DNA from: an uncultured Bdellovibrionales bacterium
GTDB lineage: Bacteria > Patescibacteriota > Minisyncoccia > Moranbacterales > UBA1568
NCBI GenBank assembly: GCA_964612055.1
Contig: CAZTBI010000004.1
Coordinates: forward strand, 1 to 58,844
Length of the DNA: 58,844 nucleotides
Direction of reading: 5' to 3'
Part shown: piece after piece, positions 1 to 58,844 of the stretch
How positions within the stretch are numbered: position 1 is the stretch's first letter
Layout of the letters: every line of letters begins with the position of its first letter
Translations under genes and position numbers: made by a program
The notes under the pieces: model-generated
Told to the model about the DNA's origin: nothing
Seen by the model: only the letters and a program-made list of their open reading frames with translations
Databases searched by the model: none

Positions 1-46
1 TCGCTTGCTTCAGTCAAGGCATCCACACCATGCGTTAAGTAACCTT
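1..46 (-). rRNA. rrl: 23S rRNA gene, 5' end only (runs off the window); exact 5' boundary uncertain
   Basis: Reverse complement reads GGTTACTTAACGCATGGTGTGGATGCCTTGACTGAAGCAAGCGA, matching the conserved 23S 5' segment (GCATGG-TGGATGCCTTG...GCGA). Confidence 0.75.
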
Positions 47-419
47 CTTTTTTCCATTGTCCGCAAACGCTCTGCTTACGCAAAGCACTCACGGACAATC
101 GGTTAACAGTGAAGAATGTTTGCGCATTCAACGCACTGTTTTGTTAGATTGCTTGATCACAAAATCTCTTGCGAGATCTTATGATTTTGACCTTTACATA
201 CATTCTATAGACTATCTCGAAACAACGGCATCGCTTTCCGCAAGCCAGGCGATGATTCACCGTCTCGAAAAAGACATGTAGTTGTTAAGGCGCTTTTGCG
301 GAAATTTCCGTCACCCTCAGAGAGAGAAAGGTCTATTTCTGCAAAAACTCTGACTCAAAGAAAAACCCTTTCAGAGAAACAAAAAAAGCACTTTTGGCAC
401 TTCTTTGTTCGTGATATCT

Positions 420-448
420 ATCTTACGCAATCAAGCGAAACCTGTCAA
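420..448 (-). promoter_or_regulatory. sigma70 promoter upstream of the 23S gene
   Basis: TTGACA-N17-TAAGAT on the minus strand. Confidence 0.7.
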
Positions 449-499
449 GCCCAATAAACCATTCTCAAGAAGAGGCGGGAACTATGGCTCTAAAAAGGG

Positions 500-528
500 A
501 AAAAGACCTCTCAAAAGAGAGGTCTTTT
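500..528 (-). terminator. Intrinsic terminator after the TPR membrane protein gene
   Basis: AAAAGACCTCTC-N4-GAGAGGTCTTTT perfect inverted repeat with U tract. Confidence 0.8.
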
Positions 529-544
529 CGGTGCCTCGGGAAAG

Positions 545-3112
545 CTAGTTTCCAGGCTCCGTGAGCGGCGAAGTATTTGGCCCTACTGGCACTACCGGTA
601 CCACTGGTTCTGTCCCCGATGTCTCTTCGGTAACAGGAAGAGCAGCTGCCTGATTCTTCAGGTTTCCAACACCGCTTCTCACGTTTTCAATCAACTTCTC
701 TACCTGAGTACGAGTTTCTTTGACATTCCCTTCAGCGTCAGCTGGGAGAAGATCAAGAATTTTCTGATATTCCTTCAAAGCATCGTCCCGCTTTCCTTGC
801 TTCTCGTAGAGGAGACCAAGACTCAAGCGTACATCGATGAGATTATCCTTGGCAGAAAGAATATTCATAAAAATATCTTCGGCCTTCTTCTCATCACCAT
901 CTTTGGCACGTAATTGATAGAGTACTCCCAAGTTGTAACGATAGTTCAGATTCTGCTGATCAATATTCAATGCTTGAGTAGCGCTATCAATCGCCTTGTC
1001 AGTTTCCTTGAGACGAGCTTCTATAACTGCAAGGTTGTAATGAGCAATGGCTAGATTACTCTTTTCATCAATTGCTTTTTGATAAAAATCGCGAGCCTCA
1101 TTGAAGAGCGCTGTTCGTTCCGCTCCCTCTGGTTTAGCATCACCATTGACGCGTTTGATTTGGCCGAGCTTGAGATAAAACAATGGGTTGCGCGGTTCCA
1201 GTTCATGCGCTCGTCCGTAAAGCTCTTCAGCCTTCGGAAGGGCATCGCTCGCATACACAGCGCTGTTCTCATAGATGAGGGCCAGTGACTCAGCAGCCAT
1301 GACATCGTTTGGCATCAGACGTCGCCCCTGTTCACCAGACAGTACCGCCTGACGCACATAGGTCGCCACCGTATTCACATCGCGATCTTTTTCACCCTTG
1401 GCAGCCTCTACATTGGCCAGAGCAATATATTCTTGCCCGAGCCGAGTAAAGTAGCGACCTTCCTGTGGATAACGCTGAGCTGCCTGGGCCAAAAGAGTTG
1501 CCCCATCACTACTTGGCTCAGTCGCCGCTAAACGCGCTGCTCTTCCGGCATCGATATCAGCGATAAACACCTTACCCATAAACACGAAAATGAAAGCCAC
1601 GCCAGCAGACACCACCATAAAAATGAAGGCCAGGGCGAGAGCAAACTTTGGCGCTGCCTTGAACGAAAGGTTGAGATATTTTTCTTCTGATCCACTTTCA
1701 AGGAGGAGGATACCCAAACCAAGTGAGGAAAGGAGTACGCACAAGACGAGCAGCGGTCCATTGATCGGCGCAATAAATGAAGCGATGAAGAACATAACGA
1801 TCACCGTCCAGAATCCAAGCGAGTAGACCTTGTTACGCTGCTTTTCATGAGTCAGGAGATACAATCCAACACTGAGAAACGAGAACCCGACAACGAGCAA
1901 GAGGATCGTGCCGAGAGCTCCGATAGTAGCGAGCGACTCAAAAAATATCCCTGTTCCCTGATAAAAACGGAGCGTATAGAGAGAATTGAGATTGTATTCC
2001 GTAGGGCGGAATAGGGAGAAAGCGTAGCCATAGTTTGCTGGGCCAACGCCAATCGCAAAGTGTTCTTTCAGAGCCTCCTGAGCTATCTGCCAAGAGAGAT
2101 TGACATTGGGAGAGACCTCAACTGGAAGCGTGGCGCGTACCAGACTATTACTTCCGATCATGAGAAACCCAAGCACTAAGGCAAAGACTAGCATCGGCAC
2201 CCAAGTCCACTGGTCGGCCGGACGAACAATCTGTGCCAAGATATAGATCATGAAAAATGACAGTCCACCCAGAACCACTACCCACGGTACAAAGGCATAT
2301 AAGGCGAGCAGCAAGAACAGTGTCAACGCGAGTCCGGCAAAAAGAAATCCGGTATAGACTTTCCGCCACTGACTCGTTTCAGCACCCTCTTTCCACAGAG
2401 CAAAGATGGCCGTCAGGAAAAGTGGCACCAAAAGACCAAGGTACATGGAAAGGGTAGAGATAGTACCAATCAAACTGAGCGGCGCATACTGCTCCCAAGT
2501 ACTCGGAATAAAATGAATCCCCATGAGAGCAAGAAAGCTCCAGAAAACCAACAAGAGACTCGAAAGAAGAAATGCTCCGAACATCAGGCGAAAACGCTTC
2601 ATCGAGAAATGACTCAAGATAAAGTAATAGGAAAGAAGAAGCGCCGTGATGGAGACAGCTCCGCGTGATGGATCCCCGAAAAATCCCCAGAAACTATGCC
2701 ACCGATCAACAGAAAGAGAGGCTCCGACAACATAGAACAGCCAGAAAAGAAGAATCGGGATATCGAGCGGTGTTCTACGAATATGCATTTCTCCACTACT
2801 GACACTTTTCGAAACCCAAGCTACGACACCAATCAAGAGCCAGAGATAGAAATACATCTGCTTTTCAAAAGCAATCCCCTGGAATGTCGCCCCGGTAAAG
2901 AAAAGAGGGAGGCCGAAGAAGAGCGCTACCAAAGAAACTGAGATAATCATCTCAAAGAGACGCACCGTCCTTTGGGAAGATCCCCCTTCAGAGGAAGAAG
3001 CGTGAGAAGCTTCAGCGCCACGAATGGTTGGGGCAGGATGCGCGGCAACATCAGAGGGAACGGAATTCATACTTCTTCCAAAACGAGCAAATGAAGGCTT
3101 TTCAGATTGCAT
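545..3112 (-). CDS. Polytopic membrane protein, O-antigen ligase/Wzy_C-like, with C-terminal TPR repeats
   Basis: About 12 hydrophobic helices, a loop with GVGPANYGYAF, then TPR helices (AHYNLAVIEARL, YRYNLGVLYQ, VRLSLGLLYE). Start set at ATG 3112 by AAGGA spacing; ORF track gives 3118. Confidence 0.7.
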   Translation of the reverse strand: MQSEKPSFARFGRSMNSVPSDVAAHPAPTIRGAEASHASSSEGGSSQRTVRLFEMIISVSLVALFFGLPLFFTGATFQGIAFEKQMYFYLWLLIGVVAWVSKSVSSGEMHIRRTPLDIPILLFWLFYVVGASLSVDRWHSFWGFFGDPSRGAVSITALLLSYYFILSHFSMKRFRLMFGAFLLSSLLLVFWSFLALMGIHFIPSTWEQYAPLSLIGTISTLSMYLGLLVPLFLTAIFALWKEGAETSQWRKVYTGFLFAGLALTLFLLLALYAFVPWVVVLGGLSFFMIYILAQIVRPADQWTWVPMLVFALVLGFLMIGSNSLVRATLPVEVSPNVNLSWQIAQEALKEHFAIGVGPANYGYAFSLFRPTEYNLNSLYTLRFYQGTGIFFESLATIGALGTILLLVVGFSFLSVGLYLLTHEKQRNKVYSLGFWTVIVMFFIASFIAPINGPLLVLCVLLSSLGLGILLLESGSEEKYLNLSFKAAPKFALALAFIFMVVSAGVAFIFVFMGKVFIADIDAGRAARLAATEPSSDGATLLAQAAQRYPQEGRYFTRLGQEYIALANVEAAKGEKDRDVNTVATYVRQAVLSGEQGRRLMPNDVMAAESLALIYENSAVYASDALPKAEELYGRAHELEPRNPLFYLKLGQIKRVNGDAKPEGAERTALFNEARDFYQKAIDEKSNLAIAHYNLAVIEARLKETDKAIDSATQALNIDQQNLNYRYNLGVLYQLRAKDGDEKKAEDIFMNILSAKDNLIDVRLSLGLLYEKQGKRDDALKEYQKILDLLPADAEGNVKETRTQVEKLIENVRSGVGNLKNQAAALPVTEETSGTEPVVPVVPVGPNTSPLTEPGN

Positions 3113-3166
3113 AAGCATCCTTGTCTTTAAATGAATAAGATTCGCTAGTACACACCTTGCTCCTCT

Positions 3167-3195
3167 ATTATAGAGAAAAACCAGTCTCTAAGCAA
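3167..3195 (-). promoter_or_regulatory. sigma70 promoter
   Basis: TTGCTT-N17-TATAAT. Confidence 0.6.
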
Positions 3196-3287
3196 AAAGG
3201 ATGTCAACTCTCATCCTTTATTTACTCTATATATAGAGTATTCCAAACAAAAACGGGAAAAAGCCTCTATAAAGCCAATATATTGGA

Positions 3288-6200
3288 TTATGGAGTAGGG
3301 ATACTGTCTTTCTGCTCTACCAGCCACCAATCAAGCTTCGTCTCTTCCGTGACCTCATCCGAGAGACGAATCTTGAATCCAACGTACTCACCGTCACCAT
3401 TGCGTATCTTTTCAACCCACGAGAAGGCCCCTGGGTTATTCTTGAAACTTGTGAAGATGCGTGACCCTTTGACCATTGGAATCATTGCCTTTGTCATTAC
3501 ATCTATTGATTTTCCATCTGAGCCAGTCTCATCGTCTTTGCCGTCATGATCTTCGTCAAACAAAATCGGTAGAATAGAGGCGGTACCAATGGTCGGAGCC
3601 TCAGGATCAACCACCTCAATAGTCAGCGCCCCTGTTTCCAAAATTTTAGCCTTCAGTTTCCCTTCTAATAGATCGACATTTCCTTCGGTGTCTCTGGCTA
3701 CCAATGTCCCCAAGTTGAAAGTGGCATAGAAATCAGTCAGGGTATTTACCTGCTCAGTCAGCGTTTCTACTTCTGTTTCGAGCGCTGCCGTCTTGGAAGC
3801 TTGAACATTGGCATCGAGTGAAAGCTGTGCCGAAACTGTTTCCAAAGTCGAGAGACGACTCTGATCGCTGGCAAAGTAGGTCTCATACTCAGCTAATTTC
3901 GCATCGATAGCCGTATCTTTCTCAGCGAGACCATTGAGTGAGTTTCCTACAACAATCAGCTGGTCATCCACAGACACCTGTAATTCTGCCAAACTGCTGA
4001 CATTTTGGTTCGTCTGAAGGGTCAACTGAGCAATCTGCGTCTGCTCTTCACCAAAGAGCTTACTTTTCACATCGTCAAAGCGGGCGTAGAGGCCGTGCAC
4101 CGCGCCATCATCAAGGTACTCATCAACATACGGAATGAGAAATTCGCCCGGCTCAAGGCGCTTGGTTAAGTATTCAGGATAACTTGAACTATCAAATGGA
4201 AGAGCATTCGCCTGCTCTTCTTCAGCAGCGTCAGTCAATTTACTCTGCGGAGCCGTCTCATAGCTCGGAATCTGGAAACCAGCCGTCTGGGCTGTATAGT
4301 GCCACGCCCCACCATAGCGATAATAGATACGACCATTTGTCGAGTCGACACAAAGCGTTCCGTTCGTATCACGGTTGAAAGTCGAGTCACTACAGGCGCC
4401 AGCGTTTACCTTGGTAACCAGTCCATCAGCTGTCGCATCAAGCTGAACATCGGCCTTTACTGCCGAAGCAGTGCTTGTGAGCCCACCAGAGCCGTCAGCC
4501 TCAGCATAGATGGTAAGGAAGTTACTGCCGTCAATCTGCGCGGAATAGCTCTCCACCGTCGCTGCTGCTGGAGTAGTAGAGACCTGGAGGTCTGTCCAAG
4601 AAACAATACCAGCATCTTCATCAAAACTGGTAGCTCCAAGGTTGAGATTGGCAATCGTCGTGACGCCATTTGAATCAATCACAAATTCATCGCCACTTCC
4701 TAAGCCATCACCCGAATAAATTTTGAACTTGTCAGAATCAGAGTTGTCGACACCAAGACTAAACTGTACCGCTGGAGTAGAACCCGTACGGAATTTCACA
4801 ATCGGATCATAGGTAGCATCTGGAGCCGTCAGAGTCGCCACCAGGTCGGCGCTGCCAGTACCATATGTCTCAAACATACTCGCTGGAGCTGTTGTCCCAA
4901 TACCCACCGCTCCCGTTCCGTCCACTACGAAAGGCGTCGTGTCACCAGAGACATCATCGATGCGGAAAGCCAAGTTGTTCGTTCCTGTAGCGTAGTGCCT
5001 GAGGTAGAAAGAGGTATTAGCATTGGCGGTACCAGAGTTCGTAAGCGAGAGGAGGGAGCCAGTATTGGAGGAGGCACCGGTACCATCAGAGAGGTTGATG
5101 TTGACGAGAGAACCAGTGAAGGCGCTCGCCGCAGAAGAGCCAATAGTATAGGCAGAGCCACTCGTCAGGCTGTTCGCTGCATAGGTGTACCCTGTCGTCG
5201 TCGTTCCGGTGAAGGTCTGGCTCCAGGTATTGGTCGTTTGATTCAAGGTAAGAGCGGCATCTAAGTCGAGAGTGTCTTCAAATTCGGTGAAATCAAACGT
5301 GTCCGCGGTCACGTCAGCGGCCACGACCGAGCCGAAAGAAGGCGTCGTTCCGCCATGAAGAATCTGGGTGGAGGTGCCAGCCGTAACCTGAGCCAAGACT
5401 CCTGAACCATTGGTATACAGTGGTCCGCCATTAGAAGTGAAGCCAGAGAAGGTGATGGTGCCGGAAGAGGTGATACCGGCTGCTGCCGCAATGACTCCAC
5501 TGCTATTTACCTGGAAAAGGTCTCCGGAACCGACAGTCAGGAGGGCAGCCGGAGAAGCATCGCCAAAACCGGTATTGCCCGCGAAGTAGTTGACGTCATT
5601 CGACCCGGTCTGATAGACGCCATAATCAGTTGTACCGGCGATATCCCCAAGGTAAAGACCATAGCCAGTAGTCACCGTACCGCCACCAGTATTGGTGACA
5701 TTTACTCGAACCCCGTAAGCGCTGGCGATGGTCCCCGTACTAGTATTGTCTGTAGCGGCATCAACCGCATAGGCATCAGTGATTGTGGTCGTCGTACCCG
5801 CATTATTCACTCGCGCTCTCACTCCAACACCCTCAGTCACAGTACCACCAACCGTGTAGAAGTAGCTCGAAGTGGCTATACCAAGGCTAAGCGTACCAGT
5901 TGAGTGATGCTCTAACCAATCATAGCCTGCCAGAGCATTGTTCTTATTTCCAGAACCATCGATCGCAAGATCGTTATAACTGTTTATAATCGTACCAGTA
6001 TTAGTAGTACTGCCATTATAAATAGAGACATTTAAGAAGTTACTGTAGTCTCCTGTTTCAGTCCAGGGGTTGGTCTGAAGAGTGAACTTTGTTCCTGAAG
6101 CTGCCGTAGCACTACCCACTACAACATTCCCAGCTGCATCAATAAGGAACGGCTCCGTGTCACTCGCTTCATCATTCACCCGGAAACTCGTTCCTGATCC

Positions 6201-9200
6201 AGTATTTTCAATAAGAGCAGCCACTTGAGTCGCCGCGCCAGCGGCTGTGACCTTAAACGGCGTAGTGGTATTGAGCGCTCCTGTATCAGCAATAAGGAGG
6301 AGATTGCCAGTATTCGCAGCATTGGAGCCAGAAAGGGTGATGCTTTCAAGAGAACCGGTCATGCCGACAGATGAAGAAGCAATAGCTACAGCCGTACCAC
6401 TCGTGAGACTATTGGCCGCATACGTATACCCCGTTGTCGTCGTTCCTGTAAACGTCTGACTCCAGGTGTTGGTGGTTTGATTCAAGGTAAGAGCGGCATC
6501 TAAGTCGAGAGTGTCTTCGAATTCCGTGAAGTCTAAGGAGTCGGCATCAAGCTCAGTATCTTGGATGGAAGTACCTAAAGTAGCATCGATAGTGATCGTG
6601 TCCGTCGCCCCACCAGTGGTTGTAATACCCGTACCAGCAGCAATAGTAAGCGTGTCTCCTTGAGAGATGGTTTGGTTACTACCTGAAGTTCCAGCAGCTG
6701 TGAAAAGCGTACCTCCTGAGAGAAGAACAGTACCAGACGTATCTGGGAAGGTGTAGGTTCTATCAGCTGACAGATCAGTGACATCAAAGATACCGTAGAA
6801 AGTAGCGCCTGCTGATTCCAGAATCTTGAGTTCACTTGATGCATTGTTTAGGGCAATATCGAAAGCACCAGTTTGATTCCAGTCTCCAGTCAAGGCAGCA
6901 AGAGCGATGGTGGGGGTCGAACCTTCGCCAGTAGCAGTGGCTGAGATACCGCTACCTGAGGTAAGAGTGGCGACGTAGTTGCCAGACGTTTCTGTACTCA
7001 AGACAACATCACCGTAGGTTGGCGTGGTACCTCCGTGGAGGAGTCCACTACTCGTTCCCGCACCTGTCTGAGCTAAGACTCCTGATCCATTGGTGTACAA
7101 GAGTCCACCGTTGGTAGAGAAACCAGAGAAGGTGATGGTACCGGAGCTCGTGATACCCGTCGCACCGGTGATGACACCCGCTGCTGAGATGTCTAAGGTT
7201 GGAGTGTTCAAGAAGTTGGTGAAGCTTGATCCACCTGAGTTCGTGATACTGATGGCGTCAGTGACAACAGTGGTGCCGGTACCGGTCGTGTCAGCGTTGT
7301 CTAAGAGGAGGAGTGCCGCGACCGCATTGTCCGTAGTGTTCGTCGTGTCCTGATTCTGAATCCGGAAGGCGTACTCGGTGTTACCAGAGATACTTGGGTT
7401 GTTGGTGAAGTTGACCGAGACACCAGTAATACCGTTGGTATTGGCAAGCGTACTCTGGGCATTAGTCAGGTTGAACTGCACTGCTTGGAGAGCGGTGTTC
7501 CCAGTGGCGGTGTTGGTCGTGGTGACATTGAGGGCTGATCCGGTAGTCAGTGAGCTTGCCGTATACGAGAGGCCAGTGCCCGTGGTACCCGTATACGTCT
7601 GAGACCAATCAAACGTCGTTTGGTTCAAGGTGAGAGCGGCATCAAGATCCAGGGTATCTTCGAATTCAGTGAAGTCTAAGGTATCCGCATCAACTTCACT
7701 GGCTGCGATAGAAGTGCCGAGGGTACTGGCAATCGTCACCGTATCCGTCGCGCCTCCGGTAGTCGTAATGCCAGTCCCAGCAGCGATGGTAAGCGTATCA
7801 CCATTGCTAATCGTTTGGTTACTCCCGGAGGTACCAGCAATATCAAAAAATGCAGTGGTCGAAAGAAGAATGGTGCCAGAGCCATTTGGAAAAGTGTAAG
7901 TTCGATCCGCCGACAAATCAGTGACATCAAAGATACCGTAGAAGGTAGCACCAGATGATTCCAGGATCTTGAGTTCGCTCGATGCATTATTCAAAGTAAT
8001 ATCGAAAGCGCCGGTTTGATTCCAGTCTCCGGTCAAGGCAGAAAGAGCAATGGTCGGAGTCGAACCTTCACCAGTAGCAGTCGCTGAGATACCGCTGCCT
8101 GAGGTCAGAGTAGCGACGTAGTTGCCAGTGGTGTGAGTGCCGAGAGTGATGAGATCCGTAAGTGAAGTGGCACCCGTACCACCATTTCCGACTGGGAGAG
8201 TACCGGTAACTTCACTGGTCAGATCAACAGATGTCCCAAGTGTACTCGCAATAGTGATCGTTCCTGATCCTTCGGTCACGGTGATACCGGTACCGTCCGT
8301 GATGGTAGTCAAGGTGTAGCCGGTGCCATTTCCGATAAGAAGCGTTCCATTGGCAGCAGCTGAACCGTCGACTCCGGTGCCACCTCGTGAAGTGGCGAGT
8401 TGAGCCTCACTTCCAAGTGAAGTCGTGCCGCTCCAATACGTGACATGTCCGGTCGTTCCTGTTCCAGAAAGCCCGCTCGAAAAACTCGCACACTCCCAGA
8501 CACCACTCGCATCATTCCAAGAAATTCCCTGGCCATTGGCACAACCCTGGAGAAGCGCTAACTCATTGGAGCTCGCCCCCTGAAATTCGAGACCAGAGTT
8601 ACTTGAAGTCGATCCCGTACCGTCAGCTGAGTCCAGAAGATCAATCGCAAGAGTCAGAGACGCGCCTTCCGATCCAGCTGAGCCACCAGTAATACCATTA
8701 CCATTGGCAACATTGCCTACATAATTTCCTGTCGTATCGGTCCCGAGAGCCACGGCATCGGAAGCGATAGTAAGTGTACCGTTACTCGCAAGCGTGGCAT
8801 CACCAGCAAGCACTGAAAGTGTGTAGCCGGTACCATTACCGATCAAAAGTGCGCCACTTCCGGCCGCTGATCCATCAACTCCAGTACCTCCACGAGAAAC
8901 CGCCAACTGCGTCTCACTCGCCAGTGTTGACGCGCCAGTCCAGTAAGCAACTGATCCACTTACTCCTGTGCCAGTCAAACCACCTCCACCACCAGAAAGA
9001 TCCGTGAACGTCGAACCATCATTTGAAAACTGCCATGCCTGGGTCGTCCCATTGAACCGCAAAGCCGGCGGCGTTGCCGAGCTCGACACCGTCAGATCAA
9101 AATTCGTACTCGTCACTGCAGTTCCAGAGCCGATGTTAAATACTTCAGAGTCAGTACCAATATCGGTATTTTGCTGATGGATATCACTCAGTCGAGAGTC

Positions 9201-9794
9201 ATTAGCAAGAAAAAGTTTTTTTCCACTCGTACCGGTAGGTAAATTCTTAATATCAATTTTTCCACCATTCCCCAAAAGAGGAATATTCCCCGCACCGGTA
9301 CCGATGCTTTTTCCCTGAAGGAACTGCGAGTTGATAGCGCGTGGCACTGATCCGAGTTTCTTGCGCGGTATCATTTCTGAGTCGGTACCGATACGAACAC
9401 CGACATAGTAATTTCCCGTCTCGAAGTTGAGCGTACCAGGGAGAGGCGTCACCGATCCCAAGAACACCCGGAATACCCCGCCCTTTACTGCAACCTCTTG
9501 TGTTTCTTCCCAGACACGACTACCGGAATCAGTGTTTGATGGGTATGGATCCGCGGAAGTTCGATCCGTAGTATAAATTCCGAAGCGTACCTGGTATGTC
9601 CCATTGGTTACAAGACGGTTTTCACTGTTAAAAAGCGAGGCTGAAAGGCTTATTTGTTGGATTTGATCTGTTGTAGACTGCGCAAAACTGGGTCGTAGAT
9701 CAAACCACCCTAGTACGAGGACCCCTACCGCGAGTGCGGAAATGAGGGATTTATATGCTGTTTTTCTATTTTTATTTTTTACATATATCGGCAT
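3288..9794 (-). CDS. Giant (2168 aa) secreted T/S/G-rich fibre/adhesin-like surface protein with internal repeats and a C-terminal coiled coil
   Basis: Signal peptide ending SFA-Q. N-domain with VWEETQ..V.V.GGVFRVFLGS..EMIPRKKLGSVP. Fibre-like motifs GTLPVGNGGTG and GAVGIGTTAP, repeated modules, heptad region, terminal DWWLVE domain. Confidence 0.75.
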   Translation of the reverse strand: MPIYVKNKNRKTAYKSLISALAVGVLVLGWFDLRPSFAQSTTDQIQQISLSASLFNSENRLVTNGTYQVRFGIYTTDRTSADPYPSNTDSGSRVWEETQEVAVKGGVFRVFLGSVTPLPGTLNFETGNYYVGVRIGTDSEMIPRKKLGSVPRAINSQFLQGKSIGTGAGNIPLLGNGGKIDIKNLPTGTSGKKLFLANDSRLSDIHQQNTDIGTDSEVFNIGSGTAVTSTNFDLTVSSSATPPALRFNGTTQAWQFSNDGSTFTDLSGGGGGLTGTGVSGSVAYWTGASTLASETQLAVSRGGTGVDGSAAGSGALLIGNGTGYTLSVLAGDATLASNGTLTIASDAVALGTDTTGNYVGNVANGNGITGGSAGSEGASLTLAIDLLDSADGTGSTSSNSGLEFQGASSNELALLQGCANGQGISWNDASGVWECASFSSGLSGTGTTGHVTYWSGTTSLGSEAQLATSRGGTGVDGSAAANGTLLIGNGTGYTLTTITDGTGITVTEGSGTITIASTLGTSVDLTSEVTGTLPVGNGGTGATSLTDLITLGTHTTGNYVATLTSGSGISATATGEGSTPTIALSALTGDWNQTGAFDITLNNASSELKILESSGATFYGIFDVTDLSADRTYTFPNGSGTILLSTTAFFDIAGTSGSNQTISNGDTLTIAAGTGITTTGGATDTVTIASTLGTSIAASEVDADTLDFTEFEDTLDLDAALTLNQTTFDWSQTYTGTTGTGLSYTASSLTTGSALNVTTTNTATGNTALQAVQFNLTNAQSTLANTNGITGVSVNFTNNPSISGNTEYAFRIQNQDTTNTTDNAVAALLLLDNADTTGTGTTVVTDAISITNSGGSSFTNFLNTPTLDISAAGVITGATGITSSGTITFSGFSTNGGLLYTNGSGVLAQTGAGTSSGLLHGGTTPTYGDVVLSTETSGNYVATLTSGSGISATATGEGSTPTIALAALTGDWNQTGAFDIALNNASSELKILESAGATFYGIFDVTDLSADRTYTFPDTSGTVLLSGGTLFTAAGTSGSNQTISQGDTLTIAAGTGITTTGGATDTITIDATLGTSIQDTELDADSLDFTEFEDTLDLDAALTLNQTTNTWSQTFTGTTTTGYTYAANSLTSGTAVAIASSSVGMTGSLESITLSGSNAANTGNLLLIADTGALNTTTPFKVTAAGAATQVAALIENTGSGTSFRVNDEASDTEPFLIDAAGNVVVGSATAASGTKFTLQTNPWTETGDYSNFLNVSIYNGSTTNTGTIINSYNDLAIDGSGNKNNALAGYDWLEHHSTGTLSLGIATSSYFYTVGGTVTEGVGVRARVNNAGTTTTITDAYAVDAATDNTSTGTIASAYGVRVNVTNTGGGTVTTGYGLYLGDIAGTTDYGVYQTGSNDVNYFAGNTGFGDASPAALLTVGSGDLFQVNSSGVIAAAAGITSSGTITFSGFTSNGGPLYTNGSGVLAQVTAGTSTQILHGGTTPSFGSVVAADVTADTFDFTEFEDTLDLDAALTLNQTTNTWSQTFTGTTTTGYTYAANSLTSGSAYTIGSSAASAFTGSLVNINLSDGTGASSNTGSLLSLTNSGTANANTSFYLRHYATGTNNLAFRIDDVSGDTTPFVVDGTGAVGIGTTAPASMFETYGTGSADLVATLTAPDATYDPIVKFRTGSTPAVQFSLGVDNSDSDKFKIYSGDGLGSGDEFVIDSNGVTTIANLNLGATSFDEDAGIVSWTDLQVSTTPAAATVESYSAQIDGSNFLTIYAEADGSGGLTSTASAVKADVQLDATADGLVTKVNAGACSDSTFNRDTNGTLCVDSTNGRIYYRYGGAWHYTAQTAGFQIPSYETAPQSKLTDAAEEEQANALPFDSSSYPEYLTKRLEPGEFLIPYVDEYLDDGAVHGLYARFDDVKSKLFGEEQTQIAQLTLQTNQNVSSLAELQVSVDDQLIVVGNSLNGLAEKDTAIDAKLAEYETYFASDQSRLSTLETVSAQLSLDANVQASKTAALETEVETLTEQVNTLTDFYATFNLGTLVARDTEGNVDLLEGKLKAKILETGALTIEVVDPEAPTIGTASILPILFDEDHDGKDDETGSDGKSIDVMTKAMIPMVKGSRIFTSFKNNPGAFSWVEKIRNGDGEYVGFKIRLSDEVTEETKLDWWLVEQKDSIPTP
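5155..8130 (-). repeat. Internal module repeats in the giant gene: long module at about 7540-8130 and 6400-6990, its distal part again at 5155-5300, second module at about 7000-7160 and 5320-5480
   Basis: FTEFEDTLDLDAALTLNQTT x3; GNYVATLTSGSGISATATGEGSTPTIAL x2; SGTITFSGF..NGG.LYTNGSGVLAQ x2. Confidence 0.9.
8310..8980 (-). repeat. Two copies of an N-proximal fibre module (about 8815-8980 and 8310-8470)
   Basis: YW.G...L.SE.QLA.SRGGTGVDGSAA..G.LLIGNGTGYTL x2. Confidence 0.85.
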
Positions 9795-9849
9795 GTAATT
9801 TCTTCCGAATATCTTTCATATTTTACCATATTTCCCCCTAATCCGAAAA

Positions 9850-10563
9850 TCAATTTTTCTTCACAGCCCAGCCAAAAACCTCACCTACCGCATTGGCAAT
9901 CAAATCAAACAACGAGACAGTTCTGGAACCCGTAAATACCGCATGTGATTCACTCACTTTTTCACCCCCAAAACGATCCCGGCTGGTAATGTCGTAAACG
10001 TAAGTGGAAGCCTGATCCAGCCCTGGAATAATCACACTGTGATTCAGACTGTAATCCTCCTCTTCAATGCTCTTCTTCGCCTGACCCACACCTTTGGAAT
10101 AAGAAACGGTTGACTTTGCCAACTTGTTCGTATGCCAGCTCACTACCAGCTTCACTTCCTGCTTATTTTTTTCAGTAAAGGCCTCTCCCCGAATCGAGCT
10201 CACTTCAAGCGGCTCAGGACTATCCTCACTCAAAAGAAATTCCGCTTCTCCGCCAATAGAAATTTCCCCCACACGAAAGTTTTCACTCTGATAATCCGCG
10301 CCACTCGGAAGATTCTCCTGATTGGATACCGCTGCCGTATCGATATTCTGAATGACTGCCGCATTCCCTACCTCAGAAGGCTGTGAGACATCACCCGTTG
10401 TTTCCACTGGAGTATTTTTTTTGATAAAAAAAACATACCCCCCGACCCCTGAAAGTATCAGGATAAGAGCGAGAGAAAGAATGATATTTTTCCGTCCAAT
10501 TTTTTTGAAGAATCCCGCCTTTTCTTGGGAGACGAATATTCCTGGCATTTCCCCTGCTGCCAT
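9850..10563 (-). CDS. Membrane-anchored fibronectin type III-like protein
   Basis: N-terminal TM helix; VVSWHTNKLAKSTVSY...HSVIIPGLDQASTYVYDITSRD is FN3-like. Confidence 0.65.
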   Translation of the reverse strand: MAAGEMPGIFVSQEKAGFFKKIGRKNIILSLALILILSGVGGYVFFIKKNTPVETTGDVSQPSEVGNAAVIQNIDTAAVSNQENLPSGADYQSENFRVGEISIGGEAEFLLSEDSPEPLEVSSIRGEAFTEKNKQEVKLVVSWHTNKLAKSTVSYSKGVGQAKKSIEEEDYSLNHSVIIPGLDQASTYVYDITSRDRFGGEKVSESHAVFTGSRTVSLFDLIANAVGEVFGWAVKKN

Positions 10564-10783
10564 ATGTAGTTTTTGTCTTTTTCAAGCTAAAATATCGCTC
10601 TTCTTTTTCTTTTTCTAACACCCTAAATATACCACGAAAACACGTTTTTAGAAAGGCAAAAAATGATGGTCTTTTTTCGAGCAAAAAGAACCGAAAAAAA
10701 CTTTGGTTTTATAGGTCAATATTTGTCCAAAATCGTCGAAGCAAGGTATACTGTAGGCGCTAAAGAATCTCAGAAAGAAATCT

Positions 10784-11908
10784 ATGCCTTCCATCCCGAA
10801 AAAAGAACTCCCTCACTGCTATATCGTCATCATGGCTGGTGGTTCCGGCACAAGACTCTGGCCACTTTCACGCAAAGCTATACCAAAACAATTCCAGGCG
10901 TTCACTTCTCCTCAAACCATGATCCAGGAGACCTTTGCTCGGGTCGCCCAAGTCATTCCAAAAGAAAATATCTTTATTTCGACAACCAAAGACTACGCTC
11001 CGCTCGTCAGAAAACAAATTCCAGAAATAGCTGAAGAAAGGCTTATTCTAGAGCCAGAAGCACGAAATACCGCCCCCGCTATCGCTCTGGTAGCGGCCAT
11101 GATTCGGGCTCACGACCCATCAGGCATCGTAGCCACTATCGCCTCCGATCACGCTATTGAGAACGACGCAGAATTCGTCGCCACTCTCCAGGCCGCACTT
11201 GAAACAGTCATCTTAAATCCTGACCAGCTCGTCACGGTCGGTATCAACCCTACTCGTCCTGATACCGGTCTCGGATACATAAAGATGGGGCGAGAATTTT
11301 CTCTCATCAATGAAAAACGGATTTTCGAAGTTGATGCCTTCAAGGAAAAACCAGACCAAAAAACTGCCGAGGACTATGTCGCCAATTGGCAGTATCTGTG
11401 GAATGCTGGATATTTTATTTTCTCCGCAGAGACATTTGCTACCTGGACAGAGACATTCGCGCCCGAGCTTCATGCCATCATGAGTGATATCGGGGAACAG
11501 AAAAAATCTGGTCACCTCGATGAGGCAACGCTTGCGACGTTGTACAAAAAAACAACGAGTGAACCAATCGAACCACTCATCGTTGAAAAACTTTCACCCG
11601 AAAAACGTCTCGTCATTCCAAGTTCTATGAAGTGGAGCGATGTCGGAAATTGGGAAACACTGTATGATTTTTTGAGTGAAAAAACAGGAACAACGCTCGT
11701 GACACGTCACGACAACACTGTCCATGTAGGGAGCAAAAATTGCTTTATTTATGGGGAAAAAAGACTTATCGCGACTCTCGGGATAGAGGATCTCGTTATC
11801 ATTGACACTGATGATGCGCTCTTCGTCGCTCGACGCGATCAGGCCGGAAGTGACATGAAAAAATTGATCGAAAAATTGAAAGAGGAGAGAAAAAATTCGT
11901 ACTTGTAA
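10784..11908 (+). CDS. manC: Mannose-1-phosphate guanylyltransferase
   Basis: IMAGGSGTRLWPLSRKAIPKQF, RNTAPAI, FKEKPD, WNAGYFIF, WSDVGNW. Confidence 0.9.
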   Translation: MPSIPKKELPHCYIVIMAGGSGTRLWPLSRKAIPKQFQAFTSPQTMIQETFARVAQVIPKENIFISTTKDYAPLVRKQIPEIAEERLILEPEARNTAPAIALVAAMIRAHDPSGIVATIASDHAIENDAEFVATLQAALETVILNPDQLVTVGINPTRPDTGLGYIKMGREFSLINEKRIFEVDAFKEKPDQKTAEDYVANWQYLWNAGYFIFSAETFATWTETFAPELHAIMSDIGEQKKSGHLDEATLATLYKKTTSEPIEPLIVEKLSPEKRLVIPSSMKWSDVGNWETLYDFLSEKTGTTLVTRHDNTVHVGSKNCFIYGEKRLIATLGIEDLVIIDTDDALFVARRDQAGSDMKKLIEKLKEERKNSYL

Positions 11909-11909
11909 C

Positions 11910-12845
11910 CTATTCCTCCAAACGACGGAGTAGTCCGTCGAGGTCTTCTGGAGAATAATATTCAATAACCACTTTCCCTCCCTTACCAGAAGGTGCGATT
12001 CTTACTTTTGTTCCCAAAACCTGCGTGAGATGTTCGGTACGCTCCAATATTTCTGGTTGCAAACTGATAGCACTGCGCACATGCGGCTTCACAGCAATGC
12101 TACGTACTTTGAGCTCCGTCTCACGTACCGTTAATTCTTCTTTGATGATGAGATCAAAAACGGCGCGTTGCTTTTCTCCATTTTCAATACTCAGCAATGC
12201 TTTAGCATGCCCTTCACTAATCTTGCCTTCAGAAACAGCACGCTGAATTTCTACCGGGAGACGAAGCAGACGCAATGTATTTGCCACCGCACTCCGACTC
12301 TTTCCCATTTTTTCAGCCACTTTTTCCTGTGGTAAATTAAATTCATCTACCAGGCGAAGGAACGCCTTGGCTTCCTCTATCGGATTCAAGTTATGACGCT
12401 GGATATTTTCAATGATGGCCAGTTCTAACTTTTCTTGCTCCGTGACATCCCGCACGATCACTGGCACTGTCGCCAGTCCAACTCTTTTTGCTGCTTGAAA
12501 GCGCCGTTCACCGGCAATCAGTTCATACTGATCACCTGTTTTCGTCACCACGAGCGGCTGAAGAATACCGTGCTCTTTGATAGAATCTGCCAACTCTTTC
12601 AACTTTTCTTCATCGAAGTGAAGTCGTGGCTGGTGTGGATTCGGCACAATCTTTTCTAATGACACCTCCTCCAGAGTATCCTTGGCTGGAACTGATACCG
12701 CAGAAGGAGCGGCTTCAGGTGCTGAACGCAGAATCGGAGAGATCACGAAAGGCGAAGTACCAGCAATACTGCCACCTTCCTCAGTTTTTTTCTTCGGAGG
12801 AATGAGCGATGCCAACCCTCTTCCTAAACCGTATTGTTGAGACAT
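11910..12845 (-). CDS. parB: ParB/Spo0J partition protein
   Basis: PNPHQPR, GILQPLVV, LIAGERRFQAA, IENIQRHNLNPIEEA; follows parA. Confidence 0.95.
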   Translation of the reverse strand: MSQQYGLGRGLASLIPPKKKTEEGGSIAGTSPFVISPILRSAPEAAPSAVSVPAKDTLEEVSLEKIVPNPHQPRLHFDEEKLKELADSIKEHGILQPLVVTKTGDQYELIAGERRFQAAKRVGLATVPVIVRDVTEQEKLELAIIENIQRHNLNPIEEAKAFLRLVDEFNLPQEKVAEKMGKSRSAVANTLRLLRLPVEIQRAVSEGKISEGHAKALLSIENGEKQRAVFDLIIKEELTVRETELKVRSIAVKPHVRSAISLQPEILERTEHLTQVLGTKVRIAPSGKGGKVVIEYYSPEDLDGLLRRLEE

Positions 12846-12863
12846 AGGCTATGTATTCAAAAA

Positions 12864-13658
12864 TCAGAGTACCTTCAACTTTTTCTTCTCCTCTTCCTCC
12901 CGAGCCAGAAGTTCTCGTACTACCCCTTTGTAAGCACGAGCTCCCTTGGAAAAAGCATCGAAATCAAGAATAGACTTTCCAAAACTTGGAGCTTCAGCGA
13001 GACGTACTGAACGTGGAATGACGTTCTCAAAAACTGGTCCAGGGAAATGAGCTCGCACTTCGGACACCACTTGGCGCGCCAAACGATTTCGCCGATCATA
13101 CAGCGTCAGGAGAGCGCCACCAATCTTCAAATTTGGCTGCAGGTGTTCGCGTACCAGCTCAATAGTTCCCAGAAGTTGACTCAGCCCTTCCAGGGCATAA
13201 TACTCCGTCTGAACAGGAATAACGACCTCATCAGAAGCCACGAGACCATTGATTGTCAGAAGACCGAGCGATGGTGGACTATCAATCAAAACATAATCGT
13301 AGTATGGTCGAACCTGTCGCAAAACTCCGTGCAATCGAAATTCGCGATTCTCAATGTGCACCATTTCAATCTCCGCACCAGCCAAATCCTGAGCCGCGGG
13401 AATAATATGGAGCCCTTCCGTTTCTGTACGAAGAATAATTTCCTGTGCGGGCAAACCAAGAATCATGGCGTGATACAAATTCTTCTCCAAACGACGTGCA
13501 TCAATACCAAGCCCTGATGAAGCATTTCCTTGTGGATCCAAATCAACGAGAAGCACTTTCTTCCCGGCCTCAGCTAAATAACGAGCAACATTAATCGTCG
13601 AAGTAGTTTTCCCTACTCCACCTTTCTGATTTACAAAACCAATAATTTTAGCAGCCAT
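12864..13658 (-). CDS. parA: ParA/Soj ATPase
   Basis: NQKGGVGKTT Walker A, DLDPQGNASSGLG, IDSPPSLG. Start trimmed to MAAKIIGF. Confidence 0.95.
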   Translation of the reverse strand: MAAKIIGFVNQKGGVGKTTSTINVARYLAEAGKKVLLVDLDPQGNASSGLGIDARRLEKNLYHAMILGLPAQEIILRTETEGLHIIPAAQDLAGAEIEMVHIENREFRLHGVLRQVRPYYDYVLIDSPPSLGLLTINGLVASDEVVIPVQTEYYALEGLSQLLGTIELVREHLQPNLKIGGALLTLYDRRNRLARQVVSEVRAHFPGPVFENVIPRSVRLAEAPSFGKSILDFDAFSKGARAYKGVVRELLAREEEEKKKLKVL

Positions 13659-13766
13659 TTTGAAAAAGAGTACGCGGTGGACGACCTTTCTAGTATAGTC
13701 TATTGGAGGACGATTATCAATTTTCTGACAACAAAAAAACAGCATGTTCTGCTGTTTTGCTTTTCA

Positions 13767-13788
13767 AGTGCCGAGGGAGGGACTGAAC
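13767..13788 (-). repeat. Direct repeat of the tRNA-Leu 3' end (att-like duplication)
   Basis: AGTGCCGAGGGAGGGACT at 13767-13784 is identical to 13895-13912, then GAAC versus TGAAC. Confidence 0.85.
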
Positions 13789-13896
13789 AGTCCCGTATTT
13801 CTTCGGGACTCCGAGAACCCCTCAGTTCTCAGCGGACTTTGTCCTGCTCTCTGCAACGGAAAAACTCCCGTTTTTCCGACCCTTTTCCCGTTCCAG

Positions 13897-13979
13897 TGCC
13901 GAGGGAGGGACTTGAACCCTCATGATATTGCTATCGCGGGATTTTGAGTCCCGTGTGTCTACCATTCCACCACCTCGGC
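13897..13979 (-). tRNA. tRNA-Leu(CAA), CCA not encoded
   Basis: GCCGAGG/CCTCGGC acceptor stem, D-loop GGAATGGTAGAC, anticodon loop CT-CAA-AA, long variable arm, T-arm GAGGG-TTCAAGT-CCCTC. Confidence 0.95.
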
Positions 13980-14077
13980 ATATCTTATGCACATTGTATC
14001 ATTCTCCGCCCGTCTCAGAATTTTGCTTTTCTCAAGCCTTAGATACAGGGACATGATAAAGAATCAACGCCTCTTTG

Positions 14078-14914
14078 TCAATCTTCTGAAAGTGCTGCAT
14101 CTGTTACCCGGCTGAGGAGCGTGGCCACTGTTACCGGTCCGACACCACCAGGCACCGGGGAAAGAAAGGCTATTTTCCGCTCTACTTCGTCACGTTTCAC
14201 ATCGCCTTGGACTTTCTCATTCACATGCACATTTCCCCCGTCAATAACAATCGCATCAGAAGCAAGCATGGAAGCGTCGATCAAGTCTGGTATACCGCAA
14301 GCCGTGACGACCACGCGAGCCTCCTTGGTCTTTTGAGCAATAGCCTCCCGGCCCTGCGAACTCAAAACAAAATCAGCGTCGAGTCCCTCGAGCGAAAGAG
14401 CAAACGACAGAACCTTTCCTATCAGTTCGGAATTGACTACAGCGACAGCTTTTTCTCCATGAAAGAGCGTGCCCACGGAACGAAGCAACTCGATGATAGC
14501 CCGCGGAAAGACCGGGCACGATACACTCTCGCCCAAAAGGAAACGCTTCAGTGTCTCTTGATGAAAGCCGTCAGTATCTTTCTTCGAATCGATGTGCGCG
14601 ATGATCTCATCTGTCGGAAATCCGTCGGGGAGCGGGAGTTGGACAATGATACCGTGAATATCTTCTCGATGATTTAGCTGCTCAATGATGTCAAAAATTT
14701 CTTCATGAGCCACCGTCTCTGGGAAAAGATGTTTTTCGAAATAAATCCCTACCTCGTGAGCCCGCGCCTCCTTGAGCCCCACATATTTCTGCGATTCCAG
14801 GTCATCACCGACTAAAATAACAGCCAATCCTGGCCGAACTGAAGCATACTCCACGCGGTTTTTCACCTCTGAGAGTATCCGATCCGCCACTGGCTTCCCG
14901 TACAATAGCGCCAT
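14078..14914 (-). CDS. folD: Methylene-THF dehydrogenase/cyclohydrolase (divergent)
   Basis: GLAVILVG, YVGLK, HGIIVQLPLP, KDTDGFH, PVPGGVGPVTV. Start trimmed to MALLYGK. Confidence 0.9.
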   Translation of the reverse strand: MALLYGKPVADRILSEVKNRVEYASVRPGLAVILVGDDLESQKYVGLKEARAHEVGIYFEKHLFPETVAHEEIFDIIEQLNHREDIHGIIVQLPLPDGFPTDEIIAHIDSKKDTDGFHQETLKRFLLGESVSCPVFPRAIIELLRSVGTLFHGEKAVAVVNSELIGKVLSFALSLEGLDADFVLSSQGREAIAQKTKEARVVVTACGIPDLIDASMLASDAIVIDGGNVHVNEKVQGDVKRDEVERKIAFLSPVPGGVGPVTVATLLSRVTDAALSED

Positions 14915-14927
14915 AAGAAAAACTCTA

Positions 14928-15692
14928 TTACAAAACAAAGAGGAAAAAGAGTGCTGCGAGTATCATGCGATACACTCCAAAGACGACAAAGGTATGCGTC
15001 TCAACAAAACGGAGAAGGAATTTCACGGCCGCAATGGCAACCAGAAAAGAAGTTATGAAACCAACGAGTAAAAGCGAGAGGTTATCCGAAGAAAGCGCAT
15101 CGGCATTCTTCCAGACATCCAGCGTCGTTGCCGCCACCATAGTCGGTACTGCCAAAAGAAAAGAAAACTCCACGATAGCGGTACGCTTCATACCAAGAAA
15201 CAATCCCCCAAGAAGTGTCGCCCCTGCTCGCGAAACCCCTGGAACCACTGAAAGTGTCTGAAACAGCCCTACAAGAAAAGCTGTCTTATACGTCATCGTT
15301 TCAAGTTCTATCGTCGCTTGTTCTTTTTTATACCACCGCTCGAACAAAACCAGAACAAGACCGCCGACAAAGAGCGCCACCACGACCACTAGGCTTGATT
15401 CAAAGAGGTCTTTTATGGCTTTGTAGAAGAGAAAACCAATACCCAGAGCTGGAATAAGCGCAACTACTAATCGTTTCATGATTTCCTGATCAAGAAACAA
15501 TTTTCGCCAGTACAAAAAAACTATAGCTAAAATCGCTCCGAGCTGAATAGCAATCTGAAAGGTCTTCAAAAATTCCGTCTCGGGCAAATGAAGCAGCTCC
15601 GAAGCAAGAATAAGGTGCCCGGTTGATGAAATCGGGAAAAACTCCGTCAATCCCTCAACAATTCCCAGGATAATAGCATCAAAAAAATTCAT
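14928..15692 (-). CDS. uppP: Undecaprenyl-diphosphate phosphatase
   Basis: LGIVEGLTEFFPISSTGH, IQLGAILA, PGVSRAGAT, EFSFLLAVP. Confidence 0.95.
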   Translation of the reverse strand: MNFFDAIILGIVEGLTEFFPISSTGHLILASELLHLPETEFLKTFQIAIQLGAILAIVFLYWRKLFLDQEIMKRLVVALIPALGIGFLFYKAIKDLFESSLVVVVALFVGGLVLVLFERWYKKEQATIELETMTYKTAFLVGLFQTLSVVPGVSRAGATLLGGLFLGMKRTAIVEFSFLLAVPTMVAATTLDVWKNADALSSDNLSLLLVGFITSFLVAIAAVKFLLRFVETHTFVVFGVYRMILAALFFLFVL

Positions 15693-15695
15693 ATT

Positions 15696-16367
15696 TTAGA
15701 AAAGTGTTCCTACCGGCTTAGTATCTGGCATTGGCGCGTGCTCTGTCTTTGTTGACTCGAGAAGTTTTTTACTTCCATGAATATCAGCCAAATATTCCCA
15801 GTTACGAAACTCTGGATATTTCTCAAGCTGTGCTTCGAGCACTTCGATAGTCACTCGCACATCACCCGCTCCCGTATGGGCAGTATTATGTTCTTTGCCA
15901 CAGTACAGCTTGTAGGCAGCAGAAAGATTACGCGCCGCAAACATACTGCGAGCTTCCATCTTATGATACAACACTTTGGCATCGAGCACTTTTTTCTTCG
16001 TAAAATCAAAGTTTTTTCCGACGCTCGCAAACTCACCTTTGAGAAATGACAGGTCGAATCCAGTAATGTTGAATCCACCAACATCTGATCCGTCAAACAT
16101 ATTCCAGAGCTCGTAAGAAAGCTTGGCGAAACTCGGAGCGTCAGCGACATCTTTATCGTAAATGCCATTAATCCGGCTCGCATCCTCAGAAATATGTATA
16201 CCCGGATTGATACGCTGACAATACGCAATCACTTCGCCACTGGGCATTATTTTCTCGTAGGCAAGCTCAATGATCTTGTCCTCACCGATAGAAAGCCCTG
16301 TTGTTTCCAGGTCAAAAATGATGAGGGGCCGATCAAGTGGTAGATAGTCAGAAATGGTAGAACGCAT
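15696..16367 (-). CDS. DEDDh 3'-5' exonuclease (DnaQ-like)
   Basis: FDLETTG, GFNITGFDL, H.GAGDV. Confidence 0.85.
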   Translation of the reverse strand: MRSTISDYLPLDRPLIIFDLETTGLSIGEDKIIELAYEKIMPSGEVIAYCQRINPGIHISEDASRINGIYDKDVADAPSFAKLSYELWNMFDGSDVGGFNITGFDLSFLKGEFASVGKNFDFTKKKVLDAKVLYHKMEARSMFAARNLSAAYKLYCGKEHNTAHTGAGDVRVTIEVLEAQLEKYPEFRNWEYLADIHGSKKLLESTKTEHAPMPDTKPVGTLF

Positions 16368-16414
16368 GGAAGAAATAGCTAAAGAATAGGCTCATCATAG
16401 CACTTTTCCGGAAC

Positions 16415-18244
16415 CTATTCAACCGTCACACTTTTCGCTAAGTTCCGTGGCCGATCCACATCATACCCCAATACCACGCTCATGTGATAAGCAAAAAGTT
16501 GGAGCGGGATAACAGAGAGAATCGGAGTAAGCATCTCCAGTGTTTTTGGGATATAGATCACCGCATCGGCCCGTTTTTCGAGAGCCGTATTTCCTTCAGT
16601 GGTAATAGCCAGTACGGTACCGCCACGCGCCTTAATTTCTTCTAGTCCACTGATGCTTTTCTCATACACACTATCGAGTGGCGCCACAAACACGCAAAGC
16701 GCCTCCTTATCAATAAGTGCAATCGGTCCATGCTTCATCTCACCCGTGGGATAACCTTGTGCTGATACATAAGCAATCTCCTTCACCTTGAGCGCCCCCT
16801 CGAAGGCAATCGGGAAATTATACTTCCGACCCAGATAGAGATAGTTTTTCCGGTTACAGTACTTCTTGGCCAATTTCTTGATAGTTCCTGATTGTTGAAA
16901 TACCCTTTCCATGAGCCCTGGCAGCTTCAGAAGTTCAGCTGCGATACGCTTCCCAGTCACGAGCGACATCCCTCTCCTGCGACCCAAATAAAGCGTCAGG
17001 AGCGATAATACGGCGAGCTGTGACGTGAAGGCCTTGGTCGACGCCACAGAAACTTCTGGACCCGCATGATTGTAGACGCCGGCATCGGTTTCCCGGGCGA
17101 TCGTTGAACCAACCACATTCACAATACCGAGTGACAGCGCTCCCTTACTTTTGGCTTCACGGATTGCGGCGAGCGTATCGGCTGTTTCCCCTGACTGCGA
17201 AAGCGCCAGCACAGCCGTGTGTTTATCAAGGAGCGGTTTCCGATAACGAAACTCCGAGGCAAATTCCACTTCCACTGGAATACCAGCATATTCCTCGAGC
17301 ATGTATTCCCCCACCAACCCGGCATGATAGGAAGTTCCACACGAGACAATTACAATGCGCTTGATACTCTCCAGACGCTTCTCTACTTCGCGTAATCCCC
17401 CGAGACGCGCTGTTCCTTGTTCTATGACTAAACGACCTCGAAGCGCATCAGCGAAGCTCTCCGGCTGTTCAAAAATTTCTTTGAGCATGAAGTGCGGATA
17501 GCCACCGCGGTGTGCTTCCTTTTCTGACCACTCGACATCAGTTTCATTTTTCTCTTGCACCCGGCCACCCGACTTCACCGTATAGTTTTCTCGTGTCAAA
17601 GTCGCCCACTCGCCATCATTTAAGTAGACGACACGCTTGGTATGGGCAAGAATGGCCGAGACATCGGAAGCCACAAAGTATTCGTCTTTCCCAACACCCA
17701 AAAGCAAAGGGCTCCCCATGCGTGCCACGAAAAGTTTCTCTGGCTCCTTGGCGTAGACTACAGCAATACCATACGTCCCTCGCAGATCCTTGAGGGCCTG
17801 AGCAAAAGCTTTTTCAAAACCTTCTTCTTTCTTCAGGTACTCTTCAATCAAATGAGCAATGACTTCTGTATCTGTTTCTGAAGAGAAGCTGTGCCCTTTT
17901 TTCAAAAGTTTTTCTTTGAGCTCAAGGTAGTTTTCAATGATCCCATTATGAACCAGCGCGATCGACTTTGAGCAATCGGTATGAGGGTGAGCATTTTTTT
18001 CCGCTGGTTTTCCGTGCGTCGCCCAGCGAGTATGGGCAATACCAAGAGTGGCTCCGAAATTCAAACTTTCAGTTTTCTTCTCCAGTTCTGCCACTTTCCC
18101 CAAGGCTCGGACCCGTTTCAATTTCCCCTTCTCAAGGAGCGTCACCCCGGCACTGTCATAGCCACGATACTCTAGCCGATGCAGTCCCTCAATCAAGAGA
18201 TCTTTCGCCTGACGCTTTCCAATATAGCCAACAATGCCGCACAT
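16415..18244 (-). CDS. glmS: Glutamine-fructose-6-phosphate transaminase
   Basis: MCGIVG, LEYRGYDSAG, HTRWATHG, RPRNLAKSVTVE. Confidence 0.98.
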   Translation of the reverse strand: MCGIVGYIGKRQAKDLLIEGLHRLEYRGYDSAGVTLLEKGKLKRVRALGKVAELEKKTESLNFGATLGIAHTRWATHGKPAEKNAHPHTDCSKSIALVHNGIIENYLELKEKLLKKGHSFSSETDTEVIAHLIEEYLKKEEGFEKAFAQALKDLRGTYGIAVVYAKEPEKLFVARMGSPLLLGVGKDEYFVASDVSAILAHTKRVVYLNDGEWATLTRENYTVKSGGRVQEKNETDVEWSEKEAHRGGYPHFMLKEIFEQPESFADALRGRLVIEQGTARLGGLREVEKRLESIKRIVIVSCGTSYHAGLVGEYMLEEYAGIPVEVEFASEFRYRKPLLDKHTAVLALSQSGETADTLAAIREAKSKGALSLGIVNVVGSTIARETDAGVYNHAGPEVSVASTKAFTSQLAVLSLLTLYLGRRRGMSLVTGKRIAAELLKLPGLMERVFQQSGTIKKLAKKYCNRKNYLYLGRKYNFPIAFEGALKVKEIAYVSAQGYPTGEMKHGPIALIDKEALCVFVAPLDSVYEKSISGLEEIKARGGTVLAITTEGNTALEKRADAVIYIPKTLEMLTPILSVIPLQLFAYHMSVVLGYDVDRPRNLAKSVTVE

Positions 18245-18440
18245 ATGAACAGGGGTTAGTAGTTAGGGTTTAGAGTTTAGTAAATTTCAGAACCCTTCGC
18301 CTCTATTCTACCACTCTTTTAGGGGACTTGCCCCGCACCCTTTCTAAGGAGAAGCGCTTATTGCTACCCACACAAGCCGCAGGCGGATGCTCCAAAAAAC
18401 CCTGCTTTTGCCTCAAATTTAGCTCAGAAATGGTGCTGGG

Positions 18441-18469
18441 TTGACTTTTCCTCTATTTTGTGCTAAAAT
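18441..18469 (+). promoter_or_regulatory. sigma70 promoter of orphan cassette 1
   Basis: TTGACT-N17-TAAAAT with TGn extension. Confidence 0.75.
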
Positions 18470-18545
18470 AGAACGTTACCAGTGCCTTAACATTTCAACC
18501 CCGTGTCGGATACCCGTCCGGCACACCACCACGAAAGGGTTCACT

Positions 18546-18758
18546 ATGGACCAAAAAATGAACCATCCAGCGAAATGCGCTTTCTACGGCGCCCTGGTCG
18601 TCCTCTCCTTCGGGCTTTTCGGCATCTCCCTGGTCTTCGTGAAGGATTTCACGGCCATCAACTTCGCCAATGTCTTCATGGTCGTTGGCTTGATGAGCTG
18701 TGCCATCTCCACCTTCATGATGATCATGCACGGCTACAAGGCCTTCGGCAGAAATTGA
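18546..18758 (+). CDS. Small 2-TM orphan protein (70 aa)
   Basis: GAAAGGG SD, strongly C-ending codons, two hydrophobic helices. Start MDQKMN. Confidence 0.65.
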   Translation: MDQKMNHPAKCAFYGALVVLSFGLFGISLVFVKDFTAINFANVFMVVGLMSCAISTFMMIMHGYKAFGRN

Positions 18759-18795
18759 CATACCCCCCAACCGCTCTCCGGAGCAAGGAGTTGTC

Positions 18796-18918
18796 ATGAC
18801 CACGGCAAATAATTTCCGAGGTGCTCTCCTGATATGGGTTGGTGGAATGACCGGCGGAAGTCGAACTCAATACCTATCCCGCCCCTGCGCACCGCGCCGG
18901 GGCTTCTTTTTATCCTGA
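18796..18918 (+). CDS. Possible 40-aa ORF or remnant
   Basis: CAAGGAG 5 nt before ATG (MTTANNFRGALLIWVGG...). It runs through the terminator, so doubtful. Confidence 0.25.
   Translation: MTTANNFRGALLIWVGGMTGGSRTQYLSRPCAPRRGFFLS
18881..18911 (+). terminator. Probable terminator of cassette 1
   Basis: GCCCC.GCGC-ACC-GCGC.GGGGC followed by TTCTTTTT. Confidence 0.55.
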
Positions 18919-18932
18919 GCCTGTCGAAGGAT
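18912..18932. repeat. REP-like palindromic unit
   Basis: ATCCTGAGCCTGTCGAAGGAT with inverted ends. Resembles from memory a CCTGAGCnnGTCGAAGG repeat family; not verified. Confidence 0.35.
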
Positions 18933-18963
18933 TCTTGCCCTAAGTTGATCGAAAGGCAGATAC

Positions 18964-21363
18964 TTATCCCACAACGATACTCACGATTTTGCCAGGAATG
19001 TAGATTACTTTGCGAATAGCTTTTCCGGCGATATGCGTTTGTACATTCCTATCAGCCAGCGCCTGCGACTTCACATCTTCTTCGCTCGTGCCAGTAGCAA
19101 TCGCGAGTACCGTACGCACTTTACCATTTACCTGAACAGCAACATTAACACTTTCAGCCACGATTTTTTTCGCATCGTACTTTGGCCATGGTGCGAGAAA
19201 AATGGATTTCTTTTCACCAAGCTGCGCCCACAATTCTTCCGCAATATGCGGAGCAAAAGAACTGATGAGTACTAACAATGTTTTGTAATGCTCTACAGAA
19301 AGCTTTTCAGCCTTTTCCATTTCATTCACGAGAATCATGAGTGAACTGATCGCAGTATTAAATTTGAATGCCTCAATATCTTCTGTTACTTTTTTGATCG
19401 TTTGATGAAGGAGGCTTTCAATTTTTTTCTCTGATGTCTTTGTTATTTTTCCGTGAAGCTTCCATACTTTCTCAAGAAAACGTCTCGTTCCTACCACACC
19501 GTCCGTATTCCAAGCAATCGACTGGGTAAATGGCCCCATGAACATCTCATAGAGACGGAAGGCGTCGGCTCCAAATTGGGCGACCACATCATCAGGATTG
19601 ATGACATTCCCCCAACGTTTGGACATTTTTCGTCCGTCGGAAGCCAGAATCAAGCCAAGAAACTCCAAACGAGTAAACGGTTCGGGCGTTGAAACTATCT
19701 TTTGATCATAGAGGAATTTATGCCAAAAACGAGCATAGATGAGGTGACGAGTAGCGTGATCACCACCGACATAGACATCGACGGGCATCATTTTCTTTTC
19801 CTTCTTCTTATCCACCAGAGCCTTCTTGTTGGCAGGGTCAATGAAACGAAGGTAATACCAAGAAGACCCGGCCCACTGCGGCATGGTATTGGTCTCACGC
19901 TTGGCCGCCCCTTTACACTTCGGACACTTCACATTGACCCATGAAGAAATAGTCGCGAGTGGTGATTCCCCTGTTCCTGCTGGCTGATAGGCCTTCACTT
20001 TTGGCAGTTTCACGGGCAAATCTTTTTCTGGCACTGGAACCACACCACATTTTTCACAGTGAATAATCGGGATCGGTTCTCCCCAATAACGTTGCCGAGA
20101 AAAAACCCAGTCGCGCATTTTATAATTCACCACTTTCTTTCCAATCTTTTCTTTTTTGAGCCACGCTGTCATCTTTTCCCGCGCCTCTTCTGATGTCAGG
20201 CCAGAAAATTCTTTCGAATCAACAAGTATTCCGTCGTCGGTAAAAGGCTTCCCATCAATGGAGGCCTCTTTTCCTCGTACTGATTCTCGAACCTCAAGCT
20301 GATATTTTTTTGCAAAGACACCATCACGCTCATCATGAGCAGGAACACCCATCACTGCCCCGGTACCATACGTAGCGAGTGCATAGTCAGCTATATACAC
20401 CGGGAGGCGCTCTCCAGTAAATGGATGGGCCACCTCAATACCCTCGAGACACACACCAGTCTTTTCCTTATTCAGTTCAGTGCGTTCCAGATCAGTTTTC
20501 TTTTTGGTAACAGCCAGATATTTTTTTACCTCCGAGAGATTTTTCATCTGGGATGCCAGTTTCTCCACCAGTGGATGTTCTGGTGCTACGACCACATACG
20601 TACAGCCGTAGATAGTATCCAGACGCGTTGTAAACACGCGCACCTCTTCTTCGGTGTCTACAACATAAAAAGTAACTTCAACACCTTCAGAACGACCAAT
20701 CCAGTTTTTCTGCGCCTCTTTGACCCCATCTGGCCAATCCAGTTTGGAGAGATCTCGAAGCATTTTGTCGGCATAGGCCGTGATCTTGAGTACCCACTGA
20801 CGCATCGGCCGTTTTTCTACTATACTGTCACAGCGTTCACAGCGACCTTGTTCCAGATCTTCATTGGCCAGTCCTGTCTGACACGATGGACACCAGTTAA
20901 TCGGATCAAATGATTGATAAGCAAGACCCTTGTGGAACATCTGTAAAAAGATCCACTGGGTCCATTTGTAGTACTCCGGGTCGGTGGTATTGATCTCGCG
21001 TTCCCAATCATAGGTAAAGCCAATTTTTTCTAATTGCTTCTTAAACGTAGCAATGTTCTTCTTCACCGCGACTTCTGGATGAACATTGTTCTTGATAGCG
21101 TATTGTTCTGCTGGTAACCCGAAAGCATCCCAACCCATAGGATGAAGTACCCCGTAGCCTTGCAGTTGTTTGAAGCGCGAGTAGACATCAGAAGCAATAT
21201 AGCCTTTGGGATGGCCAACATGAAGTCCTGTTCCCGAAGGGTACGGAAACATATCCAAAACATACTGCTTTTTTGGTCGTTTGTACTGGCGATACGTACC
21301 ATTGGTGTTCCAGTATTTCTGCCATTTTCCCTCAATTTTCTTCGGTTCGTAGGCCTTTTTCAT
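18964..21363 (-). CDS. leuS: Leucine-tRNA ligase
   Basis: MFPYPSG.GLHVGH, NWIGRSEG, RDWVFSRQRYWGEPIP, KMSKR. Confidence 0.98.
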   Translation of the reverse strand: MKKAYEPKKIEGKWQKYWNTNGTYRQYKRPKKQYVLDMFPYPSGTGLHVGHPKGYIASDVYSRFKQLQGYGVLHPMGWDAFGLPAEQYAIKNNVHPEVAVKKNIATFKKQLEKIGFTYDWEREINTTDPEYYKWTQWIFLQMFHKGLAYQSFDPINWCPSCQTGLANEDLEQGRCERCDSIVEKRPMRQWVLKITAYADKMLRDLSKLDWPDGVKEAQKNWIGRSEGVEVTFYVVDTEEEVRVFTTRLDTIYGCTYVVVAPEHPLVEKLASQMKNLSEVKKYLAVTKKKTDLERTELNKEKTGVCLEGIEVAHPFTGERLPVYIADYALATYGTGAVMGVPAHDERDGVFAKKYQLEVRESVRGKEASIDGKPFTDDGILVDSKEFSGLTSEEAREKMTAWLKKEKIGKKVVNYKMRDWVFSRQRYWGEPIPIIHCEKCGVVPVPEKDLPVKLPKVKAYQPAGTGESPLATISSWVNVKCPKCKGAAKRETNTMPQWAGSSWYYLRFIDPANKKALVDKKKEKKMMPVDVYVGGDHATRHLIYARFWHKFLYDQKIVSTPEPFTRLEFLGLILASDGRKMSKRWGNVINPDDVVAQFGADAFRLYEMFMGPFTQSIAWNTDGVVGTRRFLEKVWKLHGKITKTSEKKIESLLHQTIKKVTEDIEAFKFNTAISSLMILVNEMEKAEKLSVEHYKTLLVLISSFAPHIAEELWAQLGEKKSIFLAPWPKYDAKKIVAESVNVAVQVNGKVRTVLAIATGTSEEDVKSQALADRNVQTHIAGKAIRKVIYIPGKIVSIVVG

Positions 21364-21390
21364 GTCATTCTGATAGGTAATTGCTTCCTT

Positions 21391-21419
21391 ACTCTAGCGT
21401 ACTAGCGCCTTTTTTTCAA
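21391..21419 (-). promoter_or_regulatory. sigma70 promoter of leuS
   Basis: TTGAAA-N17-TAGAGT. Confidence 0.5.
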
Positions 21420-21436
21420 TCCCGCACCACTAGAAA

Positions 21437-21467
21437 AAGAAAAAACCGCAGGAGGACTTCCTGCGGT
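21437..21467 (-). terminator. Intrinsic terminator
   Basis: ACCGCAGGA...TCCTGCGGT followed by a U tract. Confidence 0.75.
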
Positions 21468-21486
21468 CTCTTTCAAAAAGGTGTCT

Positions 21487-22518
21487 TTAGCTCACTCTCC
21501 TTTTTACCACTCTCTTCTTTTCTTCGAAGCTACCAGGCCAGAATTTGACGATCATTTTCCGAGCCAACTTGTAGGCAATCCACAGAACCAAGCCGTAGAA
21601 GAAGAACATTGGCAATCCCAAGATGAGGAATATGACAATGCTCTCTAGGAAATGTCCGAGCATGCGGAGAAGCATCACAATCGACTCCTTAAACGTCTGC
21701 GTTGGACGGAATGTCTGATCTGAAGCAATTGTCGTGTCTTCGGTCACTGAAAGCGTGATCGACGCCATATCAGTCTGAGAATTCAAATAACGAAGCTGTC
21801 CTTCGAGAGATTCAATCTCACTCCGAACCATGGAAAGTTTATCGGTAATCTCGATAATATCACTGACCTTCACTGCCTTATCAAGCAGTGTTTGCAGAGC
21901 CGTTTCAGCTGCTTTCTCATTTGTGATGCGAGCCTGGATATCAATATACTGCTCAGTGACATCGGAACCTGACATGTTCTCAGAAAGCACTACGATTGCC
22001 ACTTCCTTGAAACGAGCAAACGCCTCTTCAAATCTGGATACCGGTACAGAAACCGTGATTGATCCTGTTTTCACTGAATCAGCCGACTGGCTGAAATAAC
22101 TATTGGTGATTGTTCCACCCATTTCTTCTGCTATGGATCGAACGGTATTAGTCGTCTCATCAGCATCCTTGACCTCCAGATTCATGCTGCCATTTTTGGC
22201 CATCTTGGTTCCGGCGGCCATCATCGGCGCTGCCTGACCCTCCAGTGCAACAGTGGTAGCGGGGCGAGTCCTCATACCGGTCGTAGCTCCATCAACCGCA
22301 GCGACACTCGGCATTTTCTTTTTATTCGTCGCAGCGACATTCATCGGATTCTTAGCCATCATGCCGGAAGAAACACTCACCGAAGAAACATCCGATCTGG
22401 AGTAACTCCGATGCTGCGAAAAAAACATTACTACAAAGAACACCAGCAAAAAGAAAACAAGGAATCCAACGATACCCACTACTAACGCCTTTCCAAACTT
22501 TTTTGAGACTGGCTGCAT
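21487..22518 (-). CDS. DUF4349-like membrane protein
   Basis: N- and C-terminal TM helices; ITVSVPV..F, DVTEQYIDIQARI, EIESLEGQLRYL. Confidence 0.75.
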   Translation of the reverse strand: MQPVSKKFGKALVVGIVGFLVFFLLVFFVVMFFSQHRSYSRSDVSSVSVSSGMMAKNPMNVAATNKKKMPSVAAVDGATTGMRTRPATTVALEGQAAPMMAAGTKMAKNGSMNLEVKDADETTNTVRSIAEEMGGTITNSYFSQSADSVKTGSITVSVPVSRFEEAFARFKEVAIVVLSENMSGSDVTEQYIDIQARITNEKAAETALQTLLDKAVKVSDIIEITDKLSMVRSEIESLEGQLRYLNSQTDMASITLSVTEDTTIASDQTFRPTQTFKESIVMLLRMLGHFLESIVIFLILGLPMFFFYGLVLWIAYKLARKMIVKFWPGSFEEKKRVVKRRVS

Positions 22519-22589
22519 AATTTTGTTTTAGAAAGTAAAGACGAGAATTATATATCCTCGTCTTTATTCTACTCCTCATTGTCGAAATA

Positions 22590-23039
22590 TCAAAGGCTGT
22601 TTCCGTTCGGAAGAGTCGTACCTCGTCGACTATGATGCTTGCGTGCTACTTTGATTCGGGCAAATTCTTTTTCTATCAGCGCTGCTGTACGAGCATACTC
22701 TTCATCATCCATACTGATTCGTTCTTTTTTCAAATCCTCGGCACGCTTCCTTGCTGCTTCCGCTCGAGCGAGATCGATTTCTTCAGCTCGCTCGGCGGTA
22801 TCAGCCAAGATAGAGAGCGTGCCACCGTGAAACTCTACGAAACCACCAGATGTCGCGAGGCTCGTTTCTTCACCATTCGCCTCTTTGCGGAGAATGATCT
22901 CCCCCGCCTGTAGCGCTCCAATATACGGCATGTGGTGAGACAAAATCGTTACTTCCCCACCTAAAACTGGAAGTGTCGCCTGGTACACCTCTTCTTCAAT
23001 CACGGTCCGTTCGGGAGTAACAACTTTAAATTTGATCAT
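22590..23039 (-). CDS. atpC: ATP synthase epsilon subunit
   Basis: VVTPER, GEVTILSHH, SGGFVE, ILADTAERAEEID. Confidence 0.95.
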   Translation of the reverse strand: MIKFKVVTPERTVIEEEVYQATLPVLGGEVTILSHHMPYIGALQAGEIILRKEANGEETSLATSGGFVEFHGGTLSILADTAERAEEIDLARAEAARKRAEDLKKERISMDDEEYARTAALIEKEFARIKVARKHHSRRGTTLPNGNSL

Positions 23040-23078
23040 AGACTTGAGAATATTTCTTGGCTGTCGACAACCAACCGA

Positions 23079-24479
<1,401 letters not shown>

Positions 24480-24515
24480 TTAAGGGAAAATCTTGATTAT
24501 TTATAGAAAATGCTC

Positions 24516-24544
24516 TTGACTTTTTACTATTCTCATGCTATTAT
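24516..24544 (+). promoter_or_regulatory. sigma70 promoter of orphan cassette 2 (inside atp operon, antisense)
   Basis: TTGACT-N17-TATTAT with TGn extension. Confidence 0.75.
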
Positions 24545-24593
24545 TTTTTGTTAAGTAGTTCATTTCACCTACCACCGACGAAAGGAGCTTGCC

Positions 24594-24872
24594 ATGCTCG
24601 GAGAAGAACCCGTTTTCCCCCATGACAGATCAGGCCAACAACACTTGGAGTACGCTCTCTGGAAATTCTGTGGCTTCTTGCTTCTCTGGACGGTAGCAAC
24701 CATCGCCACCGCCTACTTGGTGAGCAGGTCCCAAGCAGCTTTCTCAGTCGCGTTCTTCCAACAGGAAGCTTTCGTTTCCTTCTGCGCGCTCAGCGGAGCC
24801 ATTGCGAGCATCATTTGCCTCGTTTCGGCAGCAGAGCATGTCAAGTGGGTGTTCAAGAAAATGAGTCCGTAA
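24594..24872 (+). CDS. Small 2-TM orphan protein (92 aa)
   Basis: AAAGGAG SD 6 nt before ATG; two hydrophobic helices. Confidence 0.7.
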   Translation: MLGEEPVFPHDRSGQQHLEYALWKFCGFLLLWTVATIATAYLVSRSQAAFSVAFFQQEAFVSFCALSGAIASIICLVSAAEHVKWVFKKMSP

Positions 24873-24911
24873 ACTCCAAAGAAAAGGGCCGGGCTGAGAC
24901 ACCTTCGATGC

Positions 24912-24945
24912 AAGGCAGTTTGCATAACATGCGACTGCCTTTTTT
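24912..24945 (+). terminator. Terminator of cassette 2
   Basis: AAGGCAGT-TGCAT-AAC-ATGCG-ACTGCCTT followed by TTTT. Confidence 0.8.
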
Positions 24946-25010
24946 CTAATCTTTTTTCCAAACAACTCACGAAATTCAATTTCTTGAATTCCGAATTGTG
25001 GTTTGAAAAA

Positions 25011-25916
25011 TTACCTCTGCACTGCTGCCATGCCCGCCGACAACTCTGCGATCTCTTGGGTGATTTTTTGCTGACGAAGTTGGTTGTAGGCAAGCGTCAG
25101 ATCAGACACCATATCCTTGGCCGCATCAGTCGCATTGCGCATAGCCATCATCCGAGCTGATTCCTGTGAGGCATTACTTTCGAGGACTGCATGGTAGAGC
25201 TCCATCTCAAGCAAACGCGGAATCATCTGCCACAATACTTTCTTTGGTGTCGGTTCAATCAAATACTCGGCCTGGGACAGCTCCTCAGCTTCATTTGCAT
25301 TACCATGGCTACTCATCTCGTTCATAGCTTTCTTAGTGTCTTTGATAGCTACCGGAAGCAATGCCCGCACTTTTACCTCTTGTGATAGCATAGAAATATA
25401 GTCCGTGTAGACCATAACCACACGATCCACTCGTTTTGCTTCAAATTCTTCAATGATAAGTCGCGCGACTGGACGCATTCCCTCAGCAGTCGGCGTCACT
25501 AAAACATCAGGAAATGACGCCACAATCTCACCACCCATTCGTCGTACTGCATTCTCACCTTTTTTCCCCAGAGTGATAAAGATCCGTCCTCGCCCCTCAT
25601 CTTCTTTCAAGGTCTGACGCAGCTTCTTCACGATCTGGGCATTGAAAGCACCGCACAAACCACGATTACTCGTGATCACAACATAGAGTTCCTTCTTCAC
25701 AGGACGTTCGGTTAGGAGCACATGTTCCTCGCTCCCGACAGCGCGCTTCAACTGTTCGAGCAAAGCAATGGCACTCTTCGCATACGGACGAATGGCCAAC
25801 ACGGAAGACACGGCTTTACGCATTTTGACAGCCGAAATCATCTCCATGGCTCGGGTGATTTTTCCCGTACCCTTCACACCCTTAATGCGTCGTCTAATGT
25901 CTCGTGCCGATGCCAT
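25011..25916 (-). CDS. atpG: ATP synthase gamma subunit
   Basis: KITRAMEMISAVK, SNRGLCGAFN, ESARMMAM, RQQKITQEIAE. Confidence 0.98.
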   Translation of the reverse strand: MASARDIRRRIKGVKGTGKITRAMEMISAVKMRKAVSSVLAIRPYAKSAIALLEQLKRAVGSEEHVLLTERPVKKELYVVITSNRGLCGAFNAQIVKKLRQTLKEDEGRGRIFITLGKKGENAVRRMGGEIVASFPDVLVTPTAEGMRPVARLIIEEFEAKRVDRVVMVYTDYISMLSQEVKVRALLPVAIKDTKKAMNEMSSHGNANEAEELSQAEYLIEPTPKKVLWQMIPRLLEMELYHAVLESNASQESARMMAMRNATDAAKDMVSDLTLAYNQLRQQKITQEIAELSAGMAAVQR

Positions 25917-25919
25917 AGT

Positions 25920-27419
25920 TTAGGCTGCAAAACTCTTCTTAAATGTTTCTATGTGTTTCTTCAGTAACCCTTCCACATCTTCAGTCAGTGCCTTCTCCTT
26001 TACAATTGCTTCTCCCACTTCTTTACCCTCATTCTCGAGATAGGAGAGAAACTCACGTTCAAAACGGTTGATCTCAGAAGCGGCGATATCATCGACGTGA
26101 CCACGCGTCAGAGCATAAAGCACGGCTACTTCTTTTTCAACTGAAAGCGGTGCGTACTGTGGCTGCTTCAGCATTTCCACCGCGCGACGACCACGCTCAA
26201 TCAAAGAACGCGTTTTTTCATCAAGATCGGATCCGAACTGCGCAAAGGCTTCCAATTCTCGGAATTGAGCGAGGTCAAGACGGAGTGTTCCCGATACTTG
26301 CTTCATCGCCTTGATCTGGGCCGCCGAACCAACACGCGACACTGAGAGACCGACGTTGAGTGCCGGGCGGATGCCCTTGTAGAACAAATCTGTTTCCAAA
26401 TAAATCTGTCCATCGGTAATCGAGATGACGTTCGTCGGAATATAAGCAGAAACATCACCAGCCTGCGTTTCAATAATCGGGAGTGCTGTGAGTGATCCTC
26501 CCCCATTGTCTTTGTTCAACTTGGCACTCCGTTCCAATAAACGAGAGTGGACATAGAACACGTCTCCCGGATAAGCTTCGCGTCCTGGCGGCCGACGGAG
26601 AATAAGCGAGATCTGACGATAGGCGACTGCGTGTTTCGAAAGATCATCATACACAACCAAGACATCCTTGCCCTGATCCATGAAGTATTCTCCCAAAGCG
26701 CAGCCGGCGTACGGCGCAATAAAGGACAGCGCTGAAGGATCAGAAGCACCGGCGACGACCACGGTGGTATATTCCATAGCCCCACTCTTGGTCAGTTCAG
26801 CCACGATACGAGCCACTTTTGATTCCTTCTGTCCGATGGCGACGTAGATACAAATGACGCCCTGTCCTTTCTGGTTGATGATAGTATCGATCGCGATGGC
26901 GGTCTTTCCGGTTTGACGATCACCGATGATCAGTTCGCGCTGACCACGACCAATCGGAATCAAAGCATCAATCGCCTTGATACCAGTCTGGAGTGGTTGA
27001 TTGACTGACTGACGAGTGATGACGCCAGGAGCAATTTTTTCTACTGGATAATATGCTTTCGCTTCGATATCTCCCTTGCCGTCAATTGGCAGTCCAAGTG
27101 GTGACAGAACACGGCCGATGACACCCTCGCCTACTGGCACAGAAAGGATCTTTCCCGTACTTTTGGCGGTTGCGCCTTCACCAAGCTCGCCCGTTTCACC
27201 GAGCAGCATCACTCCCGCTTCCCCTTCCTCGAGGTTGAGTGCTACTCCCAGTGTCCCATTTTCAAACTCCACCATTTCTCCCGCCATAACCTCGGAAAGT
27301 CCGGCGACACGCGCCACACCATCTCCCACTTCCAGTACCGTTCCCACGGCCTCTTTTTTCGGCTCATGATGAAACTCGGAAATGTGCTTCTTTAGTTCTT
27401 GGATTAATGGGTTGCTCAT
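25920..27419 (-). CDS. atpA: ATP synthase alpha subunit
   Basis: [29 protein letters not shown]. Start trimmed to MSNPLIQ. Confidence 0.99.
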
Positions 27420-27434
27420 AGAAATGGTCATTAC

Positions 27435-27836
27435 TTAGGACTTACGGAGCGCTTGTTTCAAGGCTTTGGCGCGAGTAGCGAGCGTGGCATCGAAGAGCGC
27501 TTCTCGCGTACGAAGGAGAACACCACCGATGACACTCACATCTGTTTGGTATATCAAATCAATCTTCTTCTGCGGAAACGCTTTCTCCGCCACTTCCACC
27601 AAAAGAGTCTTAGTCTCAGGAGAAGCCACGTGCGCCGTGACCGCTGTCACAGAAAGCTCACCGCTTTTTTCTTGAGCCCGCTCTTCCAGACGGCGTACAA
27701 TCGAAGCAAGCTTCTTTGTCTCGCCGCGCCGTTTCAAAAAGCCGAGAAAATTTTTGACAACTTCTTTGACTTCGACGCCTGAGGCATGAGAAAGCTCTTC
27801 AAGTACTTCGGCATATTGTGAGACGGTTGGACGCAT
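27435..27836 (-). CDS. atpH: ATP synthase delta subunit (short)
   Basis: Operon position; QYAEVL, NFLGFL, VIGGVLLR, DATL. Confidence 0.8.
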   Translation of the reverse strand: MRPTVSQYAEVLEELSHASGVEVKEVVKNFLGFLKRRGETKKLASIVRRLEERAQEKSGELSVTAVTAHVASPETKTLLVEVAEKAFPQKKIDLIYQTDVSVIGGVLLRTREALFDATLATRAKALKQALRKS

Positions 27837-27853
27837 GAAAAAAGTAACAGAAA

Positions 27854-28342
27854 TTATTTCGAAACAAGCTTCTTCGTGAGGGTAGCATCCTCTTTGGCAT
27901 CAACTTTCTCACGAAGAATCTTTTCCACAGAGAGCATGACGAGGTCGCTGATTTCTTCCTTTGCAGAAGCCATAACTTTTTCCTTCTCTTCGCGGATCTT
28001 CTCTTCGGCTTCTACAAGTAAGCGGGCTACTTTGGCCTCGGTCTCATTCGCTCGTTCGAGATCACGCTTCTTAGCTCCTTCCTCAGCAGCGGCGATAAGC
28101 GCTCGAGCTTCGGTATGAGCCTGTGCCAGTACCGCTTTTTCTTTGACCTCAAGCTCACCAAGTTTCACCTGTGCGGCTTCTGCATCTTTCAGCCCCTGCT
28201 CAATCTTGGTAGCACGCTGCTCAAGAAAATCAAGCATCGGCTGATAGGCAAAACGACGCAGCACCCAAAAGAGTACTGCGAAGTTTACCGCCTGTGCCAG
28301 GAGGAGTTTCCAATCAACACCGAGTTTTGCTAAGACTTCCAT
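27854..28342 (-). CDS. atpF: ATP synthase subunit b
   Basis: LGVDWKLLLAQAVNFAVLFWVL.RFAYQP followed by coiled coil. Start trimmed to MEVLAK. Confidence 0.95.
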   Translation of the reverse strand: MEVLAKLGVDWKLLLAQAVNFAVLFWVLRRFAYQPMLDFLEQRATKIEQGLKDAEAAQVKLGELEVKEKAVLAQAHTEARALIAAAEEGAKKRDLERANETEAKVARLLVEAEEKIREEKEKVMASAKEEISDLVMLSVEKILREKVDAKEDATLTKKLVSK

Positions 28343-28499
28343 GAGAGTACGTTTACTGAAACAATGCTTCTGAGACAAGGAGCGGAGTTTTTTCTTTGGA
28401 TGCAGATCGAGGCGCAAATGAAGAACAGAGTAAGCTGTATTTCAGAATACAGTGTCGAGTACCGCAATTTGCAACAAAGAGCTGCGCCAAAGAAAAGAA

Positions 28500-28748
<249 letters not shown>

Positions 28749-28813
28749 TTAATTCTACTTATGAGACTGACCTATTATAGAGCCTTTTTCCATATCTGTC
28801 CACTTCATTTTTT

Positions 28814-29566
28814 CTAGTGTTCCGGCGCAAGCGTTGCCATTTTCAGGAAGACCAGGGTCAACATAGCAAAAACCACCGCCTGGATAAACCCAACGAACAC
28901 TTCGAGAAACATGAACGGCAGTGGCAGGAAATACGGCACCAGGTGGAGCATGACCGTAAGGAGCACTTCACCAGCAAAGACGTTTCCAAACAAACGAAAG
29001 GTGAAGGAAATAATTTTCCCTACTTCACTGACGAGCTCTAAGATACCTACTGCTGTACCGATACCGTAAGGCTTATGAAACGGGCTGATGAAAAACTTTT
29101 TGCCATACTTCACGATACCGAGCGCCGCGATACCGGTAAACTGCACCGTGATCACCGTAATGAGCGAAAGTGCCAAGGTAAAATTAAGGTCAGCCGAAGT
29201 ACTGCGAAGAAAGGGAATGATTGTATGATGACCATTGTGTTCACCGTAAATACCAACCGTCCCGAGTCCCGGCAGAAGCCCGGCCCAGTTGGAAATAAGC
29301 ACAAAGAGAAAGATGGTGGCGATGAGCGGGAAAAACTGACGCGCCTGTTTCTTGTCCTGAGTGACACTTTCTACCAATTCCAAAAGTGCTTCAAAAATAA
29401 TTTCCAAAACATTCTGCACACCCCGAGGAACCAGGGTCAAGTTCTTGGTAGCGCGCGTCGTGAGAAAAATAAGAAAGGCGCTGACGATCACGCCAATCAA
29501 AAGCGCATTGGTCACCGGAAGAAACCCAAGGCTAAACAATTTTTCTGCGGCAATAGAGATTTCCAC
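28814..29566 (-). CDS. atpB: ATP synthase subunit a (GTG start)
   Basis: SNWAGLLPG, RSTSADLN, FRLFGNVFAGE, QAVVFAML. Confidence 0.97.
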   Translation of the reverse strand: MEISIAAEKLFSLGFLPVTNALLIGVIVSAFLIFLTTRATKNLTLVPRGVQNVLEIIFEALLELVESVTQDKKQARQFFPLIATIFLFVLISNWAGLLPGLGTVGIYGEHNGHHTIIPFLRSTSADLNFTLALSLITVITVQFTGIAALGIVKYGKKFFISPFHKPYGIGTAVGILELVSEVGKIISFTFRLFGNVFAGEVLLTVMLHLVPYFLPLPFMFLEVFVGFIQAVVFAMLTLVFLKMATLAPEH

Positions 29567-29686
29567 CCCGTTAGAGATAATGATTAAAAACTACGGCACC
29601 CTTCCCTTTCACTCCAATACGTCAGAATCATTTGATTGAATATATCCACCAAAATCTCTAACGGGGTCCATGTCGTTTTAAGTATA
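29565..29686 (-). promoter_or_regulatory. atp operon leader: -10 TATACT, 20-aa uORF (29609-29671) and 14-bp helix covering the atpB start
   Basis: 29654-29667 is the exact reverse complement of 29565-29578. Confidence 0.65.
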
Positions 29687-29710
29687 CAAAAAGAAGGTTT
29701 CCCCTTCTTT
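29687..29710 (-). terminator. Terminator hairpin upstream of atp leader
   Basis: AAAGAAGG-GGAAA-CCTTCTTT-TTG. Confidence 0.6.
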
Positions 29711-29762
29711 TTTGGCGCTTCTATTGTACGTACAAAAGACACTTTCGTCAAACGTCTGATTT

Positions 29763-30512
29763 TCAGCGCTCCTGCACCTGCTTCAGTTCTTTTTCCGTCT
29801 GCTTTAGTTCTTCACTGACCACCAAGCGTTCTCGTTCAAACTGTTGCAGTACCTTTCTCTGAGCCTCTCTCAGGATAACATCTTCCTGTTCCTCGATCTT
29901 AGCTTTCAAGCTAATAATGTCCGTGCTCATCTGAGCATAATCGGCTTCCAGCCGCCCCAAATCAATACGCAGTGCCTCCATTTCTTTTTGAACTTCCTCA
30001 TCGCTTTTCGGTTCCGACAATCTGCGCTCTATTTGGGAATCCGATTCGATAAGATCGCTTTTTACCGCACCACGCAACTCACTTCCATCAGAAGATGGGG
30101 TTTCCGCCACTCTTTTAGCGGCCGCCCAAGCATCTTCTACTCCACTCCCACGAAGCTTACTCGGATCAATACGAAAATCTTCCAATCCCCCTGGACCACG
30201 AGAGATATTTACATCTTTCGCTCTTTGCTCGGCAGCTTTTCGAGGCTCAATACCGGAAGCAAGTAGGTCTTCCTCGCTCCTATCGAGACTGTGAAATTCT
30301 TTTCTCAGGACCATTTCCTTTACACGCTCGTCGCCGTCATCATCTGTCTCAACCCCCTGATCCGTCAGCTCTTGCGGGCTGATCTTAAATTCATCGATGG
30401 CACTTCCTCTAAATTCAAACGCCGGCTCTTTCGACTTTGGCTTCTCAAGCGGCGGCAGATCACTCTTCCCCACATGAAACTCAAAGTCACCTCCCCGTTC
30501 TCTTGCTCCCAT
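29763..30512 (-). CDS. Acidic orphan protein with C-terminal coiled coil
   Basis: 249-aa E/K-rich ORF with heptads; no family recognised. Confidence 0.65.
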   Translation of the reverse strand: MGARERGGDFEFHVGKSDLPPLEKPKSKEPAFEFRGSAIDEFKISPQELTDQGVETDDDGDERVKEMVLRKEFHSLDRSEEDLLASGIEPRKAAEQRAKDVNISRGPGGLEDFRIDPSKLRGSGVEDAWAAAKRVAETPSSDGSELRGAVKSDLIESDSQIERRLSEPKSDEEVQKEMEALRIDLGRLEADYAQMSTDIISLKAKIEEQEDVILREAQRKVLQQFERERLVVSEELKQTEKELKQVQER

Positions 30513-30548
30513 AAAAATATTGCTATTTTTTACTCTCTCAGTATAGCA

Positions 30549-30782
30549 CTATTGGCCCGAACCCTTGTGGAGAAGCTCCTGGCGGCGCATTTCATACTTC
30601 GCCCGCTCATTGATGATCTGAGCCAGTATTCCCTCGAGTTCCCTCGTCCCTTGGTTACTCCGAGCTACATTGTCCAAGTCAACAGTCAACTCACCAATCT
30701 TCTCCTCTATCTCTTGCATTGTCATATCCTCCAGCTTTTTCTCTGGCGGAGTATTAGGCATCATCGGTGGTTGTTCTGGCAT
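30549..30782 (-). CDS. Small coiled-coil orphan protein
   Basis: MPEQPPMMPNTPP start 4 nt after tatD stop; helical E/K-rich. Confidence 0.6.
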   Translation of the reverse strand: MPEQPPMMPNTPPEKKLEDMTMQEIEEKIGELTVDLDNVARSNQGTRELEGILAQIINERAKYEMRRQELLHKGSGQ

Positions 30783-30786
30783 AGGT

Positions 30787-31629
30787 TTAGAAATTAAAGA
30801 CTTTGTGAACATTGATATCAACTACTGTCTCTACCTCCTCCACTCTTTTACCATGAAGTTCCGCTACCTTGGCCACTACTTCGGAAACGTAGGCTGGCTC
30901 ATTACGCTCACCACGATGTGATTGTGGTGTGAGAAATGGACAATCAGTCTCGGTAAAAATCCGATCGAGTGGAATGAGTTTTACTGTTTCCGTCAGATCA
31001 TCCTTCGTCCCTACCACCACCTTCTTCACCGGATAGGTGATATTCCCCGTAAAAGAAAAATAGACGTTTGGAAGAGTGAGAAATTTTTTCGTCACTTCGA
31101 TATCGCCCATGTAGCAATGAAGAATGAAAGGTGAAGGAAAATTTGAAGCCTGGAGAATTTCAAACATATCTTCATAGGCATCGGCCGTGCCGGTAGAGGC
31201 ACGACAATGAAGAATCATTGGGAGTTCCAATTCCTTCGCCAGTTCAATCTGCGCTAAGAAACCGTTTCTTTGCGCTTCTTTTTGTTCTTCTGTAATTGAT
31301 TGTTCCGGATTGTGTGAATAATACTCCAACCCACACTCTCCGATAGCGACCACCTTCTCACTCTTCGCAAGCTCTCGTAAGCCTCTGATCTCTTCCGCTA
31401 ATTGCTGACTGTTCGCCGCTATCTCCTTGTTGTATTCCTGCGGGTGAATACCAATCGCCGCATACATCTCACTATACTTTTCTGCCACCAAAAGCGCTTG
31501 CTTACTCTCATCAATGGTACAGCCAATCACCAGCATTTCTTTCACACCAGCCTCACGTGCTCGTGCGACTACAGCGTCGCGATCCGCATCATAGCTTTCC
31601 CAGTAGAGATGAGTATGAATATCCTGCAT
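30787..31629 (-). CDS. tatD: TatD family nuclease
   Basis: DIHTHL, IGIHP, AIGECGLEY, ILHCR, ILHCY, ETDCPFL. Confidence 0.95.
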   Translation of the reverse strand: MQDIHTHLYWESYDADRDAVVARAREAGVKEMLVIGCTIDESKQALLVAEKYSEMYAAIGIHPQEYNKEIAANSQQLAEEIRGLRELAKSEKVVAIGECGLEYYSHNPEQSITEEQKEAQRNGFLAQIELAKELELPMILHCRASTGTADAYEDMFEILQASNFPSPFILHCYMGDIEVTKKFLTLPNVYFSFTGNITYPVKKVVVGTKDDLTETVKLIPLDRIFTETDCPFLTPQSHRGERNEPAYVSEVVAKVAELHGKRVEEVETVVDINVHKVFNF

Positions 31630-31631
31630 AC

Positions 31632-33062
31632 TTACTTAATTCGCTGAAAGAGTGGTTCAACTTTTCCAGTCTTGAGTGCAGCTTCAATCTTTTCTGATGT
31701 TGAAGGAAGAAAAGGTTTAATCTCAAACGCGATCTGAGCCAGCATTTTTCGCGATTCCTTGAGTACCTGGGTAAACTTTTCTGACTCGCTCTCGAGCTTC
31801 CATGGCTCTTCCTTAGCCAGAAATTCGTTCGCATGCTTCACCGTTACCCATATATTGTTCAATGCTCCAGAGAGGTCGAACTTGAACAAGAATGAATTCA
31901 GACCATCCAATGCAATTCCTTCTGATAAATAGACTTCCTTATCCTCATCTTTCAGTTTTTCACTGAGTTTCACGACACGGGACACCAAATTCCCAAGACC
32001 ATTCGCAAGATCGGCATTATATTTTTCCGTCATTTTTTCCCATGACAAATCGCCGTCTTTACTGTATGGCAAAGCGGTGAGAAGCAAATAGCGTGTTCCA
32101 TCAATACCGAATTTCTCTACCAGTTCATTCGGATAGATCACATTCCCAAGCGACTTCGACATCTTCTGACCATTAATCGTCAGATATTCATGAGCATAGA
32201 TGGTTGTCGGAAGTGGCAGATGAGCTGAGAGAAGCATCGCCGGCCAATAGATGGCATGAAAGCGCAGAATTCCCTTGCCAATGACGTGCACTTTCTCGCC
32301 CTCACCTTTCCAAAACTTCTGATAGAGCTCACCATCCGTTGCATAATCAAGTGCCGTGATGTAGTTCGATAGAGCGTCCACCCAGACATACATAATTTGA
32401 CTTTCGTCACCTGGCACCGGTACACCCCAATTCCTGGCTCGTTCTACAGACCGAGAAATAGAGAAGTCTTCCAGGCCCATCTTGATAAATGACAGAACTT
32501 CATTCCTCCGGTAATCCGGATAGATCTTTATTTCGTTTTCTTCAATGAGTTTCAAAAGCTTATCCTGATAGTTGGAGAGCTTGAAAAAATAGTTTTCTTC
32601 CTCTACCACTTCCGGTTCTTTCTGATGGTCAGGACACTTACCATCAACGAGGTCCTTTTCCGATTTAAATTCTTCGCACCCGACGCAGTACAGTCCCTTG
32701 TATTTTTTCTTATAAATATCTGCGGGATTAAAAGCTTCCCACATTTTTTTGGCACCTTCAAAATGTCGTGCTTCGGTCGTGCGGATAAACTGATCAAACG
32801 AAAGATCAAGTGACTGCGCGAGCGCTTTGAAGCTCTCGGCATTTTCCGCTACAAACTCTTCCGTTTTCCGACCAGCTTTTTCTGCCGCTTGGACGTTCTT
32901 CAAGCTATTCTCATCCGAGCCGGTAAGAAAATATGTTTCATCACCCGAAAGACGATGGTAACGCGCCACTACATCGGTCAACACCTTTTCAACCGCATGT
33001 CCGACATGGGGAGCGGCGTTCACATAATCAATGGCTGTAGTGATGAAAAATGGCTTATTCAT
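31632..33062 (-). CDS. metG: Methionine-tRNA ligase
   Basis: TTAIDYVNAAPHVGH, YVWVDAL, KMSKSLGN. Confidence 0.97.
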   Translation of the reverse strand: MNKPFFITTAIDYVNAAPHVGHAVEKVLTDVVARYHRLSGDETYFLTGSDENSLKNVQAAEKAGRKTEEFVAENAESFKALAQSLDLSFDQFIRTTEARHFEGAKKMWEAFNPADIYKKKYKGLYCVGCEEFKSEKDLVDGKCPDHQKEPEVVEEENYFFKLSNYQDKLLKLIEENEIKIYPDYRRNEVLSFIKMGLEDFSISRSVERARNWGVPVPGDESQIMYVWVDALSNYITALDYATDGELYQKFWKGEGEKVHVIGKGILRFHAIYWPAMLLSAHLPLPTTIYAHEYLTINGQKMSKSLGNVIYPNELVEKFGIDGTRYLLLTALPYSKDGDLSWEKMTEKYNADLANGLGNLVSRVVKLSEKLKDEDKEVYLSEGIALDGLNSFLFKFDLSGALNNIWVTVKHANEFLAKEEPWKLESESEKFTQVLKESRKMLAQIAFEIKPFLPSTSEKIEAALKTGKVEPLFQRIK

Positions 33063-33083
33063 GGTATTTTTAGTTCATTAGTA

Positions 33084-33112
33084 TTGACAAAATCAATTTT
33101 ATGGTATATAAT
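33084..33112 (+). promoter_or_regulatory. Perfect-consensus sigma70 promoter of orphan cassette 3
   Basis: TTGACA-N17-TATAAT. Confidence 0.85.
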
Positions 33113-33168
33113 GTACTGAACAGTGCCTCGTGCCTGTTTTGTTCCCCAACAACCTGAAGAGGTGTCTG

Positions 33169-33501
33169 ATGGAAAAGAAGCTGAATCCGCTCGAGCTGTT
33201 CCTGATGTTCCTGCTCTTTCGCACGATGTGTGCGACGCTTGCGCTCAAGACCTGGTTCAAGAAGACGTTTTCTTCGGCCGCTCCGGCCGGCGAAACGACC
33301 AGCGCGTTCCGGGAGACCTACCCCCACACCCAGAGGCCAGAGATCACGCGGAGTGACATCTGTCTCGTAGCAGGATTCCTGCTCTTCGTGGCAGCGTTGG
33401 TCTTCACTCTCCGATCAATCGCCTGTCTCCACGGCGACGACGTGAGTTGCTCCTTTGCCAGCGCCTGGCTGGGAGAGGTAGTGATGAACCTGATCCGATG
33501 A
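33169..33501 (+). CDS. Orphan membrane protein (110 aa)
   Basis: GAAGAGG SD before MEKKLN; two hydrophobic segments; C/G-ending codons. Confidence 0.65.
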   Translation: MEKKLNPLELFLMFLLFRTMCATLALKTWFKKTFSSAAPAGETTSAFRETYPHTQRPEITRSDICLVAGFLLFVAALVFTLRSIACLHGDDVSCSFASAWLGEVVMNLIR

Positions 33502-33505
33502 ACCC

Positions 33506-33538
33506 GAGCCTGATGACGTCAACGACGTTGTCAGGCTC
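33506..33538 (+). terminator. 15-bp hairpin closing cassette 3
   Basis: GAGCCTGATGACGTC-AAC-GACGTTGTCAGGCTC; no immediate U tract. Confidence 0.55.
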
Positions 33539-33625
33539 AAAACATTTTAGCCTCTTTTTGTATTACTCGCCCCGTTACTTACCCTAAAGCCATTATATCT
33601 AATGGTGACTAAGAATGGTAGCCTC

Positions 33626-34333
33626 TCAAAAGGCAAGTTTTGTAGCTCGATTTTTAGTAACGGGGTAAACCACTATCGTAAACTCGCCCTTCATTTTCCC
33701 AGCCTTACTTTGGAGATACATCTTTACTTCCTCGACACTGCCCCGCACTACTTCCTCAAAGATTTTTGTAAGCTCTCGTCCCAAGACGAGATTTTTTTGT
33801 GGCGAAAGTTCCATGAGAAGCTCTAAGTTTTTGATCACACGGTGTGGTGATTCATAATAGATAACCGGCATTTCAGCCTCGGCCAGTTTCTGGAAAAAAG
33901 TCTGGCGTCCTTTTTTGTGTGGTGGAAATCCGAGAAAGAGAAACTCTCGCATATCAATCCCCGCGACACTGACGATCGCCCCAAGTGCCGAAGCGCCAGG
34001 GATCGGCACCACTTTGATTGCTGCTTCAGCTGCCAGCGCTACCAAGACGTTCCCTGGATCAGAGATCCCTGGTGTCCCAGCATCAGTCACCAGTGCCATA
34101 CTCTCCCCTTTCTTCATCCGCTCAATCAACTTTGCCGCTTTCTCTGCTTCGGTATGTTCATGAAAAGACACGAGCGGCTTTTTGATTTCGAAATGTCGCA
34201 GCAAATTCCCCGTTACTCGAGTATCTTCGGACAACACCACGTCCACTGCTTTCAGTGTTTCCAGAGCGCGGAGCGTCATATCCCCAAGATTTCCAATCGG
34301 CGTCGCCACAATATACAGTATTCCGCTCTCCAT
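33626..34333 (-). CDS. rsmI: 16S rRNA C1402 2'-O-methyltransferase
   Basis: LYIVATPIGNLGDMT.RA, EDTR, DAGTPGISDPG, YESPHR, RELTKIFEE. Confidence 0.96.
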   Translation of the reverse strand: MESGILYIVATPIGNLGDMTLRALETLKAVDVVLSEDTRVTGNLLRHFEIKKPLVSFHEHTEAEKAAKLIERMKKGESMALVTDAGTPGISDPGNVLVALAAEAAIKVVPIPGASALGAIVSVAGIDMREFLFLGFPPHKKGRQTFFQKLAEAEMPVIYYESPHRVIKNLELLMELSPQKNLVLGRELTKIFEEVVRGSVEEVKMYLQSKAGKMKGEFTIVVYPVTKNRATKLAF

Positions 34334-34335
34334 AA

Positions 34336-35367
34336 CTATGCTTGATTACTTTTCTTCAGTAAGAGATCTTCAACGAACACTGAAAGGATCATAGTGATGG
34401 GTACGGAAAGAATAATCCCCAGCGCCCCACCAAGTTCCAGCCCGACCAAAATTGCAATGATGAGGGCTACGGGATTGAGTCCGGCAGAATGTTTCATCAC
34501 CTGCGGCGCCACGATATGCGCCTCTACCTGATGAGCAATAATGTAAAAGGCCAGAGCTGAAGCGCCAAGTACCGGCGAAGAAAGAAGTCCGATGACAATA
34601 GCCGGAACAGCTGCCAAGATCGGTCCGACATACGGCAAAATTTCCATGAAGCCACCGAAGAACGCGATGGCCAAAGCATAGGGTACCCCGAGAAGCGTCA
34701 GTCCCAGATAATAAATACCAAAGGCGATGACCATAAGAAGCATCTGTCCAAACAGCCATTGACTGACCTTGCCCTGCATACGAGTGGCAATGGAAAGCGC
34801 CTGGGCATGATAGTGCTTTGGTGTCAGGAGCAAGAAAAACTTCTCAATACCCTGTTCTTCAAGCGAGAGGTAGAGGGCCAGGAAAAAATATCCAATAAAG
34901 TGAATGAATCCTTGAAACAAGTTCACTGTCGTTGAGAAGATTTGAGAGAACCACGAAGTGATATTGTTCTCGATGTTCTGAGAGAACTCATCCTTACTAA
35001 ACTCAATCCCGATACTCTGAGAATAGGCCTCGACACCACTCATGAAGGTATCCAAACGCTTGGTATATTCCGGCCAATTCTGCAGAAACTGCTTAATTTC
35101 CGAAAAGAACAGCGGCAGAAATACCGACAGGAGCACAATACCGAAAGCGAAAAGAAGTGAATAAGAGATGATCACTGCCGCCGTGCGCGACAAGCCATAT
35201 TTCTGGAGCTTAGCGATTGCTGGCACCAAGGCTGCAGCCGTCAGCACCGCAAGCAACGTCAAAATGACTACATCTCGGATGAGGTAAATGATATAGGCGG
35301 CGCCAATAAGAAGCGCTGCTCGAATGAGCACCTTGGTTCCTACCTCGACGTGTTCAGCAACAGTCAT
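34336..35367 (-). CDS. AI-2E (PerM-like) family transporter
   Basis: Multi-TM; EILPYVGP, QVEAHIVAPQVM, GLNP...IAILVG..LGG.LG..LSVP. Confidence 0.9.
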   Translation of the reverse strand: MTVAEHVEVGTKVLIRAALLIGAAYIIYLIRDVVILTLLAVLTAAALVPAIAKLQKYGLSRTAAVIISYSLLFAFGIVLLSVFLPLFFSEIKQFLQNWPEYTKRLDTFMSGVEAYSQSIGIEFSKDEFSQNIENNITSWFSQIFSTTVNLFQGFIHFIGYFFLALYLSLEEQGIEKFFLLLTPKHYHAQALSIATRMQGKVSQWLFGQMLLMVIAFGIYYLGLTLLGVPYALAIAFFGGFMEILPYVGPILAAVPAIVIGLLSSPVLGASALAFYIIAHQVEAHIVAPQVMKHSAGLNPVALIIAILVGLELGGALGIILSVPITMILSVFVEDLLLKKSNQA

Positions 35368-35377
35368 ATTCTGACAT

Positions 35378-36646
35378 TTAGAACTTCAACAGCTTCTCGA
35401 GCTTCTTTTTGTTGGCTTTTGGTCCAATAACTGCGAGATTTAGCTTTTTGTTGACGAAGATATCCTTGGCGACACGAAGCACGTCATCAGCCGTCACCTT
35501 ATCAATCATCTTGGCCTTTTCTTTTGGTAGAGTAATTTCGCCACGAATCGTTTCCTGGGTTACCAGATATTCGACGACATCATCAGAACCTTCGAGTCCC
35601 ATGGCCATTTTGCCTTTGATATACTCTTTGGCTTTTTTCAATTCTTCGGCATCAACTTTTTCCGTTGCTACTTTTTTGTATTCATCGAGAATCACCTGAA
35701 CTGTTTTCTCTAAATTCTTGTGTTCAATACCAGCATACGCCGCGAGATAACCAGTATCGTGAAAACTCTCAGTCGAAGTATTCACATGGTATGCCAGACC
35801 TCGACGTTCACGCACCGCCATAAAAAGACGACTCGACATACCGCCGCCCAAAATGGTCGCCAGGACAGTGAGGGCATGACGATCTTTGTGATACATATCG
35901 TATGCGCGCACCCCCAGAAGAAGATTCGTCTGGTCCGTTTTTTTGTTCTGTACGAACACCTCTGGTTGTAATTGCTTTTTGGTTGTCTTTTTGAAAGTTG
36001 GCTTCTTACCAGTGCGAATACCGGCAAAGTGTTTTTCGATTTCCTTCTTCACTTTTTTTGGATCAATATTGCCAGCCACTCCGACTACAACGTTTTCGGC
36101 TACATAGCCACGGTTCAGGTATTTGATAAAGTCTTTGCGCATGAAACGTTTCAGGTTTTCTTTTGGTCCGATGATTTCCCAACCCAGCGGGTGATCACCA
36201 TAGAGATGGAGTTCCCAGAGATCACCAATATGGCGCATCGGCATATCTTCGTACATGTTGAGTTCTTGCAAGACTGGGCCACGCTCCCGATCAATTTCTT
36301 CTTGCTCAATTTTGGCGTTCAAAAATAGATCAGAAACAACATCAAGTGCTGTTTCCCAATGATGCGCCTCCACCTTGGCGTAGTACGCTGTGCGATCCTT
36401 ACCGGTATAGGCATTGTACTCAGCACCGATAGCGTCGAGTTCTTTACTGATATCCATGGCAGTCGGACGTTTCTCGGTGCCCTTGAAAAACATATGCTCG
36501 AGGAAGTGCGCCAAACCATTCTCGGCTCGCGTTTCATAGCGTGAACCGACTCCGGTCATGACAATAACCGTCGCGGTACCAGTTTCCTGCATCGGTGCCA
36601 ACAGTATCCGCAAACCATTCTTCAACGTGTGTTTCTGAAATTTCAT
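35378..36646 (-). CDS. M16 family zinc peptidase
   Basis: GSRYE...GLAHFLEHMFFKGT (HxxEH), NAYT, LGGGMSSRLF. Confidence 0.95.
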   Translation of the reverse strand: MKFQKHTLKNGLRILLAPMQETGTATVIVMTGVGSRYETRAENGLAHFLEHMFFKGTEKRPTAMDISKELDAIGAEYNAYTGKDRTAYYAKVEAHHWETALDVVSDLFLNAKIEQEEIDRERGPVLQELNMYEDMPMRHIGDLWELHLYGDHPLGWEIIGPKENLKRFMRKDFIKYLNRGYVAENVVVGVAGNIDPKKVKKEIEKHFAGIRTGKKPTFKKTTKKQLQPEVFVQNKKTDQTNLLLGVRAYDMYHKDRHALTVLATILGGGMSSRLFMAVRERRGLAYHVNTSTESFHDTGYLAAYAGIEHKNLEKTVQVILDEYKKVATEKVDAEELKKAKEYIKGKMAMGLEGSDDVVEYLVTQETIRGEITLPKEKAKMIDKVTADDVLRVAKDIFVNKKLNLAVIGPKANKKKLEKLLKF

Positions 36647-36660
36647 ATCGTGTAGTACTG

Positions 36661-38058
36661 TTACATTTTTTCTGTTAGATACTGCTTCAACTCTTCTATC
36701 TTTACTCTCTCTTGCTGCATGCTGTCGCGATCACGGACAGTGACGGCGCCATCTTCGAGAGAATCGAAGTCGACAGTCACGCAGTACGGCGTACCGATCT
36801 CGTCCTGACGGCGGTAGCGCTTTCCGACATTACCGTTGTCATCGAATTCCACGCGGAAATCTTTTTTCAATGCACCAAATACTTCTCGTGCTTTTTCCAC
36901 TAACTCCGGTTTGTTCTTCATGAGTGGAAACACTGCTACTTGCACCGGCGCTAGTTTTTTCGGAAACTTGAGCACAATACGAGTATCGCTCTCTCCGTCT
37001 TTACCTACTTCTTCTTCGGTATAGGCATCCGTCATCACTGCAAGAAACGTTCGATCGACACCAACCGATGTTTCAACGATCCACGGTGTGTACTTCTCAT
37101 TCGTCTGTGGATCACGATAGGATAAATCTTCCCCAGAAAATTTGGAGTGTTGCGTCAGATCGTAATCGCTCCGATTATGGATACCTTCGAGTTCCTTGAA
37201 GCCAAAGGGGAAATTATACTCAATATCCCAAGCCGCCTTGGCATAAAACACCAGGTTCTCGTGCTGGTGCCAGCGCAGATTCTCCGGCTTGATCCCGAGA
37301 TCGATATAGTACTGGAAACGCTTGGCGCGCCACTCTTCATATACCGCAGCCGCGTCTTCTGGACGAACAAAGTACTGCAGCTCCATCTGCTCAAATTCCC
37401 GCTTGCGGAAAATAAACTGACGCGCTGTAATCTCATTACGGAAAGCTTTACCAATCTGCGCAATACCAAAGGGCACCTTCACGCGCGAAGAATCAAGGAC
37501 ATTTTTGAAATTCACATAGATGCCCTGACAGGTCTCGCCACGAAGATACGTGGGTTCTTTCGTCCAATCACCGGTGAAATTTCCAAGGTTTGATTGTACT
37601 AAGAGATTGAAATTTTTGGCTTCGCTGAAGTTTGACTTCCCACACTTCGGACACTTCACCTTTCCTTTGTTTTCAGAAAAAAGAGCGTTAATCTCGGTCT
37701 CGCTCATCTTTTCATCCGCAAAAACCCCGGCTTCCTCAAGCAGATGATCAACACGGACACGAGAGTGACACTCTTTGCATTCAGCGAGTGGATCAGAAAA
37801 TCCTCCGACGTGTCCCGAGGCTTCCCAAACTTTCGGATGCATGAAGATAGCGCTGTCGAGTCCAACAATATTTTCATGATCGCGCACCATGGCCTGCCAC
37901 CACGCTTCACGAATATTCTTGGCCAACTCCACGCCATACGGGCCGAAATCGTAAACCGCTGCAAAGCCACCGTAGATTTCGGAAGAAGGAAACACAAAAC
38001 CACGCCGCTTACAGAGCGACACTATTTTTTCCATCAAATCATTTTTTTCTTCGGCCAT
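36661..38058 (-). CDS. glyQS: Glycine-tRNA ligase (alpha2 type)
   Basis: LCKRRGFVFPSSEIYGG, YLRGETCQG, FRKREFEQME, YRRQDEIGTP. Start trimmed to MAEEKND. Confidence 0.97.
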   Translation of the reverse strand: MAEEKNDLMEKIVSLCKRRGFVFPSSEIYGGFAAVYDFGPYGVELAKNIREAWWQAMVRDHENIVGLDSAIFMHPKVWEASGHVGGFSDPLAECKECHSRVRVDHLLEEAGVFADEKMSETEINALFSENKGKVKCPKCGKSNFSEAKNFNLLVQSNLGNFTGDWTKEPTYLRGETCQGIYVNFKNVLDSSRVKVPFGIAQIGKAFRNEITARQFIFRKREFEQMELQYFVRPEDAAAVYEEWRAKRFQYYIDLGIKPENLRWHQHENLVFYAKAAWDIEYNFPFGFKELEGIHNRSDYDLTQHSKFSGEDLSYRDPQTNEKYTPWIVETSVGVDRTFLAVMTDAYTEEEVGKDGESDTRIVLKFPKKLAPVQVAVFPLMKNKPELVEKAREVFGALKKDFRVEFDDNGNVGKRYRRQDEIGTPYCVTVDFDSLEDGAVTVRDRDSMQQERVKIEELKQYLTEKM

Positions 38059-38065
38059 AGGACTC

Positions 38066-38094
38066 TTGACAAAAAGGCTTATTTCGTGTATACT
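38066..38094 (+). promoter_or_regulatory. sigma70 promoter of orphan cassette 4
   Basis: TTGACA-N17-TATACT. Confidence 0.8.
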
Positions 38095-38213
38095 GGGGAG
38101 GTTATTCACAAGTTCAGTGTACAGGCAAATAGAGCATTGCTCAAGCCTTTCCACGACTTGTCTGGTCCTTTGTTCAACCCCGGGGAACACAATAACCCCA
38201 TTTTGGAGGCTCC

Positions 38214-38456
38214 ATGAAAACCCCCAATCCCATTGTGCTTGGCATGCTGGCTATCCTGCTCATGCTCGCCTGGCTCATTTGGCGCAACTGGCGCAGACAA
38301 GCAGCCAGTCACTTCATGCCATGCCGGGCGTGCAAACTGGACACCAAGTCAACCTTCGATGAGGTCATCGAGGGTGGTGCGACCACTCGATTCCACTACT
38401 ACTGCCAGTGTGGCCATGCATGGCAAGTGGACACGCCGCGTACCCAAGGGTACTGA
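38214..38456 (+). CDS. TM-anchored zinc-ribbon-like orphan (80 aa)
   Basis: GGAGG SD; N-terminal TM, RNWRR, then CRAC-x23-CQCGHAW. Confidence 0.7.
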   Translation: MKTPNPIVLGMLAILLMLAWLIWRNWRRQAASHFMPCRACKLDTKSTFDEVIEGGATTRFHYYCQCGHAWQVDTPRTQGY

Positions 38457-38475
38457 GAACAGCGCCTGAAGGACC

Positions 38476-38510
38476 GCGCGACGTAGAACCCCTACGCTCG
38501 CGCTTTTTTT
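38476..38510 (+). terminator. Terminator of cassette 4
   Basis: GCGCGA-CGTAG-AACC-CTACG-C-TCGCGC followed by a T run. Confidence 0.8.
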
Positions 38511-38513
38511 ATT

Positions 38514-39635
38514 TCAAGAACGGAGTTTCTCCATGAGCTTCATATAGAAGCGCAGGTTATGCTCTGAGGCCAAACGAAACGCCAAAGATTCTCCAACCCG
38601 GAACAAGTGTCGCAGATGACTTCTTGTATATTTCGTACAAAGCGTACAGTCACAACTCGGATCAACGGGCGTAAAGTCACTCGTAAACTGCTCGTTATTG
38701 ATATTAATGGTTCCGTAAAAATCTAAACTCTCAGCACTGACCGCCTTTCCTTCTTTCCACAAAAATAATCTGCCGTGGCGACCTTCGCGCGTCGGAATCA
38801 CACAATCAAACATGTCCCAACCAACGGCATGAAGCCGCACGATATCCTCTGGCGTTCCCACGCCCAATGCGAAACGAATACTGTCTTCAGGAATAAATGA
38901 CGCTAGAGCAGTAACGAGCTCGCCCAAGAACTTTCCTTCCATATCCACGTGGCGACCACCGAGACCATACCCATCAAAACCGATAGCGACGAGTCCCTCG
39001 GCGCAACGTTTGCGCTCAGCAATCATCATCCCGCCCTGTACCACTCCGAAAAGAAGTGGTCGTGTTTCATCGGTCATTCCTCGTGTAGCTATCTGGCGGT
39101 CATATTCCTCGCGACACCGCTTGGCCCACCGCAGTGTCCGATCAACCGCCGCCACAATTTCCTCTTCCTTCGCATCATTGGGACGCGGATCATCAAGTAC
39201 CACCATCATATCCACACCGAGATCAAACTGGATCTGGATAGCGCGTTCCGGTGTGAGCAAGTGTTTCGAGCCATCAAGAACCGAACGGAACTCCGCACCA
39301 TCTTCAGTAATCTTTCCGAGTTCGGGATTTTTATGAATGAGCGAATAGACTTGATAGCCACCAGAATCAGAAAGGACTGGATGTGGCCAATTCATAAAAG
39401 CATGGATGCCTCCAGCTTCTTTGATCAGTGCTTCACCTGGCTGCAAAAACAAATGATAGGTATTCACTACCAACGCTGTCACGCCCGTCTTTTCCAAATC
39501 TTCCGAGGTCAGTCCGCGTACCGATGCCCTGGTTGCATCCGGCATGAAAAAGGGAGTGTGGAGACTCCCTTTTCTGGTCACTATTTCACCGACACGGCCG
39601 TGTTCGGTTTGTAAACGTTTTTTCCAAAGAGACAT
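38514..39635 (-). CDS. tgt: tRNA-guanine transglycosylase
   Basis: TPFFMP, NTYHL, SDSGGYQVYSL, DMFDCVIPTR, C.C..C...H zinc site. Confidence 0.95.
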   Translation of the reverse strand: MSLWKKRLQTEHGRVGEIVTRKGSLHTPFFMPDATRASVRGLTSEDLEKTGVTALVVNTYHLFLQPGEALIKEAGGIHAFMNWPHPVLSDSGGYQVYSLIHKNPELGKITEDGAEFRSVLDGSKHLLTPERAIQIQFDLGVDMMVVLDDPRPNDAKEEEIVAAVDRTLRWAKRCREEYDRQIATRGMTDETRPLLFGVVQGGMMIAERKRCAEGLVAIGFDGYGLGGRHVDMEGKFLGELVTALASFIPEDSIRFALGVGTPEDIVRLHAVGWDMFDCVIPTREGRHGRLFLWKEGKAVSAESLDFYGTININNEQFTSDFTPVDPSCDCTLCTKYTRSHLRHLFRVGESLAFRLASEHNLRFYMKLMEKLRS

Positions 39636-39641
39636 ACGATC

Positions 39642-41585
39642 TTATCCGCCGTTAGCCTGAACTTTATAGCCCTTACTCCCCACAACAGGATCCTCAGGAA
39701 GATTACTCGTTTTTCTCTCTTTTTCAAGCTTCAGCTCCTGACCAGTAAACGTATCTCTTCCCGTGAAAGTCGCTTTACTCACGAGCGTCATTTCTTGATC
39801 GACACTTCCTGGTGAGGGAACAGCGGCAACCTGGAAGACGAGCTCCCGATTCTTTCCCGGTTCCAAGGTTCCGATATCCCAAACGAGTTCATTGGAACGC
39901 TCATTAAATACCATCTTTTCACTCTCCGGACTTCTCTTGCCAGTGTAGCGGATACCTGTCGGCAAAAGAATACTGACCCGGGCATTTTCAATATTATTGA
40001 GTGAACTAGCCACAGAGTAGTGAAACGTATACGTTGTCTCCTGTCCAACCACAGGAGGCATAGGACCACTATTTGAAAAAGTGGCATCTTGATAATAACC
40101 TTTGAACTCCGTAACAACAGCCGCATTCAATTTGACCGTAAAGGTGCCGCTCGCCACAACCTTCGTCACGCCACCGTTGAGTGCTGGAATATCAGGGCTA
40201 TCAACTTTCGCCACAGACCAAAGGGAGAACTCCCGGACATTTGGAAAACGATCCTTCAAATCACTATAAGTAGCCACAGAAAAGGAAACCGAGCCACTCT
40301 GCCCCGGATCAATTCGGGATAAGGCCGGGACATCAGACGCTTTCCAAAAAATTGTTTTAGAAGATTCCACATACGCTCCTCCAGAACCGAGTTGTAGCGT
40401 ACTCCAATCGATATACGGAGAACCCATTTCTGCCGTCAGAATCGCATCACGAATTCCGACATTCCCTTCATTTTTGTAGGCTATCTGATAAGAAAGTCTT
40501 TGCCCTGGATCGACCGAGAGGGGTGAAGCGCTCCCATTGACTGTTTGCAGGATAATAAAGGGTGAAGCAGCTATACGAGTCCGTCGTTCGTGTTCACGAT
40601 ACGCAACGAAACGACCATCCTCCCGAACTACTCCGATACCACCATGGACTAATTTTTGTTCATCACGCTCCCCTACCAAACGTCCTCGCACAACAATTTT
40701 TCCTTGATCACGAGATTTGAAATCATTAATCAACCACGTGGCGTCACCACTTGATGGACGAGGCTCAGCATCCACAAACGTGAATCCTCGTGGATACTCC
40801 AACCTGATTTGGAGGCCTGAAAAAGTATTCGCGCCCTCATTACCATACTGAATCTCATACTGCACCTCTTGATCAGAAGCGAGTTCCGTCGGCGCTGCGA
40901 TCTCAAAAAAGAGTGGCAGCGAAATCAAGCGTACCTCTTTCTCTGCCTGCTTCTCAAGTGTTTTCCCCGAGCTACCAGAATCAAGATGGAGCGTTGCTAA
41001 GAGAGTTGCCTGGTCTCCGCGTGAAGCATAAAATTTTCCGGATATCTTTACCTGGCCAGTGCCTCTGGACGGTATTTCCCCGACAGTCATCTCGGCCCGA
41101 GTAGGGGCAATAGACAAGCCCGCCGCCGCATCAGGCAGGAACGTCTCCGGATATTCAAAAATAACTTTTCCTCCGCTGATACCCGCTATATTATTGTTCG
41201 TGTATTCAAACGTAAATGTCACCGGCTCAGCACTCGTGGCCGTATCCGAACCACGAAGAGTAACCAGGATACTATCTGCGCTAAAGAACATGAGGTGCAA
41301 CTTCACCGCGACACCAAAAACCAAGAGGAGGAAGGCTATCCCACCTAAAATCAGGGCAATTATTTTCCGACGTGGCCCCCTTTTTTTCTCCGTTATTTTA
41401 CGAGTATCAAAAGCTACCTGAGCGCCCTTTTGCGCAGAGGCTTCCCACGTTTCTGTTTGATGAAATTCAGAAACTGCTGTCGGATCAGTCTGCACGCCCT
41501 GCGGTTCAAAAAGAGTCGGCTTACGCACGCGCTCCAAATGAAGGTCGCGGCTATGCAAAGTATCGTTTAATTCTTCTAGAGCCAT
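39642..41585 (-). CDS. Single-pass membrane protein with repeated Ig/DUF11-like beta domains
   Basis: TM near residue 75; repeated 'Y.I.Y.N.G' beta modules. Confidence 0.65.
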   Translation of the reverse strand: MALEELNDTLHSRDLHLERVRKPTLFEPQGVQTDPTAVSEFHQTETWEASAQKGAQVAFDTRKITEKKRGPRRKIIALILGGIAFLLLVFGVAVKLHLMFFSADSILVTLRGSDTATSAEPVTFTFEYTNNNIAGISGGKVIFEYPETFLPDAAAGLSIAPTRAEMTVGEIPSRGTGQVKISGKFYASRGDQATLLATLHLDSGSSGKTLEKQAEKEVRLISLPLFFEIAAPTELASDQEVQYEIQYGNEGANTFSGLQIRLEYPRGFTFVDAEPRPSSGDATWLINDFKSRDQGKIVVRGRLVGERDEQKLVHGGIGVVREDGRFVAYREHERRTRIAASPFIILQTVNGSASPLSVDPGQRLSYQIAYKNEGNVGIRDAILTAEMGSPYIDWSTLQLGSGGAYVESSKTIFWKASDVPALSRIDPGQSGSVSFSVATYSDLKDRFPNVREFSLWSVAKVDSPDIPALNGGVTKVVASGTFTVKLNAAVVTEFKGYYQDATFSNSGPMPPVVGQETTYTFHYSVASSLNNIENARVSILLPTGIRYTGKRSPESEKMVFNERSNELVWDIGTLEPGKNRELVFQVAAVPSPGSVDQEMTLVSKATFTGRDTFTGQELKLEKERKTSNLPEDPVVGSKGYKVQANGG

Positions 41586-41635
41586 AAAAAGCTTTTGTTT
41601 TCTATTCCCATTGTAGCAAAGAACCTTCTCTTACT

Positions 41636-42358
41636 CTAGCTCTCAATCCACTGAAAGAAACGGGCGCCAATCTGACGGACTTCACGTAATCCCTCTTTTT
41701 CCACGGAAATCTTTGGTAGAGTTTCCAATTTGTTATGAAGAAACAAGCGAATGAGCTTGATAGCGCTCTCGGTCACTGGAAGCGCTCCATGCGCATGATG
41801 GGCATGCTCGCCACGGAGCATACCTCCGGCACTGGGACTAAAGAAGTGACGCTCCCCAGAGGAAAGTTTTTCTCCTGATACCGCACAGACACCGGTTTCG
41901 ATCTCATAACCGAGATGCGCAAAAAGTTGAAAGAGGAACCCTTCTGTGACCAGAAGAACCTTGGTAATCTTCCTCTCCTTGGCAAGATCATTTGTTACTT
42001 CCAGGTATGTTCCTAAAAGTTCAAACAATTCTTTGTCTTGTTGCTCGAAGCCAACTAAACGCTCGAAAACACTCACCGCTTCAAGAACACGTTTATAGAT
42101 ATCGAGATCGTTTCGCAGATGAATGAAACTTTTCTCGGCCACCGCCCCGGCAATCTTGCCCGCGCCACGCCCTTTCACCACGATGATCAGTCCCTGCATC
42201 AAAGTCTCGAGTTGCCCTGCCAATTTGGCTTCTGATTTACGCACTCCTTTCGCGACTAGCATAAGCTTGCCGGCCGTATCAGTGTAGATGGTATACAACC
42301 GATCCGTTTCGCCAACCTCTTTTTTCTTCAAGACAATAGTGTTATAGCGCAGTTCCAT
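41636..42358 (-). CDS. recO: DNA repair protein RecO
   Basis: VGETDRLYTIYT...GKL...AKGVRKSEAKLAG; C..SG...F....GG. Confidence 0.93.
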   Translation of the reverse strand: MELRYNTIVLKKKEVGETDRLYTIYTDTAGKLMLVAKGVRKSEAKLAGQLETLMQGLIIVVKGRGAGKIAGAVAEKSFIHLRNDLDIYKRVLEAVSVFERLVGFEQQDKELFELLGTYLEVTNDLAKERKITKVLLVTEGFLFQLFAHLGYEIETGVCAVSGEKLSSGERHFFSPSAGGMLRGEHAHHAHGALPVTESAIKLIRLFLHNKLETLPKISVEKEGLREVRQIGARFFQWIES

Positions 42359-45225
42359 TAAACGCGTTTCAGAGTAAAAGAAAATTCTTCGCCATCAAGT
42401 TTCACAGTTTCAGAATGTTCCGCATCTGCTAGAGCGCCTCTTTCAACTTTTGTAGCAAGAACTTCTTTGGCAATATCTGTTTCGAACTTCGCGAAGACTT
42501 CATCTTTACCAACATAACCAAGAATAATGCGATCCTCGACATTAAAGCCAGCCTTCTTGCGACCCTCCTGGATCGCGCGCACCACTTCCCGCATCTCGCC
42601 TTCCAGCCTAAGTTCGGGAGTGATTTCCAGATTCAATCCTAATTCCCCTGCTACAATATCTTTTACGTTAAGTTCTTCCTGCAAGATCTCATGCATATCA
42701 CTCGAAAGCTCTGCTGTCCCAATACGGAATTCCGAGAGCGGCTGACGAACTTTGATCTTAGCATCAGCTCGTAATTTCAAACCTTCCGTCACTAAATCGC
42801 GAACGGTATGCATTTGCTCGTTCAACTTCTCATCAATCAAGCTCCCGTCTGCCACAGGATAATCAACCAAATGCACCGACTCTTCTCCTGTTAAGTTCTT
42901 GTAAATTTCTTCGGAGAGGAACGGTGTAAATGGTGCCATCAGTTTCGAGAGAGTAACCAGTACCGTATAGAGCGTCTGGTACGCCTGTTCCTTATCAGCA
43001 TCGTCTTCTGACTTCCAAAAACGCTTGCGACTGCGGCGGATGTACCAATTAGAGAGATTATCGACAAATGGCGCAAAGGCTCGAGTAGCACGATTCAGTT
43101 CGTAAGAACCCATAGCGCTATCCACTTCTTTGATTACCAGTTGTAATTCTGAAAGAATCCAGCGATCAAGCAGGTTGTCCGATAACTTCGCATCTTTCTT
43201 CAGCTCCCAGTTGTCGATACTGGCATACGTAGTGAAAAATGAATACGAATTCCAAAGCATACGAAAGACGTTCCGGACGATATCAGAAAGATCGCGTTCG
43301 GAAAAGTTCAAATTCTCAGCTGCTACGACTGGTGAAGACAAGAGATAGTATCGCAATGCATCAGCGCCATATTTATTCAAAATATCCATCGGATCTGGAT
43401 AGTTTTTCAAGCGCTTCGACATCTTCTTGCCATCTTCTGCCAGCACAATGCCGTTTACAATCACGTTCTGAAAGGCATTACCTTCCTTGATGCCCGTCCC
43501 AATAACATGCTGGTAGTAAAACCAGGCACGCGTCTGATCGATACCTTCAGCAATGAAATTTGCTGGAAACGTCTGTTCAAATTTTTTCTCATTCTCAAAT
43601 GGATAATGGCTCTGAGCGTACGGCATAGAACCCGAATCAAACCAGGTATCGAGAACGTCCGGAATACGATGCATGACCTTGCCACATTTCTCGCACGGCA
43701 CCGTCACTTCATCGACGATGTGCTTGTGAAGATCATCTACCTTTTTTCCACTGGCATCTTCAAGCTCTGCTACTGACCCAAAAACTTTCATCTCACCACA
43801 TTCACATTTCCAAAGTGGCATGACAGAGGCCCAGTAACGCTGACGACTGATTGACCAATCACGTGCTCCTTCGAGCCACTTGCCGAAGCGTCCTTCTTTG
43901 ATGTGCTCCGGTGACCAATGAATGTTCTTGGCCAATTCCAACATCTTTGGCTTGATATCCGTCACCTTCACAAACCAAGACGAAGTAGCATAGTTCAAAA
44001 GCGGCGTATCACAACGCCAACAATGCGGATAGCTGTGTTCGTATTTTTCCTTGGCAAAGAGCGCCCCTTGCTTAGCAAGATATTTAATTATCTCGACATC
44101 CATGGCTTGCGGATCTTCTTTTGATTTCACCGGTTTACCAGCAAAGTCTGTTACTTCCGCTTTCATGGTGCCATCCATATTGACGTGCTGCACCCACGGT
44201 AAGTTGTTTGCCTTCCCCAATTGCATATCGTCCTCACCAAAGGCTGGCGCCTCATGAGCGATGCCCGTTCCCATGTCAGTCGTGACAAAATCTGCATGGT
44301 AGATCTTCCAGCCATTTTCACGATGCTCTAACTTCTCGTCGTTCGCATAGTAATCAAAGAGTGGTTTGTATGATTTGCCAACGAGCTCCTCCCCTTTCAT
44401 CTCTTTCGCAACAGTATATTCTTTGCCAGCAAAAACTTTTTCAGCCAAAGCTTTTGCCACGATGTATTTCACTTCTTCGCATTCCACAACCACATAATCC
44501 AAATCCTTATTCACAGCCAGAGCCACATTCCCCGGCAAGGTCCACGGTGTCGTCGTCCAAGCCAAAACAAAAGTTCCCGGTTCATCAACCAGCTCAAACT
44601 TTGCTGTGACAGCCAAATCCTTCACATCCTTGTAGCCTTCTGCTACTTCTGACTGCGAGAGCGTCGTCTCACAGCGCGGACAAATATGCATGGTTCGGTA
44701 ACTTTCGTAAATCAGTCCCTTGTCCCAGAGTTCTTTGAAGACCCACCAGACACTTTCCATAAAACTCTTGTCCATGGTGGCGTACGGATGTTCCATATCG
44801 GCCCAACGACCGAAACGATTGATGACTTTTTTCCATTCCGCTACATATTCAAGCACCTTGGAACGGCAGATCTCATTAAATTTGGCGACACCTAGAACTT
44901 CAATTTCTTTCTTGTGCGTAATCCCCAGCTCTTTCTCAGCGATGTTCTCGATCGGTAACCCATGACAATCCCAGCCCCACTTACGCTCTACTCGGTAGCC
45001 TTTCATGGTGAAGTAGCGTGGCACAGTATCCTTGATAGCACTCGCCACGATATGACCATAGTGCGGCGTCCCCGTCGCAAACGGCGGCCCATCATAGAAA
45101 CTATAGGGCTTGTCCGCTGGTCGCTGCTCGATCGATTTCTCAAAGATGCGGTTCTCATTCCAGAACTTAAGCACCTCTTCTTCCATCTTCGGAAAACTGA
45201 CTTGCGATTCAACTTTTTTGAACAT
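42358..45225 (-). CDS. ileS: Isoleucine-tRNA ligase, type 2 (HYGH signature)
   Basis: YDGPPFATGTPHYGH, GWDCHGLP, WTTTPWTLPGN, KMSKR. Start trimmed to MFKKVES. Confidence 0.97.
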   Translation of the reverse strand: MFKKVESQVSFPKMEEEVLKFWNENRIFEKSIEQRPADKPYSFYDGPPFATGTPHYGHIVASAIKDTVPRYFTMKGYRVERKWGWDCHGLPIENIAEKELGITHKKEIEVLGVAKFNEICRSKVLEYVAEWKKVINRFGRWADMEHPYATMDKSFMESVWWVFKELWDKGLIYESYRTMHICPRCETTLSQSEVAEGYKDVKDLAVTAKFELVDEPGTFVLAWTTTPWTLPGNVALAVNKDLDYVVVECEEVKYIVAKALAEKVFAGKEYTVAKEMKGEELVGKSYKPLFDYYANDEKLEHRENGWKIYHADFVTTDMGTGIAHEAPAFGEDDMQLGKANNLPWVQHVNMDGTMKAEVTDFAGKPVKSKEDPQAMDVEIIKYLAKQGALFAKEKYEHSYPHCWRCDTPLLNYATSSWFVKVTDIKPKMLELAKNIHWSPEHIKEGRFGKWLEGARDWSISRQRYWASVMPLWKCECGEMKVFGSVAELEDASGKKVDDLHKHIVDEVTVPCEKCGKVMHRIPDVLDTWFDSGSMPYAQSHYPFENEKKFEQTFPANFIAEGIDQTRAWFYYQHVIGTGIKEGNAFQNVIVNGIVLAEDGKKMSKRLKNYPDPMDILNKYGADALRYYLLSSPVVAAENLNFSERDLSDIVRNVFRMLWNSYSFFTTYASIDNWELKKDAKLSDNLLDRWILSELQLVIKEVDSAMGSYELNRATRAFAPFVDNLSNWYIRRSRKRFWKSEDDADKEQAYQTLYTVLVTLSKLMAPFTPFLSEEIYKNLTGEESVHLVDYPVADGSLIDEKLNEQMHTVRDLVTEGLKLRADAKIKVRQPLSEFRIGTAELSSDMHEILQEELNVKDIVAGELGLNLEITPELRLEGEMREVVRAIQEGRKKAGFNVEDRIILGYVGKDEVFAKFETDIAKEVLATKVERGALADAEHSETVKLDGEEFSFTLKRV

Positions 45226-45235
45226 AGGGTTAGAA

Positions 45236-45420
45236 AAACAAAAAATCCTTAACACAAAAATCGTGCTAAGGACGTTCGAAAACGTGGTACCACCTTGCTT
45301 CTCCATCCGCCAGCTGGCGGAGGACTTATTCGCAGCTATTACGGGCTTGCCCGCCAAGGTCTACTCGTCAAAATGACTTTCTTCTTGGAGCTCCGGGGTG
45401 ATTTTCCCCTTCATTGCCTT
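45236..45420 (-). promoter_or_regulatory. Ile T-box riboswitch with ultrashort stem I and intrinsic terminator
   Basis: GGGG-AAAATCA-CCCC specifier (ATC at 45400-45402), AGTA stem II, AAGG-TGGTACC-ACG...CGT-CCTT antiterminator, 10-bp terminator plus U tract. Confidence 0.92.
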
Positions 45421-45429
45421 TACAGGGTA

Positions 45430-45458
45430 ATAGTAGCAGGAGCAATCACTGAAATCAA
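45430..45458 (-). promoter_or_regulatory. sigma70 promoter of the T-box/ileS transcript
   Basis: TTGATT-N17-TACTAT with TGn, placing the start just before stem I. Confidence 0.65.
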
Positions 45459-46159
45459 CCCCTGATACCAACTTTTTTCACGACAACGGAAAAGCGCTCC
45501 ACTAATCCCCGCATCTCTTCATTCGAAAAAGAATGGTACGTTGCGAAAAGCGAATCAAGGGTGTGGCCTGGCCGGAACGTCTGGAGATAGTAACGCTTAG
45601 CACCAGAAAGCATCTCTTCCATATCTTTTAGAACTTTTTCATTATGAATCTCCTTGATCAGCGTGGTTCGGAACTCATAGGGAATACCAGATGCTTTCAG
45701 TAGCCTGATACTCTCTTCGATATTCTCTGGCTTCACCGTGCCACCAACCAATTTCGGATATTCGGCAAGCGAGGTCTTTACATCCATGGCCACATAATCG
45801 ACCAACCCCTGATCGAGAAGTACTCGCAACATCTCCGGATGATTGCCGTTGGTATCGAGTTTTGTGAGAAACCCCTTTTCCTTGATTCTCCGCAGAAACT
45901 CCGGCAGGTCACGCCAAATGGTCGGCTCGCCCCCTGATACCACCACCCCTTCCAAAAGCCCGCGCCGCTTGTCGAGAAAATTGAAAAATGCTTGCTCCTC
46001 GATGAAGTCAGCCTGCAGTTCCTGGATCTTTGCCGGCAGCACGAACTCCGGATTGTGGCAAAAGCCGCAACGCATATTGCACCCAGGAGTGAACGCGATA
46101 CACGCTACCCTTCCTGGGTAGTCGAGCATCGTGAATCGTTGGATAGCTGACAGCTTCAT
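45455..46159 (-). CDS. nrdG: Anaerobic RNR activating radical SAM enzyme
   Basis: GCNMRCGFCHNP (CxxxCxxC), SGGEPT, KLDTNG; adjacent to nrdD. Confidence 0.93.
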   Translation of the reverse strand: MKLSAIQRFTMLDYPGRVACIAFTPGCNMRCGFCHNPEFVLPAKIQELQADFIEEQAFFNFLDKRRGLLEGVVVSGGEPTIWRDLPEFLRRIKEKGFLTKLDTNGNHPEMLRVLLDQGLVDYVAMDVKTSLAEYPKLVGGTVKPENIEESIRLLKASGIPYEFRTTLIKEIHNEKVLKDMEEMLSGAKRYYLQTFRPGHTLDSLFATYHSFSNEEMRGLVERFSVVVKKVGIRG

Positions 46160-46350
46160 GCCTGGCCGTACTGCTTGGTGAAGACGGTATTGTCAGCTAC
46201 ACACTCCTCGAAATGTTTGCGCGAGTAATGCTCAGCCTTCTTGCCGATATTGAAGTGGGAGACGGGGCGATGATAGCCCATAACCCGGGTCCACACTTCA
46301 CAGCGGGTGCGCTTCTCGTTTCGTTCTGCTTGTATTTCTGTCTGCGTCAT
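46156..46350 (-). CDS. Stand-alone glycyl-radical domain of class III RNR (64 aa)
   Basis: RCEVWTRVMGYHRPVSHFNIGK is the NrdD C-terminal radical loop. Confidence 0.88.
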   Translation of the reverse strand: MTQTEIQAERNEKRTRCEVWTRVMGYHRPVSHFNIGKKAEHYSRKHFEECVADNTVFTKQYGQA

Positions 46351-46386
46351 AGATGTAGGGTTATATTTGTTAACTTGGTTGAAAGA

Positions 46387-48501
46387 CTATTTCTCAGCCG
46401 CGGTACTGGCGTAGGTCTTGCGATAAGTCTCGTCGAAACGTTCCCCACTGAGTCCTAGCTCCGTATCACACTTGGGACAAAAGTCATACTCACCGGAAAG
46501 ATAACCGTGTTTCGGGCAGATGGAGAATGTCGGCGTGATGGTGATATATGGCAATCGGTAACGAGTGAGGATTTTTTTCACGAGATTGCGGCAGGCTTCA
46601 GGCGTCGAAATCTTCTCGGTCATGTAGCAATGAAGCACCGTTCCACCCGTATACTTGGTCTGAAGGTCATCCTGCAAGTCGAGCACTTCGAAGACATCGT
46701 CCGTATAGCCCACTGGTACCTGGGAAGAGTTGGTGTAGTATGGCGCATCCGCAGTCCCGGCCTGAAGGATCTTAGGGAAACGCTTCTTGTCTTCCTTGGC
46801 GAAGCGGTAGGTCGTCCCTTCAGCAGGTGTCGCTTCCAGGTTATAGAAGCTCTTGGTCTCTTCCTGGAAGGATTTGATCTTCTCCTGCATATGAACCAGT
46901 ACTTCCAGGGCAAAAGTATGTCCCCAATCGGTCGTGATATTCTCCTTGTCGTCGGTGAAATTCCGGATCGCCTCGTTCAGGCCGTTGATCCCGATGGTCG
47001 AGAAATGATTCTTCAGGTAGCCCAAGTAGCGCTTGGTGTACGGGAAGAGTCCCCGGTCGATCCATTCTTGAATCACTTTGCGTTTGATCTCCAGTGACGT
47101 CTTGGCAAGCTCCATCAAGTGGTCGATCTGGGCATAGAACTTTTCCTTGTCACCTTTGGTAAGATAACCGATGCGAGCCGCATTCAAGGTCACTACCCCG
47201 ATGGATCCCGTCATCTCGGCCGAACCAAAGAGCCCGCCACCGCGCTTGCGCAGTTCCCGCAGATCGAGCTGCAGCCGGCAGCACATGGAACGGACATCGC
47301 CCGGATTGAGACTGGAATTCACGAAATTCTGGAAATACGGCGTGCCGTACTTGGCCGTCATCTGAAACAGCGGCAGATTCTTCTCACTCTCCCAATCGAA
47401 GTCCTTGCCGATATTGTAGGTCGGGATAGGAAAGGTGAAGGCTCGTCCCCTGGCATCGCCCTGGCTCATCACCGCGATGAAGGCCTGGTTGACGACATCC
47501 ATCTCGTGTCCCAGCTCACCAAACGTATACGCGAATGGTTTTCCGCCGAGAAGCAACCGTTTTTCTTTCAGGTCTTCCGGACAGTCCCAGTCGAGCGTGA
47601 TATTGGTGAACGGCGTCTGCGTCCCCCAACGCGAAGGGATGTTCAAGTTGAAAACAAAGGACTGAAGGTTCTGATAAACGTAGGCGTATACCTCGTCCTC
47701 GATGTATTTCTCTTTCGCTTCGTCCGAGATGAAGATCATGCCGTGCCTCTCCATATTCTCACGGAGCTCCAATTCGTACTTCTTCACGAAAGGTGCCATG
47801 TAGGTATCGAAACTGGAAAATGCCTGAGCTCCGGCCCACTCGTTCTGGAGCGTCCCCAAGAAGTTCACCATCTGCGACACAGCTGATGAGAGGTGCTTCG
47901 GAGGGCCGGACTCCACCTTGTTGTCGACACCGTTGAAACCTTCTTCGAGAAGCACACGGAGGCTCCAGCCGGCGCAGTAACCCGAGAACATGTCGAGGTC
48001 GTGGATGTGATAGTCGCCGTTGCGATGCGCCTCCCCAACGCTCTTCGGATAGATATGCGACAACCAATAGTTGGCGATGACGGAGCCTGCTGTATTCAGA
48101 ATGAGTCCGCCGAGCGAGTAGCCCTGATTGGAATTAGCATTGACGCGCCAGTCTGCTCGATTGAGATAATCAGCCACCGTCTTTTCTACCTCGACCACCA
48201 CATTCTTATCTGCTCGAGCCTCCCGACGTTTCTCACGATAGAGAATATAGGCTTTGGCCATCTCGGCATAGTCATAGCGGATGAGCACATCCTCCACGAC
48301 ATCCTGGATCTGCTCGACGGTTGGAATCTGATCGCTATACATATCTTCAAGCTCTACTTCTACTTCTTTGACCAATGTCTCAGGAATCACCTGATCCAAA
48401 TACCCAACTGCCTGTGCGGCCTTGACAATAGCATTCTTGATTTTCCCCAAATCAAAATCAACAATGGCTCCATTTCTCTTCTGTACTTTGTAGAGCGGCA
48501 T
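46387..48501 (-). CDS. nrdD: Class III anaerobic ribonucleotide reductase large subunit with ATP-cone, lacking the glycyl-radical loop
   Basis: KVQKRNG ATP-cone, HIHDL, RSMCCRL, NLEATPAEG, C-terminal CPKHG...CPKCD. Confidence 0.93.
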   Translation of the reverse strand: MPLYKVQKRNGAIVDFDLGKIKNAIVKAAQAVGYLDQVIPETLVKEVEVELEDMYSDQIPTVEQIQDVVEDVLIRYDYAEMAKAYILYREKRREARADKNVVVEVEKTVADYLNRADWRVNANSNQGYSLGGLILNTAGSVIANYWLSHIYPKSVGEAHRNGDYHIHDLDMFSGYCAGWSLRVLLEEGFNGVDNKVESGPPKHLSSAVSQMVNFLGTLQNEWAGAQAFSSFDTYMAPFVKKYELELRENMERHGMIFISDEAKEKYIEDEVYAYVYQNLQSFVFNLNIPSRWGTQTPFTNITLDWDCPEDLKEKRLLLGGKPFAYTFGELGHEMDVVNQAFIAVMSQGDARGRAFTFPIPTYNIGKDFDWESEKNLPLFQMTAKYGTPYFQNFVNSSLNPGDVRSMCCRLQLDLRELRKRGGGLFGSAEMTGSIGVVTLNAARIGYLTKGDKEKFYAQIDHLMELAKTSLEIKRKVIQEWIDRGLFPYTKRYLGYLKNHFSTIGINGLNEAIRNFTDDKENITTDWGHTFALEVLVHMQEKIKSFQEETKSFYNLEATPAEGTTYRFAKEDKKRFPKILQAGTADAPYYTNSSQVPVGYTDDVFEVLDLQDDLQTKYTGGTVLHCYMTEKISTPEACRNLVKKILTRYRLPYITITPTFSICPKHGYLSGEYDFCPKCDTELGLSGERFDETYRKTYASTAAEK

Positions 48502-48538
48502 ACGTTTTCATTACTATAATTACTGTCGAATACAATCA

Positions 48539-49144
48539 CTAGCAACCAAACTGGCCTTCCCCACAGGGAGCGGGAAGTTCTTTGGCTATCGGGATGCCAG
48601 GGGCACTTCCACTTATTACATATTCTTCTGGCTTGGTAATCGCCCACTCATGCTCGTGATTCCATGTCTCCCACCCGTACCGCCATTCGTTCCACCCAAT
48701 ACCCAGGTGCTTCACATAGATATCTTGTTCGGCAAGCATGAGGCCAATTTTTCTCCCTGTCATACAGGCCGTGCTGTAACAGTAGACAATAATATCTTTC
48801 TCTTTCGGAAGTGCCTGAAACTGACCAATGATACGCTCTTCCTCATCATAAGCGCTTGTATCTGGATCGCTATATGCTGGAATATTCACCGCTCCGACAA
48901 TATGCTCTTTCTCATACTCCACCGCACTCCGCAAGTCCACAAGTATAAAGCTCTTGTCCTGCTTGTCCATAAGTTTGCGTAAACCATGGGGACTGACTTT
49001 AACAGCATTTTCTACCCGGTAGTATTCGGCTATAGCATCTTCTTTCACTGGAGTCTTGAAACGCTCGGAAAGGAGTACTATATTTCCTCCCAGTAAAATA
49101 CCAAACAACACCGATACCCCCACTAATTTGATCTGCTCATTCAT
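48539..49144 (-). CDS. Membrane-anchored rhodanese-domain protein
   Basis: N-terminal TM; DLRS..EY...HI.GAVNIP, IVYCYSTAC, LGIGWNEW. Start trimmed to MNEQIK. Confidence 0.85.
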   Translation of the reverse strand: MNEQIKLVGVSVLFGILLGGNIVLLSERFKTPVKEDAIAEYYRVENAVKVSPHGLRKLMDKQDKSFILVDLRSAVEYEKEHIVGAVNIPAYSDPDTSAYDEEERIIGQFQALPKEKDIIVYCYSTACMTGRKIGLMLAEQDIYVKHLGIGWNEWRYGWETWNHEHEWAITKPEEYVISGSAPGIPIAKELPAPCGEGQFGC

Positions 49145-49188
49145 AACAATATTTCTAAGGATTACGAGAAATACTCTACATACTTTAT

Positions 49189-49216
49189 AAACACTAAAAA
49201 CAAAAAAAGGTGTCAA
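49189..49216 (-). promoter_or_regulatory. Bipartite motif TTGACACCTTTT-N9-AGTGTTT upstream of rhodanese-nrd unit
   Basis: Same motif recurs upstream of nirK at 51638-51666. Confidence 0.55.
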
Positions 49217-49226
49217 GACGACACCT
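49201..49226 (-). terminator. Terminator after PAS-ECF gene (overlaps the motif)
   Basis: AGGTGTC-GTCTT-GACACCT followed by a T run. Confidence 0.7.
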
Positions 49227-49253
49227 AAAGATCACGTGCAAGGTTTCTTCTCC

Positions 49254-50336
49254 TTAATTCCAAGCTTGTTTGATTTTTTTGCGCGTTCGACTCAAAATCA
49301 ATTTTACAGCATTTTCTGTCTTCCCTACCTGCTTGGCAATCTCTTTCACTTTGAGATCCTGCTCGTACCTCAGGAGCATAATCTTTCTTTCCATTTCAGA
49401 AAGAGGGGCCAAAAGATACCCTATGTTCCCACCATCTAACCCTGCCTGTTCGTCGAAGAGAGAGAGTGCTCGTTCGTCAGACAGAGGGAGGGTATCACAC
49501 TTTTTTTTGCGGTAGTAATTCACTAAAACACTATGACTCACTCGGAGAAGATAGGTATAGTAAGAAGCGTTCGTAATCCGAAATGAAGGGAGATAGCGGA
49601 AAGCCCTGGCAAATACTTCCTGATTCAGATCCTCAGCCAAAGCCTGATCCCCTCCAAGACGCCGTAAAAAATACTTCTGAAGGGTAGAGTAATATTTTTC
49701 ATAGAGCCGAGAGAAGTGTTCTGGATTTTTTTGAGCAGCCTGAATCAAAGGTGCATCCTCAAAACGTCGGAAAAGTACTTGCTCAGTAGGAGCAATCAAT
49801 TCTTCATAGAAGAACGTGACAGGATTAATGATAGTCTCGCTAAGAGACGAGGTACCCGGTACTAGTACGCCGTCTTTCTTTTTTCGTAGAGCATCAAAAA
49901 CCCAAACAAGCGTTTGACTGTCTGTATGAAATTTCTTTGCCTGTGATAAGAAAGATCGAACAAACGACTGAGACTCTTTTTCTGTCACAAACTCTGGATG
50001 AAAGGCAGCAAAATAACGAGTCGTTCCTGTCTCATCCTTGAGAGGGGCAATGCAAAGTAAATCTTCTTGGAATTGTCCGTTTTTTTTCACGTTCTGTACC
50101 ATGCCCACAAAAGGCCTCCCTTCTGTATCAATAGTTTTCCACAATAACTGATAAAATTCCTTGTTCATGTGACCACCCCAAAGTTCCCCTGGCTTCTTCC
50201 CAACTATCTCGGCCAAAGAAAATCCCGTACGTCGCTCAAAGGCACCGCTCACATACACCACTCGCGATGAGATATCGGTGATTAAAAGCCCGCCCGGTAA
50301 TATATCAAGGACTTGTTTGAATGAAGGGGAAGTCAT
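49254..50336 (-). CDS. PAS domain fused to an ECF sigma factor
   Basis: N-terminal ITD..YVS.AF...TGFS..EIVGKKP...FYQ.LW.TI (PAS); C-terminal AEDLNQEVF.RAF, YL.R.....LVNYYRK (region 2), LS..ER.I..LRY......EIA...G.....VK..LSR (region 4). Confidence 0.9.
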   Translation of the reverse strand: MTSPSFKQVLDILPGGLLITDISSRVVYVSGAFERRTGFSLAEIVGKKPGELWGGHMNKEFYQLLWKTIDTEGRPFVGMVQNVKKNGQFQEDLLCIAPLKDETGTTRYFAAFHPEFVTEKESQSFVRSFLSQAKKFHTDSQTLVWVFDALRKKKDGVLVPGTSSLSETIINPVTFFYEELIAPTEQVLFRRFEDAPLIQAAQKNPEHFSRLYEKYYSTLQKYFLRRLGGDQALAEDLNQEVFARAFRYLPSFRITNASYYTYLLRVSHSVLVNYYRKKKCDTLPLSDERALSLFDEQAGLDGGNIGYLLAPLSEMERKIMLLRYEQDLKVKEIAKQVGKTENAVKLILSRTRKKIKQAWN

Positions 50337-50382
50337 AGTGAAAACTTTCTCCCTATCATATCACAATCACCAAAATCACAGA

Positions 50383-51603
50383 CTAGTGACCGCTGTGTAC
50401 GCTAGGATTTACTGTTCCAGAAAAAATGTCTGGTCTTTCGGCTCCAGAAACGGTGAGCACCCCCCAAGCACCCCTATCTGCCCGAGTCAGAGCATGATCT
50501 ACCAAAATATAGTCTCCGGGTACCTCTGGAACAAACTCCATGATGCCAGCTCCGCCCGGCGGGATAAGGGTGGTTTGGATATTGTGATGCAGATCACTCC
50601 CAATACCACCTTCCGGATAAACAGTATCAAAAATTTCTCCAATAAGATGGAAAGATGATACTAAATTTACTCCACCATTTCCAACAAAGAAGCGTACCGT
50701 TTCTCCTGTTTCCACCTTCATGTTCCGAAGCAAAGAATGGATCTTGCCGTTAAAGAAAATATACTGTGGATGACTATCAAGCATAGCTTGACCATCAAAG
50801 ACTTGCATTCCCTTCTTACCAAGATTTCCTTTGGTATACATCTCCCCTTGCATGATATAAAACTCTTTGTCCACTTTTGAGAGACCCTCCTTTGGTTCCA
50901 CGAGAATCATTCCGTACATTCCATGAGCCATATGAGTAGCTACATTGGTCATGGCGCAGTGATAGACATACAGCCCTGGGTTGAGTGCTTGAAAAGAAAA
51001 AGATTTGCTCTCGCCAGGAAGCACTGTGGTTACCCCTGCTCCCCCGCCCGGCCCAGTCACCGCATGAAAATCTACATTATGAGGATGAACACTTGTTTCG
51101 TGGTTCTTCACGGTCACCTCTACTTGATCACCCTCCCGCACCCGGACAAAGGGTCCAGGGACTTTCCCATTAAATGTCCAGGCATTCATAAAAATCCCGG
51201 GGGCAATTTCCGTAATAACTTCTTTAGTCTCAAGATTGACCCGTACCACTTCTGCGTGATCACGTTCTAGAGGTGCCGGGATATCATTTGGATCATATGA
51301 AATATTACCTACTCGTTCAAAATCATTAAAGTTTTTGAAAAATCGTACCATATGGTCTAGATGAAATGAGGGAGGAATGCCAGGTCCAAAGGTAGTCATA
51401 AACAGAGGGTACTCCATTGTATTAGGAAGTACCTGAGCAGAAAAATAGAAGATGCCCATTCCTACTAAGAAAAGAGTCGTAAAGAACATCCTTGTTTTAG
51501 TAATAAAAAAAGACCGAAAAAATCCAACAACACCTCCTAGCGCCAAAATGATACCAACAATCTGCAAGACTAAAACTCGAAAAAACTGGAGAAAAGAACC
51601 CAT
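50383..51603 (-). CDS. nirK: Copper-containing nitrite reductase with two N-terminal TM helices
   Basis: FNGKVPGP, HNVDFH, YHCA...ATHMAHGMYG, SSFHLIGEIFD, VDHAL: type 1 and type 2 Cu ligands plus catalytic D/H present. Confidence 0.93.
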   Translation of the reverse strand: MGSFLQFFRVLVLQIVGIILALGGVVGFFRSFFITKTRMFFTTLFLVGMGIFYFSAQVLPNTMEYPLFMTTFGPGIPPSFHLDHMVRFFKNFNDFERVGNISYDPNDIPAPLERDHAEVVRVNLETKEVITEIAPGIFMNAWTFNGKVPGPFVRVREGDQVEVTVKNHETSVHPHNVDFHAVTGPGGGAGVTTVLPGESKSFSFQALNPGLYVYHCAMTNVATHMAHGMYGMILVEPKEGLSKVDKEFYIMQGEMYTKGNLGKKGMQVFDGQAMLDSHPQYIFFNGKIHSLLRNMKVETGETVRFFVGNGGVNLVSSFHLIGEIFDTVYPEGGIGSDLHHNIQTTLIPPGGAGIMEFVPEVPGDYILVDHALTRADRGAWGVLTVSGAERPDIFSGTVNPSVHSGH

Positions 51604-51637
51604 ATTTAAAAGGTTAAGAATAAATCTCTATAAAGAG

Positions 51638-51666
51638 AAACACTTTTCTTACCCAAAAGGTGTCAA
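51638..51666 (-). promoter_or_regulatory. Bipartite motif TTGACACCTTTT-N10-AGTGTTT upstream of nirK-PAS/ECF unit
   Basis: 19 nt shared with 49189-49216. Confidence 0.55.
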
Positions 51667-51668
51667 AG

Positions 51669-51702
51669 AAAAAAGCGGCTGGGATCAATGATCCAAACCG
51701 CT
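51669..51702 (-). terminator. Terminator after SLT-like gene
   Basis: AGCGG..GGATC-ATT-GATCC..CCGCT followed by a T run. Confidence 0.7.
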
Positions 51703-51708
51703 CGGTTG

Positions 51709-53106
51709 CTAGCTGCGCCGATGTAATCGCTCGTACCGGCCGAGGTGCGTCCAGTTGCTGACGCATTTCTTGATATAGCCGATGGTCTCGTACTTGAGCA
51801 CCGCTCCCTTGCTCTTGATCCAAGCGATGAACTCCTGCCACGGGAAGGAACCAAAAGCCAGGTGCTTGATCTTCTTGAGATCACCATACTCCACCACTAG
51901 CCGAGCGAGTGCCTTGGCTTGTGACGGTCCGCCATTATAGGCGGCGGCCGGAAACAACAGACCCATCTGGTGATCATCCATGAAGGCTTCCCGTACCCAA
52001 TCAGGTACTCCCCGGGAAGACAGTTCGTAATCGGTCAGGACCGCCGCCGCTTTGACGCTGTTACGAAAACCGCGCGTCCCTCGTTTGAAGTCCGGATCAA
52101 GCTCTGCCAGCGGATAGGCGAGACGCATGGCCTCATAGGTACCCGGGCCGTATTTCCCGTTCTTCTGCCTGACCCGGTTGTTGGTGAACTGGTACGCTCC
52201 GCAAGCTGCTGCGCCCGAGCAGATGTAGCGATAGGCATCAAGACCGTTTATCACGAACTCGGTAAGTACTGCATCTACCACCTGCTCATCTCTCTCGTAG
52301 AGACGTTTCGGCAAAAGCCTCTCACATCCCGGCTCACGCTCTTGGAGCAGACAAGGATCTGTCTGTTCCGTGACGAGGAGATTGAGAAGAGCTCCTGATG
52401 AAACCACATCAGCCACCAACTTGCCCGGATAAGCATCCGAAGGCACTTGCTTCTCCCGAAGCTCGCCCAAGGCCTCTTCGATGGCACGCAAAGCGATGTT
52501 CTGCCCTTGTAGAGCAAACCCTTCATTAGCCAGGTACGGCGGCGTGGCCAGATAGACCACTGCCTCCGCCTCCTGATTCATAATCCTGACGTCCTTCGAA
52601 CGGAACACTGGCGGTACAGAAAGATGTTTCGCCGCATAGACCCGCAGCTCTCGGCCATCCATCGTCACCTCAAAGACCATCTTATTGAACGTCTGACCCT
52701 TGATGCGGATCACCTGGTACGGTGGATCATGCTTGGTACGGATGTTCGGCTGGAACACATCATCACCGACAAGCGGCATGTCGAGCACGATCTTATGGAA
52801 ACCGTCCGTTTCCGGGTCGTACACAACGAGTCCGAATTCACGACGGATACTCCTTTTGCCGATCATTGGCTTTCCGTTCTTGCCGAGATACCGCTCGACA
52901 TTCTCGAACACCTGAAGCGGAATTCTTTCCGCCAAAGACCGGGCTTCACGAAGCTTCCGGCACACGTCGACACGCTGTACGAACGCCTCACACGAAGGCA
53001 GTTTTGTGGCTCGTTCCTGCTCTATCCTCCGTTGGTAATCGATATTCCCCGCCAGCACCTGAGTGGCACTGAGGCAGAGAGCCGCAAGCGTTACAAAGAA
53101 CTTCAT
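51709..53106 (-). CDS. Secreted lytic transglycosylase/lysozyme-like protein
   Basis: CAAGGAG SD, signal peptide MKFFVTLAALCLSATQVLA, LVTEQ (candidate catalytic E), SGAAACGAYQF, AAYNGG, ETIGYIKK. Confidence 0.7.
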   Translation of the reverse strand: MKFFVTLAALCLSATQVLAGNIDYQRRIEQERATKLPSCEAFVQRVDVCRKLREARSLAERIPLQVFENVERYLGKNGKPMIGKRSIRREFGLVVYDPETDGFHKIVLDMPLVGDDVFQPNIRTKHDPPYQVIRIKGQTFNKMVFEVTMDGRELRVYAAKHLSVPPVFRSKDVRIMNQEAEAVVYLATPPYLANEGFALQGQNIALRAIEEALGELREKQVPSDAYPGKLVADVVSSGALLNLLVTEQTDPCLLQEREPGCERLLPKRLYERDEQVVDAVLTEFVINGLDAYRYICSGAAACGAYQFTNNRVRQKNGKYGPGTYEAMRLAYPLAELDPDFKRGTRGFRNSVKAAAVLTDYELSSRGVPDWVREAFMDDHQMGLLFPAAAYNGGPSQAKALARLVVEYGDLKKIKHLAFGSFPWQEFIAWIKSKGAVLKYETIGYIKKCVSNWTHLGRYERLHRRS

Positions 53107-53166
53107 GGACGTCTCCTTGATGTTGTCCAGTGGATGCCGCAAACATACCACGCTCCGGAGAAAATG

Positions 53167-53195
53167 AAAAGAAGTCATTTGTTATGACTTCTTTT
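53167..53195 (-). terminator. Terminator hairpin
   Basis: AAAAGAAGTCAT-N5-ATGACTTCTTTT. Confidence 0.75.
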
Positions 53196-53765
53196 CTAGC
53201 ATTCCCAGACGACTTCGGTACACGATCCTTTCTCTGGATACCAGCCTAGCGCTGCCATTCCTGGACCTTCCTTTGTCAAAATGCCGTGAAGTTGTTCCAG
53301 CGGATCACCATGAGAAACCAAAATCACTTTTTTTCCGATATATTCTTTTTTGAGTTCATCAAGAAATTCTTCGAGCCGGCTCCGGACACCAAGGAAGCTC
53401 TCCATGCCGTCCTCTTCATCTGGACTGATTCTCATCTCTGGTTCTGGATATTTCTTCAAAAGTTCTTCTTGCGTACGCTCGTTAAACTTTCCCATTCCCA
53501 CTTCCCACAATCGATCATCGAAGTGTATCGACAGTCCCGTGGCTTCAGCAATAATCTCGGCCGTTTGCTTGGCCCGCAAGATAGGCGAACTAAAAAGAGC
53601 ATCCGCTCCGACAGAAGCCAGGCTCTTCGCCACAGCCTCAATTTGCTGTTTCCCTTTTTCAGTCAAAGGGTACTCTTTTTTGACAGGCGCAGAATTCAAA
53701 AGGAAACGCACATTGTTTTCCGCTTCGCCGTGCCGCACTAAATAGAATGTAATGTGTCCTGACAT
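53196..53765 (-). CDS. Histidine phosphatase family protein
   Basis: YLVRHGE, LTEKGKQQ, SSPILRAKQTA, LVSHGD. Confidence 0.93.
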   Translation of the reverse strand: MSGHITFYLVRHGEAENNVRFLLNSAPVKKEYPLTEKGKQQIEAVAKSLASVGADALFSSPILRAKQTAEIIAEATGLSIHFDDRLWEVGMGKFNERTQEELLKKYPEPEMRISPDEEDGMESFLGVRSRLEEFLDELKKEYIGKKVILVSHGDPLEQLHGILTKEGPGMAALGWYPEKGSCTEVVWEC

Positions 53766-53769
53766 ATTG

Positions 53770-53925
53770 CTAGTGGATCAAGTGATAAATATCTACTCCG
53801 GCCGCTACGACAAAAAGGAGTGACGTGGAGCCAACAATCTTGAACGCAAAAAACATGAGCTCTTCATCCCAACCGCGTTCCTTTTTGTACTTTTTTCTAT
53901 ACTGTTTCGGTAACCGAGAAATCAT
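53770..53925 (-). CDS. 51-aa single-TM protein below the ORF-track cutoff
   Basis: MISRLPKQYRKKYKKERGWDEELMFFAFKIVGSTSLLFVVAAGVDIYHLIH; stop lies 4 nt before the next start. Confidence 0.55.
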   Translation of the reverse strand: MISRLPKQYRKKYKKERGWDEELMFFAFKIVGSTSLLFVVAAGVDIYHLIH

Positions 53926-53948
53926 TTTGAATACCTTTGTTTTGCTGT

Positions 53949-55541
53949 TTACATTTTTTCCGGAGCACTGATCCCCATGAGCGAAAGCGCCTCCGCAAGC
54001 ACTACCTTCGTAGCCCGAACCAACTGTAACCGCGCCTGGGTCAACGGAATATTTTCCGTATCAATCACTCGACACGCATCATAGAACGAATGGAGCTTGT
54101 CGGAAAGCTTCATGGCATACTGCGGGAGCTTGTGGACAGAAAATTCACTGGCCACCGTATCGATCAACTCGGGGAAAAACATCAGCTCACGCATGAGAGC
54201 TCGTTCTTTCTCGTGCGTCAGAAGTGTGAGGTCGCCTGTCGTTACCGTCATTCCCTCTTCCTCTGCTTTGCGCAAGACACTACACAAACGAGCATGAGCA
54301 TACTGGACATAAAAGACCGGATTTTTCTGCGAGCGCTCTTCCGCTAACCCAAGATCAAAGTTCATGTGTGTTTCAGGCGCATACATGAGGAAAAAGAAAC
54401 GTGCCACGTCATGCCCCACTGTTTCGATCAGCTTATCAATCTCGATGACATTGCCAGCACGCTTGCTCATACGCACCTCCACACCGTCCTTTACGACCTT
54501 TACCATTTGCACGATCAAAAAGCGGACATCACCAGAAAATCCCAACATCTGCGCCGCTGCCTTGAAGCGGTTGATATAGCCATGATGATCAGCGCCCCAG
54601 GTCTCGATGATACGGAGAGAACCGCGCTCCATCTTGTTCAGAATATATCCGCAATCCGAAGCAAAATACGTGAGCGTTCCATCCTGCTTAACAAGCACTC
54701 GATCCTTATCATCGCCATACTCAGTCGTCTTGAGCCACAACGCCCCTTCCGATTCATAGGTCGGGCCTTTTTCTTTCAACAGATTGATGGCTTTTTCACG
54801 ATAGCCTTTTTCCACAATCTCCTTCCGTTCAGAAGTCCACACATCAAAATGAATCTGCATCTTTTCTTCAACAGATTTCTTGATCATCTCTTCGAGTACA
54901 TACTCCGCCGACGCTCGGCCCACTGCCTCGACTCCGCCGATGCCAGCAAATTTCTCAGCCAGTTCATCGATATATTCCCCTCCATACACCGCTTCCTCAT
55001 CCTTCAGAACACTATGACCCAGTTTCAAGACTTGCTCCCCGGCATCATTCACATAGTACTCGTCTACGACCTCATAGCCTACCTTTCGTAAAACATTAGC
55101 CAAAGAATCGGCATAGAACCCACCACGACCATTTGCAACCGTAAGCGGCCCTGTCGGGTTGGCAGAGATGAATTCATTGTTTATCTTAATCCCCTGACCT
55201 GCAACACTCGATCCGTACAATTTTCCCTCCTTCAAAACTTTCTCCAAAACAGAGGCGATGTCTTTCTGGCTCAGAAAGAAATTAATATGGCCAGGCCGCA
55301 CTACTTCGACTTTCTCAAAGGTATCGGAAAGAAGTTTTAATCGGAGGAGCTCGGCTAGTTCCATTGGATTCTGCTTCACTTCTTTAGCAATAACCAAAGC
55401 AATATTGGTGGTATATTCCCCAAATTGTTCATCTTTGGGCCGCTCCACAGTCACTTGGGGTACCAAAAAATCAGGCAACTTTCGTTCCTGTTGGAGTATC
55501 TGTAAAGCTTCTTCAATTTTCTTCTGCAGCATTTGCTTCAT
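53949..55541 (-). CDS. argS: Arginine-tRNA ligase
   Basis: FGEYTTNIA, EFISANPTGP, WGADHHGY, MSKRAG, YVQYAHAR. Start trimmed to MKQMLQ. Confidence 0.97.
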   Translation of the reverse strand: MKQMLQKKIEEALQILQQERKLPDFLVPQVTVERPKDEQFGEYTTNIALVIAKEVKQNPMELAELLRLKLLSDTFEKVEVVRPGHINFFLSQKDIASVLEKVLKEGKLYGSSVAGQGIKINNEFISANPTGPLTVANGRGGFYADSLANVLRKVGYEVVDEYYVNDAGEQVLKLGHSVLKDEEAVYGGEYIDELAEKFAGIGGVEAVGRASAEYVLEEMIKKSVEEKMQIHFDVWTSERKEIVEKGYREKAINLLKEKGPTYESEGALWLKTTEYGDDKDRVLVKQDGTLTYFASDCGYILNKMERGSLRIIETWGADHHGYINRFKAAAQMLGFSGDVRFLIVQMVKVVKDGVEVRMSKRAGNVIEIDKLIETVGHDVARFFFLMYAPETHMNFDLGLAEERSQKNPVFYVQYAHARLCSVLRKAEEEGMTVTTGDLTLLTHEKERALMRELMFFPELIDTVASEFSVHKLPQYAMKLSDKLHSFYDACRVIDTENIPLTQARLQLVRATKVVLAEALSLMGISAPEKM

Positions 55542-55603
55542 GCTCTGTATCGTACCGGAAAAAAGCCAGAAAGGAAAGATTCGAGCGTTATAATTATAAA
55601 AAG

Positions 55604-55639
55604 AAAAACTGCCGGCACCCTCTTTGGGGTACGCGGCAG
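55604..55639 (-). repeat. 36-nt terminator-like repeat, copy 1
   Basis: Plus strand AAAAACTGCCGGCACCCTCTTTGGGGTACGCGGCAG; 33/36 identical to copies 2 and 3. Confidence 0.9.
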
Positions 55640-55656
55640 TGTAGATTCCCTCGAGC

Positions 55657-56325
55657 TCAGCGCCGAAGACAGGCCGGCGACAAGCTCGGCCCCCAAGACG
55701 GCTCTCGATTTGAGCCATACTCGCCACAGTCGATAAGCTCCTGCGTGACTGGCTGATACATAACCCAACGTTGAATGGACCCTTTGTCGCCTTGAAAGGT
55801 AGCTCGTACGATGAACCATCCGTCATGGTATTCGCGAATCTCGCGCACCGCGGCATCATGACCTTCTCCGAGATTCGTTCGAATGTATCGAAGCGATTCA
55901 ATCTCTCGGTCATCGAGAAACACTCTGGAACTACCCGACCAATCCTGTGCAGGCGTGTACTCTGTCACGATGGTGATGATTCCATAAGAGGAACCTCCCC
56001 ACATCAGTGAAACGCCAGGCGTGTAATCACCATTCGGATTGCCATGTACCTTCTGCAAGATTACTCCTCTGAAGGTCACCACTGCATCCCATCTCTTGTT
56101 CAGAGGGTCATAGATGCTCCTCATCTGGACATCCGCAGTTGACGCTTCATCAGGCATGGTATATCCATAGTCGCCCAGAATAACTGGCAATTTATCAAAG
56201 GCCATTTTGACCTCTTCGGCCGTTGAAAGTGGCACGGAATTTTCATCCCCGCCGCCGCAGGCAGCGAGGAGGCTGAGGCACAGCATCGTCAGGGCGATAC
56301 GGAAAGCAGAATAAATCGTGGTCAT
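55657..56325 (-). CDS. Orphan lipoprotein
   Basis: CAAGGAG SD; signal peptide with lipobox LAA-C followed by GGG. Confidence 0.7.
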   Translation of the reverse strand: MTTIYSAFRIALTMLCLSLLAACGGGDENSVPLSTAEEVKMAFDKLPVILGDYGYTMPDEASTADVQMRSIYDPLNKRWDAVVTFRGVILQKVHGNPNGDYTPGVSLMWGGSSYGIITIVTEYTPAQDWSGSSRVFLDDREIESLRYIRTNLGEGHDAAVREIREYHDGWFIVRATFQGDKGSIQRWVMYQPVTQELIDCGEYGSNREPSWGPSLSPACLRR

Positions 56326-56418
56326 GGTGTCTCTCCTTGAGACTTGTTGAAGAACCGGGGTTTCTGTCTCCCCTACAGGAGAAGATTCTCCCCGTAAAGT
56401 GACTTTCTTTTATACAAT

Positions 56419-56445
56419 AAAACCGAACTTTTGTAAAGAGTTCGG
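56419..56445 (-). terminator. Terminator after trhO
   Basis: CCGAACT-N9-AGTTCGG followed by TTTT. Confidence 0.65.
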
Positions 56446-56455
56446 CTGAAATAAT

Positions 56456-57496
56456 TTATGCGGCTATTTTTTCTTTGAAGGCCTCTTGGTTTTTCGGAAG
56501 TACTTTGCCTTTGCGACGTTTGATTTGCTCGGCTAGAGGAAGTGCCACGATAGCCTGACACTGCGCACCACAACAGCCAGAAAATTTTTCTTTACAAGAA
56601 GCACACTGAATAAAAAGAAGATTGCACTCGACATTAGCGCAGTTCGTATAGTCATCGCACATACTGTCACACTGGTGACACTTCGCGAGAACATCGTCCG
56701 TGATCCGTTCACCTAGACGCTCATCGAAGACAAAGTTCTTACCTTTGAATTTTGATGGTAATCCCTCACGTTCAATCTGATGTTTATAGTCAATGATGCC
56801 GCCATGAAGCTGATAGACATTCTTGAAGCCCTGATGCTTCAGATAAGCACTAGCTTTTTCGCAACGAATACCGCCCGTACAATAGAGGAGCACGGGCTTG
56901 TCTTCTTTCCCTTTCAGCTCTTCTTTCACCATTGGGAGTTCTTCGCGGAAAGTATAAGCATTCAATGCCACAGCGTTTTCAAAACGCCCGATCATTGATT
57001 CGTAGTTGTTGCGCATATCCACTACGACTGCTTCTGGTTGTTCCAACATTTCATTAAATTCCCGGGCGGTGAGATGAGTACCGACATTCGTCACATCATA
57101 ATCTTCAGGTGTCAAACCATCCGCCACGATCTGTTTCTTGACCTTGATCGTCAGCTTCCAAAAGGCTTCGTTGTTTTGTTCTACTCCTACTTTAAACGGT
57201 ACATCGGTAAATTCTTTACGCTTATAGAGAAGTTCTTGAAATTTTTCAAAATGTGGTTCTGGGACACTCATCTGAGCATTGATCCCTTCTTTGGCCACAT
57301 AGATTCTTCCCAAGACTCCAAGTTTCTGCCACTCGGTGAAGAGTTCATTACGTAAAGCTACTGGGTCAGCAATAATGACATAGCGATAGAAAGAAATCAC
57401 CCGCCGTGAAAACGACTCGGTAGCTACACGCTTCTGAGCCTCTTCTTTGGAGATATGATTTCGCAGTTGGTGCGGGATATTGATCATACGATTCAT
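56456..57496 (-). CDS. trhO: Rhodanese-domain tRNA U34 hydroxylase (YceA/UPF0176)
   Basis: SFYRY, GRIYVAKEGINAQ, DMRN.YE..IGRF, YCTGGIRCEKAS, GKNFVFDER. Confidence 0.92.
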   Translation of the reverse strand: MNRMINIPHQLRNHISKEEAQKRVATESFSRRVISFYRYVIIADPVALRNELFTEWQKLGVLGRIYVAKEGINAQMSVPEPHFEKFQELLYKRKEFTDVPFKVGVEQNNEAFWKLTIKVKKQIVADGLTPEDYDVTNVGTHLTAREFNEMLEQPEAVVVDMRNNYESMIGRFENAVALNAYTFREELPMVKEELKGKEDKPVLLYCTGGIRCEKASAYLKHQGFKNVYQLHGGIIDYKHQIEREGLPSKFKGKNFVFDERLGERITDDVLAKCHQCDSMCDDYTNCANVECNLLFIQCASCKEKFSGCCGAQCQAIVALPLAEQIKRRKGKVLPKNQEAFKEKIAA

Positions 57497-57534
57497 CCTA
57501 TCGGAAACCTGCTAAAAAGTGAAGTGGAGATAAA

Positions 57535-57570
57535 AAAAACTGCCGGTGCCCTCTTTGGGGTACTCGGCAG
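57535..57570 (-). repeat. 36-nt terminator-like repeat, copy 2
   Basis: AAAAACTGCCGGTGCCCTCTTTGGGGTACTCGGCAG. Confidence 0.9.
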
Positions 57571-57578
57571 CGATCGCG

Positions 57579-57830
57579 TTATCCGCCATTACGGACAATG
57601 CTCAGAGCCATGATGTATCGTTCCAGATCGGGAGGTGTCAGCGGACGCTTCTCCTTGGTCGACATGTTGGTGAGAATCCACCGGCGTTTCTGGGCTTCCC
57701 AGGTCACCCGATAGATGGGGGCCGGCGGGCTCTGCAGCGCATCCTCCGCGAAAGCCAAAGCGATGTAACGGATCTTGGCTCGCAGATCGTCCGTATCCGG
57801 AATACTCTCTCTCAGCTTCTTCAGTTCCAT
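57579..57830 (-). CDS. Orphan protein (83 aa)
   Basis: CAAGGAG SD, own promoter, ends 8 nt before repeat copy 2. Confidence 0.65.
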   Translation of the reverse strand: MELKKLRESIPDTDDLRAKIRYIALAFAEDALQSPPAPIYRVTWEAQKRRWILTNMSTKEKRPLTPPDLERYIMALSIVRNGG

Positions 57831-57880
57831 CTCATCACTCCTTGGGAAACAACCTGAAAACCGAAAAATTCATCTGGCCA

Positions 57881-57908
57881 ATCCTATCATCTCTATCCGA
57901 AAAATCAA
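57881..57908 (-). promoter_or_regulatory. sigma70 promoter of the 83-aa ORF
   Basis: TTGATT-N16-TAGGAT with TGn. Confidence 0.5.
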
Positions 57909-57934
57909 GTCAGCGCTCTGCAGGTTACGGAAAT

Positions 57935-57970
57935 AAAAACTGCCGGTGCCCTCTTTGGGGTACTCGGCAG
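57935..57970 (-). repeat. 36-nt terminator-like repeat, copy 3
   Basis: Identical to copy 2, exactly 400 bp away. Confidence 0.9.
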
Positions 57971-57993
57971 CTTAATGAATGGGAGCGACTGGC

Positions 57994-58140
57994 TCAGCCG
58001 CCGGAGATGGACATGATGGCGTCCCGGAGGAACCAGACCAGGGTCACGGCGATGCCACCGTTGACGAACTTGTCCCAACCGTCGGCCTCCATGATGATGA
58101 GGGTGGCATTGCGGTAGGTACGAAACTTCTGAGCAGGCAC
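57994..58140 (-). CDS. Orphan micro-protein (48 aa, GTG start)
   Basis: CAAGGAG-N6-GTG; MPAQKFRTYRNATLIIMEADGWDKFVNGGIAVTLVWFLRDAIMSISGG; C-ending codons. Confidence 0.65.
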   Translation of the reverse strand: MPAQKFRTYRNATLIIMEADGWDKFVNGGIAVTLVWFLRDAIMSISGG

Positions 58141-58183
58141 AGCTTTCTCCTTGGTAATGTCACGAACAATCTCGCAACACCTT

Positions 58184-58212
58184 ATTATACTCCTTTTTCG
58201 ACCAGAAGTCAA
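58184..58212 (-). promoter_or_regulatory. sigma70 promoter of the 48-aa ORF
   Basis: TTGACT-N17-TATAAT. Confidence 0.8.
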
Positions 58213-58272
58213 CCATGGAGAGCAGAAACTTGCTTATTTGAGCCAAATATGGGAAAGTAAGGGCACAAACTT

Positions 58273-58719
58273 ATGACCAATATCGCCACCAACAAACGAG
58301 CCGGTTTTGATTACTCCCTCGAAGGACGCTTTGAGGCTGGTTTGGTATTGACCGGCGCCGAAGTAAAATCGGTCAAAACTGGCCACGCGAGCCTGAAAGG
58401 CGCTTACGTCACAGTCCATGGAAATGAGCTTTATCTGACGAATGCTTTGATCCCCCGCTACGCCCAGGCTCACCGTGATACGAAACATGAAGATAGCAGG
58501 CCACGAAAGCTTCTTTTACGCAAACGAGAAATCGGCTCTCTCATCGGAAAATATCGTACAGAAGGCTTGACATTAGTCCCGATTCGGTTGTATACTAAGA
58601 AGCAACTTGTGAAGCTTGAGTTTGCTATTGGGAAAGGAAAGAAGGAATACGATCGCCGAACCGATATCGGGAAACGTGAAGCCAAGCGTCGCATCGATCG
58701 CGCCATGCGTGCTCACTAA
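58273..58719 (+). CDS. smpB: SsrA-binding protein
   Basis: IATNKRAGFDY, FEAGLVLTG.EVKS, RKLLLRKREI, GKGKKEYDRR. Confidence 0.97.
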   Translation: MTNIATNKRAGFDYSLEGRFEAGLVLTGAEVKSVKTGHASLKGAYVTVHGNELYLTNALIPRYAQAHRDTKHEDSRPRKLLLRKREIGSLIGKYRTEGLTLVPIRLYTKKQLVKLEFAIGKGKKEYDRRTDIGKREAKRRIDRAMRAH

Positions 58720-58793
58720 AAATCTAGACGATGACGCACTGCGTGTTTGCAAGAATAGGGCCTGCCCCGCACTTCTTGCGAAGCAATTAGTGC

Positions 58794-58844
58794 GGGGTTG
58801 TTTAGACTCGACAGGTTGTACTTTCAAAATACGCAAGCCGACCT
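58794..58844 (+). ncRNA. ssrA: tmRNA 5' end (truncated by window edge)
   Basis: GGGGTTGTTTAGACTCGACAGG fits the tmRNA 5' consensus and lies directly after smpB. Confidence 0.75.

Follow-up and report, generated by a model that had tools for sequence, protein, structure and literature searches.

In the minimal mobile elements (MMEs) of Neisseria, strain-specific whole-gene cassettes lie between the two genes of a conserved pair (Saunders and Snyder 2002; Snyder et al. 2007; PMC3082526). These cassettes enter by homologous recombination in the flanks, and they are described as lacking a recombinase and terminal repeats (PMC3082526). The morons of phages, such as gene 15 of HK97, are inserted between the genes of an operon and bring their own promoter and terminator (PMC3594210). 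Their base composition deviates, which has been taken as a sign of recent transfer, and their distribution among relatives is patchy (PMC3594210). In the hyperplastic regions of T4-type phages, PeSL (promoter-early stem-loop) cassettes combine sigma-70-like promoters with terminator stem-loops; PeSLs are one motif repeated across the phage genome, and the copies recombine with each other (PMC2839356, PMC4122927). In bacteria, an enrichment of G and C at third codon positions (GC3) is associated with recombination, and GC-biased gene conversion is the hypothesis put forward for it (PMC4450053).

In this study, we analysed a stretch of 58,844 nucleotides (the window) from an ultra-small genome (0.94 Mb) of Candidatus Moranbacteria (CPR/Patescibacteria). 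Homologues of its TrhO and AtpG carry the names Moranbacteria or Moraniibacteriota. This reference genome (G000) was compared with 12 congeners (the G001-G012 series) and with metagenome sequences (the L series, in which L048 is GCA_018060865.1) that include contigs of 94-98% identity. In close relatives, the same gaps between genes are empty or hold a different gene in the same frame, so that the gaps look like exchangeable slots. We consider it probable, at roughly 60%, that these are MME-like slots for accessory genes, in which moron-like units are swapped when the core genes on either side undergo homologous recombination.

The units and their positions

A preliminary description of this DNA had reported six self-contained expression units. 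All six were found in place, and a seventh, which carries a lipoprotein gene, joins them. Each of the six has, as described, a Shine-Dalgarno sequence and a small ORF (49-110 aa) rich in C/G-ending codons (GC3 0.65-0.82 against a genome mean of 0.505), and a hairpin with a T-run ends every unit. The near-consensus sigma70 promoters hold for five units, and the one at 57535-57908 has a weaker site. The neighbours glmS, atpD, metG and glyQS were confirmed, as were the distances from the -35 box to the start codon (7 nt at glyQS, 21 nt at metG); leuS, rsmI, tgt, trhO and smpB were also identified. The term "family" suits the architecture that the units have in common but not their sequence, as u1-u4 have leaders and terminators that occur nowhere else in the genome. 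The Shine-Dalgarno and terminator pattern had also been ascribed to the lipoprotein gene, which does end in a hairpin terminator, and to an "SLT-like" gene, which was not confirmed: the long ORF adjoining the lipoprotein gene is argS, and no SLT domain was found in the ORFs tested.

The units have promoters of the native consensus type. Across the 0.94-Mb genome, the strict pattern TTGACN-17-TAWWMT was found 40 times, compared with about 3 times in Markov shuffles, and the promoters of u1-u4 are the best-scoring promoter-like sites on the plus strand within 18000-57800. A crude genome-wide scan returned 45 promoter-ORF-terminator units with a median GC3 of 0.61.

Four slots carry plus-strand units. 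Slot A (18349..18963, leuS stop to glmS promoter) holds u1, with the promoter TTGACT-17-TAAAAT at 18441-18469, a leader with a conserved hairpin (18470-18545), an ORF of 70 aa with two TM segments and GC3 0.80 (18546-18758), a truncated second ORF from 18796 and a terminator at about 18880-18911. Slot B (24498..25005) runs from the atpG stop to the atpD start within the atp operon. Its unit, u2, comprises the promoter TTGACT-17-TATTAT (24516-24544), an ORF of 92 aa with two TM segments and GC3 0.65 (24594-24872) and a terminator hairpin (24912-24946), and a further hairpin stands behind atpG on the minus strand (24993-24970). Slot C (33063..33625, metG start to rsmI stop) holds u3: the promoter TTGACA-17-TATAAT (33084-33112) is followed by a leader hairpin, an ORF of 110 aa with two TM segments and GC3 0.77 (33169-33501) and a terminator whose T-run is interrupted (about 33506-33560). 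In slot D (38059..38513, glyQS start to tgt stop), u4 consists of the promoter TTGACA-17-TATACT (38066-38094), a leader of 119 nt (38095-38213), an ORF of 80 aa with GC3 0.69 (38214-38456) and a terminator (38476-38511); the ORF has one TM segment and a zinc-ribbon-like CxxC...CxC motif.

Two slots on the minus strand flank trhO. In slot E, u5 (57497..57934) has the weak promoter TTGATT-16-TAGGAT (57908-57881), an ORF for a soluble protein of 83 aa with GC3 0.68 (57830-57579) and a hairpin terminator (57571-57535). Next to it and adjoining smpB, u6 (57935..58212) has the promoter TTGACT-17-TATAAT (58212-58184), an ORF of 49 aa that starts with GTG, has a hydrophobic C-terminal half and a GC3 of 0.82 (58143-57994), and a hairpin terminator (57971-57935). 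Slot F (55582..56459, trhO stop to argS 5' UTR) holds the lipoprotein unit. There, a hairpin behind trhO with the site TTTACA-17-TATAAA (about 56446-56395) precedes the leader, the ORF of 222 aa with the lipobox LAAC and GC3 0.56 (56325-55657) and a 36-nt hairpin terminator (55639-55604).

Gain, loss and replacement among relatives

The claim that the units are self-contained and turn over was borne out by alignment with relatives, in which u2 and the lipoprotein unit are exactly present or absent between near-identical strains with flanks of 94-100% identity. The 508 bp of u2 are replaced by 6 bp in L048, L049 and L050, and the 878 bp of the lipoprotein unit by 12 bp in L043 (about 94-95% identical). 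Against L048, the left flank of u2 has zero mismatches over 24000-24397 and then 7 in the last ~70 bp up to the junction; the right flank has 3 in the first 20 bp and then zero until 25533. Beside the lipoprotein junction with L043, trhO shows a tract of roughly 440 bp at 85-90% identity. These two mapped junctions have neither a target duplication nor a shared end motif. Such short divergent tracts in the core flanks without target duplication are the pattern of replacement by homologous recombination. The tracts, short as they are (20-440 bp), could also reflect locally relaxed constraint. Gain and loss are not fully polarised, and deletion alone could explain the empty sites of the near relatives.

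In other cases, the coding body was replaced within a kept frame. At slot A, L048 has the same frame around an ORF of 64 aa (GC3 0.70) that cannot be aligned with u1. The slot spans just 28-100 bp in G001, G002 and G004, and in G009 it holds a 1.38-kb version with three ORFs, in which promoter, leader, inter-ORF region and terminator are homologous to those of u1. At slot F, L044 keeps the leader and signal peptide (86% nucleotide identity) and a related terminator around an unrelated mature domain; this slot is empty in G002, G004, G005, G008, G010 and L046/47. Slot B is empty (30-47 bp) in six congeners as well as in the closest relatives. In the distant congener G004, the promoter and the left flank are homologous to those of u2. 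Both G004 and G007 have a promoter 49 and 42 nt from atpD, respectively, nearly the offset of u2, with an ORF of 87-92 aa and two TM segments. By these alignments, slot B is an old slot that is patchily occupied.

The metG and glyQS slots behave differently. Vertical conservation at the same sites, which the preliminary description had set against its own proposal, was found for u3 and u4, whose promoters, leaders and terminators are orthologous across the genus, with compensatory changes in the terminator stems. The u3 frame is orthologous in four congeners (G001, G002, G009 and G012), and L051/L053 share its promoter, leader and ORF start; the ORFs in this slot (51-110 aa, GC3 0.63-0.83) are conserved at the N-terminus only. 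The promoter offset of u4 is identical in seven congeners and its leader is common to four species, while slot D is empty (61 bp) in G006. In comparison with the 94%-identical contig L040, the u4 leader is identical (76/76) and the terminator has one mismatch and one single-base indel over 57 nt, whereas the ORF is only 86% identical, with dS 0.44 (omega 0.21) against 0.07-0.25 in neighbouring genes. At both slots, therefore, the alignments indicate a kept frame within which the ORF diverges much faster while its GC3 stays high. Both units look vertically inherited among the sampled relatives.

It is conceivable that this holds for all units, that is, that they are fast-evolving small genes of purely vertical descent, weakly constrained, with deletions as empty sites and no exchange between lineages. 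The orthologous frames at metG and glyQS, omega values of 0.2-0.5 that fit weak purifying selection and the absence of a nearby mobility gene agree with this. However, we regard it as unlikely for the units as a whole. Vertical descent does not readily place a promoter at nearly the offset of u2 in two of the most distant congeners compared (homologous to that of u2 in G004) and remove the unit from three near-identical assemblies, nor does it concentrate divergence in the last 20-440 bp of core genes in DNA otherwise 99-100% identical. It also leaves unexplained the unrelated mature domain of slot F between its conserved ends, and the unalignable ORF of slot A beside a leuS/atpC/atpD stretch (from about 19200) of 97.5% identity and a glmS of about 94%. 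Direct support for exchange comes from slots A, B and F only, and partly from slot E.

Slot E raises the possibility that repeated promoter and stem-loop motifs, not core flanks, are the recombination substrate, as in PeSL shuffling, which would shift, remove or double units inside one genome or between several. A 36-nt hairpin family has three copies in 2.4 kb, at the ends of u5, u6 and the lipoprotein gene, and u5 stands between two identical 37-nt hairpins in direct orientation, behind each of which comes a promoter-like site or a gene. An orthologue of u5 is present in L043 (dS 0.14, omega 0.47), and G002 has a more remote one in the corresponding place, along with the hairpin family in its slot E; u5 is missing from G001, G009, G004, G007, G010 and L046/47. 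L046/47 therefore carry u6 without u5. In L043 and L046/47 u6 is kept (GC3 0.73-0.83), and at its place in G002 a consensus promoter appears to drive a 392-aa lipoprotein. As a general account, this shuffling is doubtful. In the genome, the frames of u1-u4 each occur once, and u2 and the lipoprotein unit have their junctions in unique rather than repeated sequence, so that shuffling explains slot E at most.

The preliminary description had also proposed a dedicated route of capture or insertion. We saw no sign of one: the slots are fixed, and the frames at metG and glyQS are orthologous. No recombinase gene was found next to the units, and the reported absence of an integrase gene and of att-type repeats beside them was upheld in the stretches examined. 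Renewal looks like the work of ordinary recombination with no dedicated insertion machine. Between G000 and L048, identity is a mosaic in which blocks of 99-100% alternate with blocks of 85-92%, which indicates a recombining population. The genome encodes ComEC and DprA, and DNA uptake is possibly feasible. Both proteins are widespread among bacteria, and their presence does not prove competence.

Products and codon composition

The products had been described as mostly small membrane or secreted proteins. By hydropathy, this applies to u1-u3 (two membrane segments each) and u4 (one), less clearly to u6 and not to u5. An AF2 model of u4 shows, at low confidence, a helix (6-33) and three strands. 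The suggested role in host interaction or phage defence is speculation; PADLOC, PHROGs and Pfam scans gave no significant match. The products are probably strain-variable envelope proteins. Short hydrophobic proteins behind strong promoters and structured leaders might also be small membrane toxins (toxin-antitoxin or abortive-infection systems, type I toxin-like) in selfish or defensive modules, and for three of the six ORFs the folding is more stable than that of controls with permuted codons (z = -3.2, -2.2, -2.3). This reading is very unlikely. Antisense promoters of similar quality are lacking inside the units, most products have 70-110 aa with two helices or a zinc-ribbon tail, u5 is soluble, and the PADLOC result speaks against it.

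The high GC3 of the units is far outside the genome's usual range (sd 0.078, 95th percentile 0.64). Pooled over the units, GC3 reaches 0.734, where their amino acids with native codon choice would predict 0.522, and the rise is visible in 17 of 18 amino acids. Together with the self-containment of the units and the absence of some from close relatives, it could suggest that they came recently from a donor of high GC, for example a host bacterium, through an unrecognised capture system. The chance of this is slim. GC1 (0.42-0.57 against a native 0.56) and GC2 are native-like, the amino-acid make-up is unlike that of a high-GC organism, and orthologues hold GC3 at 0.63-0.84 at saturated synonymous divergence, even where the adjoining trhO has a dS of about 3.2. 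The promoters are of native type, and the lack of a recombinase gene, end motif and target duplication noted above applies here too. Homologues outside the lineage were not detectable for any unit, and no donor allele was found for any. Beyond its two orthologues, a set of 1.84 billion representative proteins contains no relative of u5, and u4 has one close relative only among 5.8 billion proteins. The native-like GC1 and GC2, the persistence of GC3 and this near-lack of homologues make a foreign high-GC donor unlikely. The G/C-ending codon style is a long-standing trait of these genes and not the trace of such a donor. Ordinary translational selection in very highly expressed, otherwise unremarkable genes, to which the apparently strong promoters of all units and the median GC3 of 0.61 behind consensus promoters might point, is largely refuted by EF-Tu (0.50), EF-G (0.54), RpsL (0.59), RpoB/RpoC (0.53-0.54) and the ribosomal protein cluster (GC3 0.43-0.58, C3 0.15-0.28), whose values show that the GC3 of the units is not expression-linked codon bias. 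GC-biased gene conversion at recombination hot spots and selection on mRNA are candidate causes. The lipoprotein cargo has a GC3 of just 0.56, so codon style and slot do not strictly go together.

Slot exchange and the known systems

The core gene order contains fixed intergenic slots. Two flank trhO, and four (leuS|glmS, atpG|atpD, rsmI|metG and tgt|glyQS) are set between housekeeping operons that run in one direction or within such an operon. Each slot can hold a predicted insulated transcription unit, in which a sigma-70 promoter of consensus type is followed by a leader with conserved structure, a Shine-Dalgarno sequence, a small accessory ORF, mostly for a membrane or exported protein, and an intrinsic terminator; two units have an extra hairpin directly behind the upstream core gene. 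Related species keep this regulatory frame at its position, whereas the coding body is swapped or changes far more quickly. Units and alleles may be gained, lost and swapped by homologous recombination with DNA of other Moranbacteria, for which the core genes and also the frame, both of them conserved, would supply the homology arms.

The GC3 enrichment associated with recombination in bacteria resembles these loci in a raised GC3 where there are signs of frequent recombination, but the effect here is extreme and limited to ORFs of a few hundred bases. GC-biased gene conversion is a candidate cause only. As in PeSL regions, strong promoters and stem-loops flank small orphan genes that are inserted, deleted and replaced among close relatives, and the repeated hairpins at u5 and u6 resemble the PeSL layout; here, however, most frames occur only once, and the junctions fall within unique stretches of the core. 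The units share with morons their build as independent transcription units, a place between the genes of an operon, a composition unlike that of their neighbours and presence or absence among relatives. They differ in being chromosomal without a prophage context and in a compositional shift that affects third codon positions alone and has lasted through long divergence. With the MMEs, the slots share variable cargo between conserved genes and recombination in the flanks without a recombinase or terminal repeats. In contrast to MMEs, the host is an uncultured CPR bacterium in which transformation is only a possibility, the cargo consists of a single very small ORF whose G/C-ending codon style lasts, and some slots, opposite in direction, are found within essential operons. 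The Moranbacteria slots also keep promoter, leader and terminator in place while the coding body changes.

Genome setting and anatomy of the units

The window is one entire contig (58.8 kb) of a 0.94-Mb genome in 7 contigs. Proteins closely homologous to its TrhO and AtpG are labelled as coming from Candidatus Moranbacteria or Moraniibacteriota, which makes this an ultra-small genome of the CPR/Patescibacteria. The minus strand carries nearly all of the long genes, among which glmS, leuS, atpD, metG, rsmI, glyQS, tgt, nrdD, trhO and smpB were confirmed by NCBIfam.

A preliminary description had placed six small promoter-ORF-terminator units here, and re-reading of the sequence recovered all of them: u1 (18441-18911), u2 (24516-24945), u3 (33084-33538), u4 (38066-38510), u5 (57535-57908) and u6 (57935-58212). 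Near-consensus sigma70 promoters were indeed found on the plus strand at 18441, 24516, 33084 and 38066. They match 10-12 of the 12 consensus positions and are the top plus-strand promoter-like sites within 18000-57800. The minus-strand promoter of u6 (58212-58184) is of the same consensus type. The unit u5 is present, but the near-consensus promoter claimed for it is not, as only TTGATT-16-TAGGAT could be read. Shuffled sequence yields the strict promoter pattern about 3 times, the genome itself 40 times, which indicates that it is the real promoter type of this organism. Downstream of the promoter, each unit has a leader (about 40-120 nt), then, as described, a Shine-Dalgarno (SD) sequence, a small ORF (70, 92, 110, 80, 83 or 49 aa) and a closing hairpin, which is followed by a T-run. 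By these predicted promoters and terminators, the units would be independent transcription units. The distances claimed from the -35 box to the start codon of the neighboring gene, 7 nt at glyQS and 21 nt at metG, were both right. Hydropathy analysis gave two membrane segments in u1, u2 and u3, one in u4, a weaker one in u6 and none in u5.

The notion of a family, taken as a sequence family, did not hold. Beyond the promoter consensus, the only common sequence is a 36-nt hairpin in u5, u6 and the lipoprotein gene. When the leaders and 3' regions of the six units were compared with the whole genome, this hairpin was present in 3 copies and the remaining frames were single-copy; since nothing else recurs, the units do not represent copies of a single element. 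No leader matched an Rfam family at the gathering threshold. A crude genome-wide scan for a promoter, an SD-led ORF of 35-260 aa and a terminator returned 45 units, so that those in the window belong to a genome-wide class. The median GC3 of these was 0.61, with 22 of the 45 at 0.62 or higher, and they include several lipoproteins or signal-peptide proteins with GC3 of 0.73-0.86.

The long ORF beside the lipoprotein gene proved to be argS, not an SLT-like gene. It spans 654 codons (53949-55913, minus strand) and encodes arginyl-tRNA synthetase, but its 5' extension is false: alignment with relatives begins only at about residue 113, the likely start lies near 55540, and the overlap with the lipoprotein gene arises solely from the extension. 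At the other end of this region, an exact-protein look-up of SmpB gave no match. Downstream of smpB, the last 50 bases of the contig (58795-58844) are 92-100% identical in many congeners, a conservation far above that of the surrounding coding DNA. They have no Rfam match at the gathering threshold and may belong to a structural RNA gene that begins here and is truncated where the contig stops.

Frames and cargo at six slots

Five stretches of the window were compared with 12 congeners and several metagenome contigs. The units, together with a seventh that encodes a lipoprotein, occupy six slots: leuS/glmS (slot A, u1), atpG/atpD (B, u2), metG/rsmI (C, u3), glyQS/tgt (D, u4), a site next to smpB on the smpB side of trhO (E, u5 and u6) and trhO/argS (F, lipoprotein unit). 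In most of the 12 congeners, and in those metagenome contigs that extend over them, all six have the same core genes on either side. These alignments show the units to be insulated modules, from predicted promoter to predicted terminator, in fixed slots. The frame (promoter, leader and terminator) is conserved and the cargo (the ORF inside) is hypervariable or replaced; whole units come and go between near-identical genomes with clean junctions.

At slots C and D, relatives hold divergent or different cargo, with one empty site (G006). The metG/rsmI promoter lies at the same offset in three congeners (G001, G009 and G012), and 11 nt further out in G002, whose spacer has an insertion of 11 nt. 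Behind the promoter come a conserved leader hairpin and a homologous terminator with compensatory changes in its stem, whereas the ORFs (51-110 codons) can be aligned at the N-terminus only. Two further contigs, L051 and L053, share the promoter, leader and ORF start of u3. At glyQS/tgt, seven congeners have a promoter directly next to the glyQS start, and four species share the leader motif ACAAGTTCAGTGTACAGGCAAA. The genome of the window (G000), G001 (two copies) and G002 have a membrane-anchored zinc-ribbon-like protein as cargo; G009, G007 and G010 have a different cargo, and G006 has none. In comparison with L040, a contig 94% identical, the first 76 shared nt of the u4 leader show no difference, and in the terminator there are 1 mismatch and 1 single-base indel over 57 nt. 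The u4 ORF gave a dS of 0.44, a dN of 0.09 and an omega of 0.21, against a dS of 0.07-0.25 for its neighbors (tgt, recO and the gene between). An omega below 1 indicates that the ORF is coding, its raised dS that it evolves fast, and the near-identical frame that the latter is under strong constraint. The metG and glyQS units are vertically conserved at the same sites, the outcome that the preliminary description had itself named as refuting its insertion reading.

Two other observations concern glyQS. Three independent Logan assemblies of the 94% identical relative (L040-L042) all start at the same base, 38119, within the u4 leader; this common break hints at strain heterogeneity or at a repeat just upstream, in the promoter or the glyQS start region. 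GlyQS itself (36661-38058) is 79-93% identical in G001, G002, G004, G005, G007, G009 and G010 but only 53-63% identical in G003, G006, G011 and G012, in which AtpD is 89-92% identical, not below most of the other group. This pattern suggests that in some lineages a divergent copy has replaced glyQS.

Slots A, B, E and F contain other cargo or are empty in relatives, including those that are 94-98% identical. Empty sites with exact boundaries, for which alignment with close relatives had been proposed, were found for u2 and the lipoprotein unit. At slot B, inside the atp operon, u2 (24498-25005) occupies 508 bp between atpG and atpD, where L048 (GCA_018060865.1), L049 and L050 have 6 bp. Between G000 and L048 there are no mismatches from 24000 to 24397 and then 7 within the final 70 bp on the atpD side; on the atpG side, 3 mismatches in the first 20 bp are followed by none until 25533. 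The slot is also empty in six congeners. In the distant congeners G004 and G007, a promoter lies 49 and 42 nt from atpD (49 in G000) and precedes an 87-92-aa two-helix ORF, with a homologous left flank in G004. Slot B of G004 (L011, about 6400-7000) and of G005 (L010, about 700-1150) also carries a minus-strand gene of 108-148 aa, which in G004 adjoins the u2-type unit. Its motif, FAFTE.GVAMLSSVLKS, presumably represents an ORF6N/antirepressor-like domain.

At slot F, L043 has 12 bp in place of the lipoprotein unit (55582-56459, minus strand; 878 bp). A trhO tract of about 440 bp next to this unit is 85-90% identical to that of L043, and beyond this tract identity is about 100%. In L044, the trhO-terminator/promoter, leader and signal peptide are the same (86% nucleotide identity) and the terminator is related, but the mature domain between them is unrelated to that of G000. 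At slot A, L048 keeps the u1 promoter, leader hairpin, 3' end and terminator, and its leuS-side flank is 97.5% identical, but no alignment is possible between its 64-aa ORF and the G000 ORF of 70 aa. G009 has a three-ORF version, of which the 40-codon second ORF of slot A in G000 is a truncated remnant. In G005, G007 and G010, two ordinary co-directional genes, nucleotidyltransferase-like (214-217 aa) and HAD-like (about 150 aa), lie between leuS and glmS rather than a small inverted unit; this arrangement may be the older state of the slot. Slot E has u6 and u5 in G000 and L043, u6 alone in L046 and L047, a 374-aa gene in L044 and a 3.8-kb array led by a 392-aa lipoprotein in G002, and is empty in G001, G009, G007 and G010. 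Between G000 and L046, the dS of u6 is 0.18 against 3.2 for trhO. Recent transfer of u6 as a single gene was considered and dropped, because the whole smpB-u6 block is about 90% identical.

No convincing target duplication was seen at the two junctions mapped to the base (those of u2 and the lipoprotein unit), where u2 has only an A/T-rich similarity of 6-7 nt, GAAAAT, and the two have no end motif in common. The absence of a visible integrase had been remarked on before, and we likewise found no recombinase gene next to the units. No donor allele was found for any unit. Over 15400-27500, long blocks of 99-100% identity between G000 and L048 alternate with blocks of 85-92% (e.g. 17300-18100 and 26200-27200). 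This mosaic indicates a recombining population in which homologous recombination is frequent.

A miniature element of about 100-110 bp with inverted ends CCCCGTTAGAG(A/T) was observed in the same comparisons. G000 has two full copies, one in the window (29566-29666), which forms a long helix in the atpB leader, and one at C2:106023-106123 (L055 123-223). In relatives, the element lies exactly in the -35 box of the cassette promoter in slot A of L048, where G000 lacks it, and in slot E of L046. At both boxes TTGAC stands on either side of it as a direct repeat, so that the box is regenerated.

G/C-ending codons and products

The small ORFs are rich in C/G-ending codons, as had been reported: their GC3 of 0.65-0.82 exceeds both the genome mean (0.505) and the 95th percentile (0.64). 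Pooled GC3 is 0.734, whereas 0.522 is expected for the same amino acids with native codon choice. The shift involves 17 of 18 amino acids and is strongest toward C in Phe, Tyr, Ile, Asp and Thr. A candidate cause is GC-biased gene conversion at hot spots of recombination (PMC4450053), which would link the G/C-ending codons to raised dS. Selection on mRNA structure finds mixed, suggestive support: folding z-scores against synonymous-codon permutations were -3.2, -0.4, -1.3, -2.2, -2.3 and +0.9, and three of the six ORFs were more stable than the permuted controls.

A foreign high-GC donor does not fit. The first and second codon positions and the amino acids are native-like: GC1 of the units is 0.42-0.57, at or under the native 0.56, and the amino-acid content is of membrane-protein type, unlike that of a high-GC organism. 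High GC3 also persists in orthologues, at metG (0.78, 0.69, 0.75, 0.63 and 0.83), at glyQS (0.65-0.84), and in u1-type (0.67 and 0.70) and u6-type (0.73 and 0.83) ORFs. Synonymous sites of trhO are saturated (dS about 3) between some genomes whose cargo orthologues keep this GC3; the style is thus maintained and is not the decaying signature of an import. A recently acquired foreign island was rejected on the native composition, the GC3 kept in orthologues and the lack of outside homologues of u4 and u5. Expression-linked codon bias was rejected because highly expressed genes show ordinary GC3 (EF-Tu 0.50, EF-G 0.54, RpsL 0.59, RpoB/RpoC 0.53-0.54, DnaK 0.55, ribosomal protein cluster 0.43-0.58).

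These loci provide a clean natural case of third-position G/C enrichment explained by neither expression level nor foreign origin, and are relevant to the question, debated for bacteria, of biased gene conversion versus selection. Composition-based methods would wrongly flag such ORFs as recent horizontal transfers. Gene callers are also misled, because small genes rich in GC3 open several frames: in L051 (1582-1995) and L053 (1488-1901), the called gene (137 aa) is in the wrong frame, and the actual product, of 109 aa and with GC3 of 0.83, is an orthologue of u3.

Scans of the products with Pfam, PADLOC and PHROGs gave only sub-threshold matches driven by composition, and no significant match to defense or phage families. 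Of six other consensus-promoter units elsewhere in the genome, Pfam assigned one to the Bax1-I family and left five as orphans. The u5 product is an orphan among 1.84 billion representative proteins, and that of u4 has one close relative among 5.8 billion; these two cargo ORFs, searched in large protein collections, gave no homologue outside the lineage. An AF2 model of u4 made without an alignment was of low confidence (pLDDT 69). The products are probably small envelope or exported proteins, and nothing points beyond that.

Probable exchange at the slots and likeness to known systems

Of the proposed delivery of ready-to-express mini-genes, the turnover is real, but a capture or insertion machine is not supported. 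The alignments point to turnover at fixed, old slots, most likely by homologous recombination. Units and alleles would be exchanged with DNA from other Moranbacteria, and the core genes and the frames themselves would serve as homology arms. The short divergent tracts at the junctions and the presence of ComEC and DprA in the genome, both common in bacteria, fit such an exchange. In two units, a hairpin lies just behind the upstream core gene (24993-24970 at atpG, about 56446-56420 at trhO), and weak minus-strand promoter-like sites face atpD (24568-24526); these features are predicted to make insertion inside an operon tolerable.

It is possible, at roughly one chance in three, that CPR bacteria such as Moranbacteria keep genome-wide fixed expression slots, each a conserved frame of promoter, leader and terminator located between or even inside essential operons, in which small envelope-protein ORFs are continually replaced by homologous recombination from a lineage-wide pool. 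With such slots, the G/C-ending style would be either a by-product of recombination (GC-biased conversion) or selected in the mRNA, and the TTGAC-duplicating miniature element may help to remodel frames at -35 boxes. If true, organisms with otherwise minimal, highly syntenic genomes would possess, at the level of the population, a library of variable surface and membrane proteins. Because CPR/Patescibacteria rely on other cells and their genomes are tiny and highly syntenic, the way in which they vary their surface is a central open question. The loci described here offer a concrete and testable instance of accessory-gene turnover without mobile-element machinery: from strain to strain, small membrane or exported proteins are exchanged or lost within fixed promoter-terminator frames, one of which lies in the middle of the ATP synthase operon.

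Among known systems, the slots are best likened to the minimal mobile elements (MME) of Neisseria, holding units that resemble phage morons. Both MME and the slots are bounded by conserved genes and contain, depending on the strain, different whole-gene cassettes or none. MME cassettes enter by homologous recombination in the flanks, with neither terminal repeats nor a recombinase of their own; short divergent tracts at junctions in otherwise identical DNA, the lack of target duplication at the two mapped junctions and the lack of an adjacent recombinase gene would be consistent with such a route here. MME hosts are naturally transformable; the present genome, which encodes ComEC and DprA, may allow DNA uptake. 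Morons have a promoter and a terminator of their own, deviant composition and insertion within operons (PMC3594210). The build of our units matches, with promoter and terminator predicted from sequence, but they stand outside any phage context, beside glmS, leuS, atp genes, metG, rsmI, glyQS, tgt, trhO, argS and smpB. The hairpin-bracketed u5/u6 pair resembles the layout of the PeSL cassettes of T4-type phages (PMC2839356), in which one motif is repeated many times; that type was rejected because only the 36-nt hairpin is repeated here, in 3 copies, and the other frames are single-copy. Integron cassettes, which are promoterless ORFs with attC sites in an array beside an integron integrase, were rejected because the units have their own promoters, are dispersed, share no end motif (as judged by copy searches of leaders and 3' regions and by the two mapped junctions) and have no integrase among their neighbors. 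A type I toxin locus, in which a small hydrophobic toxin is overlapped by an antisense RNA from a separate promoter, probably does not fit; sequence signals revealed hydrophobic products and no strong antisense promoter inside the units. A non-exhaustive search of the literature on CPR small proteins and CPR codon usage found no description of such slots. Two traits are unusual: a conserved regulatory frame around hypervariable cargo, and a long-maintained preference for G/C-ending codons.

Follow-up and report, generated by a model that had tools for sequence, protein, structure and literature searches.

The atpB gene in the 58,844-nucleotide stretch of DNA analysed here (the whole of which is referred to as the window) raises the question of how a start codon that appears to be locked inside a perfect RNA helix can be used. 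The original prediction for this locus described a 14-bp helix with a 75-nt loop over the atpB start, together with a near-leaderless uORF running over the 5′ strand of the helix, and took the arrangement to be a possible undescribed attenuator. Our comparisons point to a different origin. We consider it very probable that a small MITE-like element has inserted into the start codon and rebuilt it, and we propose that ribosomes unmask the rebuilt codon. All coordinates are positions in the window, and the atpB locus is read on the minus strand, where the order is ...TACAATAGAAGCGCCAAAAAAGAAGGGGAAACCTTCTTTTTGTATACTTAAAACGAC ATG GACCCCGTTAGAGAT ...75 nt... ATCTCTAACGGG GTG GAA ATC TCT...

The helix itself is as predicted. 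Its arms, ACCCCGTTAGAGAT (29667-29654) and ATCTCTAACGGGGT (29578-29565), are complementary at 14 of 14 positions across the 75-nt spacer, and the 3′ arm closes with the GT of the atpB GTG (29566-29564). The ORF is likewise confirmed, with an ATG at 29671 starting MDPVRDFGGYIQSNDSDVLE, which runs over the 5′ arm and ends at a TGA (29611-29609). No other perfect inverted repeat of at least 14 nt occurs in the 58.8-kb window, where around 0.02-0.04 would be expected by chance (our own arithmetic, window length x ~190 spacings x 4^-14), and hence the repeat is not a chance occurrence. The MFE and centroid folds of a 151-nt stretch both contain the helix, the total folding energy of this stretch being ordinary (z = -0.35, with 68 of 200 shuffled sequences folding as well); it is exceptional for its perfection, not for the folding energy of its surroundings. 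In the Rfam scan that the original prediction named as a check, run over 29400-29900 with E values up to 10, no family reached its gathering score: the only two hits, attributed to chance, scored 19.2 bits (E = 1.4, gathering score 48.5) and 16.1 bits (E = 2.2, gathering score 47).

The atpB product belongs to the ATP-synt_A family (PF00119, E 6.7e-45), and matches to PF00137, PF00430 and PF00213 downstream confirm atpE, atpF and atpH, with atpA assigned by ORF size only. The absence of atpI and atpZ, noted previously, holds as far as the adjacent gene is concerned, the ORF upstream of atpB (249 aa) having no Pfam match. The genome (0.94 Mb) holds a single copy of atpB, which sits in the atp operon, and the gene must still be expressed. 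The features of the locus are collected in Table 1.

Table 1. Features of the atpB leader region, in window coordinates.
Feature	Position	Strand	Remarks
Sigma-70-type atp operon promoter, TTGACG-17-TACAAT	29723..29751	-	10/12 consensus matches
Leader hairpin, AAAAAGAAGG-GGAAA-CCTTCTTTTT into U-run	29688..29712	-	folds at -11 kcal/mol
‘uORF’, 20 codons + stop	29609..29671	-	codons 2-6 read the 5′ inverted repeat; relatives read ATGGAAAT here
Target-site duplication TGGA, upstream copy	29667..29670	-	direct repeat; empty sites have a single TGGA
MITE-like element, 101 bp, 75-nt non-coding interior	29566..29666	-	TIRs 13 nt
Target-site duplication TGGA, downstream copy	29562..29565	-	with the element's G (29566) makes GTG
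atpB (F0 subunit a), 250 aa, GTG start, first of atpB-E-F-H-A	28814..29566	-	PF00119

In order to place the helix among related leaders, we compared the regions upstream of atpB in the window and in 29 other genomes of the same genus, giving 30 loci. The window carries 105 extra bases in comparison to its relatives and reads ATGGA, then CCCCGTTAGAGAT...ATCTCTAACGGGG, then TGGAAATCTC. The site is empty in 27 of the 30 loci, which read ...ATGGAAAT... with a single TGGA and contain neither helix nor uORF. The same pattern separates G015 (93% AtpB identity), which is filled, from G002, which is empty. The sequences CCCCGTTAGAGAT (29666-29654) and ATCTCTAACGGGG (29578-29566) are perfect 13-nt TIRs, extended to 14 by a flanking A-T pair, and the 14-bp helix is these two TIRs plus that one pair.

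Judged from these alignments, a 101-bp non-coding mobile element has inserted at TGGA within the ancestral start, ATG/GAA, duplicating the TGGA. The ATG of the ‘uORF’ (29671-29669) is the ancestral atpB start codon, and the present GTG consists of the last G of the element followed by the TG of the duplication. With the GTG rebuilt in this way the N-terminus of the protein is unchanged, and (fMet)EISIAAEKLF is identical to the N-terminus of relatives. The results contradict the reading of the empty sites as deletions of an ancestral structured leader, and other copies with duplications exist, as described below.

The transcription signals and the leader 5′ of the old ATG are ancestral, and the element separates them from the coding sequence. 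TTGACG-17-TACAAT is the sole consensus promoter on the atpB strand, and a promoter of the form TTGAC-N17-19-TAnnnT is found at the equivalent place in 29 of the 30 related loci. Its position (29751-29723) predicts a TSS near 29716, some 45 nt before the old ATG, hence the uORF is not near-leaderless and the earlier placement of its ATG 2-3 nt after the TSS has to be given up. The leader hairpin is identical in the empty-site relatives L007, L013, L014 and L024 and belongs to the pre-insertion atpB leader; in L007 (genome G018) the AAGAAGGGGAAACCTTCTT hairpin of the window is followed by ...CTCATGGAAATCTCC. The remaining relatives have a different hairpin with a T-run at the equivalent place. 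Near-universally within the genus the leader comprises a TTGACN-17-TACAAT promoter, a hairpin with a T-run, a short A/U-rich spacer and ATG GAA ATH TC, and the native leaders, on a by-eye reading, mostly lack a visible Shine-Dalgarno sequence. Inside the window element, the promoter search reported no outward promoter on the minus strand, from which a transcript without the 5′ arm could have arisen. The G015 copy of the element contains a candidate promoter, TTGACT-18-TAACAT, found by regular expression and by eye.

The element is a member of a family with the consensus (C/T)CCCGTTAGA...TCTAACGGG(G/A), around 100 bp in length and with a 4-bp duplication that is mostly TNNA, which is spread through the Moranbacteria. 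The window genome contains two copies and no solo copies of the motif; a DNA-uptake sequence was rejected as a candidate on the latter ground. The second copy (contig C2:106023-106123) lies within a TTGACA -35 box, and the TTGA duplication regenerates the box. The pattern CCCCGTTAGA-N60-130-TCTAACGGGG was found in 17 of 50 genomes of the genus, with up to 13 paired copies per genome, and the reversed control gave 0. Perfect 4-bp duplications accompany 24 of 47 pattern matches (TTGA/TCAA, TGGA/TCCA, TTTA, TGAA, CTTG or TAAG), and in 37 of 42 copies the flanking bases at -4 and -1 are T and A, respectively. A 10-nt TIR core is common to all family copies by ascertainment; positions 11, 12 and 13 of one TIR agree with those of the other in 40, 38 and 36 of the 42 copies, compared with the 16-19 expected. 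Copies are typically 97-106 bp long, and a second class of shorter ones lies near 67 bp.

Fourteen of 57 copies of the family lie at start codons and 11 of 57 at TTGAC -35 boxes, and in several more the insertion point coincides with the TCCA at the 3′ end of a tRNA or tmRNA gene. At each of these kinds of site the signal split by the element is restored by the duplication. Rough arithmetic with assumed gene numbers puts the proportion of random TGGARAT sites at start codons at around 2%, or around 17% if only intergenic and start-codon sites survive, and on this estimate the start-codon association exceeds a simple survival bias. Some copies were also seen in the anticodon region of tRNAs, and some bracket whole tRNA genes.

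When public metagenomes were searched for the 3′ junction TCTAACGGGRTGGARAT, at least 80 loci were obtained. In 51 of the 80 listed, an ORF begins at the junction codon and either reaches 60 aa or more or runs off the contig without a stop, and these ORFs represent around 40 different genes; eleven of them open with MEIRNIAIIAHVDHGKT, which we take to be the N-terminus of a translational GTPase. The listed elements end in A, rebuilding ATG, in 57 of 80 cases and in G, rebuilding GTG, in 23 of 80. No further atpB copies were present among these 80 loci. Start codons have hence been rebuilt in the manner of atpB at dozens of genes in ultra-small bacteria, and the interest of the atpB case lies in a mobile family that dwells on initiation codons in CPR bacteria, not in ATP-synthase regulation.

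Bacterial MITEs are non-autonomous derivatives of DDE transposons (PMC10969869, PMC2229807, PMC3184786). The present elements share with them a length of around 100 bp, TIRs, a short target-site duplication, the lack of coding sequence, multiple copies and the existence of filled and empty sites. MITEs can also be co-transcribed and fold as an RNA hairpin, a further probable likeness to the atpB element. Unlike MITEs generally, the copies have unrelated interiors between complementary arms of 13-17 nt, and they concentrate on start codons, -35 boxes and tRNA/tmRNA ends, where the duplication rebuilds the signal. A further difference concerns the parent IS. No autonomous element sharing these ends and encoding a transposase was found: the matches listed contain no inverted-repeat pair spaced 1-3 kb apart, and a screen of 50 genus genomes for one transposase family, the IS1380 type (NF033539), gave no hits. 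Full-text literature searches combining MITEs with Patescibacteria or with start codons returned nothing relevant and no published description, and the phrase ‘start codon’ is absent from a 2024 review of prokaryotic MITEs. The family, which sits on start codons in many Moranbacteria/CPR bacteria, is apparently undescribed.

At the atpB start the insertion is found in 7 of 107 family genomes, belonging to three genera. Six show the 3′ junction together with the atpB start, four of them from the same genus (G000, G015, G027 and G067) and two from two other genera of the family (G179 and G220); in the seventh, G069, the insertion is of the A-ending form and gives an ATG start. The upstream ATGGA is kept in all six genomes that were found through the 3′ junction alone and is intact in all seven. 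The other 100 family genomes lack the insertion, including the closest relatives G002, G009 and G026, and with the helix and uORF also missing from 27 of the 30 genus leaders, the conservation among CPR atpB leaders that an attenuator would call for is not seen. On the AtpB tree the insertion requires six gains or losses, at least four of which are forced by well-supported branches, and its clustering is no better than that of shuffled labels (158/500). Three of the filled genomes (G000, G015 and G069) fall in one clade with the empty-site genomes G002, G009 and G026. The tree cannot decide between repeated insertion at one permissive site and an old insertion followed by repeated precise loss.

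The seven copies resemble each other at their ends. Their arms are 85-100% identical, whereas their interiors reach 44-57% at best in optimised alignments made without a shuffled control, and interior similarity is at background (scores of 8-18, the background having a mean of 9.2 and its 95th percentile at 13). The uORFs all start MD(P/S)(V/M)R, diverge thereafter and end within the element after 12-20 codons; MDPVR, the sole part of the peptide that is shared, is the translation of the inverted repeat, and the position of the stop varies. Across the seven leaders 96.9% of helix cells are paired, and the changes in the 5′ arm (two non-pairing cells in G067 and one in G179, with a G.U wobble in G220) are uncompensated. 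Double changes at helix positions 12/13 and the T...A ends of G069 are subfamily traits seen elsewhere. A reading of these T...A termini as a compensatory change made in situ was withdrawn, the A-ending subfamily being common (57 of the 80 listed metagenome junctions).

Intact arms beside unrelated interiors are unlike plain decaying junk, and the helix may therefore be kept for a reason. The element could be a portable module that either seeks out initiation codons or persists there, with its helix kept by the host as a functional handle that either makes translation dependent on an upstream pioneer ribosome or is cut as RNA, possibly with re-ligation by RtcB. If true, this would explain the intact arms, duplication and ATG, the enrichment at start codons and the copies bracketing tRNA genes, and cutting with RtcB re-ligation would make the element a bacterial analogue of intron-generating MITEs. 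The unrelated interiors, the intact arms, the kept ATGGA and the case of G027, in which the atpB copy is the sole copy in the genome, would favour age and constraint. The uncompensated 5′-arm changes, and the occurrence elsewhere of the position 12/13 changes and the T...A ends, would count against selection for pairing at atpB, and we regard a helix kept by the host as unlikely.

The helix might instead be an RNase III site, with cleavage yielding a short-leader or leaderless atpB mRNA or, more speculatively, acting together with an RNA ligase to remove the element from the transcript and restore AUGGAAAU. All nine genomes tested, that of the window among them, encode both RNase III and a ligase of the RtcB family. 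Such processing would account for interiors that drift between intact arms, with the duplication and the upstream ATGGA also preserved, and for the tolerated copies in the anticodon region of tRNAs. Typical RNase III substrates span around two helical turns, however, and a helix of only 13-14 bp falls below this. The rebuilding of ATG in 57 of the 80 listed junctions is a second difficulty, as the terminal G or A matters only if the unprocessed junction codon is used. There is a precedent in Correia repeats, which are described in PMC2649163 as binding RNase III and being either cleaved or protected by it, and for which cleavage is located at the TIRs (PMC10969869). On balance RNA processing of this kind appears quite improbable.

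An attenuator evolved specifically for the atp operon, in which a near-leaderless uORF opens the start-codon helix and the whole is kept by selection, would draw on the sequestered start, on a uORF that covers the 5′ arm, on the recurrence of the same architecture at the atpB start in seven genomes from three genera, where ATGGA is intact and 96.9% of helix cells are paired, and on arms far better conserved than interiors. It is nevertheless very unlikely. The arrangement is absent from 100 of 107 family genomes, G002, G009 and G026 among them, and is scattered on the AtpB tree; its arms, duplication and length are those of a mobile family present at many unrelated sites, so that the supposed attenuator helix consists of TIRs found also at unrelated genes. 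The uORF peptide and its stop position vary, three lineage-specific cells of the 5′ arm depart from Watson-Crick pairing with no compensating change and one more is a G.U wobble, and the conserved promoter some 45 nt upstream means that the uORF is not leaderless. An origin of the repeat by chance, or from a contig that is chimeric or mis-assembled, might be argued from the unremarkable overall folding energy (z = -0.35) but has a negligible probability, given that only around 0.02-0.04 such repeats are expected per window, the same junction occurs in seven independent assemblies and the ends recur at dozens of loci.

We also calculated how deeply the start is buried. On the transcript from the inferred TSS, 14.0 kcal/mol is needed in the window to open the -12..+12 region around the functional start. 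The cost is 10.8-15.3 kcal/mol in the seven insert leaders compared with 4.3-6.9 kcal/mol in seven empty-site relatives, and at equilibrium the GTG is computed to be less accessible by several orders of magnitude. The old ATG, at 15.7 kcal/mol, is just as deeply buried at equilibrium as the GTG, hence a model that couples the two requires loading of the ribosome during transcription.

In such a model the repeats would pair on the mRNA and bury the GTG, but the old ATG and its initiation region would be transcribed some 90 nt ahead of the 3′ arm. In that interval a ribosome could load at the old ATG and translate codons 2-6, which are the 5′ arm; as this arm contains no stop in the uORF frame, the ribosome would necessarily traverse it. 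With the 5′ arm melted or occupied the 3′ arm would be single-stranded and the GTG free for a fresh or re-initiating ribosome. From the uORF stop to the GTG the distance is 42 nt in the window, compared with 52-74 nt in G027 and G015. Ribosome-driven unmasking of this sort appears to be the most plausible way in which atpB is still translated. That coupling via the old ATG would be a by-product of the insertion geometry, and not a purpose-built attenuator, is a tentative proposal that we consider quite possible.

In ermC-type leaders and translationally coupled operons, a ribosome on an upstream ORF melts a start-codon helix. The proposed principle would be the same at atpB, where a ribosome on the upstream ORF would melt the helix hiding the initiation codon. 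Unlike ermC-type leaders, the atpB leader has no conserved leader peptide, stalling signal or alternative helices, it originates by transposition and it is present in a minority of relatives.

A leader that resembles a riboswitch is explained here as a transposon scar, which removes a false lead on ATP-synthase regulation in CPR bacteria, and a mobile element is seen to split the start codon of an essential single-copy gene and leave the protein intact. Start codons held inside 13-14-bp helices behind a duplicated start offer natural experiments on translation initiation in Patescibacteria, and the elements may add a layer of gene control. They also present an annotation hazard, in the form of GTG starts, phantom uORFs and apparent leaders.

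Several other classes of small repeat were considered. Correia elements have repeats of around 26 bp, a TA duplication, an IHF site and outward promoters, and we know of no instance in which they split and rebuild start codons. Identity with Correia/CREE was rejected, as the repeats here are 13 nt of unrelated sequence, the duplication is a 4-bp TNNA and the interiors are unrelated. Co-transcribed hairpin MITEs of the Correia/ERIC type appear similar in their working, but none of their defining sequence features is shared. The likeness extends to small size, a gene-adjacent position, co-transcription and an RNA stem that alters expression of the neighbouring gene, which are reported for the Correia elements (CREE/NEMIS) of Neisseria in PMC2649163, along with IHF binding, a conserved core and an inverted repeat.

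An integron attC site was excluded by the order of its motifs, which is 5′-RYYYAAC ... GTTRRRY-3′ in attC and is reversed here on either strand (5′-..GTTAGAG ... CTCTAAC..-3′). A REPIN/PATE or IS200-IS605-type palindromic element does not fit with the direct 4-bp duplications that flank most copies, as such elements (RAYT or Y1 transposase, REP-type hairpins) insert beside a fixed tetranucleotide and make no target duplication. A tRNA-derived origin was also discarded, the window copy having no tRNA-like match in the Rfam scan. Rickettsia palindromic elements (RPEs; Ogata et al. 2000, cited in PMC10969869) are palindromic mini-elements that survive at essential genes of reduced genomes with the gene product kept, and the atpB insert with its duplication has an RPE-like in-frame length of 105 nt, or 35 codons. 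RPEs are translated in frame, whereas the atpB element is not. Although the old ATG is in frame with atpB, joining the two by read-through or an alternative code was rejected, as the TGA at 29611-29609 and then a TAG intervene; with these two stops in the frame of the old ATG, the AtpB protein starts after the element.

In nearly all members of the genus, a stretch beginning AGRRGCGC... starts 1-2 nt past the -10 box of the atp promoter (TTGACN-17-TACAAT) and folds as a GC hairpin followed by a T-run. The arrangement looks like an intrinsic terminator overlapping the expected transcription start site. A full terminator would form on read-through RNA coming from the upstream gene, while transcripts from the atp promoter itself may begin within the 5' arm of the putative terminator hairpin. 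In the subgroup to which the window belongs, the hairpin is shifted downstream by about 10 nt, and AGAAGCGC is nonetheless conserved. A promoter-like site, TAGAGA-16-GATAAT (9/12), is also seen at the window copy of the MITE-like family, where part of it is supplied by the conserved subterminal ATTATC together with the 3' inverted repeat. The site is oriented antisense to atpB, into the element, and the equivalent position in genome G220 reads CTTTATC.

The atpB gene of genome G007 (locus L021) likewise starts with GTG (GTGGAGATT), and upstream of it lies a different, long and imperfect palindrome (ACAACTCACAAC...GTTGTTAGTTATTAGTTGT). Hairpin insertions in general may have a hot spot at the start of atpB. 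Family copies are found at the start codons of two more genes, in two species each (loci L040 of G026 and L059 of G061; L068 of G007 and L070 of G073). The product of one gene begins VKRSEIYFS... and that of the other VKLSRKTYYGLRACLALAQ, the latter looking like an Rrf2-type regulator. The interiors of L068 and L070 are clearly homologous yet diverged, with the arms intact in both.

Elements of the ...AAGT/ACTTC... type contain a subterminal hairpin directly ahead of the 3' inverted repeat, whose sequence is variable and covarying (e.g., GTAGGAC-CGA-GTCCTAC and GGAAATC-TAAA-GATTTCC). The resulting layout, a hairpin followed after about 15 nt by the start codon, mimics that of the native atpB leader.

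Locations of the features described
Feature	Location	Strand	Genome or source
atp promoter and the hairpin following it	window 29688-29751; L002-L030	-	window; same-genus genomes
Antisense promoter-like site	window 29554-29581	+	window
...AAGT/ACTTC... element with subterminal hairpin	L002		G015
...AAGT/ACTTC... element with subterminal hairpin	L161		G067
...AAGT/ACTTC... element with subterminal hairpin	L176		G069
...AAGT/ACTTC... element with subterminal hairpin	many, e.g. L186, L193, L202, L212, L238		metagenomes
Copy enclosing a tRNA gene	L035 1501-1606		G033
Copy enclosing a tRNA gene	L041 1501-1610		G002
Minimal 28-bp element	L057 427-499, L031, L052		G061
RtcB-family RNA ligase gene	contig C1:194477-195850		G000 (genome of the window)

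Family copies also occur at the 3' ends of tmRNA (L061, L073 and L168, the identical tmRNA site in three genomes) and of tRNA-Ala (L174). At all four loci the insertion point is exactly the terminal TCCA of the gene and the duplication is TGGA/TCCA, so that the mature 3' end is preserved.

In the copies at L035 and L041 a complete tRNA gene (Val-CAC, Ala-CGC) is enclosed between the inverted repeats, and each copy is itself inserted within a further tRNA-like gene. At L035 this gene is a broken tRNA-Val-like copy, interrupted in its D-loop region, and at L041 the insertion lies in the anticodon region. The flanks of these two copies show no target duplication. Exact in silico removal of the L041 element led ARAGORN to call a tRNA-Val(UAC).

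The RtcB-family RNA ligase gene is retained in all nine genomes (G000 and eight others), all of which are smaller than 1.1 Mb and also encode RNase III. Retention of both enzymes is notable given the many hairpin insertions in tRNA, tmRNA and mRNA starts.

A minimal 28-bp 'element', consisting of two inverted repeats back to back and nothing else (CCCCGTTAGAATAGATATTCTAACGGGG), was found nested within larger family copies; the one at L057 has a CCAG duplication.

Follow-up and report, generated by a model that had tools for sequence, protein, structure and literature searches.

A predicted ileS T-box in a Patescibacteria genome joins a miniature, actinobacterial-type tRNA-reading arm to a transcription terminator

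The ultrashort Stem I ileS T-boxes of Mycobacterium smegmatis, M. tuberculosis and Nocardia farcinica were reportedly the subject of work by Sherwood, Grundy and Henkin in 2015. The abstract of that work is said to describe many, not all, actinobacterial leaders as predicted to be translational, so a terminator-type ultrashort example may already be mentioned there. Structures of the actinobacterial class are available (6UFG, 6UFM; PMC7583486), and the ultrashort Stem I has been treated as translational, confined to ileS and actinobacterial (PMC7583486; bioRxiv 10.1101/2023.02.28.530422). A review assigns intermediate or ultrashort Stem I's to translational T-boxes and gives a kinetic rationale; in its account transcriptional T-boxes need an elbow-binding distal Stem I for fast tRNA capture (PMC7583486). 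From this capture-speed argument it follows that co-transcriptional function of an ultrashort design is not self-evident.

Here we analyse the ileS leader on the minus strand of a stretch of 58,844 nt (contig CAZTBI010000004.1; the window hereafter means this whole stretch) from an uncultured bacterium placed in Patescibacteriota. With the transcriptional T-boxes of Bacillota (B. subtilis tyrS; RF00230) the leader has in common the exclusive antiterminator and terminator, the U-tract, the UGGN-NCCA pairing, a specifier codon, a K-turn and Stems II, IIA/B and III. The canonical Bacillota form has a long Stem I, a specifier in an internal loop and distal T-loops on the tRNA elbow, whereas the window's leader has none of these. 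The glyQS T-boxes of B. subtilis, G. kaustophilus and O. iheyensis resemble it as transcriptional and structurally reduced leaders, but their reduction is the opposite one: they kept the long Stem I and dropped Stem II and IIA/B. Closer in design are the actinobacterial ultrashort T-boxes, which also precede ileS and have the K-turn with a 4-bp helix, a 6-7-nt loop NNAUCA, the GAAGAA/AGUAGA S-turn, IIA/B, Stem III and UGGUACC, and no distal platform. In the actinobacterial class, however, the 3' strand of the anti-sequestrator pairs with a Shine-Dalgarno (SD) sequence (GGAG) and no U-tract follows, whereas in the window the corresponding partner is AAGGAU, followed by U5GU5. The window also comes from another phylum, is AT-rich and has a short A2 helix without insertions. 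The analysis below supports the reading of the ileS leader as a genuine T-box in which a miniature tRNA-reading arm of the actinobacterial type is joined to a transcription terminator.

Identity of the T-box and its decoding module

At Rfam gathering thresholds the whole window gives only a tRNA-Leu. With E-value reporting, RF00230 matched the ileS leader at 45423-45265 on the minus strand with 57.6 bits; the E-value was 4.9e-12 when the region was searched and 2.3e-12 when the genome was. The score stays below the gathering score of 93 bits because 72 Stem I positions of the model are replaced by 3 nt. A plus-strand match to Spd-sr07 (19 bits, E 1.9) was dismissed as chance, as it is the terminator read backwards. 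RF00230, a motif search and a custom-model search agreed on a single T-box in this 0.94-Mb, 99.8%-complete genome. No other synthetase gene of the genome therefore has one, which extends an earlier remark, made from the sequence-only reading of the window, that leuS, glyQS, metG and argS show no T-box.

Every element listed in that reading was found on the minus strand where it had been placed (Table 1). The Stem I K-turn is formed by GGC-AAUGA and GGA-GCU and carries the helix GGGG/CCCC, with AUC held in the terminal loop AAAAUCA. The distal Stem I platform of interdigitated T-loops is absent: Stem I consists of 4 bp and then a 7-nt loop. The terminal-loop specifier, the short K-turn Stem I, the S-turn, the IIA/B pseudoknot and the ileS gene downstream are together the architecture of the ultrashort ileS class. 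Stem III is stable (-15.0 kcal/mol, z -3.8), with 0 of 200 shuffles as stable. The T-box sequence AAGGUGGUACCACG at 45296-45283, whose 7-nt bulge conforms to UGGNACC, is invariant in relatives, and the AAGGUGGUACC of the antiterminator is invariant in all 12 leaders compared.

Table 1. Features of the ileS leader and their coordinates in the window
Feature	Position	Strand	Basis
Span of all elements first described	45458-45233	minus	direct reading of sequence
Structured ileS leader, to the U-tract	from about 45423	minus	direct reading of sequence
T-box core, Stem I to antiterminator 3' strand	45265..45423	minus	RF00230, 57.6 bits, E 4.9e-12, model 1-219
Ultrashort Stem I, K-turn + 4-bp helix + 7-nt terminal loop	45389..45418	minus	sequence, RF00230, folding
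Stem I K-turn 5' half GGCAAUGA	45418-45411	minus	sequence
Stem I hairpin GGGG-AAAAUCA-CCCC	45409-45395	minus	sequence
Stem I K-turn 3' half GGAGCU	45394-45389	minus	sequence
Specifier AUC (Ile), then conserved purine A45399	45400..45402	minus	invariant A-U-C in 12/12 aligned leaders
Stem II: CCAAG/CUUGG lower helix, GAAGAA/AGUAGA S-turn, GUCA/UGAC upper helix	45354..45388	minus	
Stem IIA hairpin CGGG-CAAG-CCCG	45353-45342	minus	sequence
IIB pseudoknot partner GCUG, pairs with IIA loop	45336-45333	minus	sequence, covariation
Stem III UCCUCCGCC-AGCU-GGCGGAUGGA	45302..45324	minus	folding; matches Stem III positions of RF00230
Antiterminator AAGG-UGGUACC-ACGUU-UUCG-AACGU-CCUU	45268..45296	minus	RF00230, alignment
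T-box bulge UGGU, predicted partner of uncharged tRNA-Ile 3'-ACCA	45292-45289	minus	
Terminator hairpin GUCCUUAGCACGA-UUU-UUGUGUUAAGGAU, 13 bp	45273-45245	minus	terminator scan, folding
U-tract UUUUUGUUUUU (U5GU5)	45244-45234	minus	sequence
ileS, 955 aa, regulated gene	42358..45225	minus	AUG at 45225, 8 nt 3' of U-tract
Promoter-like site, TTGATT-N17-TACTAT	-35 TTGATT 45453-45458; -10 TACTAT 45430-45435	minus	inferred

The resemblance to the actinobacterial class was quantified with R1, a covariance model built from 36 actinobacterial decoding modules only (alignment A2, whose own structure is supported). R1, which is partly circular in that its training set was collected with a 21-base pattern derived from leaders of the candidate phyla radiation (CPR), covers the ileS leader end to end (1-101 of 101) with 64.5 bits and an E-value of 1.5e-14, and this is its sole match in the genome. 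Collection fixed the 21 pattern positions of the training set, while the spacing, the 5' half of the K-turn and the helices were free. The full-length match agrees with the earlier assignment of Stem I to the actinobacterial ultrashort type. The comparison with T-box models proposed together with that assignment has been made with a general and an actinobacterial-only model, and both, RF00230 and R1, recognise the leader.

The genome has one tRNA-Ile(GAU), encoded on the minus strand of another contig (G000 C1:447040-447114), with discriminator A73 and the CCA not encoded. The specifier AUC is complementary to the GAU anticodon, and the bulge UGGU fits the A73/ACCA end. The specifier, the ileS gene and tRNA-Ile(GAU) are consistent with one another, as are UGGU and the discriminator A73.

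Competing helices and the predicted output of the switch

The 13-bp terminator hairpin has a folding energy of -15.1 kcal/mol (z -7.6), and 0 of 200 shuffles were as stable. A simple terminator scan called it independently (13 pairs). The antiterminator helix alone is weak, at about -3 kcal/mol. Six nucleotides, GUCCUU, are common to the 3' strand of the antiterminator and the start of the terminator, so the two helices are mutually exclusive; the terminator and U tract that had been proposed as one of two exclusive states are therefore upheld, also by the relatives described below. The minimum free energy fold of the whole leader is the terminator state, which says nothing on the tRNA-bound fold. 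The hairpin is an intrinsic terminator in form, being stable and directly followed by U5GU5, and it is of a type used by the organism: in this genome the density of hairpin and U-tract sites over the 80 nt that follow stop codons is 7.5 times the density inside ORFs. The idea that the hairpin serves as the terminator of the upstream nrdG unit was rejected, since the entire T-box precedes the hairpin and 6 nt of the hairpin also belong to the antiterminator.

No SD precedes ileS, whose upstream sequence reads UUUUUCUAACCCU-AUG, and the claim that the gene lacks one is matched by the genome at large. Judged from upstream regions only, the assembly containing no 16S rRNA gene, GGAG, GAGG and AGGA are no commoner upstream of 605 long ORFs at -20..-5 than at -60..-45. 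A U at -1, present in 64% of these ORFs, is the sole signal. The hairpin lies 19 nt before the ileS AUG, and the AAGGA of its 3' arm ends 20 nt before it. An SD sequestrator facing an anti-sequestrator is thus not what the ileS leader presents; there is no SD, and a U-tract follows the competing helix.

Very probably, the ileS leader is a T-box with tRNA-Ile-dependent transcription antitermination that works without contact to the tRNA elbow. The elements, their conservation and covariation, the tRNA match, the exclusive helices and the absence of an SD were computed here, and from them we infer tRNA binding, charge sensing, termination and a promoter. Transcription would begin shortly before 45423, with TTGATT-N17-TACTAT as its probable promoter. 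The nascent RNA would fold the K-turn-based 4-bp Stem I and show AUC in its terminal loop, and tRNA-Ile(GAU) would be bound via the anticodon alone, the elbow not being contacted. When the tRNA is uncharged, its ACCA end would pair with UGGU and stabilise the weak antiterminator, stacked on Stem III, which would permit readthrough into ileS. When the tRNA is charged, GUCCUU would pair with the downstream AAGGAU, and the resulting 13-bp hairpin and U-tract would stop transcription 8-19 nt before the ileS AUG. How the time window of transcription might be met without the elbow is a matter of speculation; the short module might fold early, or the polymerase might pause or be slow.

The tRNA might set termination while the read-through leader also affects how ileS mRNA is translated or decays. 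Refolding of the hairpin is possible in the full-length mRNA, where it lies 19 nt before the AUG, and without an SD initiation probably needs an unstructured U/A-rich leader. Nothing specific points to such a second level of control, however, and the distance between hairpin and AUG is very variable in relatives, so we regard it as very improbable.

A promoter of its own had also been ascribed to the leader. The promoter-like TTGATT-N17-TACTAT, within which the nrdG-like ORF upstream has its stop codon (45455-45457), is an 8/12 match and went uncalled by a promoter scan with a threshold of 9/12. On the other hand, leaders from the same genus again have a TTGATT-N17-TAnnnT box, 2-15 nt before the T-box. 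The recurrence at the equivalent place speaks for the claim and the weak match, missed by the scan, speaks against it; the site is a putative promoter, weaker than the sequence-only reading implied. In some relatives a second element is seen. TACAAT is conserved 2-8 nt before Stem I in L004, L015, L020, L021, L024 and L028, with TACGAT in L008, some 5 nt beyond the first -10-like box, and the window's own leader has none. It may be the true -10; alternatively, it may be a conserved part of the 5' leader.

Conservation in relatives and actinobacterial counterparts

Of 61 genomes from the same order, 47 have T-boxes by RF00230, and in none of the 61 is the gathering score reached. Across the phylum, matches at E <= 1e-4 were present in 103 of 301 sampled genomes and reached the Rfam cut-off in 8 of the 301. 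The T-boxes of Patescibacteria are thus probably under-represented in TBDB and other Rfam-based catalogues. The TBDB class II model was searched only in Actinobacteria and Rfam-detected sequences (PMC7778990), so that CPR leaders below the Rfam cut-off would be missed. Our literature search found no paper linking T-boxes with Patescibacteria or the candidate phyla radiation.

A survey of CPR ileS leaders, which had been suggested as a check, gave a uniform result. All 30 Ile-type leaders of relatives have a hairpin on the GUCCUU strand with a U-tract immediately after it. The hairpins have 9-23 bp (at most 16 bp in 29 of the 30) and energies of -9.5 to -20 kcal/mol. Among random 140-nt segments of the same loci, 5.3% score as hairpin and U-tract, and 1.6% do so at the right distance. 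Positions 7-11 of the terminator stem change in a compensatory manner (AGCAC/GUGUU, AUGCA/UGCAU, GGCAAA/UUUGCC). The gene downstream of the leader is ileS in 29 of the 30 relatives. Its start lies 124-1244 nt past the terminator in 10 relatives, with an ORF of at least 50 aa between in 7, and only transcriptional control reaches that far.

These results bear on a translational switch as in Actinobacteria, in which the hairpin would act as a sequestrator, covering the region where ribosomes load onto ileS, and the U-run would be incidental. Its helix topology is that of the actinobacterial sequestrator, its 3' arm has the SD-like AAGGA, and in the relatives L011 and L023 only 13-14 nt separate AAGG and the AUG. 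However, AAGGA ends 20 nt from the AUG in the window and the genome as a whole gives no SD signal. This genome makes general use of intrinsic terminators, all 30 relatives have a U-tract after the hairpin, and in 10 of them ileS is 124-1244 nt away. We therefore give the translational explanation little credence and retain tRNA-dependent antitermination.

The genes that lie between the T-box terminator and ileS were noted in L006, L038, L103, L009, L012, L016, L025 and L028. A protein of 137-151 aa with a weak, nucleoside-deoxyribosyltransferase-like match (Nuc_deoxyrib_tr) occurs in three genomes. The others are of TrpR-like, NYN, NUDIX (two genomes) and 23S_rRNA_IVP types, together with a membrane protein without a Pfam match.

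For 12 compact CPR leaders RNAalifold recovered Stem I, Stem II, IIA and the antiterminator, with compensatory changes at all pairs of Stem I and of lower Stem II. A larger alignment (A3), in which 34 CPR sequences were fitted to the structure of R1, has 96.2% of cells paired, as against 72% for shuffled sequences and at most 49% with slid partners. Both partners have changed in 18 of the 21 pairs of Stems I, II and IIA, and compensatory changes affect all 4 pairs of the Stem I helix and all 5 lower and 5 upper pairs of Stem II. Covariation of IIB was seen by eye in CPR leaders (CUGAC/GUCAG, GCAC/GUGC) and counted in actinobacterial leaders (helix 6).

Such maintenance is difficult to reconcile with a decayed T-box whose terminator is a constitutive attenuator or a leftover, unresponsive to tRNA. 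The idea draws on the missing tRNA-elbow platform, the score below the Rfam cut-off and the fact that this is the last T-box of a reduced genome. However, none of the functional elements (AUC with its purine, the S-turn, the pseudoknot, UGGUACC) is damaged, and none varies from genus to genus; compensatory changes have preserved the helices, and UGGU agrees with A73. A constitutive 13-bp terminator before an essential gene would also be costly. Decay is in our judgement highly unlikely, and a functional, tRNA-responsive terminator remains the preferred reading.

The 4-bp Stem I with a 6-7-nt loop NN(N)AUCR occurs in 22 leaders, and 5 leaders have a small extra distal hairpin resembling the 'short' class; terminators are found in both types. 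L097 and L103, from named CPR MAGs, have the same design of ultrashort Stem I with hairpin and U-tract. As judged from these sequences, the terminator-type ultrashort ileS T-box is common in its lineage and recurs across Patescibacteria. The sequence-only reading had presented the leader as a hybrid, and both halves of this description are borne out. It is not a one-off, though, but the usual design of the lineage, and in relatives it is used with other amino acids too.

Counterparts outside the lineage were sought with the 21-base pattern AUCA-N5-GAG-N7-ANGAA ... GUANA-N6-CGG-N6-CCG, scanned against one genome per prokaryotic species. The scan gave at least 80 loci. Among the matches listed, 77 are from Actinomycetota (Nocardia, Mycobacterium, Nocardioides, Arthrobacter and others), and the other 3 are from a 'Patescibacteria group' MAG, a 'Parcubacteria group' MAG and an AT-rich MAG labelled Pseudomonadales. 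Bacillota are not represented among the 80 matches listed, which is no more than suggestive. The actinobacterial leaders read GGC-GUCGA-U-CCGG-CCAUCA-CCGG-GGA-GCC and the window GGC-AAUGA-A-GGGG-AAAAUCA-CCCC-GGA-GCU, the architecture being alike.

The two groups diverge after the decoding module. Among the matches listed 73 loci were analysable, and a hairpin with a U-tract was found in 0 of the 71 actinobacterial leaders sharing the decoding module, a count that is only part of the contrast because GC-rich Actinobacteria seldom use U-tract terminators. The remaining 2 of these 73 loci, from a Patescibacteria MAG and the AT-rich MAG, both have a terminator. The actinobacterial leaders have SD sequestrators 5-12 nt from the start codon, the layout already published for them, as in ...CGUCCCCGUGCC...GGCACGAGGAGAC-N7-AUG, with the SD inside the downstream complement. 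The statement that actinobacterial ultrashort ileS T-boxes mask the SD thus agrees with the sequestrators and with the lack of terminators in these 71 leaders among the matches listed. By comparison of these leaders, the two platforms share their topology and differ in a small respect, the downstream complement being followed by a U-tract in CPR and by a nearby start codon in Actinobacteria.

Implications and variant leaders

A conserved ultrashort Stem I before a terminator contradicts the rule that transcriptional T-boxes have a long Stem I. An RNA of 190 nt and a single tRNA would suffice to put the kinetic argument behind that rule to a direct test. The ultrashort form could be ancestral, or it could have been exchanged between CPR and Actinobacteria, with the outputs interconverted by gain or loss of the U-tract. 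For physiology, the leader would mean that CPR genomes without an SD signal retain amino-acid-specific feedback on an essential synthetase. For engineering, it would offer compact transcriptional tRNA sensors.

Terminal-loop-specifier T-boxes for amino acids other than Ile were observed in the same order, with the specifiers ACC, GGC, GAC or AAC, and UGC; they have a hairpin with a U-tract, and their bulges are UGGA or UGGU. The genes downstream are thrS (L026, L034, L036, L041, L046, L049), alpha2-type glyS (L035, L037, L039, L047), aspS (L010, L032; in L032 with the Asn codon AAC) and cysK (L033, L044). We tentatively suggest, with a confidence a little short of even, that in Patescibacteria the terminal-loop-specifier T-box is a standard co-transcriptional tRNA sensor and not an oddity of ileS.

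The glyS leader L037 (G044:C8:14709-14826) has only about 118 nt, in which the Stem I GGGG-GUUUGGCU-CCCC is followed by a linker of about 20 nt, Stem III, the antiterminator and the terminator. L037, and L039 as well, apparently have neither an elbow platform nor Stem II. A review holds that truncated Stem I's hardly bind tRNA without Stem II. If these stripped glyS leaders work, elbow-based fast capture is not required for kinetic control and the minimal tRNA-sensing RNA is about 120 nt long.

Several leaders depart from the common form. L073 (CAYSEI010000001.1, from a MAG of 33% GC labelled uncultured Pseudomonadales, a label that looks doubtful) is an ileS T-box of the ultrashort kind in which Stem III is not obvious. 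Here the T-box bulge and the upper helix together make up the 5' arm of the terminator (CCGCGA...UCGCGG-U7), so that the terminator wraps round the antiterminator instead of replacing its 3' strand. In L103 (JBAZSS010000002.1, a Parcubacteria group MAG) the bulge is AGGUACC and not UGGUACC, which would leave A76 of the tRNA unpaired. Stem III is replaced in L014, L017 and L025 by AU-rich hairpins of 60-100 nt with GUAU/AUAC repeats (e.g. AUACAUGAUAC), which look like a small repeat element inserted into the leader. Lastly, L043, L045, L048 and L050 are leaders of about 250 nt with a large conserved 5' structure that end in GGUGGCA(A/C)CACGA and a terminator, and RF00230 scores them at 26-41 bits.

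Follow-up and report, generated by a model that had tools for sequence, protein, structure and literature searches.

The stretch of DNA analysed here (hereafter the window, 58,844 nt) comprises positions 1–58,844 of contig CAZTBI010000004.1 from assembly GCA_964612055.1, an uncultured Bdellovibrionales bacterium (GTDB Patescibacteriota; Minisyncoccia; Moranbacterales; UBA1568) with a genome of 941,749 bp (~0.94 Mb). Located on its minus strand, in the order in which they are read, are nirK, a gene for a PAS-ECF sigma factor, a terminator, a rhodanese gene, nrdD (704 aa), a 64-aa glycyl-radical ORF and nrdG. A sequence-only reading had described six co-oriented genes in two units, with a 46-nt gap between nirK and the PAS-ECF gene, a terminator between the units, one motif heading both units and a split nrdD, and each of these points was borne out: all six ORFs lie on the minus strand at the positions listed below, the gap has the length claimed, a hairpin and T-run lie 3' of the sigma gene (49226–49208), the glycyl-radical piece is carried on its own ORF, and the 12-mer TTGACACCTTTT occurs once ahead of each unit. 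Neither the window nor the rest of the genome contains a copy of this 12-mer beyond these two (49216 and 51666, minus strand). The features of the locus are as follows.

51667..51703, minus strand: intrinsic terminator that ends the upstream SLT-like gene (stem of 10 bp with a single mismatch, AUU loop, U-tract)
51635..51666, minus strand: predicted ECF-type promoter element, nirK copy (TTGACAC-C-TTTT...AGTGTTTC)
50383..51603, minus strand: nirK; the encoded copper nitrite reductase has two hydrophobic helices at its N terminus (TIGR02376, 332.6 bits; cutoff 296.3)
50355..50363, minus strand: housekeeping-type extended -10 TGATATGAT, inside the 46-nt gap between nirK and the sigma gene
49254..50336, minus strand: PAS-ECF sigma gene (PAS/PAS_9, Sigma70_r2 and Sigma70_r4_2)
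49199..49226, minus strand: terminator hairpin AGGTGTC-GTCTT-GACACCT with U-tract (from folding and sequence)
49186..49216, minus strand: predicted ECF-type promoter element, nrd side (TTGACAC-C-TTTTTTT...AGTGTTTA)
48539..49144, minus strand: protein with a rhodanese domain and a membrane helix at the N terminus (PF00581, 53 bits)
46387..48501, minus strand: nrdD large subunit (NF006126, 1077 bits against a cutoff of 548)
46156..46350, minus strand: nrdD small subunit, the 64-aa glycyl-radical piece RCEVWTRVMGYHRP (profile match and RVMGY)
45455..46159, minus strand: nrdG activase (TIGR02495, 202 bits against a cutoff of 131)

The terminator of the SLT-like gene (MFE -24.6 kcal/mol, z -2.6) forms the 5' limit of the nirK unit, and RNA folding of the 46-nt gap between nirK and the sigma gene found no stable hairpin. 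The nrd-side promoter element overlaps the sigma gene's own terminator, the 3' arm of the hairpin doubling as the -35 box. An Rfam scan of the intergenic regions found no known RNA element; it returned only a sub-threshold T-box 5' of ileS and a chance U6 match.

The nirK product scores above the equivalog cutoff and carries the motifs HNVDFH, HC-x7-H-x4-M, FHLIG and DHAL, with both type 1 and type 2 copper ligands and the catalytic Asp/His, and the heme-copper oxidase/NorB family (PF00115) was not found in this genome. The rhodanese gene, present in one of 37 genus genomes, lies between the promoter element and nrdD in this genome only; ATG 49144 is the plausible start, and not TTG 49216, which falls within the terminator, and the putative catalytic-loop region VYCYSTACMTGRK contains two Cys residues.

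The remaining three genes encode a class III ribonucleotide reductase (RNR), comprising an NrdD barrel, a glycyl-radical motif and a radical-SAM activase. The large NrdD subunit contains an ATP-cone, a Cys/His zinc site and a barrel whose finger loop carries MCCR, and ends at a single in-frame TAG, which is followed by 12 codons and then by the 64-aa ORF, which matches only the last ~30 positions of NrdD models; the ATG of nrdG overlaps the stop codon of this small subunit. The two pieces are separate in all relatives (27/27 related loci examined across the order), and NrdD is thus not a single polypeptide in these loci. Readthrough or recoding of the TAG was rejected, as was a pseudogene or sequencing error: there is no suppressor tRNA among the 44 tRNAs, the relatives use TAA, TAG or TGA, the spacers between the pieces range from an overlap to 173 nt in all three relative frames, and in one locus (L076) a DHO dehydrogenase gene intervenes. 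Stand-alone small NrdD C-terminal proteins number 4,668 in the database.

The PAS-ECF sigma factor

The sigma gene product (360 aa) carries an N-terminal extension of 190 residues, consisting of a PAS domain (residues 1–115) and a helical linker (119–187), which is followed by sigma region 2 (189–281) and, in the AlphaFold model (pLDDT 86), by a disordered linker leading to sigma region 4 (305–359). It matches TIGR02937 (70.5 bits, cutoff 42.9), PF04542 and PF08281 and, with regions 2 and 4 present and regions 1.1 and 3 absent, belongs to the ECF (group 4) sigma-70 factors. Three other ECF-like genes are found in the same genome. A search for related loci with the single sigma sequence gave only two distant ECFs, and the relatives described below came from a wider genome search. 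The PAS-ECF family comprises 228 clusters. ECF sigma factors typically, though not obligatorily, adjoin a cognate anti-sigma gene; none lies next to the PAS-ECF gene in any locus compared, and nrdD is downstream in all. The upstream neighbour in these loci is nirK, a HisPhos gene or an SLT-like gene.

The best PDB sequence matches of the PAS domain in phmmer are the FAD-binding NifL PAS1 (3e-12) and MmoS (5.5e-12), and Foldseek aligned it with NifL (2gj3; TM 0.81, rmsd 2.0 Å) and with CagFbFP (TM ~0.85), so that the modelled domain appears to be of the NifL/LOV flavin type by fold. Invariant in 45 homologues is the signature GKKPGELWGG.M, which places an invariant Pro49 at the flavin N5 position (GKKPGEL, as against GKNESIL and GRNCRFL). 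Both the photoactive cysteine of LOV domains and the Glu70 of NifL are missing there, and flavin binding and the signal of PAS-ECF therefore stay predicted; from sequence and model, the protein probably binds a flavin cofactor and responds to O2 or redox state.

ECF sigma factors also typically autoregulate from an ECF-type promoter of their own. The PAS-ECF gene is instead preceded in most relatives by a conserved TATGAT box with a preceding TG, corresponding to the extended -10 in the 46-nt gap, and no copy of the element described below was found 5' of the sigma gene in the relatives. Feedback onto the sigma gene, through the nirK promoter, is predicted for this genome only.

The predicted promoter element and its linkage to PAS-ECF

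The element has the general form TGACAC-C-TTTT...(C/T)GTTTA and keeps a 16-nt spacer throughout, as in promoters of sigma W. We took as ECF-type a -35 box ending in AAC or CAC, a spacer of 16–17 nt, a CGT-type -10 box and, optionally, a -35-proximal T-tract, and this form is seen in 22 related loci and at the two sites here. Promoters of the Bacillus subtilis ECF factors sigma W, M, X and V read tGAAACnTTTt ... CGTA/CGTC, with a -35-proximal T-tract (PMC5758882); the element resembles them in a -35 box that ends in AC and is followed by one base and a homopolymeric T-tract, and in a -10 box that starts (C/T)GT, and differs in the boxes themselves, TGACAC and GTTTA, which PAS-ECF is predicted to recognize. 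The element contains no TATAAT box, while the housekeeping promoters of this lineage are canonical.

The nrd-side element is the orthologue of the element 5' of nrdD in all relatives. The copy ~30 nt 5' of the nirK ATG is a second one, specific to this genome. A weight matrix built solely from the nrdD-upstream sites of the relatives ranked these two sites first (nrd, 23.2 bits) and second (nirK, 21.9 bits) in the genome. The strong-looking significance given by simple shuffles was lowered by composition-preserving block shuffles, in which matches of at least 21.9 bits occur ~0.17 times per genome. Taken alone, the genome-wide score is thus only moderately significant, and what carries the argument is position, orientation and conservation; by our own arithmetic from the shuffle rate, a correctly oriented match has a chance of ~1e-5 of falling in the 105-nt gap upstream of nirK.

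Conservation was assessed in the genus and beyond. The PAS-ECF gene lies directly 5' of nrdD(large)-nrdD(small)-nrdG in 16/16 assessable genus loci, and the same order is kept in all six more distant homologues (36–41% identity), which have unrelated flanking genes, so that the gene order is maintained in all 22 assessable related loci. The element was found in 17/17 genus loci and in all five distant loci for which DNA was available (22/22), over which sigma identity is 36–58% and the flanks differ. Across these loci hardly any change is seen in the two boxes or the T-tract, whereas the flanks vary; the element always points the same way with respect to the gene downstream, and its spacing is fixed. 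It is kept where there is no upstream hairpin arm (in L028 and L072, at the nirK copy and at the copies 5' of the membrane protein gene described below), and in L076 although it lies ~700 nt from the sigma stop codon; the element is therefore more than a terminator.

The conserved core, as judged from these comparisons, consists of PAS-ECF, the element, the split nrdD and nrdG, with nirK and the rhodanese gene outside it. Absence of co-location in relatives had been named as grounds for abandoning the sequence-only reading, and on these grounds the six-gene block falls and the four-gene core stands. nirK is present in 4/37 genus genomes and adjoins the sigma gene in this genome only. It is nevertheless tied to the element in each of the two genomes carrying it together with PAS-ECF, here by a copy of its own and in the second (G034) by beginning 17 nt after nrdG, at the end of the nrd operon; the nirK genes of the sigma-less genomes G028 and G030 are without the element. 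The earlier proposal that the sigma factor couples nitrite reduction to anaerobic dNTP synthesis accordingly survives in the one-component tie between PAS-ECF and nrdDG and only in part for nitrite, being weakened by the rarity and position of nirK and sustained by its wiring to the element wherever both genes occur.

Presence of the element follows presence of the sigma gene. Seven genus genomes have nrdD and no PAS-ECF, and an intact element is found in none of them (0/7). In three, where the nrdD promoter is legible, it is TGnTATAAT overlapped by an NrdR box, and in some others decayed remnants of the element are seen, e.g. TGATACCTTTTT; the sigma-less genomes still carry other ECF-like genes. 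Because the element adjoins the sigma gene, this co-occurrence is in part co-inheritance. The sole unlinked test is provided by a 268-aa membrane protein gene (MP268; no Pfam or NCBIfam family matched), which is preceded by the element in 6/14 sigma-positive and 0/6 sigma-negative genomes, a comparison that is by itself weak. The MP268 site in this genome is the third, and a weaker, one.

Proposed circuit and alternative readings

The reading that we favour, and regard as reasonably probable, is that a one-component, probably flavin- or redox-gated ECF sigma factor activates class III RNR and, in this genome, also nirK and its own gene. That PAS-ECF reads the element is what the comparisons above suggest. 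The sigma gene would be transcribed from its own housekeeping promoter (TATGAT preceded by TG), and active PAS-ECF would direct RNA polymerase to the TGACAC-C-TTTT-(16 nt)-(C/T)GTTTA promoter, the copy just past the sigma terminator driving the two-piece class III RNR genes and nrdG. Here a rhodanese gene would have been inserted behind the nrd promoter and a second promoter copy placed 5' of nirK; because there is no terminator between nirK and the sigma gene, read-through from nirK would allow PAS-ECF to raise its own synthesis. The third, weaker site would act on the unlinked MP268 gene. This genome encodes the O2-dependent class I NrdAB, the large subunit of which is present in 22 of 23 genus genomes searched. 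Class III RNR, which is O2-labile, would serve as the alternative, to be induced once the PAS domain senses that conditions are reducing or anoxic.

It is unlikely, in our estimation, that the element is read by another ECF-like sigma factor or by a dimeric transcription factor, PAS-ECF being merely a neighbour with some different regulon. The two boxes are mutually reverse complementary (an inverted repeat, ACACC-N13-GGTGT) and a dimeric binder is conceivable, yet the orientation is constant, the asymmetry between a distal TGACACC and a proximal AAACACC is invariant, and the T-tract gives the element an ECF form. Three further ECF-like genes could supply such a reader, but the element is found only with PAS-ECF and has decayed where PAS-ECF is lost though other ECF-like genes persist. 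The relatives have no autoregulatory copy 5' of the sigma gene, which would suit a PAS-ECF with other targets; the element aside, however, these loci contain no conserved nrdD promoter.

We give still less credence to the element being a promoter of the housekeeping type, its -35 box being TTGACA and its -10 box poor, which NrdR, or else an unknown factor, assists or represses and on which PAS-ECF acts only indirectly, for example through sigma competition. Indeed, TTGACA/ATGACA is a near-perfect sigma-70 -35 hexamer, but the TGTTTA at 17 nt from it matches TATAAT at only two of six positions, the true housekeeping promoters of the same genomes are TGnTATAAT or TATGAT, and the invariant bases reach past the hexamer (C-TTTT) and include GTTTA. 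NrdR is encoded in this genome, and NrdR boxes lie just 5' of the element in the L024–L029 clade; around the nrd operon of the window, however, no NrdR box was found. Least probable of all is that the motif has no regulatory meaning, the nrd copy being the sigma terminator, whose 3' arm and U-tract make up most of it, and the nirK copy a product of chance (at the ~0.17 matches per shuffled genome) or a passenger of the nirK insertion, most relatives having no nirK: terminators normally conserve structure rather than sequence, whereas here the loop differs in length and the sequence of the 3' arm never changes; the element persists without the hairpin arm (also at the MP268 sites of five other genomes); and the nirK copy, just past a strong terminator, occupies the one spot that calls for a promoter and is oriented accordingly.

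Activation by PAS-ECF itself may be carried one step further, although we do so tentatively and would put the chances at somewhat below even. The protein would then be a true one-component sigma factor, in which a flavin-PAS domain makes promoter recognition directly O2- or redox-gated, and would operate a class I/class III RNR switch in CPR bacteria of the Moranbacteria and Magasanikbacteria type; nirK would have been captured with positive feedback and tied to the anoxia signal.

Relation to known regulatory systems

Among ECF sigma factors, the nearest parallels are ECF41, ECF42 and ECF44, which have C-terminal extensions, and ECF121 (BldN), which has an N-terminal one. They share with PAS-ECF a core of sigma 2 and sigma 4 with no adjacent anti-sigma gene, a fused extra domain presumed to gate activity and a small dedicated regulon adjoining the sigma gene. 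PAS-ECF differs in that its extension is N-terminal and comprises a complete PAS sensor and a helical linker of ~70 residues, and in that it is not autoregulated in the relatives. In the searchable ECF reviews and the 2021 reclassification, N-terminal extensions are rarer and generally shorter, BldN being the only well-described case, and the main texts of these sources make no mention of PAS.

As a sensor, PAS-ECF most resembles NifL PAS1 and MmoS (FAD) and the LOV domains (FMN), its best matches in sequence and structure (28–30% identity, 2.0 Å, TM ~0.8), and its W66 and N82 align with W87 and N102 of NifL. Its output is a sigma factor and not a kinase-like, STAS or HTH module, and with the invariant proline in place of the LOV cysteine or NifL Glu70 its cofactor is a predicted one. 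Like the control of nrdDG by FNR and NrdR in Escherichia coli and other bacteria, the proposed circuit would induce class III RNR in response to O2 in an organism that also has class I, and some relatives combine NrdR boxes with the element; PAS-ECF would, however, exert its control as a sigma factor that recognizes the promoter and not as an activator or repressor. Elsewhere in the order, other families have nrdR itself in the slot 5' of nrdD that PAS-ECF occupies here.

CPR bacteria (Patescibacteria) are usually described as having minimal regulation. In the lineage studied here, a sensor–sigma fusion can be read from the sequence together with the promoter predicted for it and a regulon that spans one to three promoters; all are conserved over wide divergence, so that a signal-to-promoter circuit of an uncultivated lineage becomes testable in a laboratory host. 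The nirK of this genome resembles that of Parcubacteria and other CPR bacteria in encoding an orphan copper nitrite reductase that is not followed by later steps of denitrification. Danczak et al. (2017; PMC5581439) did not discuss the regulation of the latter; the nirK of this genome differs in having a copy of the nrd promoter and a predicted co-transcription with the sigma gene, which would for the first time place an orphan CPR nirK in a regulatory setting. Sigma/promoter pairs of this kind, being compact, orthogonal and possibly responsive to O2, may also serve as parts for synthetic biology. For the organisms themselves, the arrangement suggests how bacteria that own both an O2-dependent and an O2-labile RNR may choose between them without FNR.

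Layout of the block

The window corresponds to contig C4 in a seven-contig genome of 0.94 Mb that is 99.8% complete (G000; other G numbers denote genomes compared and L numbers the nrdD/sigma loci compared). Close relatives of its proteins carry the source name Candidatus Moranbacteria. Six head-to-tail open reading frames lie on the minus strand within 45455-51603, with identities checked by profile searches.

50383-51603, minus: NirK (TIGR02376, 332.6 bits against a cutoff of 296.3)
49254-50336, minus: PAS-ECF, a 360-aa sigma factor with an N-terminal PAS domain and sigma-70 regions 2 and 4 (TIGR02937, 70.5 bits against 42.9)
48539-49144, minus: rhodanese-domain protein, with a believable start at the ATG at 49144
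46387-48501, minus: NrdD, 704 aa (NF006126, 1077 bits)
46156-46350, minus: 64-aa ORF matching only the last ~30 positions of NrdD models and carrying the glycyl-radical motif RVMGY
45455-46159, minus: NrdG (profile search)

The six-gene layout proposed in the sequence-only reading was confirmed, including the gap between nirK and the sigma gene (46 nt, unstructured), the hairpin 3' of the sigma gene (7-8 bp, followed by a T-run) and the broken nrdD, whose frame is interrupted by a single in-frame TAG. The gene upstream of nirK ends in a strong terminator. A TTG at 49216 was rejected as the rhodanese start, being inside a terminator. The rhodanese active-site stretch is unusual, with two cysteines (VYCYSTACMTGRK), the C terminus reads CGEGQFGC, and the weak NCBIfam matches are to rhodanese-type selenoprotein families. 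A T-box leader was also noted 5' of ileS (45265-45423, minus; Rfam RF00230, E 9e-11, sub-threshold at 57.6 bits against a gathering score of 93).

A conserved sigma-nrd module and its putative promoter element

Of 37 genus genomes, 18 encode a full-length PAS-ECF (40-57% identity); none was found in a sample of 24 genomes from the order's other families. Some 228 database clusters share the architecture, each named only as a sigma-70 family protein, and the ECF reviews and 2021 reclassification that we searched do not mention a PAS-fused ECF. In the ~17-kb stretches surrounding the genus copies, PAS-ECF is followed by nrdD large, nrdD small and nrdG in all 16 loci whose contig permits judgement, within a wider frame, in closer relatives, of ArgS, HisPhos, (SLT-like), PAS-ECF, nrdD, nrdG and IleS. 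Six distant homologues (36-41% identity, one labelled Magasanikbacteria) have unrelated flanks and the same four-gene order (6/6). No relative among the loci examined has nirK beside the sigma gene, and the rhodanese is in none of the relatives' loci and in none of the 36 other genomes searched. Of the redox regulon proposed earlier, the linkage of PAS-ECF, nrdD and nrdG therefore holds wherever it can be assessed, whereas the nirK adjacency and the rhodanese are peculiar to this genome. The comparison indicates that the conserved module is PAS-ECF, the promoter element, the split nrdD and nrdG; nirK and the rhodanese gene are recent, lineage-specific recruits. In other families of the order (G038-G050), nrdR lies directly 5' of nrdD, in the slot held by PAS-ECF in the genus.

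The claim that both units begin with the same motif was borne out: the genome contains exactly two copies of TTGACACCTTTT, both on the minus strand, one at 49216 preceding the rhodanese-nrd unit and the other at 51666 preceding nirK, with AGTGTTT 9-10 nt beyond each. The corresponding element, with consensus (A/T)TGACAC-C-TTTT...(G/C)(T/C)GTTTA(A/T), lies between the sigma gene and nrdD in 17/17 genus loci and in 5/5 distant loci with available DNA. The spacer from TGACAC to (C/T)GTTTA is 16 nt, or 17 nt in a few sites; an anchored alignment shows almost no variation in either box or in the T-tract, and no information remains 20 nt away on each side. The terminator of the sigma gene is, in most loci, a hairpin in which GACACC base-pairs with a GGTGTC lying upstream of it. 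This hairpin has a loop of variable length (3-5 nt), its upstream arm is missing at L028, L072, the nirK copy and the copies upstream of MP268 (an unlinked membrane protein gene), and at L076 the element lies ~700 nt from the sigma stop and ~200 nt from nrdD; it follows that the bipartite element is what is conserved, and the terminator, where present, is built over its -35 box.

Promoters of Bacillus subtilis ECF sigma factors have the same grammar (tGAAACnTTTt ... CGTA/CGTC), and a homopolymeric T-tract beside their -35 box contributes to recognition (PMC5758882). At sigma-70 spacing the element offers TGTTTA, which matches two of six TATAAT positions, and by its sequence it looks like an ECF promoter rather than a housekeeping one. 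The surely-housekeeping promoters of these genomes are canonical: almost every relative has TGnTATGAT or GTGTATGAT ahead of its PAS-ECF gene (50355-50363 here), TTGAAA-N17-TATACT precedes nirK in G030, and TGnTATAAT precedes nrdD in sigma-less genomes.

Proposed reach of the sigma factor

nirK, already known from CPR bacteria (PMC5581439), is present in 4 of 37 genus genomes. In G000 it has its own element copy, and in G034 it closes the nrd operon, starting 17 nt past nrdG, so that in both genomes possessing nirK and PAS-ECF it is tied to the element, though not in the same manner; in the two sigma-less nirK genomes it lies elsewhere, without such an element. When G000 is scored with a weight matrix built solely from the nrdD sites of other genomes, its two best matches are the nrd site (23.2 bits) and then the nirK site (21.9 bits); the next one is intragenic. 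The score alone is modest, since composition-preserving shuffles yield ~0.17 matches of at least 21.9 bits per genome; a chance match is unlikely given the position and orientation of the site, which lies just past a terminator, ~30 nt before the nirK start, in the right direction (arithmetic from the shuffle rate gives ~1e-5 for the nirK upstream gap). The nirK coupling proposed from sequence is partly supported: nirK adjoins the sigma gene only in this genome, one of four with nirK among the 37. As there is no terminator between nirK and the sigma gene, this genome alone would have positive feedback. The genome has no member of the heme-copper oxidase/NorB family.

Seven genus genomes carry nrdD at 78-80% identity but no PAS-ECF, and none of them has an intact element (0/7). 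In three of the seven a clear NrdR box overlaps a housekeeping extended -10 at nrdD, and others retain visibly decayed remnants (such as TGATACCTTTTTCTTTTT and CGATACATTTTTCGTTTTTGG; L035 and L037, from G003 and G025), a pattern that fits a relaxation of selection once the sigma factor had been lost. Sigma-less genomes encode other ECF-like sigmas, which are therefore poor candidates for reading the element. This co-occurrence is not an independent test, because the element physically adjoins the sigma gene. Partly independent support, weak alone, may come from a site without a hairpin arm, 45-60 nt 5' of conserved MP268 in G002, G013, G015, G020 and G034; the G000 site (C1:103945, minus) has CGTTTA in its -10 box, a variant also found 5' of nrdD in L076 and L077. 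The element precedes MP268 in 6/14 sigma-positive versus 0/6 sigma-negative genomes, which is suggestive of a sigma-element pairing.

C1:103078-103881, minus, G000, outside the window: MP268, a 268-aa polytopic membrane protein that matches no family in Pfam or NCBIfam; a HAD hydrolase gene comes next, and Mrp/NuoD-like genes adjoin

On these comparisons, we consider it more likely than not that this PAS-ECF reads this promoter, and we are less confident about the nature of its signal. The N-terminal 115 residues best match the FAD-binding PAS1 domain of NifL (E 3e-12) and MmoS, then LOV domains. A confident AlphaFold model (45 homologues; pLDDT 86, pTM 0.68) places the PAS domain, helices 119-187, sigma 2, a disordered linker and sigma 4 in that order, and its PAS domain can be laid over NifL and LOV structures with an rmsd of 2.0 Å. 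Throughout the family the signature GKKPGELWGG.M...Y...W...N is invariant; a proline, likewise invariant, stands where LOV domains have their cysteine and NifL has Glu70, and neither a His nor a Cys of the PAS domain is invariant. Our best guess is that the cofactor would be a flavin; oxygen or redox state would be the most plausible signal.

Ribonucleotide reductases and the split nrdD

The small NrdD ORF is separate at each of the 27 related loci compared across the order, and throughout the order the class III enzyme is in two pieces, a large subunit of ~705 aa and a glycyl-radical one 55-120 aa long; this was noted at 46156-46389 here and at L015-L045 and L070-L077. Within the genus the cut falls after the zinc site, and in two further families, represented by L044 and L045, it falls before that site. 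Loci differ in stop codon, in spacer (from overlap to 173 nt) and in relative frame, and at L076 a DHO dehydrogenase gene separates the halves. The database holds 4668 stand-alone small NrdD C-terminal proteins. Judged from these loci, the split is natural and the in-frame arrangement here a coincidence; suppression of the TAG was rejected, the genome being without a suppressor tRNA. No description of a split class III enzyme of this kind was found in the reductase literature searched. The NrdD finger loop is MCCR, and double-cysteine loops of this type have been linked to thiol-dependent reduction (PMC9669993).

Two further features were noted around nrdD. A conserved terminator-like hairpin, which may be an attenuator, lies in the nrdD 5' leader of L024-L030, L035, L037 and L040 (~60-120 nt upstream, past the promoter; e.g. 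GACGCTTC-GGGG-GAAGTCGTTTTTTCTTCTC), in sigma-positive and sigma-negative genomes; it is absent from the window, where the rhodanese takes the leader. Single NrdR-box palindromes occur 5' of nrdD in L024-L029 and L035-L041 (e.g. ACACTATATATAGTGT), just 5' of the element in one sigma-positive clade and overlapping the housekeeping -10 in sigma-negative genomes; none was found near the nrd operon in the window.

Class I NrdA is encoded as well (TIGR02506, 539 bits), with an NrdB-like gene directly downstream (by inspection), and so is NrdR. The NrdA domain is present in 22 of 23 genus genomes searched, and nrdD is accessory (25/37). The idea of a one-component PAS-sigma factor controlling a small, redox-related set of genes, nrdDG among them, proved right in kind. 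An oxygen-labile reductase under an oxygen- or redox-gated sigma factor would be a coherent design, and it has a parallel in E. coli, where FNR controls nrdDG.
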